Assembly (NCBI GenBank): GCA_964016885.1
Contig: OZ024740.1
Span: forward strand, 35,464,001-35,528,000
Source of the DNA: Eledone cirrhosa
Taxonomy: Eukaryota
Direction of reading: 5' to 3'
Length of the DNA stretch: 64,000 nucleotides
The notes beneath the pieces were generated by a model. That model made no database searches, was not told where the DNA came from, and saw only the letters and a program-made list of their open reading frames with translations. The position numbers and the translations under genes are program-made. Every line of letters begins with the position of its first letter. Position 1 is the stretch's first letter. This document shows positions 1-64,000 of this stretch, in pieces.

Positions 1-289
1 GAATGCGGGTGTGGAGTGAGGTTAGTGGTGGTAGTGTGGGTGTGGAGTGGCTGGTGTATCGGGGTGTACGTGGGTGTGGGTGGGGGTTAGTGGTAGTAGT
101 AGGGTGTGTGAATAGTGTGAGTGAGTGTATATATGTACTGGTGTGTGTGTGTGTGTGTTGAAGGTATGGGTGCGCCTGTGATAGGGGGAGGGGTGGGGGT
201 GTTAGTATTATTAGTTGTGGGGTGGGCCAAGAGGGTGGGGAATGGCTGTAGTGGAGGGGATAGGGAAACTTGGGATTGTTTTAGTGGTG
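1..289. repeat. GT/G-rich low-complexity tract, probably the 3' untranslated part of the PLE
   Basis: Degenerate gtg/ggt/gggt runs directly downstream (minus sense) of the GIY-YIG coding region. Confidence 0.5.
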
Positions 290-1320
290 TTAGTAGGGGG
301 TTGTGTAGGGGAGGGGACGGTCGAAGGCTAAAGGAAGAGTGGTGGGGAGTTCAGGCCGGGTGTATGTGGGTAGTAGGAGGAAGATGGTGTGTTGCTTGAC
401 CGTCAGGTGGGTGGCGGGTGTCCCATGGCATTGGATCAGGCCACAGACGGTGAGGTGGTGGGCGGAATGTCTACGGGAACCAAATTGGCGGGCGATGGGG
501 GAACTCCCGCCGAGAGGAATATCTTGGAGGTGCTCCGTACACCGATCCGCCAGGCGACGACCGGTCTGTCCGACGTAGGTTGTGCTGCACTCCCTGCAGC
601 GAACTCCATAGACGAGGTTGGAGGAGGTGCAGCGGAAGGTGTGCCGGACAGAGAGAGAGTGGCCGTTGGGACCCTGGAAGGTGGTGGTGTTGGTGATGTG
701 GGGGCAGGTGTGGCAGCGAGGTCTGGAGCAGAGAAGGGAACCGGGAGGAAACGGGGGTAGGGATCTGCGGACGAAAAGGGAGCGGAGGTTGCGCGCGCGT
801 TTGAAGGAAGGGAGGGTGGTGATGGGAAGATGGGGGAGGTGGAGGGGCATGGAGGAGGGGTGGTAGGTGAGGGGGAACGGGAGACGGTGGGTGGGGGCGC
901 GGGGTTGTGAGGTGAGCGTGGTGGAGCGGTGGATTGCGCGGGCGCGAGCGAAGGCGGCGTGGACGAGGGAGGGGGTAACCTCTCCGGATGAAATGGCTGA
1001 CTAGAGACAGTCTCGATGTTAGCATCTCGACTGCAGAGACGGCGGATCCGGAGGAGTTGGAAGTAAGGAATGGAGTGTTTGATGTGTGTAGGGTGGGAGG
1101 AGGTGAAGTCGAGGTAGGAGTGGGAGGAGGTGGGTTTGAAGAAGGCGGAGGTGACGAGGGAGCGGTGTGAGGGGTCGATGGAGACGGATATGTCCAAGAA
1201 GTGGACGTGGATGGCGGAGATAGAGGTGATAAAGTGGAGGGAGGGGTGGAAGGAGCAGAAGAAGGAGAGAAACGAGTCGAGCTGGTCTCGTGGTTCCGAT
1301 GCAGTCGTCGATGTACCGAA
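290..1320 (-). mobile_element. Decayed Penelope-like retroelement (PLE), probably Neptune-type: C-terminal RT, Cys-rich linker and GIY-YIG endonuclease, frameshifted
   Basis: Minus-strand translation across frames gives RYIDDCIG (about 1295-1318, RT catalytic motif) and FHPSLHFI..VHFLDISV..FKPTSSHSYLDFTSSHPTHIKHSIPYFQLLRIRRLCS (PLE RT/thumb). It then gives FIRRGYP, FKRARNLRSLFV, CSRPRCHTCPHI (Cys linker typical of Neptune PLEs) and NLVYGVRCRECSTTYVGQTGRRLADRCTEH (GIY-YIG). Several frameshifts, so it is non-functional. Confidence 0.92.
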
Positions 1321-1322
1321 GG

Positions 1323-1358
1323 TCTCAACATTTCGGACGCTAGTCCTTCATCAGAAGA
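1323..1358 (-). ncRNA. Minimal type I hammerhead ribozyme, family A (PLE pLTR-associated)
   Basis: Reverse complement reads tctt-CTGATGA-a-GGAC-tagc-GTCC-GAAA-tg-tt-gaga: intact core, 4-bp stem II, 4-bp stem I with one G-U. Stem III is mutated relative to the ACGT palindrome of the second copy. Confidence 0.8.
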
Positions 1359-1729
1359 AAGAATGAAAAATAAGATAGATTGAGGGGACGGGTGGGTTGG
1401 AATTGGAAAAAATGTCTCTCTCACTTCCTCCCGTTTGACCTGTGTGAAATCCTTTTCTCGCTCACATCTCACCCATGTCGGATGGTCTGTATCTCTCGTC
1501 CATGAATTCACCAAGCTTAAGATTACAGATATCATGTACTTGTCTCTTCCTATCTTTCCGTTACAATACCATCGTTGTTTGTTTACATGTCTCGCTCGTT
1601 TCACCCTATTTCCCTTGTCCCAATAACTTTATTTAGTTATTGCTCGCTCCAACCAGAGGTATATGATTTTTAAAGCGATGAAATACCAATGAAAGTTGGA
1701 AGATCACTGATGAAGGACTAATTTTATTC

Positions 1730-1744
1730 ATATATATATATATA

Positions 1745-1820
<76 letters not shown>
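1730..1820. repeat. (TA)n(TG)n(TA)n microsatellite
   Basis: Directly visible. Confidence 0.98.
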
Positions 1821-1823
<3 letters not shown>

Positions 1824-1881
1824 ACATTTTTTTCCAATTCCAACCCGCCCGTGCCCTCAGTCTGTCCTATTTCTCATTCAT

Positions 1882-1917
1882 GCTTCTGATGAAAGACTAG
1901 CGTCCGAAACGTTAAGA
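1882..1917 (+). ncRNA. Minimal hammerhead ribozyme, family A, second copy (stem II mismatch)
   Basis: gctt-CTGATGA-a-AGAC-tagc-GTCC-GAAA-cg-tt-aaga. Palindromic stem III (ACGT), GUU cleavage triplet, A-C mismatch at the base of stem II. Confidence 0.72.
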
Positions 1918-2019
1918 CCCTGTTCCTGCTATATCAAGTGTTAACCTAATATACCCCTTCCATATACTGTACCGATTGTGTTGTTATTTCTGTTTACCTT
2001 TTACATAGAGCAGAGTATG

Positions 2020-2312
2020 ATATCACAGTAAAAAAGAGAAAAAGAGAATTAGTGTTGCGACGAATGGAATTTATTGGACATATTACAATCGTTTCTCTGG
2101 CGACAAGCTCGAGGCACGATCGATGTGATGATCGAACCTGACTCTGAAAATTGCGCGGTCCTCAGATACGTCTTGATTCTACGAATCAGATTTTCAGAGT
2201 CAGGTTCGATCATCACATCGATCGTGCCTCGGGCTGATCGCCAGAGAAACAATTGTAATATGTCCAATAAATTCCATTGTCGCAACACTGATTCTCTTTT
2301 TTTCTGTGATAT
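2020..2312. mobile_element. Foldback/MITE-like non-autonomous DNA element with about 120-bp terminal inverted repeats
   Basis: atatcacag...gtgttgcgac...gatcgaacctgactctgaaaa (2020-2140) pairs with ttttcagagtcaggttcgatc...gtcgcaacac...ctgtgatat (about 2191-2312). The spacer is about 50 bp and the flanks are AT-rich. Confidence 0.8.
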
Positions 2313-2315
2313 ATA

Positions 2316-2545
2316 TCATCATCATCATCATCACCGTTTTACGTCCGTTCTTCCATGCTAGCATGGGTTAGACGGGTTGTCCTGTTGTGGGCAGTGTCTG
2401 GTCGGCTGACCTTGTCTTGCTCATACGGGAACTGATTCTGGTTTGATTTCTACAGCTGGATGCCCTTCCTAACACCAACCTCATTTACAGTGAGTGCTGG
2501 GTGCTTATTTGCCGTGGCACCTCCACGACCACTTTGCAGTGGAAT
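2316..2545 (-). mobile_element. 3' part of a SINE with an RTE-LINE-derived tail ending in (ATG)n
   Basis: (CAT)n followed by ttttacgtccgttcttccatgctagcatgggttagacggg aligns with the 3' end of the RTE fragment at 5157-5208. The remainder is non-coding. The right boundary is approximate. Confidence 0.65.
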
Positions 2546-2572
2546 GATAGGGACTGGAGTCCCTATCATTTT

Positions 2573-2640
2573 TATCTCATTTCTATCTCATTTCTCCCTA
2601 TCTCATTTCTCCCTATCTCATTTCTCCCTATCTCATTTCT
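2573..2640. repeat. 15-bp minisatellite (tatctcatttctccc), about 4 copies
   Basis: Directly visible tandem copies at the truncated 3' side of the tRNA-SINE. Confidence 0.9.
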
Positions 2641-2765
2641 ACAGCTGAGTGAACTGGAGCAATGTGAAATAAAGTGTCTTGCTCAAGGAAACAACACATC
2701 ACCCGGTCCGAGAATTGAACTCACAACCTTTCGATTGCAAGGCCAATGCTCTAACCACTAAGCCA
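2641..2765 (-). mobile_element. tRNA-derived SINE 5' fragment (Pol III A and B boxes plus conserved central domain)
   Basis: Reverse complement: TGGCTTAGTGGttagagc (A box) ... gaGTTCAATTCtc (B box) ... tccttgagcaagacacttt, resembling the CORE/Meta/V-type SINE central motif. It has no tRNA acceptor stem. Confidence 0.85.
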
Positions 2766-2969
2766 TATATATATATATATGTATGTATATGTATGTATGT
2801 ATGTATATGTATGTATGTATATATATATATGTATGTATATATATATGTATGTATATATATATATATATGTATGTATGTATATATATATATATATATATGT
2901 ATGTATATATATATGTATGTATATATATATATATATGTATGTATGTATATATATATATATATATGTATG

Positions 2970-3000
<31 letters not shown>

Positions 3001-3093
3001 ATATATATATATATATGTATGTATATATATATATATATATGTATGTATATATATATATATATATGTATGTATATATATATATATATATGTATG

Positions 3094-3124
<31 letters not shown>

Positions 3125-3191
3125 ATATATATATATGTATGTATATATATATATATATATATGTATGTATATATATATATATATATGTATG

Positions 3192-3242
<51 letters not shown>

Positions 3243-3347
3243 ATATATATATGTATGTATATATATATATATATGTATGTATATATATATATATATGTAT
3301 GTATATATATATATATGTATGTATATATATATATATATATATGTATG

Positions 3348-3387
<40 letters not shown>

Positions 3388-3395
3388 TATGTATG

Positions 3396-3480
<85 letters not shown>
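2765..3480. repeat. Long compound (TA)n/(TATG)n microsatellite, about 715 bp
   Basis: Directly visible. It explains the YI/YM-repeat ORFs. Confidence 0.98.
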
Positions 3481-3482
<2 letters not shown>

Positions 3483-3520
3483 AGGAAGTTATAGTTCACT
3501 TGAAGCATTGTGTAATGAGG

Positions 3521-4159
3521 TATAAACGTTTGTATATGTATAATAAACCCCAAACAATGCGGGTATGGACATAGAATAAAGAATGCAAATGCAAAAGATA
3601 TTGTTGACAATTAGTCTTTTACCTTAGGTTTATTTAAATGTCCTTAATTTTCGAGATAATATCTCTTCTTCGGAGGGAAGTAAAGCGGTTAAACCAGTGT
3701 TCTAAATAGCTTGCCAAGCCATGCTGACAGGAAATGGTATAGAGTATCTGTTCTATCTCTAATATCAAAGAGTTAAGGTTAGGTGGATAAAGAGTAGTCT
3801 CCCTTTAAAAGGGTTATTTTTGTACATGCCTGTTTAAGTGTGTGGGAGAATGCGTGAAGGTGTAAGTATGTGTATGTGTGTGTGAGTGTGAGAAGATATG
3901 TCTATACGTAAATGTGGGGATAGATGTTATCTCGTGTTAGAACTGGTCTTTGTGTGTGTATGTGTGTGTGTGAGAGAGAATAAGTGGAGGTGTAAGCGTG
4001 TGTGTGTGTGTGCGTGTGTGTATGCGTGTGTGTCGGAGGGGTGTGTAAATATGGGGCTAGATGCTCTAATTGTCAACAATATCTTTTGCATTTGCATTCT
4101 TTATTCTATGTCCATCCCTGCATTGCTTTGTCTTTATTATACATATACAAACGTTTATA
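3521..4159. repeat. Inverted repeat pair, 94-bp arms (3521-3614 and 4066-4159); probable second PLE pLTR remnant
   Basis: tataaacgtttgtatatgtataataaa...gcaaaagatattgttgacaattag versus ctaattgtcaacaatatcttttgc...tttattatacatatacaaacgtttata. The pair encloses a hammerhead and a GT-rich tract. Confidence 0.85.
3642..3676 (-). ncRNA. Minimal hammerhead ribozyme variant, family B (core CCGAAGA)
   Basis: Reverse complement: cct-CCGAAGA-a-GAGAT-att-ATCTC-GAAA-at-ta-agg. 5-bp stem II, AATT palindromic stem III, cct/agg stem I, U4C core substitution. Confidence 0.62.
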
Positions 4160-4392
4160 TATATATATATATATATATTTCGTTTCTGAATTTGTTTAGC
4201 AAGATTCTTTATCTGAAATCGTGTGTTGAAACGGATATTGTTATACTTTGGGAGGGTCATGTTGCCAATAAGAAACACACGCACCATTTGCTTTCACTTC
4301 AATTTATTATATATTTATAAATTTACAAATCTACAAACCTATAAATTTCTGGTTGGTTGGTTGGTTCCACAACCAGATAGTTGTTTATATAT

Positions 4393-4437
4393 AGTCATAG
4401 TCCTTTCTTCACACACTCTGTGACCTCTTCAGTGACT
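4393..4437 (-). ncRNA. Hammerhead ribozyme family C, mutated copy
   Basis: Mirror of 4569-4613, but tgtgaA-GAAA replaces tgtgaC-GAAA (position 4408), which breaks the G-C pair closing stem II. Confidence 0.65.
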
Positions 4438-4568
4438 GGGGATTCCTTTCTTTGTTTCTGTGCCTTTCCTTTCTTCTGTCCTACGCCATTTTGTTTCTGT
4501 GTGTGACAGAAACAAAATGGCGTAGGACAGAAGAAAGGAAAGGCACAGAAACAAAGAAAGGAATCCCC

Positions 4569-4613
4569 AGTCACTGAAGAGGTCACAGAGTGTGTGACGA
4601 AAGGACTATGACT
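4569..4613 (+). ncRNA. Minimal type I hammerhead ribozyme family C, apparently intact
   Basis: AGTCA-CTGAAGA-g-GTCACA-gagtg-TGTGAC-GAAA-ggac-TA-TGACT. 5-bp stem I, 6-bp stem II, short stem III, predicted cleavage after CUA at 4608. Confidence 0.85.
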
Positions 4614-4771
4614 ATATATAAACAACTATCTGGTTGTGGAACCAACCAACCAACCAGAAATTTATAGGTTTGTAGATTTGTAAATTTATAAATTTATAAA
4701 TATATAATAAATTGAAGTGAAAGCAACTGGTGCGTGTGTTTCTTATTGGCAACATGACCCTCCCAAAGTAT

Positions 4772-4776
<5 letters not shown>

Positions 4777-4850
<74 letters not shown>

Positions 4851-4860
4851 CATACATATA
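4777..4860. repeat. (TA)n(CATA)n microsatellite
   Basis: Directly visible; it terminates the right palindrome arm. Confidence 0.97.
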
Positions 4861-4914
4861 CAATTAATTATAATTATAATTATATTATTTACTTATGTTC
4901 ACAGGTTTGATATA

Positions 4915-5100
4915 CAGTGAAACTCCATTATAACGAAATTCCCGGGGGTATACAAAATTCGTTGTTACGAACAATTCTTTATAACTAGATGGACCGAATT
5001 AAGTCGAGCGTATGATGCTATTACCACGGTGATAGAAAAACCTATTCATTTTACTGAAAAATTCGTTATAATGGTATTCGTTATAAAGGAATTTTACCTG
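4915..5100. mobile_element. Tc1/mariner (pogo/Tigger-like) MITE flanked by TA
   Basis: TA|CAGTGAAACTCCATTATAACGAA ... TTCGTTATAAAGGAATTTTACCTG|TA imperfect TIRs with repeated tataacgaa motifs. An alternative right end is aattcactg|ta at 5152. Confidence 0.65.
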
Positions 5101-5156
5101 TAGTATATTACTGAAAAGATTTACTTGAATTTAATCATAACGAAATTCACTGTATA

Positions 5157-5592
5157 TCATCATCATCATTTTACGTCCACTTTTCCCTGCTAGCAAGGAT
5201 GGGACGGGTCCTATTCAGCACAGCATCTCTCCATTTTTCACGGTCTTTCGTCAACTCCTCCGTGACCTTCAGCAATAATAGGTCTGCTCTCATCACCTCC
5301 GCCCATGTTTTTCGTGGTCTTCCTCTACTGCATCTTCCTTCTACTGACATTTCTTGGCACTTCTTTACCCAGTGGTCATCCTTCATGCGCACCACATGCC
5401 CATACCATCTCAATCTTCTCACCCGCACACTACAATTTATACCTCTTATACACAGTTTCTCTCTCAATACATCCATGCTCGGTCGTTTACGTACATTGAC
5501 ATTGCACATCCAACGGAGCATGCTTGCTTCATTTCTCTCCAGCTGTCGCATATCCTCTGCAGTTGCTGCCCATGTCTCACTACTATGTATAC
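5157..5592 (-). mobile_element. 5'-truncated RTE-clade LINE, 3' end with (ATG)n tail
   Basis: ORF 5171-5611(-) contains SETW...MLRWMC...RRLRWYGHVVRM...GRCSRGRPRKTW...DREKWR, the typical RTE ORF C-terminus. A (CAT)n tail lies at 5157-5169. Confidence 0.92.
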
Positions 5593-5628
5593 TATAGATA
5601 ATTTTCAACAATATATAATCTTTTCCAG

Positions 5629-5739
5629 GAATCTCCTATTGATAATTTATCAACGAGTGGTTCGTCAGCAAGTGGTGTGCAAGGAAAAATTACCTTCGAA
5701 GATGTTGCTTTTAGATATCCTTCCCGACCTGATGCTCTT
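5629..5739 (+). CDS. ABCB1: Internal coding exon (111 bp, phase 0/0) of an ABCB1/MDR P-glycoprotein-like ABC transporter: TMD-to-NBD linker and start of the NBD
   Basis: tcttttccag|GAA...CTT|gtaagt with canonical splice sites. It translates ESPIDNLSTSGSSASGVQGKITFEDVAFRYPSRPDAL, matching the ABCB family pattern P.ID..S..G.....G.I.F..V.F.YPSRPD just before Walker A. From memory, the human ABCB1 exon KPSID...YPSRKEVK has the same boundaries. The exact paralog is uncertain. Confidence 0.88.
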
Positions 5740-5789
5740 GTAAGTATTTGAGACAATATAATGAAGCACCCAGTCAACTAATGATAGTA

Positions 5790-5850
5790 CAGGTAAAATT
5801 CCGTGCTACAAATACCGATATAACGAATATTTTAGTATAACGAAATTTTA
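5790..5850. mobile_element. Terminal fragment of the same Tc1/mariner-type MITE family
   Basis: TA|CAGGTAAAATTCC...ataccgatataacgaatattttagta resembles the reverse complement of 5050-5100. Confidence 0.55.
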
Positions 5851-6865
5851 ATTATATTTTCAATATTCAGCAAGGCCAGCCGTTACTCGCTCAGTATGCA
5901 AATGAGGCTAATCAGCCTATGCATGCTTCAGAAAATACTATATATTTTCAACCGTTCAATAGATTGGCAGAGAGCTAAATAGTCTCGATGAAGGGTAATG
6001 AGCTAGAAACATGTTAATTGTTCCTCGATGCCACTGTTGAACAAATGGATGACGATTGGACATCAAGGCACAGCACAGCTTTATCGAGCCGTTTGCTGAC
6101 AAACGGATCGAATATTATTTAAGAGACTATATTGTTAGATAAAAGGTGTAGTGGTTTAACAGACGACAGTTAGATGTAAGGTGTAGTGGTTTAACAGACG
6201 ACAGTTAGATGTAAGGTGTAGTGGTTTAACAGACGACAGTTAGATGTAAGGTGTAGTGGTTTAACAGGCGACAGTTAGATGTAAGTTGTAGTGGTTTAAC
6301 AGGCGACAGTTAGATGTAAGGTGTTGTGGTTTAACAGTCGACAGTTAGATGTAAGGTGTAGTGGTTTAACAGACGACAGTTAGATGTAAGGTGTAGTGGT
6401 TAAACAGACGACAGTTAGATGTAAGGTGTTGTGGTTTAACAGACGACAGTTAGATGTAAGGTGTAGTGGTTTAACAGACGACAGTTAGATGTAAGGTGTT
6501 GTGGTTTAACAGACGACAGTTAGATGTAAGGTGTAGTGGTTTAACAGACGACAGTTAGATGTAAGGTGTAGTGGTTAAACAGGTGACAGTTAGATGTAAG
6601 GTGTTGTGGTTTAACAGACGACAGTTAGATGTAATGTGTTGTGGTTTAACAGGCAACAGTTAGATGTAAGGTGTTGTCGTTTAACAGACGACAGTTAGAT
6701 GTAAGGTGTAGTGGTTTAACATACGACAGTTAGATGAAAGGTGTAGTGGTTTAACAGACGACACTTAGATGTAAGGTGTAGTGGTTAAACAGGTGACAGT
6801 TAGATGTAAGGTGTTGTGGTTTAACAGACAACAGTTAGATCAAAGGTGTTGTGGTTTAACAGACG

Positions 6866-9800
6866 ACAGTTAGATGTAAGGTGTTGTGGTTTAACAGGTG
6901 ACAGTTAGATGTAAGGTGTTGTGGTTTAACAGACGACAGTTAGATGTAAGGTGTTGTGGTTTAACAGGAGACAGTTAGATGTAATGTGTTGTGGTTTAAC
7001 AGGCAACAGTTAGATGTAAGGTGTTGTGGTTTAACAGACGACAGTTAGATGTAATGTGTTGTGGTTTAACAGGCAACAGTTAGATGTAAGGTGTTGTGGT
7101 TTAACAAGAGACAGTTAGATGTAATGTGTTGTGGTTTAACAGGCAACAGTTAGATGTAAGGTGTAGTGGTTTAACAGACGACAGTTAGATGTAAGGTGTT
7201 GTGGTTTAACAGACGACAGTTAGATGTAAGGTGTTGTTGTTTAACAGGTGACAGTTAGATGTAAGGTGTAGTGGTTTAACAGGTGACAGTTAGATGTAAG
7301 GTGTAGAGGTTTAACAGACGAGAGTTAGATGTAAGGTGTTGTGGTGTAACAGGCGACATATAGACGTAAGGTGTAGTGGTTTAATAGGCGACAGTTAGAT
7401 GTAAGGTGTTGCGGTTTAACAGGCGAAAGTTAGATGTAAAGTGTTGTGGTTTAACAGGCGACAGTTAGATGTAAGGTGTTGTGGTTTAACAGGCGAGAGT
7501 TAGATGTATGGTGTTGTCGTTAAACAGGCGACAGTTAGATGGAAGGTGTTGTGGTTTCACAGGTGACAGTTAGATGAAAGGTGTTGTGGTTTAACAGGCG
7601 ACAGTTAGATGTAAGGTGTTGTGGTTCAACAGGTGACAGTTAGATGTAAGGTGTTGAGGTTTAACAGGCGACAGTTAGATGTAAGGTGTTGTGGTTTAAC
7701 AGGCGACAGTGAGATGTAAGGTGTTGGTGGTATAACAGGCGACAGTTAGATGTAAGGTGTTGTGGTTTCACAGGTGACAGTTAGATGAAAGGTGTTGTGG
7801 TTTAACAGGCGACAGTTAGATGTAAGGTGTTGTGGTTTCACAGGTGACAGTTAGATGAAAGGTGTTGTGGTTTCACAGGTGACAGTTAGATGAAAGGTGT
7901 TGTGGTTTAACAGGCAACAGTTAGATGTAAGGTGTTGTGGTTCAACAGGCGACAGTTAGATGTAAGGTGTTTAGGTTTAACAGGTGACAGTTATATGTAA
8001 GGTGTTGTGGTTTAACAGGCGACAGTGAGATGTAAGGTGTTGTGGTTTAACAGACGACAGTGAGATGTAAGGTGTTGTGGTTTAACAGGTGACAGTTCGA
8101 CGTAAGGTGTTGTGGTTTAACAAACGTCAGTTAGATGTAAGGTGTTGTGGTACAACAGGCGACATTTAGATGTAAGGTGTTGTGGTTTAACAGGTGACAG
8201 TTAGATGTAAGGTGTTGTGGTTTAACAGGTGACAGTTAGATGTAAGGTGTAGGGGTTTAACAGGCAACAGTTGGATGTAAGGTGTTGTGGTTTAACAGGT
8301 GACAGTTAGATGTAAGATTTTGTGGTTTAACAGGCGACAGTTAGATGTAATGTCTTCTGGTTTAACAGGCAACAGTTAGATGTAAGGTGTTGTGGTTTAA
8401 CAGGTGACAGTTAGATGTAAGGTGTAGAGGTTTAACAGACGACAGTTAGATGTGAGGTGTTGTGGTTTAACAGGTGACAGTTAGATGTAAGGTGTGGTGG
8501 TTTAACAGGCGACAGTTAGATGTAAGGTGTTGTGGTTTAACAGGTGACAGCTAGATGTAAGATGTTGTGGTTTAACAGGTGACAGTTGTATGAAAGTTGT
8601 TGTGGTTCAACAGACGAGAGTTAAATGTAAGGTGTTGTGGTTTAACAGACGACAGTTAGATGTAATGTGTTGTTTAACAGACGTTAGTTAGATGTAAGGT
8701 GTAGTGGTTTAACAGGTGACAGTTAGATGTAAGGTGTTGTCGTTTAACAGGCGACAGTGAGATGTAAGTTGTTGTGGTTTAACAGGCGACAGTGAGATGT
8801 AAGGTGTTGTGGTTTAACAGGCGACAGTGAGATGTAAGGTGTAGTGGTTTAACAGGTGACAGTTAGATGTAAGATGTTGTGGTTTAACAGACGACAGTGA
8901 GATGTAAGGCGTTGTGGTTTAACAGGCGACAGTGAGATGTAAGGTGTTGTGGTTTAACAGGCGACAGTGAGATGTAAGGTGTAGTGGTTTAACAGGTGAC
9001 AGTTAGATGTATGGTGTTGTCGTTAAACAGGCGACAGTTAGATGGAAGGTGTTGTGGTTTCACAGGTGACAGTTAGATGAAAGGTGTTGTGGTTTAACAG
9101 GCGACAGTTAGATGTAAGGTGATGTGGTTCAACAGGTGACAGTTAGATGTAAGGTGTAGAGGTTTAACAGACGACAGTTAGATGTGAGGTGTTGTGGTTT
9201 AACAGGTGACAGTTAGATGTAAGGTGTGGTGGTTTAACAGGTGACAGTTAGATGTAAGGTGTTGTGGTTTAACAGGTGACAGTTAGATGTAAGATGTTGT
9301 GGTTTAACAGGTGACAGTTGTATGAAAGTTGTTGTGGTTCAACAGACGAGAGTTAAATGTAAGGTGTTGTGGTTTAACAGACGACAGTTAGATGTATTGT
9401 GTTGTGATTTCACAGGTGACTGTTAGATGTAAGGTGTTGTGGTTTAACAGGCGACAGTTAGATGTAAGGTGTTGTGGTTTAACAGGCGACAGTGAGATGT
9501 AAGGTGTTGTGGTTTAACAGGCGACAGTGAGATGTAAGGTGTAGTGGTTTAACAGGTGACAGTTAGATGTATGGTGTTGTCGTTAAACAGGCGACAGTTA
9601 GATGGAAGGTGTTGTGGTTTCACACGTGACAGTTAGATGTAAGGTGTTGTGGTTTAACAGGCGACAGTTAGATGTAAGGTGTTGTGGTTTAACAGGCGAC
9701 AGTTAGATGTAAGGTGTTGTCGTTTAACAGGCGACAGTTACATGGAAGGGGTTGTGGTTTAACAGGTGACAGTAAGATGTAAGGTGTTGGGGTTCAACAG

Positions 9801-12800
9801 GTGACAGTTAGATGTAAGGTGTAGTGGTTTAACAGACGACAGTTAGATGTAAGGTGTTGTGGTTTAACAGGTGACAGTTAGATGTAAGGTGTTGGGGTTC
9901 AACAGGCGACAGTTAGATGTAAGATGTTGTGGTTTAACAGGTGACAGTTGTATGAAAGTTGTTGTGGTTCAACAGACGAGAGTTAAATGTAAGGTGTTGT
10001 GGTTTAACAGACGACAGTTAGATGTAATGTGTTGTTTAACAGACGTTAGTTAAATGTAAGGTGTAGTGGTTTAACAGGTGACAGTAAGATGTAAGGTGTT
10101 GTCGTTTAACAGGCGACAGTGAGATGTAAGTTGTTGTGGTTTAACAGGCGACAGTGAGATGTAAGGTGTTGTGGTTTAACAGGCGACAGTGAGATGTAAG
10201 GTGTAGTGGTTTAACAGGTGACAGTTAGATGTACGGTGTTGTCGTTAAACAGGCGACAGTTAGATGTAAGGTGTTGTGGTTCAACAGGCGACAGTTAGAT
10301 GTAAGGTGTTGTGGTTTAACAGGCGACAGTGAGATGTTTTGTGTTGTGATTTCACAGGTGACAGTTAGATGTAAGGTGTTGTGGTTTAACATGCGACAGT
10401 TAGATGTAAGGTGTTGTGGTTTAACAGGCGACAGTTAGATGTAAGGTGTTGTGGTTTAACAGGCGACAGTTAGATGTAAGGTGTTGTGGTTTAACAGGCG
10501 ACAGTTAGATGTAAGGTGTTGTCGTTTAACAGGCGACAGTTACATGGAAGGGGTTGTGGTTTAACAGGTGACAGTTAGATGTAAGGTGTTGGGGTTCAAC
10601 AGGTGACAGTTAGATGTAAGATTTTGTGGTTTAACAGGCGACAGTTAGATGTAATGTCTTCTGGTTTAACAGGCAACAGTTAGATGTAAGGTGTTGTGGT
10701 TTAACAGGTGACAGTTAGATGTAAGGTGTTGTGGTTTAACAGACGACAGTTAGATGTAAGGTGTTGTGGTTTAACAGGAGACAGTTAGATGTAATGTGTT
10801 GTGGTTTAACAGGCAACAGTTAGATGTAAGGTGTTGTGGTTTAACAGACGACAGTTAGATGTAATGTGTTGTGGTTTAACAGGCAACAGTTAGATGTAAG
10901 GTGTTGTGGTTTAACAAGAGACAGTTAGATGTAATGTGTTGTGGTTTAACAGGCAACAGTTAGATGTAAGGTGTAGTGGTTTAACAGACGACAGTTAGAT
11001 GTAAGGTGTTGTGGTTTAACAGACGACAGTTAGATGTAAGGTGTTGTTGTTTAACAGGTGACAGTTAGATGTAAGGTGTAGTGGTTTAACAGGTGACAGT
11101 TAGATGTAAGGTGTAGAGGTTTAACAGACGAGAGTTAGATGTAAGGTGTTGTGGTGTAACAGGCGACATATAGACGTAAGGTGTAGTGGTTTAATAGGCG
11201 ACAGTTAGATGTAAGGTGTTGCGGTTTAACAGGCGAAAGTTAGATGTAAAGTGTTGTGGTTTAACAGGCGACAGTTAGATGTAAGGTGTTGTGGTTTAAC
11301 AGGCGAGAGTTAGATGTATGGTGTTGTCGTTAAACAGGCGACAGTTAGATGGAAGGTGTTGTGGTTTCACAGGTGACAGTTAGATGAAAGGTGTTGTGGT
11401 TTAACAGGCGACAGTTAGATGTAAGGTGTTGTGGTTCAACAGGTGACAGTTAGATGTAAGGTGTTGAGGTTTAACAGGCGACAGTTAGATGTAAGGTGTT
11501 GTGGTTTAACAGGCGACAGTGAGATGTAAGGTGTTGGTGGTATAACAGGCGACAGTTAGATGTAAGGTGTTGTGGTTTCACAGGTGACAGTTAGATGAAA
11601 GGTGTTGTGGTTTAACAGGCGACAGTTAGATGTAAGGTGTTGTGGTTTCACAGGTGACAGTTAGATGAAAGGTGTTGTGGTTTCACAGGTGACAGTTAGA
11701 TGAAAGGTGTTGTGGTTTAACAGGCAACAGTTAGATGTAAGGTGTTGTGGTTCAACAGGCGACAGTTAGATGTAAGGTGTTTAGGTTTAACAGGTGACAG
11801 TTATATGTAAGGTGTTGTGGTTTAACAGGCGACAGTGAGATGTAAGGTGTTGTGGTTTAACAGACGACAGTGAGATGTAAGGTGTTGTGGTTTAACAGGT
11901 GACAGTTCGACGTAAGGTGTTGTGGTTTAACAAACGTCAGTTAGATGTAAGGTGTTGTGGTACAACAGGCGACATTTAGATGTAAGGTGTTGTGGTTTAA
12001 CAGGTGACAGTTAGATGTAAGGTGTTGTGGTTTAACAGGTGACAGTTAGATGTAAGGTGTAGGGGTTTAACAGGCAACAGTTGGATGTAAGGTGTTGTGG
12101 TTTAACAGGTGACAGTTAGATGTAAGATTTTGTGGTTTAACAGGCGACAGTTAGATGTAATGTCTTCTGGTTTAACAGGCAACAGTTAGATGTAAGGTGT
12201 TGTGGTTTAACAGGTGACAGTTAGATGTAAGGTGTAGAGGTTTAACAGACGACAGTTAGATGTGAGGTGTTGTGGTTTAACAGGTGACAGTTAGATGTAA
12301 GGTGTGGTGGTTTAACAGGCGACAGTTAGATGTAAGGTGTTGTGGTTTAACAGGTGACAGCTAGATGTAAGATGTTGTGGTTTAACAGGTGACAGTTGTA
12401 TGAAAGTTGTTGTGGTTCAACAGACGAGAGTTAAATGTAAGGTGTTGTGGTTTAACAGACGACAGTTAGATGTAATGTGTTGTTTAACAGACGTTAGTTA
12501 GATGTAAGGTGTAGTGGTTTAACAGGTGACAGTTAGATGTAAGGTGTTGTCGTTTAACAGGCGACAGTGAGATGTAAGTTGTTGTGGTTTAACAGGCGAC
12601 AGTGAGATGTAAGGTGTTGTGGTTTAACAGGCGACAGTGAGATGTAAGGTGTAGTGGTTTAACAGGTGACAGTTAGATGTAAGATGTTGTGGTTTAACAG
12701 ACGACAGTGAGATGTAAGGCGTTGTGGTTTAACAGGCGACAGTGAGATGTAAGGTGTTGTGGTTTAACAGGCGACAGTGAGATGTAAGGTGTAGTGGTTT

Positions 12801-14539
12801 AACAGGTGACAGTTAGATGTATGGTGTTGTCGTTAAACAGGCGACAGTTAGATGGAAGGTGTTGTGGTTTCACAGGTGACAGTTAGATGAAAGGTGTTGT
12901 GGTTTAACAGGCGACAGTTAGATGTAAGGTGATGTGGTTCAACAGGTGACAGTTAGATGTAAGGTGTAGAGGTTTAACAGACGACAGTTAGATGTGAGGT
13001 GTTGTGGTTTAACAGGTGACAGTTAGATGTAAGGTGTGGTGGTTTAACAGGTGACAGTTAGATGTAAGGTGTTGTGGTTTAACAGGTGACAGTTAGATGT
13101 AAGATGTTGTGGTTTAACAGGTGACAGTTGTATGAAAGTTGTTGTGGTTCAACAGACGAGAGTTAAATGTAAGGTGTTGTGGTTTAACAGACGACAGTTA
13201 GATGTATTGTGTTGTGATTTCACAGGTGACTGTTAGATGTAAGGTGTTGTGGTTTAACAGGCGACAGTTAGATGTAAGGTGTTGTGGTTTAACAGGCGAC
13301 AGTGAGATGTAAGGTGTTGTGGTTTAACAGGCGACAGTGAGATGTAAGGTGTAGTGGTTTAACAGGTGACAGTTAGATGTATGGTGTTGTCGTTAAACAG
13401 GCGACAGTTAGATGGAAGGTGTTGTGGTTTCACACGTGACAGTTAGATGTAAGGTGTTGTGGTTTAACAGGCGACAGTTAGATGTAAGGTGTTGTGGTTT
13501 AACAGGCGACAGTTAGATGTAAGGTGTTGTCGTTTAACAGGCGACAGTTACATGGAAGGGGTTGTGGTTTAACAGGTGACAGTAAGATGTAAGGTGTTGG
13601 GGTTCAACAGGTGACAGTTAGATGTAAGGTGTAGTGGTTTAACAGACGACAGTTAGATGTAAGGTGTTGTGGTTTAACAGGTGACAGTTAGATGTAAGGT
13701 GTTGGGGTTCAACAGGCGACAGTTAGATGTAAGATGTTGTGGTTTAACAGGTGACAGTTGTATGAAAGTTGTTGTGGTTCAACAGACGAGAGTTAAATGT
13801 AAGGTGTTGTGGTTTAACAGACGACAGTTAGATGTAATGTGTTGTTTAACAGACGTTAGTTAAATGTAAGGTGTAGTGGTTTAACAGGTGACAGTAAGAT
13901 GTAAGGTGTTGTCGTTTAACAGGCGACAGTGAGATGTAAGTTGTTGTGGTTTAACAGGCGACAGTGAGATGTAAGGTGTTGTGGTTTAACAGGCGACAGT
14001 GAGATGTAAGGTGTAGTGGTTTAACAGGTGACAGTTAGATGTACGGTGTTGTCGTTAAACAGGCGACAGTTAGATGTAAGGTGTTGTGGTTCAACAGGCG
14101 ACAGTTAGATGTAAGGTGTTGTGGTTTAACAGGCGACAGTGAGATGTTTTGTGTTGTGATTTCACAGGTGACAGTTAGATGTAAGGTGTTGTGGTTTAAC
14201 AGGCGACAGTTAGATGTAAGGTGTTGTGGTTTAACAGGCGACAGTTAGATGTAAGGTGTTGTGGTTTAACAGGCGACAGTTAGATGTAAGGTGTTGTGGT
14301 TTAACAGGCGACAGTTAGATGTAAGGTGTTGTCGTTTAACAGGCGACAGTTACATGGAAGGGGTTGTGGTTTAACAGGTGACAGTTAGATGTAAGGTGTT
14401 GGGGTTCAACAGGTGACAGTTAGATGTAAGATTTTGTGGTTTAACAGGCGACAGTTAGATGTAATGTCTTCTGGTTTAACAGGCAACAGTTAGATGTAAG
14501 GTGTTGTGGTTTAACAGGTGACAGTTAGATGTAAGGTGT
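6866..14539 (+). repeat. Higher-order tandem duplication, period 3810 bp (109 monomers)
   Basis: Marker aacaggag at 6963 and 10773; ORF pairs 9871/13681 and 10229/14039 are offset by 3810, which equals 109x35+1-3-3. Confidence 0.92.
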
Positions 14540-17500
14540 AGAGGTTTAACAGACGACAGTTAGATGTGAGGTGTTGTGGTTTAACAGGTGACAGTTAGAT
14601 GTAAGGTGTGGTGGTTTAACAGGCGACAGTTAGATGTAAGGTGTTGTGGTTTAACAGGTGACAGCTAGATGTAAGATGTTGTGGTTTAACAGGTGACAGT
14701 TGTATGAAAGTTGTTGTGGTTCAACAGACGAGAGTTAAATGTAAGGTGTTGTGGTTTAACAGACGACAGTTAGATGTAATGTGTTGTTTAACAGACGTTA
14801 GTTAGATGTAAGGTGTTGTCGTTTAACAGGCGACAGTGAGATGTAAGTTGTTGTGGTTTAACAGGCGACAGTGAGATGTAAGGTGTTGTGGTTTAACAGG
14901 CGACAGTGAGATGTAAGGTGTAGTGGTTTAACAGGTGACAGTTAGATGTATGGTGTTGTCGTTAAACAGGCGACAGTTAGATGTAAGGTGTTGTGGTTCA
15001 ACAGGCGACAGTTAGATGTAAGGTTTTGTGGTTTAACAGGTGACAGTTAGATGTAAGATGTTGTGGTTTAACAGACGACAGTGAGATGTAAGGTGTTGTG
15101 GTTTAACAGGCGACAGTGAGATGTAAGGTGTTGTGGTTTAACAGGCGACAGTGAGATGTAAGGTGTAGTGGTTTAACAGGTGACAGTTAGATGTATGGTG
15201 TTGTCGTTAAACAGGCGACAGTTAGATGGAAGGTGTTGTGGTTTCACAGGTGACAGTTAGATGAAAGGTTTTGTGGTTTAACAGGCGACAATTAGATGTA
15301 AGGTGATGTGGTTCAACAGGTGACAGTTAGATGTAAGGTGTAGAGGTTTAACAGACGACAGTTAGATGTGAGGTGTTGTGGTTTAACAGGTGACAGTTAG
15401 ATGTAAGGTGTGGTGGTTTAACAGGCGACAGTTAGATGTAAGGTGTTGTGGTTTAACAGGTGACAGTTAGATGTAAGATGTTGTGGTTTAACAGGTGACA
15501 GATGTATGAAAGTTGTTGTGGTTCAACAGACGAGAGTTAAATGTAAGGTGTTGTGGTTTAACAGACGACAGTTAGATGTATTGTGTTGTGATTTCACAGG
15601 TGACTGTTAGATGTAAGGTGTTGTGGTTTAACAGGCGACAGTTAGATGTAAGGTGTTGTGGTTTAACAGGCGACAGTGAGATGTAAGGTGTTGTGGTTTA
15701 ACAGCCGACAGTGAGATGTAAGGTGTAGTGGTTTAACAGACGACAGTTAGATGTAAGGTGTGGTTTAACAGGTGACAGTTAGATGTAAGGGGTTGGGGTT
15801 CAACAGGCGACAGTTAGATGGAAGGTGTTGTGGTTTAACAGGTGACAGTTAGATGTAAGGTGTTGTGCTTTAACAGGCGACAGTGAGATGTAAGGTGTTT
15901 TGGTTTAACAGACGACAGTGAGATGTAAGGTGTTGTGGTTTAAAAGGTGACAGTTCGATGTAAGATGTTGTGGTTTAACAGGTGACAGTTAGATGCAAGG
16001 TGTAGGAGTTTAACAAGCAACAGTTAGATGTAAGGTGTTGTGGTTTAACAGGTGACAGTTAGATGGAAGATTTTGTGGTTTAACAGGCGACAGTTAGATG
16101 TAAGGTGTAGTGGTTTAACAGACGACAGTTAGATGTAAGGTGTAGTGGTTTAACAGACGACAGTTAGATGTAAGGTGTAGTGGTTCAACAGAAGACAGTT
16201 AGATGTAAGGTGTAGTGGTTCAACAGGCGACAGTTAGATGTAAGGTGTCCTGGTTTAACAGACGACAGTTAGATCTAAGTTTTAGTGGTTTAACAGACGA
16301 CAGTTAGATGTAAGCTGTAGTGGTTCAACAGACGACAGTTAAATGTAAGGTGTTGTGGTTTAACAGGTGAAAGTTAGATGTAAGGTGTAGTGGTTTAACA
16401 GACGGCAGTTAGATGTAAGGTGTAGTGGTTTAATAGGCGACAGTTAGATGTAAGGTGTAGTCGTTTAACAGACGAGACTTAAATGTAAGGTGTTGTGGTT
16501 TAACAGGCGACAGTTAGATGTAAGGTGTTGTGGTTTAACAGACGTCAGTTAGATGTAAGGTGTTGTGGTCCAACGGACGAGAGTTAAATGTAAGGTGTTG
16601 TGGTTTAACAGACGACAGTTAGATGTAATGAGTCGTTTAACAGTCGTTAGTTAGATGTAAGGTGTAGTGGTTTAACAGGTGACAGTTAGATGTAAGGTGT
16701 TGTCGTTTAACAGGCGACAGTTAGATGGAAGGTGTTGTGGTTCAACATGCGACAGTTAGATGTATGGTGTTGTGGTTTAACAGGCGACAGTGACATGTAA
16801 GATTTTTTTGTTTAACAGGCGACAGTGAGATGTAAGGTGTTGTGGTTTAACAGGCGACAGTGAGATGTAAGGTGTTGTGGTTCAACAGGCGACAGTTATA
16901 TGTATGGTGTTGTGGTTTAACAGGCGACAGTGACATGTAAGATGTTGTGGTTTAACAGGCGACAGTGAGATGTAAGGTGTAGTAGTTTAACAGGTGACAG
17001 TTAGGTGTAAGGTATAGTGGTTTAACAGGCGACAGTTAGATGTAAGGTGTTGTGGTTTAAGAGGCGACACTGAGATGTAAGGTGTTGTGGTTCAACAGGC
17101 GACAGTTAGATGTAAGGTGTTGTCGTTTAACAGGCAACAGTTAGATGGAAGGTGTTGTGGTTTAACAGGTGACAGTGAGATGTAAGGTATAGTGGTTTAA
17201 CAGGCGACAGTGAGATGTAAGGTGTTGTGGTTCAACAGGCGACAGTTAGATGTAAGGTTTTGTGGTTTAACAGGTGACAGTTAGATGTAAGGTGTTGTGG
17301 TTTAACAGACGACATTGAGATGTAAGGTGTTGTGGTTTAACAGGTGACAGTTAGATGTAAGATGTTGTGGTTTAACAGACGACAGTGAGATGTAAGGTGT
17401 TGTGGTTTAACAGGCGACAGTGAGATGTAAGGTGTTGTGGTTCAACAGGCGACGGTTAGATGTATGGTGTTGTGGTTTAACAGGTGACAGTTAGATGTAA

Positions 17501-20500
17501 GGTGTTGTGGTTTAACAGGCCACAGTGAGTTGTAAGGTGTTGTGGTTTAACAGGCGACAGTGAGATGTAAGGTGTAGTGGTTTAACAGGTGAGAGTTAGA
17601 TGTATGGTGTTGTCGTTAAACAGGCGACAGTTAGATGGAAGGTGTTGTGGTTCAACAGGTGACAGTTAGATGTAAGGTGTTGAGGTTTAACAGGCGACAG
17701 TTAGATGTAAGGTGTTGTGGTTTAACAGGCGACAGTGAGATGTAAGGTGTTGTGGTTTAACAGGCGACAGTTAGATGTAAGGTGTTGTGGTTTCACAGGT
17801 GACAGTTAGATGCAAGGTGTTGTGGTTTAACAGGCGACAGTTAGATGTAAGGTGTTGTGGTTTCACAGGTGACAGTTAGATGAAAGGTGTTGTGGTTTCA
17901 CAGGTGACAGTTAGATGAAAGGTGTTGTGGTTTAACAGGCAACAGTTAGATGTAAGGTGTTGTGGTTCAACAGGCGACAGTTAGATGTAAGGTGTTTAGG
18001 TTTAACAGGTGACAGTTATATGTAAGGTGTTGTGGTTTAACAGGCGACAGTGAGATGTAAGGTGTTGTGGTTTAACAGACGACAGTGAGATGTAAGGTGT
18101 TGTGGTTTAACAGGTGACAGTTCGACGTAAGGTGTTGTGGTTTAACAAACGTCAGTTAGATGTAAGGTGTTGTGGTACAACAGGCGACATTTAGATGTAA
18201 GGTGTTGTGGTTTAACAGGTGACAGTTAGATGTAAGGTGTTGTGGTTTAACAGGTGACAGTTAGATGTAAGGTGTAGGGTTTTAACAGGCAACAGTTGGA
18301 TGTAAGGTGTTGTGGTTTAACAGGTGACAGTTAGATGTAAGATTTTGTGGTTTAACAGGCGACAGTTAGATGTAATGTCTTCTGGTTTAACAGGCAACAG
18401 TTAGATGTAAGGTGTTGTGGTTTAACAGGTGACAGTTAGATGTAAGGTGTAGAGGTTTAACAGACGACAGTTAGATGTGAGGTGTTGTGGTTTAACAGGT
18501 GACAGTTAGATGTAAGGTGTGGTGGTTTAACAGGCGACAGTTAGATGTAAGGTGTTGTGGTTTAACAGGTGACAGCTAGATGTAAGATGTTGTGGTTTAA
18601 CAGGTGACAGTTGTCTGAAAGTTGTTGTGGTTCAACAGACGAGAGTTAAATGTAAAGTGTTGTGGTTTAACAGACGACAGTTAGATGTAATGTGTTGTTT
18701 AACAGACGTTAGTTAGATGTAAGGTGTTGTCGTTTAACAGGCGACAGTGAGATGTAAGTTGTTGTGGTTTAACAGGCGACAGTGAGATGTAAGGTGTTGT
18801 GGTTTAACAGGCGACAGTGAGATGTAAGGTGTAGTGGTTTAACAGGTGACAGTTAGATGTATGGTGTTGTCGTTAAACAGGCGACAGTTAGATGTAAGGT
18901 GTTGTGGTTCAACAGGCGACAGTTAGATGTAAGGTTTTGTGGTTTAACAGGTGACAGATAGATGTAAGATGTTGTGGTTTAACAGACGACAGTGAGATGT
19001 AAGGTGTTGTGGTTTAACAGGCGACAGTGAGATGTAAGGTGTTGTGGTTTAACAGGCGACAGTGAGATGTAAGGTGTAGTGGTTTAACAGGTGACAGTTA
19101 GATGTATGGTGTTGTCGTTAAACAGGCGACAGTTAGATGGAAGGTGTTGTGGTTTCACAGGTGACAGTTAGATGAAAGTTTTTGTGGTTTAACAGGCGAC
19201 AGTTAGATGTAAGGTGATGTGGTTCAACAGGTGACAGTTAGATGTAAGGTGTAGAGGTTTAACAGACGACAGTTAGATGTGAGGTGTTGTGGTTTAACAG
19301 GTGACAGTTAGATGTAAGGTGTAGTGGTTTAACAGACGGCAGTTAGATGTAAGGTGTAGTGGTTTAATAGGCGACAGTTCGATGTAAGGTGTAGTCGTTT
19401 AACAGACGAGTCTTAAATGTAAGGTGTTGTGGTTTAACCGGCGACAGTTAGATGTAAGGTGTTGTGGTTTAACAGACGTCAGTTAGATGTAAGGTGTTGT
19501 GGTCCAACGGACGAGAGTTAAATGTAAGGTGTTGTGGTTTAACAGACGACAGTTAGATGTAATGAGTCGTTTAACAGTCGTTAGTTAGATGTAAGGTGTA
19601 GTGGTTTAACAGGTGACAGTTAGATGTAAGGTGTTGTCGTTTAACAGGCGACAGTTAGATGGAAGGTGTTGTGGTTCAACATGCGACAGTTAAATGTAAG
19701 GTGTTGTGGTTTAACAGACGACAGTTAGATGTAATGAGTCGTTTAACAGTCGTTAGTTAGATGTAAGGTGTAGTGGTTTAACAGGCGACAGTGAGATGTA
19801 AGGTGTAGAGGTTTAACAGACGACAGTTAGATGTGAGGTGTTGTGGTTTAACAGGTGACAGTTAGATGTAAGGTGTGGTGGTTTAACAGGCGACAGTTAG
19901 ATGTAAGGTGTTGTGGTTTAACAGGTGACAGCTAGATGTAAGATGTTGTGGTTTAACAGGTGACAGTTGTATGAAAGTTGTTGTGGTTCAACAGACGAGA
20001 GTTAAATGTAAGGTGTTGTGGTTTAACAGACGACAGTTCGATGTAATGTGTTGTTTAACAGACGTTAGTTAGATGTAAGGTGTAGTGGTTTAACAGGTGA
20101 CAGTTAGATGTAAGGTGTTGTCGTTTAACAGGCGACAGTGAGATGTAAGTTGTTGTGGTTTAACAGGCGACAGTGAGATGTAAGGTGTTGTGGTTTAACA
20201 GGCGACAGTGAGATGTAAGGTGTAGTGGTTTAACAGGTGACAGTTAGATGTAAGATGTTGTGGTTTAACAGACGACAGTGATATGTAAGGCGTTGTGGTT
20301 TAACAGGCGACAGTGAGATGTAAGGTGTTGTGGTTTAACAGGCGACAGTGAGATGTAAGGTGTAGTGGTTTAACAGGTGACAGTTAGATGTATGGTGTTG
20401 TCGTTAAACAGGCGACAGTTAGATGGAAGGTGTTGTGGTTTCACAGGTGACAGTTAGATGAAAGGTGTTGTGGTTTAACAGGCGACAGTTAGATGTAAGG

Positions 20501-23359
20501 TGATGTGGTTCAACAGGTGACAGTTAGATGTAAGGTGTAGAGGTTTAACAGACGACAGTTAGATGTGAGGTGTTGTGGTTTAACAGGTGACAGTTAGATG
20601 TAAGGTGTGGTGGTTTAACAGGTGACAGTTAGATGTAAGGTGTTGTGGTTTAACAGGTGACAGTTAGATGTAAGATGTTGTGGTTTAACAGGTGACAGTT
20701 GTATGAAAGTTGTTGTGGTTCAACAGACGAGAGTTAAATGTAAGGTGTTGTGGTTTAACAGACGACAGTTAGATGTATTGTGTTGTGATTTCACAGGTGA
20801 CTGTTAGATGTAAGGTGTTGTGGTTTAACAGGCGACAGTTAGATGTAAGGTGTTGTGGTTTAACAGGCGACAGTGAGATGTAAGGTGTTGTGGTTTAACA
20901 GGCGACAGTGAGATGTAAGGTGTAGTGGTTTAACAGGTGACAGTTAGATGTATGGTGTTGTCGTTAAACAGGCGACAGTTAGATGGAAGGTGTTGTGGTT
21001 TCACACGTGACAGTTAGATGTAAGGCGTTGTGGTTTAACAGGCGACAGTTAGATGTAAGGTGTTGTGGTTTAACAGGCGACAGTTAGATGTAAGGTGTTG
21101 TCGTTTAACAGGCGACAGTTACATGGAAGGGGTTGTGGTTTAACAGGTGACAGTATGATGTAAGGTGTTGGGGTTCAACAGGTGACAGTTAGATGTAAGG
21201 TGTAGTGGTTTAACAGACGACAGTTAGATGTAAGGTGTTGTGGTTTAACAGGTGACAGTTAGATGTAAGGTGTTGGGGTTCAACAGGCGACAGTTAGATG
21301 GAAGGTGTTGTGGTTTAACAGGTGACAGTTAGATGTAAGATGTTGTGGTTTAACAGGTGACAGTTGTATGAAAGTTGTTGTGGTTCAACAGACGAGAGTT
21401 AAATGTAAGGTGTTGTGGTTTAACAGACGACAGTTAGATGTAATGTGTTGTTTAACAGACGTTAGTTAGATGTAAGGTGTAGTGGTTTAACAGGTGACAG
21501 TAAGATGTAAGGTGTTGTCGTTTAACAGGCGACAGTGAGATGTAAGTTGTTGTGGTTTAACAGGCGACAGTGAGATGTAAGGTGTTGTGGTTTAACAGGC
21601 GACAGTGAGATGTAAGGTGTAGTGGTTTAACAGGTGACAGTTAGATGTACGGTGTTGTCGTTAAACAGGCGACAGTTAGATGTAAGGTGTTGTGGTTCAA
21701 CAGGCGACAGTTAGATGTAAGGTGTTGTGGTTTAACAGGCGACAGTGAGATGTTTTGTGTTGTGATTTCACAGGTGACAGTTAGATGTAAGGTGTTGTGG
21801 TTTAACAGGCGACAGTTAGATGTAAGGTGTTGTGGTTTAACAGGCGACAGTTAGATGTAAGGTGTTGTGGTTTAACAGGCGACAGTTAGATGTAAGGTGT
21901 TGTGGTTTAACAGGCGACAGTTAGATGTAAGGTGTTGTCGTTTAACAGGCGACAGTTACATGGAAGGGGTTGTGGTTTAACAGGTGACAGTTAGATGTAA
22001 GGTGTTGGGGTTCAACAGGTGACAGTTAGATGTAAGATTTTGTGGTTTAACAGGCGACAGTTAGATGTAATGTCTTCTGGTTTAACAGGCAACAGTTAGA
22101 TGTAAGGTGTTGTGGTTTAACAGGTGACAGTTAGATGTAAGGTGTAGAGGTTTAACAGACGACAGTTAGATGTGAGGTGTTGTGGTTTAACAGGTGACAG
22201 TTAGATGTAAGGTGTGGTGGTTTAACAGGCGACAGTTAGATGTAAGGTGTTGTGGTTTAACAGGTGACAGCTAGATGTAAGATGTTGTGGTTTAACAGGT
22301 GACAGTTGTATGAAAGTTGTTGTGGTTCAACAGACGAGAGTTAAATGTAAGGTGTTGTGGTTTAACAGACGACAGTTAGATGTAATGTGTTGTTTAACAG
22401 ACGTTAGTTAGATGTAAGGTGTTATCGTTTAACAGGCGACAGTGAGATGTAAGTTGTTGTGGTTTAACAGGCGACAGTGAGATGTAAGGTGTTGTGGTTT
22501 AACAGGCGACAGTGAGATGTAAGGTGTAGTGGTTTAACAGGTGACAGTTAGATGTATGGTGTTGTCGTTAAACAGGCGACAGTTAGATGTAAGGTGTTGT
22601 GGTTCAACAGGCGACAGTTAGATGTAAGGTTTTGTGGTTTAACAGGTGACAGTTAGATGTAAGATGTTGTGGTTTAACAGACGACAGTGAGATGTAAGGT
22701 GTTGTGGTTTAACAGGCGACAGTGAGATGTAAGGTGTTGTGGTTTAACAGGCGACAGTGAGATGTAAGGTGTAGTGGTTTAACAGGTGACAGTTAGATGT
22801 ATGGTGTTGTCGTTAAACAGGCGACAGTTAGATGGAAGGTGTTGTGGTTTCACAGGTGACAGTTAGATGAAAGGTTTTGTGGTTTAACAGGCGACAGTTA
22901 GATGTAAGGTGATGTGGTTCAACAGGTGACAGTTAGATGTAAGGTGTAGAGGTTTAACAGACGACAGTTAGATGTGAGGTGTTGTGGTTTAACAGGTGAC
23001 AGTTAGATGTAAGGTGTGGTGGTTTAACAGGCGACAGTTAGATGTAAGGTGTTGTGGTTTAACAGGTGACAGTTAGATGTAAGATGTTGTGGTTTAACAG
23101 GTGACAGTTGTATGAAAGTTGTTGTGGTTCAACAGACGAGAGTTAAATGTAAGGTGTTGTGGTTTAACAGACGACAGTTAGATGTATTGTGTTGTGATTT
23201 CACAGGTGACTGTTAGATGTAAGGTGTTGTGGTTTAACAGGCGACAGTTAGATGTAAGGTGTTGTGGTTTAACAGGCGACAGTGAGATGTAAGGTGTTGT
23301 GGTTTAACAGCCGACAGTGAGATGTAAGGTGTAGTGGTTTAACAGACGACAGTTAGATG

Positions 23360-26300
23360 TAAGGTGTGGTTTAACAGGTGACAGTTAGATGTAAGGGGTT
23401 GGGGTTCAACAGGCGACAGTTAGATGGAAGGTGTTGTGGTTTAACAGGTGACAGTTAGATGTAAGGTGTTGTGCTTTAACAGGCGACAGTGAGATGTAAG
23501 GTGTTTTGGTTTAACAGACGACAGTGAGATGTAAGGTGTTGTGGTTTAAAAGGTGACAGTTAGATGCAAGGTGTAGGAGTTTAACATCAACAGTTAGATG
23601 TAAGGTGTTGTGGTTTAACAGGTGACAGTTAGATGGAAGATTTTGTGGTTTAACAGGCGACAGTTAGATGTAAGGTGTAGTGGTTTAACAGACGACAGTT
23701 AGATGTAAGGTGTAGTGGTTTAACAGACGACAGTTAGATGTAAGGTGTAGTGGTTCAACAGAAGACAGTTAGATGTAAGGTGTAGTGGTTCAACAGGCGA
23801 CAGTTAGATGTAAGGTGTCCTGGTTTAACAGACGACAGTTAGATCTAAGTTTTAGTGGTTTAACAGACGACAGTTAAATGTAAGCTGTAGTGGTTCAACA
23901 GACGACAGTTAAATGTAAGGTGTTGTGGTTTAACAGGTGAAAGTTAGATGTAAGGTGTAGTGGTTTAACAGACGGCAGTTAGATGTAAGGTGTAGTGGTT
24001 TAATAGGCGACAGTTAGATGTAAGGTGTAGTCGTTTAACAGACGAGACTTAAATGTAAGGTGTTGTGGTTTAACAGGCGACAGTTAGATGTAAGGTGTTG
24101 TGGTTTAACAGACGTCAGTTAGATGTAAGGTGTTGTGGTCCAACGGACGAGAGATAAATGTAAGGTGTTGTGGTTTAACAGACGACAGTTAGATGTAATG
24201 AGTCGTTTAACAGTCGTTAGTTAGATGTAAGGTGTAGTGGTTTAACAGGTGACAGTTAGATGTAAGGTGTTGTCGTTTAACAGGCGACAGTTAGATGGAA
24301 GGTGTTGTGGTTCAACATGCGACAGTTAGATGTATGGTGTTGTGGTTTAACAGGCGACAGTGACATGTAAGATTTTTTTGTTTAACAGGCGACAGTGAGA
24401 TGTAAGGTGTTGTGGTTTAACAGGCGACAGTGAGATGTAAAGTGTTGTGGTTCAACAGGCGACAGTTATATGTATGGTGTTGTGGTTTAACAGGCGACAG
24501 TGACATGTAAGATGTTGTGGTTTAACAGGCGACAGTGAGATGTAAGGTGTAGTAGTTTAACAGGTGACAGTTAGGTGTAAGGTATAGTGGTTTAACAGGC
24601 GACAGTTAGATGTAAGGTGTTGTGGTTTAAGAGGCGACACTGAGATGTAAGGTGTTGTGGTTCAACAGGCGACAGTTAGATGTAAGGTGTTGTCGTTTAA
24701 CAGGCAACAGTTAGATGGAAGGTGTTGTGGTTTAACAGGTGACAGTGAGATGTAAGGTATAGTGGTTTAACAGGCGACAGTGAGATGTAAGGTGTTGTGG
24801 TTCAACAGGCGACAGTTAGATGTAAGGTTTTGTGGTTTAACAGGTGACAGTTAGATGTAAGGTGTTGTGGTTTAACAGACGACATTGAGATGTAAGGTGT
24901 TGTGGTTTAACAGGTGACAGTTAGATGTAAGATGTTGTGGTTTAACAGACGACAGTGAGATGTAAGGTGTGGTTTAACAGGTGACAGTTAGATGTAAGGG
25001 GTTGGGGTTCAACAGGCGACAGTTAGATGGAAGGTGTTGTGGTTTAACAGGTGACAGTTAGATGTAAGGTGTTGTGCTTTAACAGGCGACAGTGAGATGT
25101 AAGGTGTTTTGGTTTAACAGACGACAGTGAGATGTAAGGTGTTGTGGTTTAAAAGGTGACAGTTCGATGTAAGATGTTGTGGTTTAACAGATGACAGTTA
25201 GATGCAAGGTGTAGGAGTTTAAAAAGCAACAGTTAGATGTAAGGTGTTGTGGTTTAACAGGTGACAGTTAGATGGAAGATTTTGTGGTTTAACAGGCGAC
25301 AGTTAGATGTAAGGTGTAGTGGTTTAACAGACGACAGTTAGATGTAAGGTGTAGTGGTTTAACAGACGACAGTTAGATGTAAGGTGTAGTGGTTCAACAG
25401 AAGACAGTTAGATGTAAGGTGTAGTGGTTCAACAGGCGACAGTTAGATGTAAGGTGTCCTGGTTTAACAGACGACAGTTAGATCTAAGTTTTAGTGGTTT
25501 AACAGACGACAGTTAGATGTAAGCTGTAGTGGTTCAACAGACGACAGTTAAATGTAAGGTGTTGTGGTTTAACAGGTGAAAGTTAGATGTAAGGTGTAGT
25601 GGTTTAACAGACGGCAGTTAGATGTAAGGTGTAGTGGTTTAATAGGCGACAGTTAGATGTAAGGTGTAGTCGTTTAACAGACGAGACTTAAATGTAAGGT
25701 GTTGTGGTTTAACAGGCGACAGTTAGATGTAAGGTGTTGTGGTTTAACAGACGTCAGTTAGATGTAAGGTGTTGTGGTCCAACGGACGAGAGTTAAATGT
25801 AAGGTGTTGTGGTTTAACAGACGACAGTTAGATGTAATGAGTCGTTTAACAGTCGTTAGTTAGATGTAAGGTGTAGTGGTTTAACAGGTGACAGTTAGAT
25901 GTAAGGTGTTGTCGTTTAACAGGCGACAGTTAGATGGAAGGTGTTGTGGTTCAACATGCGACAGTTAGATGTATGGTGTTGTGGTTTAACAGGCGACAGT
26001 GACATGTAAGATTTTTTTGTTTAACAGGCGACAGTGAGATGTAAGGTGTTGTGGTTTAACAGGCGACAGTGAGATGTAAGGTGTTGTGGTTCAACAGGCG
26101 ACAGTTATATGTATGGTGTTGTGGTTTAACAGGCGACAGTGACATGTAAGATGTTGTGGTTTAACAGGCGACAGTGAGATGTAAGGTGTAGTAGTTTAAC
26201 AGGTGACAGTTAGGTGTAAGGTATAGTGGTTTAACAGGCGACAGTTAGATGTAAGGTGTTGTGGTTTAAGAGGCGACACTGAGATGTAAGGTGTTGTGGT

Positions 26301-29300
26301 TCAACAGGCGACAGTTAGATGTAAGGTGTTGTCGTTTAACAGGCAACAGTTAGATGGAAGGTGTTGTGGTTTAACAGGTGACAGTGAGATGTAAGGTATA
26401 GTGGTTTAACAGGCGACAGTGAGATGTAAGGTGTTGTGGTTCAACAGGCGACAGTTAGATGTAAGGTTTTGTGGTTTAACAGGTGACAGTTAGATGTAAG
26501 GTGTTGTGGTTTAACAGACGACATTGAGATGTAAGGTGTTGTGGTTTAACAGGTGACAGTTAGATGTAAGATGTTGTGGTTTAACAGACGACAGTGAGAT
26601 GTAAGGTGTGGTTTAACAGGTGACAGTTAGATGTAAGGGGTTGGGGTTCAACAGGCGACAGTTAGATGGAAGGTGTTGTGGTTTAACAGGTGACAGTTAG
26701 ATGTAAGGTGTTGTGCTTTAACAGGCGACAGTGAGATGTAAGGTGTTTTGGTTTAACAGACGACAGTGAGATGTAAGGTGTTGTGGTTTAAAAGGTGACA
26801 GTTCGATGTAAGATGTTGTGGTTTAACAGATGACAGTTAGATGCAAGGTGTAGGAGTTTAAAAAGCAACAGTTAGATGTAAGGTGTTGTGGTTTAACAGG
26901 TGACAGTTAGATGGAAGATTTTGTGGTTTAACAGGCGACAGTTAGATGTAAGGTGTAGTGGTTTAACAGACGACAGTTAGATGTAAGGTGTAGTGGTTTA
27001 ACAGACGACAGTTAGATGTAAGGTGTAGTGGTTCAACAGAAGACAGTTAGATGTAAGGTGTCCTGGTTTAACAGACGACAGTTAGATCTAAGTTTTAGTG
27101 GTTTAACAGACGACAGTTAGATGTAAGCTGTAGTGGTTCAACAGACGACAGTTAAATGTAAGTTGTTGTGGTTTAACAGGTGAAAGTTAGATGTAAGGTG
27201 TAGTGGTTTAACAGACGGCAGTTAGATGTAAGGTGTAGTGGTTTAATAGGCGACAGTTAGATGTAAGGTGTAGTCGTTTAACAGACGAGACTTAAATGTA
27301 AGGTGTTGTGGTTTAACAGGCGACAGTTAGATGTAAGGTGTTGTGGTTTAACAGACGTCAGTTAGATGTAAGGTGTTGTGGTCCAACGGACGAGAGTTAA
27401 ATGTAAGGTGTTGTGGTTTAACAGACGACAGTTAGATGTAATGAGTCGTTTAACAGTCGTTAGTTAGATGTAAGGTGTAGTGGTTTAACAGGTGACAGTT
27501 AGATGTAAGGTGTTGTCGTTTAACAGGCGACAGTTAGATGGAAGGTGTTGTGGTTCAACATGCGACAGTTAGATGTATGGTGTTGTGGTTTAACAGGCGA
27601 CAGTGACATGTAAGATTTTTTTGTTTAACAGGCGACAGTGAGATGTAAGGTGTTGTGGTTTAACAGGCGACAGTGAGATGTAAGGTGTTGTGGTTCAACA
27701 GGCGACAGTGAGATGTAAGGTGTAGTAGTTTAACAGGTGACAGTTAGGTGTAAGGTATAGTGGTTTAACAGGCGACAGTTAGATGTAAGGTGTTGTGCTT
27801 TAACAGGCGACAGTGAGATGTAAGGTGTTTTGGTTTAACAGACGACAGTGAGATGTAAGGTGTTGTGGTTTAAAAGGTGACAGTTCGATGTAAGATGTTG
27901 TGGTTTAACAGATGACAGTTAGATGCAAGGTGTAGGAGTTTAAAAAGCAACAGTTAGATGTAAGGTGTTGTGGTTTAACAGGTGACAGTTAGATGGAAGA
28001 TTTTGTGGTTTAACAGGCGACAGTTAGATGTAAGGTGTAGTGGTTTAACAGACGACAGTTAGATGTAAGGTGTAGTGGTTTAACAGACGACAGTTAGATG
28101 TAAGGTGTAGTGGTTCAACAGAAGACAGTTAGATGTAAGGTGTAGTGGTTCAACAGGCGACAGTTAGATGTAAGGTGTCCTGGTTTAACAGACGACAGTT
28201 AGATCTAAGTTTTAGTGGTTTAACAGACGACAGTTAGATGTAAGCTGTAGTGGTTCAACAGACGACAGTTAAATGTAAGGTGTTGTGGTTTAACAGGTGA
28301 AAGTTAGATGTAAGGTGTAGTGGTTTAACAGACGGCAGTTAGATGTAAGGTGTAGTGGTTTAATAGGCGACAGTTAGATGTAAGGTGTAGTCGTTTAACA
28401 GACGAGACTTAAATGTAAGGTGTTGTGGTTTAACAGGCGACAGTTAGATGTAAGGTGTTGTGGTTTAACAGACGTCAGTTAGATGTAAGGTGTTGTGGTC
28501 CAACGGACGAGAGTTAAATGTAAGGTGTTGTGGTTTAACAGACGACAGTTAGATGTAATGAGTCGTTTAACAGTCGTTAGTTAGATGTAAGGTGTAGTGG
28601 TTTAACAGGTGACAGTTAGATGTAAGGTGTTGTCGTTTAACAGGCGACAGTTAGATGGAAGGTGTTGTGGTTCAACATGCGACAGTTAGATGTATGGTGT
28701 TGTGGTTTAACAGGCGACAGTGACATGTAAGATTTTTTTGTTTAACAGGCGACAGTGAGATGTAAGGTGTTGTGGTTTAACAGGCGACAGTGAGATGTAA
28801 GGTGTTGTGGTTCAACAGGCGACAGTTATATGTATGGTGTTGTGGTTTAACAGGCGACAGTGACATGTAAGATGTTGTGGTTTAACAGGCGACAGTGAGA
28901 TGTAAGGTGTAGTAGTTTAACAGGTGACAGTTAGGTGTAAGGTATAGTGGTTTAACAGGCGACAGTTAGATGTAAGGTGTTGTGGTTTAAGAGGCGACAC
29001 TGAGATGTAAGGTGTTGTGGTTCAACAGGCGACAGTTAGATGTAAGGTGTTGTCGTTTAACAGGCAACAGTTAGATGGAAGGTGTTGTGGTTTAACAGGT
29101 GACAGTGAGATGTAAGGTATAGTGGTTTAACAGGCGACAGTGAGATGTAAGGTGTTGTGGTTCAACAGGCGACAGTTAGATGTAAGGTTTTGTGGTTTAA
29201 CAGGTGACAGTTAGATGTAAGGTGTTGTGGTTTAACAGACGACATTGAGATGTAAGGTGTTGTGGTTTAACAGGTGACAGTTAGATGTAAGATGTTGTGG

Positions 29301-30900
29301 TTTAACAGACGACAGTGAGATGTAAGGTGTGGTTTAACAGGTGACAGTTAGATGTAAGGGGTTGGGGTTCAACAGGCGACAGTTAGATGGAAGGTGTTGT
29401 GGTTTAACAGGTGACAGTTAGATGTAAGGTGTTGTGCTTTAACAGGCGACAGTGAGATGTAAGGTGTTTTGGTTTAACAGACGACAGTGAGATGTAAGGT
29501 GTTGTGGTTTAAAAGGTGACAGTTCGATGTAAGATGTTGTGGTTTAACAGATGACAGTTAGATGCAAGGTGTAGGAGTTTAAAAAGCAACAGTTAGATGT
29601 AAGGTGTTGTGGTTTAACAGGTGACAGTTAGATGGAAGATTTTGTGGTTTAACAGGCGACAGTTAGATGTAAGGTGTAGTGGTTTAACAGACGACAGTTA
29701 GATGTAAGGTGTAGTGGTTTAACAGACGACAGTTAGATGTAAGGTGTAGTGGTTCAACAGAAGACAGTTAGATGTAAGGTGTAGTGGTTCAACAGGCGAC
29801 AGTTAGATGTAAGGTGTCCTGGTTTAACAGACGACAGTTAGATCTAAGTTTTAGTGGTTTAACAGACGACAGTTAGATGTAAGCTGTAGTGGTTCAACAG
29901 ACGACAGTTAAATGTAAGTTGTTGTGGTTTAACAGGTGAAAGTTAGATGTAAGGTGTAGTGGTTTAACAGACGGCAGTTAGATGTAAGGTGTAGTGGTTT
30001 AATAGGCGACAGTTAGATGTAAGGTGTAGTCGTTTAACAGACGAGACTTAAATGTAAGGTGTTGTGGTTTAACAGGCGACAGTTAGATGTAAGGTGTTGT
30101 GGTTTAACAGACGTCAGTTAGATGTAAGGTGTTGTGGTCCAACGGACGAGAGTTAAATGTAAGGTGTTGTGGTTTAACAGACGACAGTTAGATGTAATGA
30201 GTCGTTTAACAGTCGTTAGTTAGATGTAAGGTGTAGTGGTTTAACAGGTGACAGTTAGATGTAAGGTGTTGTCGTTTAACAGGCGACAGTTAGATGGAAG
30301 GTGTTGTGGTTCAACATGCGACAGTTAGATGTATGGTGTTGTGGTTTAACAGGCGACAGTGACATGTAAGATTTTTTTGTTTAACAGGCGACAGTGAGAT
30401 GTAAGGTGTTGTGGTTTAACAGGCGACAGTGAGATGTAAGGTGTTGTGGTTCAACAGGCGACAGTGAGATGTAAGGTGTAGTAGTTTAACAGGTGACAGT
30501 TAGGTGTAAGGTATAGTGGTTTAACAGGCGACAGTTAGATGTAAGGTGTTGTGGTTTAAGAGGCGACACTGAGATGTAAGGTGTTGTGGTTCAACAGGCG
30601 ACAGTTAGATGTAAGGTGTTGTCGTTTAACAGGCAACAGTTAGATGGAAGGTGTTGTGGTTTAACAGGTGACAGTGAGATGTAAGTTATAGTGGTTTAAC
30701 AGGCGACAGTGAGATGTAAGGTGTTGTGGTTCAACAGGCGACAGTTAGATGTAAGGTTTTGTGGTTTAACAGGTGACAGTTAGATGTAAGGTGTTGTGGT
30801 TTAACAGACGACATTGAGATGTAAGGTGTTGTGGTTTAACAGGTGACAGTTAGATGTAAGATGTTGTGGTTTAACAGACGACAGTGAGATGTAAGGTGTT
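23360..30900 (+). repeat. Higher-order repeat of about 1639 bp (47 monomers), 4-5 tandem copies with deletion variants
   Basis: Marker gatctaagtttt at 23842, 25481, 27085, 28202 and 29841 (spacings 1639, 1604, 1117, 1639). Confidence 0.85.
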
Positions 30901-33900
30901 GTGGTTTAACAGGCGACAGTGAGATGTAAGGTGTTGTGGTTCAACAGGCGACGGTTAGATGTATGGTGTTGTGGTTTAACAGGTGACAGTTAGATGTAAG
31001 GTGTTGTGGTTTAACAGGCCACAGTGAGTTGTAAGGTGTTGTGGTTTAACAGGCGACAGTGAGATGTAAGGTGTAGTGGTTTAACAGGTGAGAGTTAGAT
31101 GTATGGTGTTGTCGTTAAACAGGCGACAGTTAGATGGAAGGTGTTGTGGTTCAACAGGTGACAGTTAGATGTAAGGTGTTGAGGTTTAACAGGCGACAGT
31201 TAGATGTAAGGTGTTGTGGTTTAACAGGCGACAGTGAGATGTAAGGTGTTGTGGTTTAACAGGCGACAGTTAGATGTAAGGTGTTGTGGTTTCACAGGTG
31301 ACAGTTAGATGCAAGGTGTTGTGGTTTAACAGGCGACAGTTAGATGTAAGGTGTTGTGGTTTCACAGGTGACAGTTAGATGAAAGGTGTTGTGGTTTCAC
31401 AGGTGACAGTTAGATGAAAGGTGTTGTGGTTTAACAGGCAACAGTTAGATGTAAGGTGTTGTGGTTCAACAGGCGACAGTTAGATGTAAGGTGTTTAGGT
31501 TTAACAGGTGACAGTTATATGTAAGGTGTTGTGGTTTAACAGGCGACAGTGAGATGTAAGGTGTTGTGGTTTAACAGACGACAGTGAGATGTAAGGTGTT
31601 GTGGTTTAACATGTGACAGTTCGACGTAAGGTGTTGTGGTTTAACAAACGTCAGTTAGATGTAAGGTGTTGTGGTACAACAGGCGACATTTAGATGTAAG
31701 GTGTTGTGGTTTAACAGGTGACAGTTAGATGTAAGGTGTTGTGGTTTAACAGGTGACAGTTAGATGTAAGGTGTAGGGTTTTAACAGGCAACAGTTGGAT
31801 GTAAGGTGTTGTGGTTTAACAGGTGACAGTTAGATGTAAGATTTTGTGGTTTAACAGGCGACAGTTAGATGTAATGTCTTCTGGTTTAACAGGCAACAGT
31901 TAGATGTAAGGTGTTGTGGTTTAACAGGTGACAGTTAGATGTAAGGTGTAGAGGTTTAACAGACGACAGTTAGATGTGAGGTGTTGTGGTTTAACAGGTG
32001 ACAGTTAGATGTAAGGTGTGGTGGTTTAACAGGCGTCAGTTAGATGTAAGGTGTTGTGGTTTAACAGGTGACAGCTAGATGTAAGATGTTGTGGTTTAAC
32101 AGGTGACAGTTGTCTGAAAGTTGTTGTGGTTCAACAGACGAGAGTTAAATGTAAAGTGTTGTGGTTTAACAGACGACAGTTAGATGTAATGTGTTGTTTA
32201 ACAGACGTTAGTTAGATGTAAGGTGTTGTCGTTTAACAGGCGACAGTGAGATGTAAGTTGTTGTGGTTTAACAGGCGACAGTGAGATGTAAGGTGTTGTG
32301 GTTTAACAGGCGACAGTGAGATGTAAGGTGTAGTGGTTTAACAGGTGACAGTTAGATGTATGGTGTTGTCGTTAAACAGGCGACAGTTAGATGTAAGGTG
32401 TTGTGGTTCAACAGGCGACAGTTAGATGTAAGGTTTTGTGGTTTAACAGGTGACAGATAGATGTAAGATGTTGTGGTTTAACAGACGACAGTGAGATGTA
32501 AGGTGTTGTGGTTTAACAGGCGACAGTGAGATGTAAGGTGTTGTGGTTTAACAGGCGACAGTGAGATGTAAGGTGTAGTGGTTTAACAGGTGACAGTTAG
32601 ATGTATGGTGTTGTCGTTAAACAGGCGACAGTTAGATGGAAGGTGTTGTGGTTTCACAGGTGACAGTTAGATGAAAGTTTTTGTGGTTTAACAGGCGACA
32701 GTTAGATGTAAGGTGATGTGGTTCAACAGGTGACAGTTAGATGTAAGGTGTAGAGGTTTAACAGACGACAGTTAGATGTGAGGTGTTGTGGTTTAACAGG
32801 TGACAGTTAGATGTAAGGTGTAGTGGTTTAACAGACGGCAGTTAGATGTAAGGTGTAGTGGTTTAATAGGCGACAGTTAGATGTAAGGTGTAGTCGTTTA
32901 ACAGACGAGACTTAAATGTAAGGTGTTGTGGTTTAACAGGCGACAGTTAGATGTAAGGTGTTGTGGTTTAACAAACGTCAGTTAGATGTAAGGTGTTGTG
33001 GTCCAACGGACGAGAGTTAAATGTAAGGTGTTGTGGTTTAACAGACGACAGTTAGATGTAATGAGTCGTTTAACAGTCGTTAGTTAGATGTAAGGTGTAG
33101 TGGTTTAACAGGTGACAGTTAGATGTAAGGTGTTGTCGTTTAACAGGCGACAGTTAGATGGAAGGTGTTGTGGTTCAACATGCGACAGTTAGATGTATGG
33201 TGTTGTGGTTTAACAGGCGACAGTGACATGTAAGATGTTTTTGTTTAACAGGCGACAGTGAGATGTAAGGTGTTGTGGTTTAACAGGCGACAGTGAGATG
33301 TAAGGTGTTGTGGTTCAACAGGCGACAGTTATATGTATGGTGTTGTGGTTTAACAGGCGACAGTGACATGTAAGATGTTGTGGTTTAACAGGCGACAGTG
33401 AGATGTAAGGTGTAGTAGTTTAACAGGTGACAGTTAGGTGTAAGGTATAGTGGTTTAACTGGCGACAGTTAGATGTAAGGTGTTGTGGTTTAAGAGGCGA
33501 CACTGAGATGTAAGGTGTTGTGGTTCAACAGGCGACAGTTAGATGTAAGGTGTTGTCGTTTAACAGGCAACAGTTAGATGGAAGGTGTTGTGGTTTAACA
33601 GGTGACAGTGAGATGTAAGGTATAGTGGTTTAACAGGCGACAGTGAGATGTAAGGTGTTGTGGTTCAACAGGCGACAGTTAGATGTAAGGTTTTGTGGTT
33701 TAACAGGTGACAGTTAGATGTAAGATGTTGTGGTTTAACAGACGACAGTGAGATGTAAGGTGTTGTGGTTTAACAGGCGACAGTGAGATGTAAGGTGTTG
33801 TGGTTCAACAGCCGACGGTTAGATGTATGGTGTTGTGGTTTAACAGGTGACAGTTAGATGTAAGGTGTTGTGGTTTAACAGGCCACAGTGAGTTGTAAGG

Positions 33901-36900
33901 TGTTGTGGTTTAACAGGCGACAGTGAGATGTAAGGTGTAGTGGTTTAACAGGTGAGAGTTAGATGTATGGTGTTGTCGTTAAACAGGCGACAGTTAGATG
34001 GAAGGTGTTGTGGTTCAACAGGTGACAGTTAGATGTAAGGTGTTGAGGTTTAACAGGCGACAGTTAGATGTAAGGTGTTGTGGTTTAACAGGCGACAGTG
34101 AGATGTAAGGTGTTGTGGTTTAACAGGCGACAGTTAGATGTAAGGTGTTGTGGTTTCACAGGTGACAGTTAGATGAAAGGTGTTGTGGTTTAACAGGCGA
34201 CAGTTAGATGTAAGGTGTTGTGGTTTCACAGGTGACAGTTAGATGAAAGGTGTTGTGGTTTCACAGGTGACAGTTAGATGAAAGGTGTTGTGGTTTAACA
34301 GGCAACAGTTAGATGTAAGGTGTTGTGGTTCAACAGGCGACAGTTAGATGTAAGGTGTTTAGGTTTAACAGGTGACAGTTATATGTAAGGTGTTGTGGTT
34401 TAACAGGCGACAGTGAGATGTAAGGTGTTGTGGTTTAACAGACGACAGTGAGATGTAAGGTGTTGTGGTACAACAGGCGACATTTAGATGTAAGGTGTTG
34501 TGGTTTAACAGGTGACAGTTAGATGTAAGGTGTTGTGGTTTAACAGGTGACAGTTAGATGTAAGGTGTAGGGGTTTAACAGGCAACAGTTGGATGTAAGG
34601 TGTTGTGGTTTAACAGGTGACAGTTAGATGTAAGATTTTGTGGTTTAACAGGCGACAGTTAGATGTAATGTCTTCTGGTTTAACAGGCAACAGTTAGATG
34701 TAAGGTGTTGTGGTTTAACAGGTGACAGTTAGATGTAAGGTGTAGAGGTTTAACAGACGACAGTTAGATGTGAGGTGTTGTGGTTTAACAGGTGACAGTT
34801 AGATGTAAGGTGTGGTGGTTTAACAGGCGACAGTTAGATGTAAGGTGTTGTGGTTTAACAGGTGACAGCTAGATGTAAGATGTTGTGGTTTAACAGGTGA
34901 CAGTTGTATGAAAGTTGTTGTGGTTCAACAGACGAGAGTTAAATGTAAGGTGTTGTGGTTTAACAGACGACAGTTAGATGTATTGTGTTGTGATTTCACA
35001 GGTGACTGTTAGATGTAAGGTGTTGTGGTTTAACAGGCGACAGTTAGATGTAAGGTGTTGTGGTTTAACAGGCGACAGTGAGATGTAAGGTGTTGTGGTT
35101 TAACAGCCGACAGTGAGATGTAAGGTGTAGTGGTTTAACAGGTGACAGTTAGATGTATGGTGTTGTCGTTAAACAGGCGACAGTTAGATGGAAGGTGTTG
35201 TGGTTTCACACGTGACAGTTAGATGTAAGGTGTTGTGGTTTAACAGGCGACAGTTAGATGTAAGGTGTTGTGGTTTAACAGGCGACAGTCAGATGTAAGG
35301 TGTTGTGGTTTAACAGGCGACAGTTAGATGTAAGGTGTTGTCGTTTAACAGGCGACAGTTACATGGAAGGGGTTGTGGTTTAACAGGTGACATTTAGATG
35401 TAAGGTGTTGGGGTTCAACAGGTGACAGTTAGATGTAAGGTGTAGTGGTTTAACAGACGACAGTTAGATGTAAGGTGTTGTGGTTTAACAGGTGACAGTT
35501 AGATGTAAGGTGTTGGGGTTCAACAGGCGACAGTTAGATGGAAGGTGTTGTGGTTTAACAGGTGACAGTTAGATGTAAGGTGTTGTGGTTTAACAGGCGA
35601 CAGTGAGATGTAAGGTGTTTTGGTTTAACAGACGACAGTGAGATGTAAGGTGTTGTGGTTTAAAAGGTGACAGTTCGATGTAAGGTGTTGTGGTTTAACA
35701 GGTGACAGTTAGATGGAAGATTTTGTGGTTTAACAGGCGACAGTTAGATGTAAGGTGTAGTGGTTTAACAGACGACAGTTAGATGTAAGGTGTAGTGGTT
35801 TAACAGACGACAGTTAGATGTAAGGTGTAGTGGTTTAACAGAAGACAGTTAGATGTAAGGTGTAGTGGTTCAACAGGCGACAGTTATATCTAAGTTTTAG
35901 TGGTTTAACAGACGACAGTTAGATGTAAGCTGTAGTGGTTCAACAGACGACAGTTAAATGTAAGGTGTTGTGGTTTAACAGGTGAAAGTTAGATGTAAGG
36001 TGTAGTGGTTTAACAAACGGCAGTTAGATGTAAGGTGTAGTGGTTTAATAGGCGACAGTTAGATGTAAGGTGTAGTGGTTCAACAGACGAGAGTTAAATG
36101 TAAGGTGTTGTGGTTTAACAGGCGACAGTTAGATGTAAGGTGTTGTGGTTTAACAGACGTCAGTTAGATGTAAGGTGTTGTGGTTCAACGGACGAGAGTT
36201 AAATGTAAGGTGTTGTGGTTTAACAGACGACAGTTAGATGTAATGAGTCGTTTAACAGTCGTTAGTTAGATGTAAGGTGTAGTGGTTTAACAGGTGACAG
36301 TTAGATGTAAGGTGTTGTCGTTTAACAGGCGACAGTTAGATGGAAGGTGTTGTGGTTCAACATGCGACAGTTAGATGTATGGTGTTGTGGTTTAACAGGC
36401 GACAGTGACATGTAAGATTTTTTTGTTTAACAGGCGACAGTGAGATGTAAGGTGTTGTGGTTCAACAGGCGACAGTTAGATGTATGGTGTTGTGGTTTAT
36501 CAGGCGACAGTGACATGTAAGATGTTGTGGTTTAACAGGCGACAGTGAGATGTAAGGTGTAGTGGTTTAACAGGTGACAGTTAGGTGTAAGGTATAGTGG
36601 TTTAACAGGCGACAGTTAGATGTTAGGTGTTGTGGTTTAAGAGGCGACAGTGAGATATAAGGTGTTGTGGTTCAACAGGCGACAGTTAGATGTAAGGTGT
36701 TGTCGTTTAACAGGCAACAGTTAGATGGAAGGTGTTGTGGTTTAACAGGTGACAGTGAGATGTAAGGTATAGTGGTTTAACAGGCGACAGTGAGATGTAA
36801 GGTGTTGTGGTTCAACAGGCGACAGTTAGATGTAAGGTTTTGTGGTTTAACAGGTGACAGTTAGATGTAAGGTGTTGTGGTTTAACAGACGACAGTTAGA

Positions 36901-39900
36901 TGTAAGGTGTTGTGGTTTAACAGGTGACAGTTAGATGTAAGATGTTGTGGCTTAACAGACGACAGTGAGATGTAAGGTGTTGTGGTTTAACAGGCGACAG
37001 TGAGATGTAAGGTGTTGTGGTTTAACAGGCGACAGTGAGATGTAAGGTGTAGTGGTTTCAAAGGTGAGAGTTAGATGAAAGGTGTTGTGGTTTAACAGGC
37101 GACAGTTAGATGTAAGGTGTTGTGGTTCAACAGGTGACAGTTAGATGTAATGTGTTAAGGTTTAACAGGTGACAGTTAGATGTAAGGTGTTGTGGTTTAA
37201 CAGGCAACAGTTAGATGTAAGGTGTTGTGGTTCAACAGGCGACAGTTAGATGTAAGGTGTTTAGGTTTAACAGGTGACAGTTATATGTAAGGTGTTGTGG
37301 TTTAACAGGCGACAGTGTGATGTAAGGTGTTGTGGTTTAACAGACGACAGTGAGATGTAAGGTGCTGTGGTTTAACAGGTGACAGTTCGACGTAAGGTGT
37401 TGTGGTTTAACAAACGTCAGTTAGATGTAAGGTGTTGTGGTTCAACAGGCGACATTTAGATGTAAGGTGTTGTGGTTTAACAGGTGACAGTTAGATGTAA
37501 GGTGTTGTGGTTTAACAGGAGACAGTTAGATGTAAGGTGTAGGGGTTTAACAGGCAACAGTTGGATGTAAGGTGTTGTGGTTTAACAGGTGACAGTTAGA
37601 TGTAAGATTTTGTGGTTTAACAGGCGACAGTTAGATGTAATGTCTTCTGGTTTAACAGGCAACAGTTAGATGTAAGGTGTTGTGGTTTAACAGGTGACAG
37701 TTAGATGTAAGGTGTAGAGGTTTAACAGACGACAGTTAGATGTGAGGAGTTGTGGTTTAACAGGTGACAGTTAGATGTAAGGTGTGGTGGTTTAACAGGC
37801 GACAGTTAGATGTAAGGTGTTGTGGTTTAACAGGTGACAGTTAGATGTAAGATGTTGTGGTTTAACAGGTGACAGTTGTATGAAAGTTGTTGTGGTTCAA
37901 CAGACGAGAGTTAAATGTAAGGTGTTGTGGTTTAACAGACGACAGTTAGATGTAATGTGTTGTTTAACAGAGGTTAGTTAGATGTAAGGTGTAGTGGTTT
38001 AACAGGTGACAGTTAGATGTAAGGTGTTGTCGTTTAACAGGCGACAGTGAGATGTAAGTTGTTGTGGTTTAACAGGCGACAGTGAGATGTAAGGTGTTGT
38101 GGTTTAACAGGCGACAGTGAGATGTAAGGTGTAGTGGTTTAACAGGTGACAGTTAGATGTACGGTGTTGTCGTTAAACAGGCGACAGTTAGATGTAAGGT
38201 GTTGTGGTTCAACAGGCGACAGTTAGATGTAAGGTGTTGTGGTTTAACAGGCGACAGTGAGATGTATTGTGTTGTGATTTCACAGGTGACAGTTAGATGT
38301 AAGGTGTTGTGGTTTAACAGGCGACAGTTAGATGTAAGGTGTTGTGGTTTAACAGGCGACAGTGAGATGTAAGGTGTTGTGGTTTAACAGGCGACAGTGA
38401 GATGTAAGGTGTAGTGGTTTAACAGGTGACAGTTAGATGTATGGTGTTGTCGTTAAACAGGCGACAGTTGGATGGAAGGTGTTGTGGTTTCACACGTGAC
38501 AGTTAGATGTAAGGTGTTGTGGTTTAATAGGCGACAGTTAGATGTAAGGTGTTGTGGTTTAACAGGCGACAGTTAGATGTAAGGTGTTGTGGTTTAACAG
38601 GCGACAGTTACATGGAAGGGGTTGTGGTTTAACAGGTGACAGTTAGATGTAAGGTGTTGGGGTTCAACAGGTGACAGTTAGATGTAAGGTGTAGTGGTTT
38701 AACAGACGACAGTTAGATGTAAGGTGTGGTTTAACAGGTGACAGTTAGATGTAAGGTGTTGGGGTTCAACAGGCGACAGTTAGATGGAAGGTGTTGTGGT
38801 TTAACAGGTGACAGTTAGATGTAAGGTGTTGTGGTTTAACAGGCGACAGTGAGATGTAAGGTGTTTTGGTTTAACAGACGACAGTGAGATGTAAGGTGTT
38901 GTGGTTTAAAAGGTGACAGTTCGATGTAAGGTGTTGTGGTTTAACAGGTGACAGTTAGATGCAAGGTGTAGGAGTTTAACAAGCAACAGTTAGATGTAAG
39001 GTGTTGTGGTTTAACAGGTGACAGTTAGATGGAAGATTTTGTGGTTTAACAGGCGACAGTTAGATGTAAGGTGTAGTGGTTTAACAGACGACAGTTAGAT
39101 GTAAGGTGTAGTGGTTTAACAGACGACAGTTAGATGTAAGGTGTAGTGGTTTAACAGAAGACAGTTAGATGTAAGGTGTAGTGGTTCAACAGGCGACAGT
39201 TAGATGTAAGGTGTCCTGGTTTAACAGACGACAGTTAGATCTAAGTTTTAGTGGTTTAACAGGCGACAGTTAGATGTAAGGTGTTGTCGTTTAACAGGCA
39301 ACAGTTAGATGGAAGGTGTTGTGGTTTAACAGGTGACAGTGAGATGTAAGGTATAGTGGTTTAACAGGCGACAGTGAGATGTAAGGTGTTGTGGTTCAAC
39401 AGGCGACAGTTAGATGTAAGGTTTTGTGGTTTAACAGGTGACAGTTAGATGTAAGGTGTTGTGGTTTAACAGACGACAGTGAGATGTAAGGTGTTGTGGT
39501 TTAACAGGTGACAGTTAGATGTAAGATGTTGTGGTTTAACAGACGACAGTGAGATGTAAGGTGTTGTGGTTTAACAGGCGACAGTGAGATGTAAGGTGTT
39601 GTGGTTTAACAGGCGACAGTGAGATGTAAGGTGTTGTGGTTTAACAGGCGACAGTGAGATGTAAGGTGTAGTGGTTTAACAGGTGACAGTTAGATGTATG
39701 ATGTTGTCGTTAAACAGGCGACAGTTAGATATAAGGTGTTGTGGTTCAACAGGCGACAGTTAGATGTAAGGTGTTGTGGTTTCATAGGTGATAGTTAGAT
39801 GTAAGGTGTTGTGGTTTAAGAGGCGACAGTTAGATGTAAGGTGTTGTGGTTCAACAGGCGACAGTTAGATGTATGGTGTTGTGGTTTAACAGGTGACAGT

Positions 39901-39946
39901 AAGATGTAAGGTGTAGTGGTTTAACAGGTGACAGTTAGATGTATGA

Positions 39947-42900
39947 TGTTGTCGTTAAACAGGCGACAGTTAGATGGAAGGTGTTGTGGTTTAACAGGTG
40001 ACAGTTAGATGTAAGGTATAGTGGTTTAACAGGCGACAGTGAGATGTAAGTTGTTGTGGTTCAACAGGCGACAGTGAGATGTGAGGTGTTGTGGTTCAAC
40101 AGGCGACAGTGAGATGTAAGGTGTTGTGGTTTAACAGGTGACAGTTAGATGTAAGGTGTTGTGGTTTAACAGGCGACAGTGAGTTGTAAGGTGTAGAGGT
40201 TTAACAGACGACAATGAGATGTAAGGTGTTGTCGTTAAACAGGCGACAGTTAGATGGAAGGTGTTGTGGTTTCACAGGTGACAGTTAGATGTAAGGTGTT
40301 GTGGTTTCACAGGTGACAGTTAGATGAAAGGTGTTGTGGTTTAACAGGCGACAGTTAGATGTAAGGTGTTGAGGTTTAACAGGTGACAGTTAGATGTAAG
40401 GTGTTGTGGTTTAACACGCAACAGTTAGATGTAAGGTGTTGTGGTTCAACAGGCGACAGTTAGATGTAAGGTGTTGTGGTTTAACACGCAACAGTTAGAT
40501 GTAAGGTGTTGTGGTTTAACAGGCGACAGTGAGATGTAAGGTGTTGTGGTTTAACAGGCGACGGTTAGATGTAATGTGTTGTGGTTTAACAGACGACAGT
40601 GAGATGTAAGGTGTTGTGGTTTAACAGGCGACAGTTAGATGTAAGGTGTTGAGGTTTAACAGGTGACAGTTAGATGTAAGGTGTTGTGGTTTAACACGCA
40701 ACAGTTAGATGTAAGGTGTTGTGGTTCAACAGGCGACAGTTAGATGTAAGGTGTTGTGGTTTAACACGCAACAGTTAGATGTAAGGTGTTGTGGTTTAAC
40801 AGGCGACAGTGAGATGTAAGGTGTTGTGGTTTAACAGGCGACAGTTAGATGTAATGTGTTGTGGTTTAACAGACGACAGTGAGATGTAAGGTGTTGTGGT
40901 TTAACAGGTGACAGTTCGACGTAAGGTGTTGTGGTTTAACAAACGTCAGTTAGATGTAAGGTGTTGTGGTTCAACAGGCGACATTTAGATGTAAGGTGTT
41001 GTGGTTTAACAGGTGACAGTTAGATGTAAGGTGTTGAGGTTTAACAGGCGACAGTGAGATGTAAGGTGTTGTGGTTTAACAGACGACAGTGAGATGTAAG
41101 GTGTTGTGGTTTAACAGGTGACAGTTCGACGTAAGGTGTTGTGGTTTAACAAACGTCAGTTAGATGTAAGGTGTTGTGGTTCAACAGGCGACATTTAGAT
41201 GTAAGGTGTTGTGGTTTAACAGGTGACAGTTAGATGTAAGGTGTTGAGGTTTAACAGGCGACAATGAGATGTAAGGTGTTGTGGTTTAACAGACGACAGT
41301 GAGATGTAAGGTGTTGTGGTTTAACAGGTGACAGTTCGACGTAAGGTGTTGTGGTTTAACAAACGTCAGTTAGATGTAAGGTGTTGTGGTTCAACAGGCG
41401 ACATTTAGATGTAAGGTGTTGTGGTTTAACAGGTGACAGTTAGATGTAAGGTGTTGTGGTTTAACAGGTGACATTTAGATGTAAGGTGTAGGGGTTTAAC
41501 AGGCAACAGTTGGATGTAAGGTGTTGTGGTTTAACAGGTGACAGTTAGCCGTAAGATTTTGTGGTTTAACAGGCGACAGTTAGATGTAATGTCTTCTGGT
41601 TTAACAGGCAACAGTTAGATGTAAGGTGTTGTGGTTTAACAGGTGACAGTTAGATGTAAGGTGTAGAGGTTTAACAGACGACAGTTAGATGTGAGGTGTT
41701 GTGGTTTAACAGGCAACAGTTAGATGGAAGGTGTTGTGGTTTAACAGGTGACAGTGAGATGTAAGGTATAGTGGTTTAACAGGCAACAGTTAGTTGTAAG
41801 GTGTTGTGGTTTAACAGGTGACAGTTAGATGTAAGGTGTAGAGGTTTAACAGACGACAGTTAGATGTAAGGTGTTGTGGTTTAACAGACGACAGTGAGAT
41901 GTAAGGTGTTGTGGTTTAACAGGTGACAGTTAGATGTAAGATGTTGTGGTTTAACAGACGACAGTGAGATGTAAGGTGTTGTGGTTTAACAGGCGACAGT
42001 GAGATGTAAGGTGTTGTGGTTTAACAGGCGACAGTGAGATGTAAGGTGTTGTGGTTTAACAGGCGACAGTGAGATGTAAGGTGTAGTGGTTTAACAGGTG
42101 ACAGTTAGATGTATGATGTTGTCGTTAAACAGGCGACAGTTAGATATAAGGTGTTGTGGTTCAACAGGCGACAGTTAGATGTAAGGTGTTGTGGTTTCAT
42201 AGGTGATAGTTAGATGTAAGGTGTTGTGGTTTAAGAGGCGACAGTTAGATGTAAGGTGTTGTGGTTCAACAGGCGACAGTTAGATGTATGGTGTTGTGGT
42301 TTAACAGGTGACAGTTAGATGTAAGGTGTTGTGGTTTAACAGGCGACAGTGAGATGTAAGGTGTAGTGGGTTAACGGGTGACAGTTAGATGTAAGGTGTT
42401 GTCGTTTAACAGGCAACAGTTAGATGGAAGGTGTTGTGGTTTAACAGGTGACAGTTAGATGTAAGGTATAGTGGTTTAACAGGCGACAGTGAGATGTAAG
42501 TTGTTGTGGTTCAACAGGCGACAGTGAGATGTGAGGTGTTGTGGTTCAACAGGCGATAGTGAGATGTAAGGTGTTGTGGTTTAACAGGTGAACAGTTAGA
42601 TGTAAGGTGTTGTGGTTTAACAGGCGACAGTGAGTTGTAAGGTGTAGAGGTTTAACAGACGACAATGAGATGTAAGGTGTTGTCGTTAAACAGGCGACAG
42701 TTAGATGGAAGGTGTTGTGGTTTCACAGGTGACAGTTAGATGTAAGGTGTTGTGGTTTCACAGGTGACAGTTAGATGAAAGGTGTTGTGGTTTAACAGGC
42801 GACAGTTAGATGTAAGGTGTTGAGGTTTAACAGGTGACAGTTAGATGTAAGGTGTTGTGGTTTAACACGCAACAGTTAGATGTAAGGTGTTGTGGTTCAA

Positions 42901-45900
42901 CAGGCGACAGTTAGATGTAAGGTGTTGTGGTTTAACAGGTGACAGTTAGATGTAAGGTGTTGAGGTTTAACAGGCGACAGTGAGATGTAAGGTGTTGTGG
43001 TTTAACAGACGACAGTGAGATGTAAGGTGTTGTGGTTTAACAGGTGACAGTTCGACGTAAGGTGTTGTGGTTTAACAAACGTCAGTTAGATGTAAGGTGT
43101 TGTGGTTCAACAGGCGACATTTAGATGTAAGGTGTTGTGGTTTAACAGGTGACAGTTAGATGTAAGGTGTTGAGGTTTAACAGGCGACAATGAGATGTAA
43201 GGTGTTGTGGTTTAACAGACGACAGTGAGATGTAAGGTGTTGTGGTTTAACAGGTGACAGTTCGACGTAAGGTGTTGTGGTTTAACAAACGTCAGTTAGA
43301 TGTAAGGTGTTGTGGTTCAACAGGCGACATTTAGATGTAAGGTGTTGTGGTTTAACAGGTGACAGTTAGATGTAAGGTGTTGTGGTTTAACAGGTGACAT
43401 TTAGATGTAAGGTGTAGGGGTTTAACAGGCAACAGTTGGATGTAAGGTGTTGTGGTTTAACAGGTGACAGTTAGCCGTAAGATTTTGTGGTTTAACAGGC
43501 GACAGTTAGATGTAATGTCTTCTGGTTTAACAGGCAACAGTTAGATGTAAGGTGTTGTGGTTTAACAGGTGACAGTTAGATGTAAGGTGTAGAGGTTTAA
43601 CAGACGACAGTTAGATGTGAGGTGTTGTGGTTTAACAGGCAACAGTTAGATGGAAGGTGTTGTGGTTTAACAGGTGACAGTGAGATGTAAGGTATAGTGG
43701 TTTAACAGGCAACAGTTAGATGTAAGGTGTTGTGGTTTAACAGGTGACAGTTAGATGTAAGGTGTAGAGGTTTAACAGACGACAGTTAGATGTAAGGTGT
43801 TGTGGTTTAACAGACGACAGTGAGATGTAAGGTGTTGTGGTTTAACAGGTGACAGTTAGATGTAAGATGTTGTGGTTTAACAGACGACAGTGAGATGTAA
43901 GGTGTTGTGGTTTAACAGGCGACAGTGAGATGTAAGGTGTTGTGGTTTAACAGGTGACAGTTCGACGTAAGGTGTTGTGGTTTAACAAACGTCAGTTAGA
44001 TGTAAGGTGTTGTGGTTCAACAGGCGACATTTAGATGTAAGGTGTTGTGGTTTAACAGGTGACAGTTAGATGTAAGGTGTTGAGGTTTAACAGGCGACAA
44101 TGAGATGTAAGGTGTTGTGGTTTAACAGACGACAGTGAGATGTAAGGTGTTGTGGTTTAACAGGCGACAGTTAGATGTAATGTGTTGTGGTTTAACAGAC
44201 GACAGTGAGATGTAAGGTGTTGTGGTTTAACAGGTGACAGTTCGACGTAAGGTGTTGTGGTTTAACAAACGTCAGTTAGATGTAAGGTGTTGTGGTTCAA
44301 CAGGCGACATTTAGATGTAAGGTGTTGTGGTTTAACAGGTGACAGTTAGATGTAAGGTGTTGAGGTTTAACAGGCGACAGTGAGATGTAAGGTGTTGTGG
44401 TTTAACAGACGACAGTGAGATGTAAGGTATGTGGTTTAACAGGTGACAGTTCGACGTAAGGTGTTGTGGTTTAACAAACGTCAGTTAGATGTAAGGTGTT
44501 GTGGTTCAACAGGCGACATTTAGATGTAAGGTGTTGTGGTTTAACAGGTGACAGTTAGATGTAAGGTGTTGAGGTTTAACAGGCGACAATGAGATGTAAG
44601 GTGTTGTGGTTTAACAGACGACAGTGAGATGTAAGGTGTTGTGGTTTAACAGGTGACAGTTCGACGTAAGGTGTTGTGGTTTAACAAACGTCAGTTAGAT
44701 GTAAGGTGTTGTGGTTCAACAGGCGACATTTAGATGTAAGGTGTTGTGGTTTAACAGGTGACAGTTAGATGTAAGGTGTTGTGGTTTAACAGGTGACATT
44801 TAGATGTAAGGTGTAGGGGTTTAACAGGCAACAGTTGGATGTAAGGTGTTGTGGTTTAACAGGTGACAGTTAGCCGTAAGATTTTGTGGTTTAACAGGCG
44901 ACAGTTAGATGTAATGTCTTCTGGTTTAACAGGCAACAGTTAGATGTAAGGTGTTGTGGTTTAACAGGTGACAGTTAGATGTAAGGTGTAGAGGTTTAAC
45001 AGACGACAGTTAGATGTGAGGTGTTGTGGTTTAACAGGCAACAGTTAGATGGAAGGTGTTGTGGTTTAACAGGTGACAGTGAGATGTAAGGTATAGTGGT
45101 TTAACAGGCAACAGTTAGATGTAAGGTGTTGTGGTTTAACAGGTGACAGTTAGATGTAAGGTGTAGAGGTTTAACAGACGACAGTTAGATGTAAGGTGTT
45201 GTGGTTTAACAGACGACAGTGAGATGTAAGGTGTTGTGGTTTAACAGGTGACAGTTAGATGTAAGATGTTGTGGTTTAACAGACGACAGTGAGATGTAAG
45301 GTGTTGTGGTTTAACAGGCGACAGTGAGATGTAAGGTGTTGTGGTTTAACAGGCGACAGTGAGATGTAAGGTGTTGTGGTTTAACAGGCGACAGTGAGAT
45401 GTAAGGTGTAGTGGTTTAACAGGTGACAGTTAGATGTATGATGTTGTCGTTAAACAGGCGACAGTTAGATATAAGGTGTTGTGGTTCAACAGGCGACAGT
45501 TAGATGTAAGGTGTTGTGGTTTCATAGGTGATAGTTAGATGTAAGGTGTTGTGGTTTAAGAGGCGACAGTTAGATGTAAGGTGTTGTGGTTCAACAGGCG
45601 ACAGTTAGATGTATGGTGTTGTGGTTTAACAGGTGACAGTTAGATGTAAGGTGTTGTGGTTTAACAGGCGACAGTGAGATGTAAGGTGTAGTGGGTTAAC
45701 GGGTGACAGTTAGATGTAAGGTGTTGTCGTTTAACAGGCAACAGTTAGATGGAAGGTGTTGTGGTTTAACAGGTGACAGTTAGATGTAAGGTATAGTGGT
45801 TTAACAGGCGACAGTGAGATGTAAGTTGTTGTGGTTCAACAGGCGACAGTGAGATGTGAGGTGTTGTGGTTCAACAGGCGATAGTGAGATGTAAGGTGTT

Positions 45901-48900
45901 GTGGTTTAACAGGTGACAGTTAGATGTAAGGTGTTGTGGTTTAACAGGCGACAGTGAGTTGTAAGGTGTAGAGGTTTAACAGACGACAATGAGATGTAAG
46001 GTGTTGTCGTTAAACAGGCGACAGTTAGATGGAAGGTGTTGTGGTTTAACAGGTGACAGTTAGATGTAAGGTATAGTGGTTTAACAGGCGACAGTGAGAT
46101 GTAAGTTGTTGTGGTTCAACAGGCGACAGTGAGATGTGAGGTGTTGTGGTTCAACAGGCGACAGTGAGATGTAAGGTGTTGTGGTTTAACAGGTGACAGT
46201 TAGATGTAAGGTGTTGTGGTTTAACAGGCGACAGTGAGTTGTAAGGTGTAGAGGTTTAACAGACGACAATGAGATGTAAGGTGTTGTCGTTAAACAGGCG
46301 ACAGTTAGATGGAAGGTGTTGTGGTTTCACAGGTGACAGTTAGATGTAAGGTGTTGTGGTTTCACAGGTGACAGTTAGATGAAAGGTGTTGTGGTTTAAC
46401 AGGCGACAGTTAGATGTAAGGTGTTGAGGTTTAACAGGTGACAGTTAGATGTAAGGTGTTGTGGTTTAACACGCAACAGTTAGATGTAAGGTGTTGTGGT
46501 TCAACAGGCGACAGTTAGATGTAAGGTGTTGTGGTTTAACACGCAACAGTTAGATGTAAGGTGTTGTGGTTTAACAGGCGACAGTGAGATGTAAGGTGTT
46601 GTGGTTTAACAGGCGACGGTTAGATGTAATGTGTTGTGGTTTAACAGACGACAGTGAGATGTAAGGTGTTGTGGTTTAACAGGCGACAGTTAGATGTAAG
46701 GTGTTGAGGTTTAACAGGTGACAGTTAGATGTAAGGTGTTGTGGTTTAACACGCAACAGTTAGATGTAAGGTGTTGTGGTTCAACAGGCGACAGTTAGAT
46801 GTAAGGTGTTGTGGTTTAACACGCAACAGTTAGATGTAAGGTGTTGTGGTTTAACAGGCGACAGTGAGATGTAAGGTGTTGTGGTTTAACAGGCGACAGT
46901 TAGATGTAATGTGTTGTGGTTTAACAGACGACAGTGAGATGTAAGGTGTTGTGGTTTAACAGGTGACAGTTCGACGTAAGGTGTTGTGGTTTAACAAACG
47001 TCAGTTAGATGTAAGGTGTTGTGGTTCAACAGGCGACATTTAGATGTAAGGTGTTGTGGTTTAACAGGTGACAGTTAGATGTAAGGTGTTGAGGTTTAAC
47101 AGGCGACAGTGAGATGTAAGGTGTTGTGGTTTAACAGACGACAGTGAGATGTAAGGTGTTGTGGTTTAACAGGTGACAGTTCGACGTAAGGTGTTGTGGT
47201 TTAACAAACGTCAGTTAGATGTAAGGTGTTGTGGTTCAACAGGCGACATTTAGATGTAAGGTGTTGTGGTTTAACAGGTGACAGTTAGATGTAAGGTGTT
47301 GAGGTTTAACAGGCGACAATGAGATGTAAGGTGTTGTGGTTTAACAGACGACAGTGAGATGTAAGGTGTTGTGGTTTAACAGGTGACAGTTCGACGTAAG
47401 GTGTTGTGGTTTAACAAACGTCAGTTAGATGTAAGGTGTTGTGGTTCAACAGGCGACATTTAGATGTAAGGTGTTGTGGTTTAACAGGTGACAGTTAGAT
47501 GTAAGGTGTTGTGGTTTAACAGGTGACATTTAGATGTAAGGTGTAGGGGTTTAACAGGCAACAGTTGGATGTAAGGTGTTGTGGTTTAACAGGTGACAGT
47601 TAGCCGTAAGATTTTGTGGTTTAACAGGCGACAGTTAGATGTAATGTCTTCTGGTTTAACAGGCAACAGTTAGATGTAAGGTGTTGTGGTTTAACAGGTG
47701 ACAGTTAGATGTAAGGTGTAGAGGTTTAACAGACGACAGTTAGATGTGAGGTGTTGTGGTTTAACAGGCAACAGTTAGATGGAAGGTGTTGTGGTTTAAC
47801 AGGTGACAGTGAGATGTAAGGTATAGTGGTTTAACAGGCAACAGTTAGATGTAAGGTGTTGTGGTTTAACAGGTGACAGTTAGATGTAAGGTGTAGAGGT
47901 TTAACAGACGACAGTTAGATGTAAGGTGTTGTGGTTTAACAGACGACAGTGAGATGTAAGGTGTTGTGGTTTAACAGGTGACAGTTAGATGTAAGATGTT
48001 GTGGTTTAACAGACGACAGTGAGATGTAAGGTGTTGTGGTTTAACAGGCGACAGTGAGATGTAAGGTGTTGTGGTTTAACAGGCGACAGTGAGATGTAAG
48101 GTGTTGTGGTTTAACAGGCGACAGTGAGATGTAAGGTGTAGTGGTTTAACAGGTGACAGTTAGATGTATGATGTTGTCGTTAAACAGGCGACAGTTAGAT
48201 ATAAGGTGTTGTGGTTCAACAGGCGACAGTTAGATGTAAGGTGTTGTGGTTTCATAGGTGATAGTTAGATGTAAGGTGTTGTGGTTTAAGAGGCGACAGT
48301 TAGATGTAAGGTGTTGTGGTTCAACAGGCGACAGTTAGATGTATGGTGTTGTGGTTTAACAGGTGACAGTTAGATGTAAGGTGTTGTGGTTTAACAGGCG
48401 ACAGTGAGATGTAAGGTGTAGTGGGTTAACGGGTGACAGTTAGATGTAAGGTGTTGTCGTTTAACAGGCAACAGTTAGATGGAAGGTGTTGTGGTTTAAC
48501 AGGTGACAGTTAGATGTAAGGTATAGTGGTTTAACAGGCGACAGTGAGATGTAAGTTGTTGTGGTTCAACAGGCGACAGTGAGATGTGAGGTGTTGTGGT
48601 TCAACAGGCGATAGTGAGATGTAAGGTGTTGTGGTTTAACAGGTGAACAGTTAGATGTAAGGTGTTGTGGTTTAACAGGCGACAGTGAGTTGTAAGGTGT
48701 AGAGGTTTAACAGACGACAATGAGATGTAAGGTGTTGTCGTTAAACAGGCGACAGTTAGATGGAAGGTGTTGTGGTTTCACAGGTGACAGTTAGATGTAA
48801 GGTGTTGTGGTTTCACAGGTGACAGTTAGATGAAAGGTGTTGTGGTTTAACAGGCGACAGTTAGATGTAAGGTGTTGAGGTTTAACAGGTGACAGTTAGA

Positions 48901-51900
48901 TGTAAGGTGTTGTGGTTTAACACGCAACAGTTAGATGTAAGGTGTTGTGGTTCAACAGGCGACAGTTAGATGTAAGGTGTTGTGGTTTAACAGGTGACAG
49001 TTAGATGTAAGGTGTTGAGGTTTAACAGGCGACAGTGAGATGTAAGGTGTTGTGGTTTAACAGACGACAGTGAGATGTAAGGTGTTGTGGTTTAACAGGT
49101 GACAGTTCGACGTAAGGTGTTGTGGTTTAACAAACGTCAGTTAGATGTAAGGTGTTGTGGTTCAACAGGCGACATTTAGATGTAAGGTGTTGTGGTTTAA
49201 CAGGTGACAGTTAGATGTAAGGTGTTGAGGTTTAACAGGCGACAATGAGATGTAAGGTGTTGTGGTTTAACAGACGACAGTGAGATGTAAGGTGTTGTGG
49301 TTTAACAGGTGACAGTTCGACGTAAGGTGTTGTGGTTTAACAAACGTCAGTTAGATGTAAGGTGTTGTGGTTCAACAGGCGACATTTAGATGTAAGGTGT
49401 TGTGGTTTAACAGGTGACAGTTAGATGTAAGGTGTTGTGGTTTAACAGGTGACATTTAGATGTAAGGTGTAGGGGTTTAACAGGCAACAGTTGGATGTAA
49501 GGTGTTGTGGTTTAACAGGTGACAGTTAGCCGTAAGATTTTGTGGTTTAACAGGCGACAGTTAGATGTAATGTCTTCTGGTTTAACAGGCAACAGTTAGA
49601 TGTAAGGTGTTGTGGTTTAACAGGTGACAGTTAGATGTAAGGTGTAGAGGTTTAACAGACGACAGTTAGATGTGAGGTGTTGTGGTTTAACAGGCAACAG
49701 TTAGATGGAAGGTGTTGTGGTTTAACAGGTGACAGTGAGATGTAAGGTATAGTGGTTTAACAGGCAACAGTTAGATGTAAGGTGTTGTGGTTTAACAGGT
49801 GACAGTTAGATGTAAGGTGTAGAGGTTTAACAGACGACAGTTAGATGTAAGGTGTTGTGGTTTAACAGACGACAGTGAGATGTAAGGTGTTGTGGTTTAA
49901 CAGGTGACAGTTAGATGTAAGATGTTGTGGTTTAACAGACGACAGTGAGATGTAAGGTGTTGTGGTTTAACAGGCGACAGTGAGATGTAAGGTGTTGTGG
50001 TTTAACAGGTGACAGTTCGACGTAAGGTGTTGTGGTTTAACAAACGTCAGTTAGATGTAAGGTGTTGTGGTTCAACAGGCGACATTTAGATGTAAGGTGT
50101 TGTGGTTTAACAGGTGACAGTTAGATGTAAGGTGTTGAGGTTTAACAGGCGACAATGAGATGTAAGGTGTTGTGGTTTAACAGACGACAGTGAGATGTAA
50201 GGTGTTGTGGTTTAACAGGCGACAGTTAGATGTAATGTGTTGTGGTTTAACAGACGACAGTGAGATGTAAGGTGTTGTGGTTTAACAGGTGACAGTTCGA
50301 CGTAAGGTGTTGTGGTTTAACAAACGTCAGTTAGATGTAAGGTGTTGTGGTTCAACAGGCGACATTTAGATGTAAGGTGTTGTGGTTTAACAGGTGACAG
50401 TTAGATGTAAGGTGTTGAGGTTTAACAGGCGACAGTGAGATGTAAGGTGTTGTGGTTTAACAGACGACAGTGAGATGTAAGGTATGTGGTTTAACAGGTG
50501 ACAGTTCGACGTAAGGTGTTGTGGTTTAACAAACGTCAGTTAGATGTAAGGTGTTGTGGTTCAACAGGCGACATTTAGATGTAAGGTGTTGTGGTTTAAC
50601 AGGTGACAGTTAGATGTAAGGTGTTGAGGTTTAACAGGCGACAATGAGATGTAAGGTGTTGTGGTTTAACAGACGACAGTGAGATGTAAGGTGTTGTGGT
50701 TTAACAGGTGACAGTTCGACGTAAGGTGTTGTGGTTTAACAAACGTCAGTTAGATGTAAGGTGTTGTGGTTCAACAGGCGACATTTAGATGTAAGGTGTT
50801 GTGGTTTAACAGGTGACAGTTAGATGTAAGGTGTTGTGGTTTAACAGGTGACATTTAGATGTAAGGTGTAGGGGTTTAACAGGCAACAGTTGGATGTAAG
50901 GTGTTGTGGTTTAACAGGTGACAGTTAGCCGTAAGATTTTGTGGTTTAACAGGCGACAGTTAGATGTAATGTCTTCTGGTTTAACAGGCAACAGTTAGAT
51001 GTAAGGTGTTGTGGTTTAACAGGTGACAGTTAGATGTAAGGTGTAGAGGTTTAACAGACGACAGTTAGATGTGAGGTGTTGTGGTTTAACAGACAACAGT
51101 TAGATGGAAGGTGTTGTGGTTTAACAGGTGACAGTGAGATGTAAGGTATAGTGGTTTAACAGGCAACAGTTAGATGTAAGGTGTTGTGGTTTAACAGGTG
51201 ACAGTTAGATGTAAGGTGTAGAGGTTTAACAGACGACAGTTAGATGTAAGGTGTTGTGGTTTAACAGACGACAGTGAGATGTAAGGTGTTGTGGTTTAAC
51301 AGGTGACAGTTAGATGTAAGATGTTGTGGTTTAACAGACGACAGTGAGATGTAAGGTGTTGTGGTTTAACAGGCGACAGTGAGATGTAAGGTGTTGTGGT
51401 TTAACAGGCGACAGTGAGATGTAAGGTGTTGTGGTTTAACAGGCGACAGTGAGATGTAAGGTGTAGTGGTTTAACAGGTGACAGTTAGATGTATGATGTT
51501 GTCGTTAAACAGGCGACAGTTAGATATAAGGTGTTGTGGTTCAACAGGCGACAGTTAGATGTAAGGTGTTGTGGTTTCATAGGTGATAGTTAGATGTAAG
51601 GTGTTGTGGTTTAAGAGGCGACAGTTAGATGTAAGGTGTTGTGGTTCAACAGGCGACAGTTAGATGTATGGTGTTGTGGTTTAACAGGTGACAGTTAGAT
51701 GTAAGGTGTTGTGGTTTAACAGGCGACAGTGAGATGTAAGGTGTAGTGGGTTAACGGGTGACAGTTAGATGTAAGGTGTTGTCGTTTAACAGGCAACAGT
51801 TAGATGGAAGGTGTTGTGGTTTAACAGGTGACAGTTAGATGTAAGGTATAGTGGTTTAACAGGCGACAGTGAGATGTAAGTTGTTGTGGTTCAACAGGCG

Positions 51901-52102
51901 ACAGTGAGATGTGAGGTGTTGTGGTTCAACAGGCGATAGTGAGATGTAAGGTGTTGTGGTTTAACAGGTGACAGTTAGATGTAAGGTGTTGTGGTTTAAC
52001 AGGCGACAGTGAGTTGTAAGGTGTAGAGGTTTAACAGACGACAATGAGATGTAAGGTGTTGTCGTTAAACAGGCGACAGTTAGATGGAAGGTGTTGTGGT
52101 TT
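39947..52102 (+). repeat. Higher-order tandem duplication, period 6055 bp (173 monomers)
   Basis: Insertion marker aggtgaacag at 42586 and 48641; deletion marker ggtatgtgg at 44426 and 50481; both offsets are 6055. Confidence 0.9.
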
Positions 52103-55100
52103 CACAGGTGACAGTTAGATGTAAGGTGTTGTGGTTTCACAGGTGACAGTTAGATGAAAGGTGTTGTGGTTTAACAGGCGACAGTTAGATGTAAGGTGTT
52201 GAGGTTTAACAGGTGACAGTTAGATGTAAGGTGTTGTGGTTTAACACGCAACAGTTAGATGTAAGGTGTTGTGGTTCAACAGGCGACAGTTAGATGTAAG
52301 GTGTTGTGGTTTAACACGCAACAGTTAGATGTAAGGTGTTGTGGTTTAACAGGCGACAGTGAGATGTAACGTGTTGTGGTTTAACAGGCGACGGTTAGAT
52401 GTAATGTGTTGTGGTTTAACAGACGACAGTGAGATGTAAGGTGTTGTGGTTTAACAGGTGACAGTTCGACGTAAGGTGTTGTGGTTTAACAAACGTCAGT
52501 TAGATGTAAGGTGTTGTGGTTCAACAGGCGACATTTAGATGTAAGGTGTTGTGGTTTAACAGGTGACAGTTAGATGTAAGGTGTTGAGGTTTAACAGGCG
52601 ACAGTGAGATGTAAGGTGTTGTGGTTTAACAGACGACAGTGAGATGTAAGGTGTTGTGGTTTAACAGGTGACAGTTCGACGTAAGGTGTTGTGGTTTAAC
52701 AAACGTCAGTTAGATGTAAGGTGTTGTGGTTCAACAGGCGACATTTAGATGTAAGGTGTTGTGGTTTAACAGGTGACAGTTAGATGTAAGGTGTTGAGGT
52801 TTAACAGGCGACAGTGAGATGTAAGGTGTTGTGGTTTAACAGACGACAGTGAGATGTAAGGTGTTGTGGTTTAACAGGTGACAGTTAGATGTAAGGTGTT
52901 GAGGTTTAAGAGGCGACAGTGAGATGTAAGGTGTTGTGGTTTAACAGACGACAGTGAGATGTAAGGTGTTGTGGTTTAACAGGTGACAGTTCGACGTAAG
53001 GTGTTGTGGTTTAACAAACGTCAGTTAGATGTAAGGTGTTGTGGTTCAACAGGCGACATTTAGATGTAAGGTGTTGTGGTTTAACAGGTGACAGTTAGAT
53101 GTAAGGTGTTGTGGTTTAACAGGTGTCATTTAGATGTAAGGTATAGGGGTTTAACAGGCAACAGTTGGATGTAAGGTGTTGTGGTTCAACAGGTGACAGT
53201 TAGCCGTAAGATGTTGTGGTTTAACAGGCGACAGTTAGATGTAATGTCTTCTGGTTTAACAGGCAACAGTTAGATGTAAGGTGTTGTGGTTTAACAGGTG
53301 ACAGTTAGATGTAAGGTGTAGAGGTTTAACAGACGACAGTTAGATGTGAGGTGTTGTGGTTTAACAGGTGACAGTTAGATGTAAGGTGTGGTGGTTTAAC
53401 AGGCGACAGTTAGATGTAAGGTGTTGTGGTTTAACAGGTGACAGTTAGATGTAAGATGTTGTGGTTTAACAGGTGACAGTTGTATGAAAGTTGTTGTGGT
53501 TCAACAGACGAGAGTTAAATGTAAGGTGTTGTGGTTTAACAGACGACAGTTAGATGTAATGTGTTGTTTAACAGACGTTAGTTAGATGTAAGGTGTAGTG
53601 GTTTAACAGGTGACAGTTAGATGTAAGGTGTTGTCGTTTAACAGGCGACAATGAGATGTAAGTTGTTGTGGTTTAACAGGCGACAGTGAGATGTAAGGTG
53701 TTGTGGTTTAACAGGCGACAGTGAGATGTAAGGTGTAGTGTTTTAACAGGTGACAGTTAGATGTATGGTGTTGTCGTTAAAGAGGCGACAGTTAGATGTA
53801 AGGTGTTGTGGTTTAACAGACGTCAGTTAGATGTAAGGTGTTGTGGTTCAACAGACGAGAGTTAAATGTAAGGTGTTGTGGTTTAACAGACGACAGTTAG
53901 ATGTAGAGTGTTGTCGTTTAACAGGCGACAGTTAGATTGAAGGTGTTGTGGTTTAACCGGTGACAGATAGATGTAAGCTATAGTGGTTTAACAGGCGACA
54001 GTTAGATGTAAGGTGTTGTGGTTTAACAGGCGACGGTTAGATGTAAGGTGTTGTGGTTTAACAGGTGACAGTTAGATGTAAGGTGTTGTGGTTTAACAGG
54101 CGACAGTGAGTTGTAAGGTGTTGTGGTTTAACAGGCGACAGTGAGATGTAAGGTGTAGTGGTTTAACAGGTGACAGTTAGATGTATGGTGTTGTCGTTAA
54201 ACAGGCGACAGTTAGATGGAAGGTGTTTTGGTTTCACAGGTGACAGTTAGATGAAAGGTGTTGTGGTTTCACAGGTGACAGTTAGATGAAAGGTGTTGTG
54301 GTTTAACAGGCGACAGTTAGATGTAAGTTGTTGTGGTTCAACAGGTGACAGTTAGATGTAAGGTGTTGAGGTTTAACAGGTGACAGTTAGATGTAAGTTG
54401 TTGTGGTTTAACAGGCAACAGTTAGATGTAAGGTGTTGTGGTTCAACAGGCGACAGTTAGATGTAAGGTGTTGAGGTTTAACAGGTGACAGTTATATGTA
54501 AGGTGTTGTGGTTTAACAGGCGACAGTGAGATGTAAGGTGTTGTGGTTTAACAGACGACAGTGAAATGTAAGGTGTTGTGGTTTAACAGGTGACAGTTCG
54601 ACGTAAGGTGTTGTGGTTTAACAAACGTCAGTTAGATGTAAGGTGTTGTGGTTCAACAGGCGACATTTAGATGTAAGATGTTGTGGTTTAACAGGTGACA
54701 GTTAGATGTAAGGTGTTGTGGTTTAACAGGTGACAGTTAGATGTAAGGTGTAGGGTTTAACAGGCAACAGTTGGATGTAAGGTGTTGTGGTTTAACAGCT
54801 AACAGTTAGATGTAAGATTTTGTGGTTTAACAGGCGACAGTTAGATGTAATGTCTTCTGGTTTAACAGGCAACAGTTAGATGTAAGGTGTTGTGATTAAA
54901 CAGGTGACAGTTTGATGTAAGGTGTAGAGGTTTAACAGACGACAGTTAGATGTGAGGTGTTGTGGTTTAACAGGTGACAGTTAGATGTAAGGTGTGGTGG
55001 TTTAACAGGCGACAGTGAGATGTAAGGTGTTGTGGTTTAACAGGCGACAGTGAGATGTAAGGTGTAGTGGTTTAACAGGTGACAGTTAGATGTATGATGT

Positions 55101-58100
55101 TGTCGTTAAACAGGCGACAGTTAGATATAAGGTGTTGTGGTTCAACAGGCGACAGTTAGATGTAAGGTGTTGTGGTTTCATAGGTGATAGTTAGATGTAA
55201 GGTGTTGTGGTTTAAGAGGCCACAGTTAGATGTAAGGTGTTGTGGTTCAACAGGCGACAGTTAGATGTATGGTGTTGTGGTTTAACAGGTGACAGTTAGA
55301 TGTAAGGTGTTGTGGTTTAACAGGCGACAGTGAGATGTAAGGTGTAGTGGGTTAACGGGTGACAGTTAGATGTAAGGTGTTGTCGTTTAACAGGCAACAG
55401 TTAGATGGAAGGTGTTGTGGTTTAACAGGTGACAGTTAGATGTAAGGTATAGTGGTTTAACAGGCGACAGTGAGATGTAAGTTGTTGTGGTTCAACAGGC
55501 GACAGTGAGATGTGAGGTGTTGTGGTTCAACAGGCGACAGTGAGATGTAAGGTGTTGTGGTTTAACAGGTGACAGTTAGATGTAAGGTGTTGTGGTTTAA
55601 CAGGCGACAGTGAGTTGTAAGGTGTAGAGGTTTAACAGACGACAATGAGATGTAAGGTGTTGTCGTTAAACAGGCGACAGTTAGATGGAAGGTGTTGTGG
55701 TTTCACAGGTGACAGTTAGATGTAAGGTGTTGTGGTTTCACAGGTGACAGTTAGATGAAAGGTGTTGTGGTTTAACAGGCGACAGTTAGATGTAAGGTGT
55801 TGAGGTTTAACAGGTGACAGTTAGATGTAAGGTGTTGTGGTTTAACACGCAACAGTTAGATGTAAGGTGTTGTGGTTCAACAGGCGACAGTTAGATGTAA
55901 GGTGTTGTGGTTTAACACGCAACAGTTAGATGTAAGGTGTTGTGGTTTAACAGGCGACAGTGAGATGTAAGGTGTTGTGGTTTAACAGGCGACGGTTAGA
56001 TGTAATGTGTTGTGGTTTAACAGACGACAGTGAGATGTAAGGTGTTGTGGTTTAACAGGTGACAGTTCGACGTAAGGTGTTGTGGTTTAACAAACGTCAG
56101 TTAGATGTAAGGTGTTGTGGTTCAACAGGCGACATTTAGATGTAAGGTGTTGTGGTTTAACAGGTGACAGTTAGTTGTAAGGTGTTGAGGTTTAACAGGC
56201 GACAGTGAGATGTAAGGTGTTGTGGTTTAACAGACGACAGTGAGATGTAAGGTGTTGTGGTTTAACAGGTGACAGTTCGACGTAAGGTGTTGTGGTTTAA
56301 CAAACGTCAGTTAGATGTAAGGTGTTGTGGTTCAACAGGCGACATTTAGATGTAAGGTGTTGTGGTTTAACAGGTGACAGTTAGATGTAAGGTGTTGAGG
56401 TTTAACAGGCGACAGTGAGATGTAAGGTGTTGTGGTTTAACAGACGACAGTGAGATGTAAGGTGTTGTGGTTTAACAGGTGACAGTTAGATGTAAGGTGT
56501 TGAGGTTTAAGAGGCGACAGTGAGATGTAAGGTGTTGTGGTTTAACAGACGACAGTGAGATGTAAGGTGTTGTGGTTTAACAGGTGACAGTTCGACGTAA
56601 GGTGTTGTGGTTTAACAAACGTCAGTTAGATGTAAGGTGTTGTGGTTCAACAGGCGACATTTAGATGTAAGGTGTTGTGGTTTAACAGGTGACAGTTAGA
56701 TGTAAGGTGTTGTGGTTTAACAGGTGTCATTTAGATGTAAGGTATAGGGGTTTAACAGGCAACAGTTGGATGTAAGGTGTTGTGGTTTAACAGGTGACAG
56801 TTAGCCGTAAGATGTTGTGGTTTAACAGGCGACAGTTAGATGTAATGTCTTCTGGTTTAACAGGCAACAGTTAGATGTAAGGTGTTGTGGTTTAACAGGT
56901 GACAGTTAGATGTAAGGTGTAGAGGTTTAACAGACGACAGTTAGATGTGAGGTGTTGTGGTTTAACAGGTGACAGTTAGATGTAAGGTGTGGTGGTTTAA
57001 CAGGCGACAGTTAGATGTAAGGTGTTGTGGTTTAACAGGTGACAGTTAGATGTAAGATGTTGTGGTTTAACAGGTGACAGTTGTATGAAAGTTGTTGTGG
57101 TTCAACAGACGAGAGTTAAATGTAAGGTGTTGTGGTTTAACAGACGACAGTTAGATGTAATGTGTTGTTTAACAGACGTTAGTTAGATGTAAGGTGTAGT
57201 GGTTTAACAGGTGACAGTTAGATGTAAGGTGTTGTCGTTTAACAGGCGACAATGAGATGTAAGTTGTTGTGGTTTAACAGGCGACAGTGAGATGTAAGGT
57301 GTTGTGGTTTAACAGGCGACAGTGAGATGTAAGGTGTAGTGTTTTAACAGGTGACAGTTAGATGTATGGTGTTGTCGTTAAAGAGGCGACAGTTAGATGT
57401 AGGGTGTTGTGGTTTAACAGACGTCAGTTAGATGTAAGGTGTTGTGGTTCAACAGACGAGAGTTAAATGTAAGGTGTTGTGGTTTAACAGACGACAGTTA
57501 GATGTAGAGTGTTGTCGTTTAACAGGCGACAGTTAGATTGAAGGTGTTGTGGTTTAACCGGTGACAGATAGATGTAAGCTATAGTGGTTTAACAGGCGAC
57601 AGTTAGATGTAAGGTGTTGTGGTTTAACAGGCGACGGTTAGATGTATGGTGTTGTGGTTTAACAGGTGACAGTTAGATGTAAGGTGTTGTGGTTTAACAG
57701 GCGACAGTGAGTTGTAAGGTGTTGTGGTTTAACAGGCGACAGTGAGATGTAAGGTGTAGTGGTTTAACAGGTGAGAGTTAGATGTATGGTGTTGTCGTTA
57801 AACAGGCGACAGTTAGATGGAAGGTGTTTTGGTTTCACAGGTGACAGTTAGATGAAAGGTGTTGTGGTTTCACAGGTGACAGTTAGATGAAAGGTGTTGT
57901 GGTTTAACAGGCGACAGTTAGATGTAAGTTGTTGTGGTTCAACAGGTAACAGTTAGATGTAAGGTGTTGAGGTTTAACAGGTGACAGTTAGATGTAAGGT
58001 GTTGTGGTTTAACAGGCGGCAGTTAGATGTAAGGTGTTGAGGTTTAACAGGTGACAGTTATATGTAAGGTGTTGTGGTTTAACAGGCGACAGTGAGATGT

Positions 58101-58600
58101 AAGGTGTTGTGGTTTAACAGACGACAGTGAAATGTAAGGTGTTGTGGTTTAACAGGTGACAGTTCGACGTAAGGTGTTGTGGTTTAACAAACGTCAGTAA
58201 GATGTAAGGTGTTGTGGTTCAACAGGCGACATTTAGATGTAAGATGTTGTGGTTTAACAGGTGACAGTTAGATGTAAGGTGTTGTGGTTTAACAGGTGAC
58301 AGTTAGATGTAAGGTGTAGGGTTTAACAGGCAACAGTTGGATGTAAGGTGTTGTGGTTTAACAGCTAACAGTTAGATGTAAGATTTTGTGGTTTAACAGG
58401 CGACAGTTAGATGTAATGTCTTCTGGTTTAACAGGCAACAGTTAGATGTAAGGTGTTGTGATTAAACAGGTGACAGTTTGATGTAAGGTGTAGAGGTTTA
58501 ACAGACGACAGTTAGATGTGAGGTGTTGTGGTTTAACAGGTGACAGTTAGATGTAAGGTGTGGTGGTTTAACAGGCGACAGTTAGATGTAAGGTGTTGTG
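51420..58600 (+). repeat. Higher-order tandem duplication, period about 3601 bp (103 monomers)
   Basis: Markers aggtgtcatt at 53121/56722 and gtagagtg at 53903/57504. The copies differ at several sites and by one monomer. Boundaries are approximate. Confidence 0.82.
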
Positions 58601-61600
58601 GTTTAACAGGTGACAGTTAGATGTAAGATGTTGTGGTTTAACAGGTGAAAGTTGTATGAAAGTTGTTGTGGTTCAACAGACGAGAGTTAAATGTAGGGTG
58701 TTGTGGATTAACGGACGGCAGTTAGATGTAATGTGTTGTTTAACAGACGTTAGTTAGATGTAAGGTGTAGTGGTTTAACAGGTGACAGTTAGATGTAAGG
58801 TGTTGTCGTTTAACAGGCGACAGTGAGATGTAAGTTGTTGTGGTTTAACAGGCGACAGTGAGATGTAAGGTGTTGTGGTTTAACAGGCGACAGTGAGATG
58901 TAAGTTGTAGTGGTTTAACAGGTGACAGTTAGATGTATGGTGTTGTCGTTAAACAGGCGACAGTTAGATGTAAGGTGTTGTGGTTTAACAGGCGACAGTG
59001 AGATGTATTGTGTTGTGATTTCACAGGTGACAGTTAGATGTAAGGTGTTGTGGTTTAACAGGCGACAGTTAGATGTAAGGTGTTGTGGTTTAACAGGCGA
59101 CAGTGAGATGTAAGGTGTTGTGGTTTAACAGGGCACAGTGAGATGTAAGGTGTAGTGGTTTAACAGGTGACAGTTAGATGTATGGTGTTGTCGTTAAACA
59201 GGCGACAGTTAGATGGAAGGTGTTGTGGTTTCACAGGTGACAGTTAGATGTAAGGTGTTGTGGTTTAACAGGCGACAGTTAGATGTAAGGTGTTGTGGTT
59301 CAACAGGCGACAGTTAGATGTAAGGTTTTGTGGTTTAACAGGTGACAGTTAGATGTAAGGTGTTGTGGTTTAACAGACGACAGTGAGATGTAAGGTGTTG
59401 TGGTTTAACAGGTGACAGTTAGATGTAAGATGTTGTGGTTTAACAGCCGACAGTGAGATGTAAGGTGTTGTGGTTTAACAGGCGACAGTGAGATGTAAGG
59501 TGTTGTGGTTTAACAGGCGACAGTGAGATGTAAGGTGTTGTGGTTTAACAGGCGACAGTGAGTTGTAAGGTGTTGTGGTTTAACAGGCGACAGTGAGATG
59601 TAAGGTGTAGTGGTTATACAGGTGACAGTTAGATGTATGGTGTTGTCGTTAAACAGGCGACAGATAGATGGAAGGTGTTGTGGTTTCACAGGTGACAGTT
59701 ATATGAAAGGTGTTGTGGTTTAACAGGCGACAGTTAGATGTAAGGTGTTGTGGTTCAACAGGTGACAGTTAGATGTAAGGTGTTGAGGTTTAAAAGGTGA
59801 CAGTTAGATGTAAGGTTTTGTGGTTTAACATGCAACAGTTAGATGTAAGGTGTTGTGGTTCAACAGGCGACAGTTAGATGAAAGGTGTTGTTGTTTAACA
59901 GGCGACAGTGAGATGTAAGGTGTAGTGGTTTAACAGGTGACAGTTAGATGTATGATGTTGTCGTTAAACAGGCGACAGTTAGATGTAAGGTGTTGTGGTT
60001 CAACAGGCGACAGTTAGATGTAAGGTGTTGTGGTTTCACAGGTGATAGTTAGATGTAAGGTGTTGTGGTTTAAGAGGCGACAGTTAGATGTAAGGTGTTG
60101 TGGTTCAACAGGCGACAGTTAGATGTATGGTGTTGTGGTTTAACAGGTGACAGTTAGATGTAAGGTGTTGTGGTTTAACAGGCGACAGTGAGATGTAAGG
60201 TGTAGTGGGTTAACGGGTGACAGTTAGATGGAAGGTGTTGTGGTTTAAGAGGCGACAGTTAGATGTAAGGTGTTGTGGTTCAACAGGTGACAGTTAGATG
60301 AAAGGTGTTGTGGTTTAACAGGCGACAGTTAGATGTAAGGTGTTGTGGTTCAACAGGTGACAGTTAGATGTAAGGTGTTGAGGTTTAACAGGTGACAGTT
60401 AGATGTAAGGTGTTGTGGTTTATCACGCAACAGTTAGATGTAAGGTGTTGTGGTTCAACAGGCGACAGTTAGATGTAAGGTGTTGAGGTTTAACGAGCGA
60501 CAGTGAGATGTAAGGTGTTGTGGTTTAAGAGGTGACAGTTAGATGTAAGATGTTGTGGTTTAACAGGTGACAGTTGTATGAAAGTTGTTGTGGTTCAACA
60601 GACGAGAGTTAAATGTAAGGTGTTGTGGTTTAACAGACGACAGTTAGATGTAATGTGTTGTTTAACAGACGTTAGTTAGATGTAAGGTGTAGTGGTTTAA
60701 CAGGCGACAGTGAGATGGAAGGTGTTGTGCTTTAACAGGCGACAGTGAGATGTAAGGTGTAGTGGTTTAACAGGTGACAGTTAGATGTATGGTGTTGTCG
60801 TTAAACAGGCGACAGTTAGATGTAAGGTATTGTGGTTTAACAGACGTCAGTTAGATGTAAGGTGTTGTGGTTCAACAGACGAGAGTTAAATGTAAGGTGT
60901 TGTGGTTTAACAGGTGACAGTTAGATGTAAGGTGTTGTCGTTTAACAGGCGACAGTGACATGTAAGTTGTTGTGGTTTAACAGGCGACAGTGAGATGTAA
61001 GGTGTAGTGGTTTAACAGGTGACAGTTAGATGTATGGTGTTGTCGTTAAACAGGCGACAGTTAGATGTAAGGTGTTGTGGTTCAACAGGCGACAGTTAGA
61101 TGTAAGGTGTTGTGGTTTAACAGGCGACATTGAGATGTATTGTGTTGTGATTTCACAGGTGACAGTTAGATGTAAGGTGTTGTGGTTTAACAGGCGACAG
61201 TGAGATGTAAGGTGTTTTGGTTTAACAGACGACAGTGAGATGTAAGGTGTTGTGGTTTAAAAGGTGACAGTTCGATGTAAGGTGTTGTGGTTTAACAGGT
61301 GACAGTTAGATGCAAGGTGTAGGAGTTTAACAAGCAACAGTTAGATGTAAGGTGTTGTGGTTTAACAGGTGACAGTTAGATGGAAGATTTTGTGGTTTAA
61401 CAGGCGACAGTTAGATGTAAGGTGTAGTGGTTTAACAGACGACAGTTAGATGTAAGGTGTAGTGGTTTAACAGACGACAGTTAGATGTAAGGTGTAGTGG
61501 TTTAACAGAAGACAGTTAGATGTAAGGTGTAGTGGTTCAACAGGCGACAGTTAGATGTAAGGTGTCCTGGTTTAACAGACGACAGTTAGATCTAAGTTTT

Positions 61601-64000
61601 AGTGGTTTAACAGACGACAGTTAGATGTAAGCTGTAGTGGTTCAACAGACGACAGTTAAATGTAAGGTGTTGTGGTTTAACAGGTGAAAGTTAGATGTAA
61701 GGTGTAGTGGTTTAACAGACGTCAGTTAGATGTAAGGTGTAGTGGTTTAATAGGCGACAGTTAGATGTAAGGTGTAGTGGTTTAACAGACGAGAGTTAAA
61801 TGTAAGGTGTTGTGGTTTAACAGGCGACAGTTAGATGTAAGGTGTTGTGGTTTAACAGGCGACAGTTAGATGTAAGGTGTTGTGGTTTAACAGACGACAG
61901 TTAGATGTAATGAGTCGTTTAACAGTCGTTAGTTAGATGTAAGGTGTAGTGGTTTAACAGGTGACAGTTAGATGTAAGGTGTTGTCGTTTAACAAGCGAC
62001 AGTTAGATGGAAGGTGTTGTGGTTCAACATGCGACAGTTAGATGTATGGTTTTGTGGTTTAACAGGCGACAGTGACATGTAAGATGTTGTGGTTTAACAG
62101 GCGACAGTGAGATGTAAGGTGTTGTGGTTTTACAGGCGACAGTGAGACGTAAGGTGTAGTGGTTTAACAGGTGACAGTTAGTTGTAACGTATAGTGGTTT
62201 AACAGGCGACAGTTAGATGTAAGGTGTTGTGGTTTAAGAGGCGACAGTGAGATGTAAGGTGTTGTGGTTCAACAGGCGACAGTTAGATGTAAGGTGTTGA
62301 GGTTTAACAGGTGACAGTTAGATGTAAGGTGTTGTGGTTTAACAGGCGACAGTGAGATGTAAGGTGTAGTTGGTTAACGGGTGACAGTTAGATGTAAGGT
62401 GTTGTCGTTTAACAGGCAAAAGTTAGATGGAAGGTGTTGTGGTTTAACAGGTGACAGTGAGATGTAAGGTATAGTAGTTTAACAGGCGACAGTGAGATGT
62501 AAGGTGTTGTGGTTCAACAGGCGACAGTTAGATGTAAGGTTTTGTGGTTTAACAGGTGACAGTTAGATGTAAGGTGTTGTGGTTTAACAGACGCAGTGAG
62601 ATGTAAGGTGTTGTGGATTAACAGGCGACAGTGAGATGTAAGGTGTTGTGGTTTAACAGGCGACAGTGAGATGTAAGGTGTTGTGGTTTAACAGGCGACA
62701 GTGAAATGTAAGGTGTAGTGGTTTAACAGGTGACAGTTAGATGTATGATGTTGTCGTTAAACAGGCGACAGTTAGATGTAAGGTGTTGTGGTTCAACAGG
62801 CGAAAGTTAGATGTAAGGTGTTGTGGTTTCACAGGTGATAGTTAGATGTAAGGTGTTGTGGTTTAAGAGGCGACAGTTAGATGTAAGGTGTTGTGGTTCA
62901 ACAGGCGACAGTTAGATGTAAGGTGTTGTCGTTTAACAGGCGACAGTGAGATGTAAGTTGTTGTGGTTTAACAGGCGACAGTGAGATGTAAGGTGTTGTG
63001 GTTTAACAGGCGACAGTGAGATGTAAGGTGTAGTGGTTTAACAGGTGACAGTTAGATGTATGGTGTTGTCGTTAAACAGGCGACAGTTAGATGTAAGGTG
63101 TTGTGGTCTAACAGACGTCAGTTAGATGTAAGGTGTTGTGGTTCAACAGACGAGAGTTAAATGTAAGGTGTTGTGGTTTAGCAGACGACAGTTAGATGTA
63201 AGGTGTAGTTGTTTAACAGGTGACAGTTAGATGTAGGGTGTTGTCGTTTAACAGGCGACAGTTAGATTGAAGGTGTTGTGGTTTAACCGGTGACAGTTAG
63301 ATGTAAGGTATAGTGGTTTAACAGGCGACAGTTAGATGTAAGGTGTTGTGGTTTAACAGGCGACAGCGAGATGTAAGGTGTTGTGGTTCAACAGGCGACG
63401 GTTAGATGTATGGTGTTGTGGTTTAACAGGTGACAGTTAGATGTAAGGTGTTGTGGTTTAACAGGCGACAGTGAGTTGTTAGGTGTTGTGGTTTAACAGG
63501 CGACAGTGAGATGTAAGGTGTAGTGGTTTAACAGGTGACAGTTAGATGTATGGTGTTGTCGTTAAACAGGCGACAGTTTGATGGAAGGTGTTGTGGTTTC
63601 ACAGGTGACAGTTAGATGAAAGGTGTTATGGTTTAACAGGCGACAGTTAGATGTAAGGTGTTGTGGTTCAACAGGTGACAGTTAGATGTAAGGTGTTGAG
63701 GTTTAACAGGTGACAGTTAGATGTAAGGTGTTGTGGTTTAACAGGCGACAGTGAGATGTAAGGTGTTGTGGTTTAACAGACGACAGTGAGATGTAAGGTG
63801 TTGTGGTTTAACAGGTGACAGTTCGACGTAAGGTGTTGTGGTTTAACAAACGTCAGTTAGATGTAAGGTGTTGTGGTTCAACAGGCGACATTTAGATGTA
63901 ACGTGTTGTGGTTTAACAGGTGACAGTTAGATGTAAGGTGTTGTGGTTTAACAGGTGACAGTTATATGTAAGGTGTAGTGGTTTAACAGACGACAGTTAG

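Follow-up and report, generated by a model that had tools for sequence, protein, structure and literature searches.

An intact ABCB1-like gene of the octopod Eledone cirrhosa with a 302.5-kb intron filled by a locus-private 35-bp minisatellite

Gene structure at the locus

The window, a 64,000-nucleotide stretch of the Eledone cirrhosa genome (C1:35,464,001-35,528,000), lies on the 443-Mb contig C1. It carries on the forward strand a coding exon of 111 bp (5629..5739, phase 0/0; exon 9 of ABCB1 copy B in our own numbering), whose translation, ESPIDN...FRYPSRPDAL, covers the end of the first membrane half and the start of NBD1. The best-matching solved structures are P-glycoprotein, BSEP and ABCB1 (best E-value 1.7e-10). 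As originally noted, the exon is intact and its splice sites are canonical: the 3' splice site of the preceding 7,817-bp intron (5609..5628, + strand) ends in ttccag, and gtaagt (5740..5745, + strand) forms the 5' splice site of a 302,549-bp intron. The first 394 bp of that intron (5740..6133, + strand), previously taken for about 395 bp of unique sequence, instead hold a dispersed repeat of about 275 bp (approximately 5843-6119; covered by 38 among the 43 matches listed, at 82-88% identity), and the exon with its flank is duplicated at 99% identity at C1:34,443,632.

The proposed search for neighbouring exons located them upstream and downstream on the same gap-free stretch. The previous exon ends at C1:35,461,811, 2,190 bp ahead of the window, in agreement with the absence of an earlier exon from positions 1-5628, and the Walker A exon, rightly reported missing from the window, sits at C1:35,772,289-35,772,414, in phase with exon 9. 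Copy B spans C1:35,418,881-35,992,324. Both it and a second copy, A, have 26 exons, an open 1,206-codon frame without a stop and GT-AG boundaries at 25 of 25 modelled introns, and B shows no frameshift or broken splice site. Both encode TMD-NBD-TMD-NBD in a single open frame; the start-codon exon was not pinned down. In the translations, Walker A, the LSGGQ signature, Walker B and the H-loop are intact in both NBDs. Neither gene contains any N; the 1.853-Mb region has two 200-N gaps, each just downstream of a copy.

The nearest relatives of the gene are MDR1/ABCB1-like proteins; a homolog search using one membrane exon returned no match at an E-value of 1e-8. The octopod MDR1-like proteins (O. 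vulgaris P0124, O. sinensis P0126, O. bimaculoides P0127, Argonauta P0122 and P0123) share the full ABCB architecture and are 55-58% identical, whereas A and B are duplicated and sit on a long branch (0.46 in a quick tree). Exon 9 is part of a full-length octopod ABCB1/P-glycoprotein gene; since all other exons were found, an orphan duplicated exon is ruled out. By family membership, the pump would export xenobiotics at the expense of ATP. The prediction of a giant satellite-filled intron in an ABCB1-like gene is thus borne out, with exons on both sides, ordered and in phase, no gap and an open frame.

The 35-bp array

The array begins at 6134 and occupies the rest of the window (6134..64000, + strand; 57.9 kb, 1,656 units, period 35 with 88% matches), as expected from the more than 57.8 kb of satellite first noticed. 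It continues to C1:35,767,610, for a total of 297,477 bp in 8,513 head-to-tail units, and makes up 98% of an intron five times as long as the part visible in the window. All units have the same orientation, and no inserted elements were seen at 4-kb resolution. Higher-order duplications, each of about 50-260 units, are scattered patchily through the array, but there is no fixed higher-order repeat: the best period shifts from block to block.

Large satellites are difficult to assemble, and the length of the B array could reflect over-expansion or a misjoin within the repeat. However, there is no gap or N either near 6134, where a misjoin had been envisaged, or inside the array, which contains 1,153 distinct unit variants and whose divergence from the k-mers of the window changes gradually along its length. 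The longest exact internal repeat is 100 units (3.5 kb), which long reads can bridge, and the exons resume in order past the array, as in A. An assembly artefact is extremely unlikely.

Genome-wide, all 967 exact 33-mer matches to the unit, and all 8,522 matches with at most 2 mismatches, fall within this intron of B and the equivalent intron of A. A centromeric or genome-wide satellite is therefore ruled out for the 35-bp unit. A structured RNA was also considered: six units fold with a z-score of -3.3, but with a minimum-energy structure at a frequency of 0.0008 and an almost open centroid they show no defined structure. No Rfam match was found within window positions 3400-8000.

Paralogs and the surrounding region

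Copy A is 99% identical to B and lies 1.03 Mb upstream; its equivalent intron measures 91,867 bp. Between them lies an older paralog, M, in which the same intron is 2,688 bp long and lacks the 35-bp repeat (the best 20-mer match to the unit has 6 mismatches). In the quick tree, A and B group with the O. vulgaris protein and M with those of O. sinensis and O. bimaculoides (support 100 and 94). The terminal branch of B (0.011) is longer than that of A (0.0033); by these branch lengths, B appears to hold most of the A/B amino-acid change.

Tandem arrays of at least 1 kb account for 54% of the surrounding 1.85 Mb, in introns and intergenic DNA alike, and for 62% of gene B. M carries a 97.6-kb array of a 28-bp unit in a different intron, and arrays between genes are as long as about 72 kb and about 195 kb. 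Between the copies, a 58-bp array measures 46.8 kb in A and 21.9 kb in B, and a 47-bp array lying upstream spans about 195 kb in A and 65 kb in B.

A and B diverge by about 0.9-1.0%, which is compatible with heterozygosity, and the two could be haplotypes of a single gene set in tandem by the assembly, their 89-kb and 297-kb arrays being alleles. The stretch holding M and B has a gap at each end, and an inverted, about 99% identical copy of the 3' end of M follows the second gap, both as such an arrangement would have it. Against this, the sequence common to both ends at about C1:34.14 Mb on the upstream side of A and at about 35.30 Mb on that of B. Further out, A borders on a different 47-bp array and B on a 59-bp array and gene M; the upstream stretches covered (34.19-34.275 Mb left out) contain no N. 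The M-B stretch opens with the repeat found after both A and B, which fits the order A-M-B. Moreover, the longest run common to the two 35-bp arrays is at most 3 units, despite flanks that are 99% identical. The haplotype reading is distinctly unlikely.

Selection on the two copies

A and B differ at 22 codons, with variants that tell B from A in exons 2-7 and 16-23. They show no amino-acid change in the ATP-binding halves and 19 in the membrane halves, some of them at drug-pocket positions. With the flanking-intron rate (104/12,089) as expectation, the NBDs and linker have 0 nonsynonymous changes in 1,312 sites against 11.3 expected (P about 1e-5), and NBD1, taken with its own local flank rate, has 0 where 9.1 would be expected (P = 1e-4); NBD2 by itself is uninformative (0 against 1.6). 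Nonsynonymous changes number 20.5 in the membrane halves and 0 elsewhere (Fisher P = 3e-6). In the second membrane half, a region chosen post hoc, 17.5 changes compare with an expectation of 6.3 from the gene-wide flank rate (P = 1e-4) and of 9.5 from the local one (P = 0.017); membrane nonsynonymous changes compared with all synonymous sites give P = 0.08. These counts are no more than suggestive of positive selection in that half. Gene conversion from M was considered as a possible origin of the A/B differences: M reads as A in 2 of the 19 positions, as B in 3 and as neither or unmapped in 14, several of the M positions being mis-mapped.

Copy B might nevertheless have been silenced or attenuated recently, its array being too long to transcribe or heterochromatic, with protein made from A only. 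The longer branch of B and the thousands of donor-like motifs in its array would agree with this, and the selection statistics integrate over the whole interval since A and B split, so that a recent silencing would not show in them. However, B has no stop, frameshift or splice-site lesion across its 26 exons and no change in its NBDs, where relaxed constraint would also have scattered changes. Silencing of B is quite unlikely.

Transcription and splicing

In one run (X4, record 32), 75 of the 288 letters of a contig align to 5667-5741 without mismatch, after which the contig runs off at donor+2 (5741). This is the first point at which exon 10 (GT-T) departs from the intron (GT-A), and therefore the position predicted by splicing to the Walker A exon. 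The junction-like contig is single, with a depth of 2.8 in a run of unrecorded type, and its loose letters were not shown. Since A and B do not differ in exons 9-12, it is not assignable to either, and the copy with the 92-kb intron is a possible source. Depth in X4 was 0 in the five array bins; three other runs exceeded 13,000 there. Together with the intact, constrained frame, this contig suggests Pol II read-through of the giant intron, copy B not being singled out.

The polyadenylation hexamer AATAAA is absent from both strands of both arrays. No acceptor in the unit scores above -5.4 (-4.4 in the common variant), against -3.3 for the weakest real acceptor (leave-one-out). The sense strand of the B array contains about 6,400 donor-like GTAAG motifs, which score 7.3 against 7.6 for the true donor and might disturb splicing; 11% of 5,000 shuffles reach this score. 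Ratchet-point (recursive) splicing by the unit is ruled out, given the weak acceptor and the proportion of shuffles reaching the donor-like score.

Origin and tolerance of the array

We favour, with a probability of roughly 0.64, the reading that the array is a locus-private minisatellite, a tolerated passenger that grew locally in the intron of an intact ABCB1 gene and is probably transcribed and spliced out. The 35-bp repeat would have arisen in the A/B lineage after the split from M and before the A/B duplication, and have grown within one intron, probably by local unequal exchange or slippage; the A and B arrays would then have turned over independently. Pol II probably traverses the array, and the spliceosome would link exon 9 with the Walker A exon across 302.5 kb. 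The array may be tolerated because its unit has neither a polyadenylation hexamer nor a usable 3' splice site, and it would thus neither end the transcript nor create pseudo-exons. Purifying selection on the ATP-binding halves suggests that both copies kept making a pump while their membrane halves diverged. The expected cost would be a few hours of extra transcription time. The prevalence of large arrays throughout the region, genic or not, is what makes this one look like a passenger.

The earlier proposal that array length tunes expression or timing found nothing in its favour at this level: the intron varies from 2.7 to 92 to 303 kb among three neighbouring paralogs (M, A and B), and unrelated large arrays fill over half of the region, intergenic DNA included. 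A more specific form holds that the 303-kb intron delays or lowers B relative to A and M, co-selected with the altered drug pocket. At an assumed Pol II rate of 1-2 kb/min, intron transit would take 2.5-5 h in B and 0.8-1.5 h in A, and B carries most of the amino-acid change; timing roles have also been proposed for Drosophila giant introns (PMC6508621). However, other arrays differ between A and B in both directions, as drift predicts, and the donor-like motif is readily matched by shuffles. Tuning by array length is unlikely, and it is equally improbable that the array is a heritable timer or dosage dial separating a newly specialised B pump from the expression of its sister copy. Such a dial would operate in a gene for somatic detoxification, independently of any sex chromosome programme, and B, whose array is the longest, would also have a drug pocket remodelled recently.

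Comparison with known systems

Most known examples of giant introns filled with satellite come from Drosophila genes with incompletely assembled arrays. Drosophila kl-3 and kl-5 (PMC6508621, PMC11207136) are likewise coding genes with huge introns made up almost entirely of tandem repeats. Those introns measure megabases, compared with 0.3 Mb here (302,549 bp falls at the lower end of the range in PMC11207136), and consist of simple satellites rather than a locus-private unit; satellite exceeds 99% of the kl-3 and kl-5 loci, whereas arrays form 62% of the octopod gene. Y-loop genes of this type keep intron size while the repeat changes, unlike the paralogs compared here. They also transcribe their intronic satellite and splice it out, a point on which the octopod locus offers the one junction-like contig, and combine Y linkage, spermatocyte expression and dedicated RNA-binding proteins. 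The octopod gene, by family a xenobiotic pump, lies on contig C1. The octopod array is also assembled without gaps, unlike those of kl-3 and kl-5. Non-Y genes with introns above 100 kb containing repetitive DNA include Drosophila Pzl, Myo81F and Mitf and mammalian Dystrophin; these introns have assembly gaps or a size conserved between human and mouse (PMC11207136). In the octopod, by contrast, one pure array sets the size of an intron that differs threefold between 99%-identical copies.

A literature search covering few subscription papers found nothing published on cephalopod introns filled with satellite or on ABCB1 duplication in this group. The locus provides a complete, gap-free 297-kb array inside an intact, constrained gene, and it can be compared with copy A, 99% identical but with an array a third as long, and with the older paralog M, which has none. 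Nineteen coding differences allow RNA reads to be assigned to A or B, so that this locus allows a direct test of whether giant repeat introns impose a cost, act as a timer or are neutral. Judging from the region, runaway minisatellites private to single loci may contribute substantially to the size of introns and of the genome in Eledone cirrhosa, and annotation pipelines may split genes with such introns.

Gene structure and the giant intron

The 111-bp exon of the ABCB1/P-glycoprotein-like gene was seen at window positions 5629-5739, in phase 0/0 and with canonical splice sites, as described in the original prediction; the best structure matches of its 37 residues are P-glycoprotein/ABCB proteins. 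The spacer of about 395 bp that follows had been taken for unique sequence, but a dispersed repeat takes up about 275 bp of it. The window covers 35,464,001-35,528,000 of contig OZ024740.1 (C1). The 35-bp tandem array contributes 1,656 units to it (6134-64000) and runs on to C1:35,767,610, reaching 297,477 bp and 8,513 units with no N. The Walker A exon begins beyond it at C1:35,772,289, in phase 0, which sets the intron at 302,549 bp in a gene spanning about 573 kb. The search for neighbouring exons, guided by octopod proteins, placed 26 coding exons that yield 1,206 codons with one stop, the terminal one, and all 25 introns are GT-AG. A further coding exon likely lies at C1:35,418,881-35,418,950, and the gene model stops short of a defined start codon. 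Among named proteins, MDR1-like ones of Argonauta and Octopus (81-84% identity) come closest to a neighbouring exon. With the downstream exon found, the array continuous and the frame open, the predicted satellite-filled intron is genuine, and bigger than first described.

Broken reading frames on the minus strand at window 290-1347 resemble the terminal part of a Penelope-like retroelement, with an endonuclease and the tail of a reverse transcriptase, and a high-copy 3' fragment on the minus strand at 5171-5587, which adjoins the exon acceptor on its upstream side, is one we take to be LINE-like; neither gave a Pfam match. A decayed short duplicate of part of the Walker A exon of the second ATP-binding half (NBD2) lies about 0.9 kb upstream of the true exon both in this gene, copy B (C1:35,980,715-35,980,795), and in its 99%-identical copy A (C1:34,745,470-34,745,550).

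Copies A and M

Copy A (C1:34.39-34.76 Mb) has the exon lengths of B and an open frame; of the 40 candidates scored for a pair of late exons at the DNA level, A and B alone qualified as close copies. The 35-bp repeat begins at the same point in both; in A, 88.9 kb of it lies in an equivalent intron of 91,867 bp. The equivalent intron of M, an older paralog between them, is 2,688 bp, and the unit is absent from it. A tree of 14 proteins from a quick search joins A and B to O. vulgaris P0124 and joins M to proteins of O. sinensis and O. bimaculoides.

A and B could in principle be haplotypes of one gene wrongly set in tandem, in keeping with the two gaps that bound the M-B stretch and with an inverted partial M past the second. 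However, A and B differ in sequence beyond their shared segment, and the repeat trailing both also starts the M-B stretch, which makes such a misassembly unlikely. The inverted piece (C1:36,070,823-36,119,216, minus strand) is about 99% identical to the 3' end of M, from its final exons into the flank, and is a partial duplicate, a leftover haplotype or a mis-oriented piece. Directly past the same gap, a 615-bp repeat with >99.9% identity between copies extends over about 10 kb (C1:36,023,742-36,033,828).

A hint of splicing comes from run X4, a second sample of unrecorded type among runs of which none is entered as RNA. One of its contigs, 288 letters long and of depth 2.8, matches 5667-5741 exactly and parts from the window two nucleotides after the donor, the first point at which the Walker A exon would differ from the intron. 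In the array bins the depth of X4 is nil, where runs X1-X3 exceed 13,000. Since the contig was read over its matched part, in which A and B are identical, it hints at splicing of A or B to the Walker A exon and is not proof for B. M was rejected as its source (51/73 identical over that part).

Confinement and turnover of the array

The 35-bp unit is private to the A/B locus: the whole 3.0-Gb assembly holds 967 exact 33-mer matches (775 in B, 192 in A) and 8,522 at up to two mismatches (6,504 and 2,018), all on the sense strand. Distinct unit variants number 1,153 in B and 471 in A, with 80 common to both. Higher-order periods of roughly 50-260 units are local and shift from block to block, and exact internal repeats reach 100 units for B and 124 for A. 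The longest exact run common to the two arrays is 3 units despite unique flanks only 0.86-0.98% different; thus, each array appears to have undergone its own turnover, far more rapid than change in the flanks, and that of B is not a concatenation of that of A. About 1.7 kb of post-array flank in A (34,533,250-34,534,960) is apparently missing in B at C1:35,767,612, so the 3' edge of the B array seems trimmed by deletion.

Within the 1.853 Mb examined, to which this census applies, arrays of at least 1 kb make up 54% of the sequence; their share is 45% in gene A and 62% in gene B. Other introns contain unrelated 58-, 45-, 71-, 28- and 24-bp arrays, the longest being one of 97.6 kb in M. Intergenic arrays match the intronic ones in size, and some arrays are longer in A, others in B. 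No array of the region is larger than the 35-bp one, which is the same in kind as the others. In M, two more introns are filled with satellite, one by the 97.6-kb array (28-bp unit, C1:34,903,109-35,000,661) and one by an array of 30.7 kb (24-bp unit, C1:35,013,461-35,044,182). A 47-bp array precedes the located exons of A (C1:34,181,412-34,377,919, about 195 kb as judged from its outer parts) and of B (C1:35,338,634-35,403,665, 65 kb); these may be intergenic or inside an unmapped 5' intron.

Transcription through the array and known giant introns

The unit contains no AATAAA on either strand and no usable acceptor, and would therefore be expected neither to end the transcript nor to give it pseudo-exons, even with roughly 6,400 donor-like motifs in the B array; a motif of this kind in the unit is within what chance gives. 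At a polymerase rate of 1-2 kb/min, the array would add 2.5-5 h of transit. That array length tunes expression seems improbable to us; most likely the array is a runaway minisatellite tolerated in the intron as a passenger, though the intron offers an unusually good test case.

The anatomy of copy B resembles that of giant-intron genes as the cited portions of the literature describe them: Drosophila kl-3 and kl-5, with introns filled with satellite (PMC6508621), and the autosomal Pzl, Myo81F and Mitf together with Dystrophin, with introns containing repeats (PMC11207136). In contrast, the composition of >99% simple satellite described there is not found at the ABCB1 locus, nor is intron size conserved among A, B and M. 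A literature search for satellite-filled giant introns in cephalopods found none; the portion consulted of a squid genome report gives few satellites, from a fragmented assembly (PMC6962438).

Selection on A and B

Comparison of A (C1:34.41-34.76 Mb) with B (C1:35.44-35.99 Mb) gives 22 differing codons, of which 3 are synonymous and 19 nonsynonymous; all 19 of the latter belong to the membrane halves, the first having 3 and the second 16. The ATP-binding halves and linker have no nonsynonymous change where the flank rate predicts 11.3, and NBD1 has none where its local rate predicts 9.1; for NBD2 alone, too few changes are expected to be informative. Flank segments with >6% mismatch or poor alignment were left out, which lowers the expectation. 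Judged from these codon counts, purifying selection has acted on A and B since their split, which would imply that a satellite-filled intron was spliced during that time. Recent silencing of copy B is a doubtful alternative.

Several differences align to human P-gp N721, F983 and A987, and one to F759, the last by way of the rat sequence and an offset of three residues. The parts of the cited studies consulted give F759, F983 and A987 as ligand-contacting residues (PMC7312539) and N721, F759 and F983 as pocket residues (PMC6981391). Measured against the local rate, nonsynonymous changes exceed the neutral expectation modestly (P 0.017, in a test picked after the fact). A recent change of substrate range is possible. 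Where O. vulgaris P0124 agrees with one copy at the 19 sites, it is with A at 6 and with B at 2. The second-half amino-acid differences fall in exons 16-23, five of them within nine residues of one helix.
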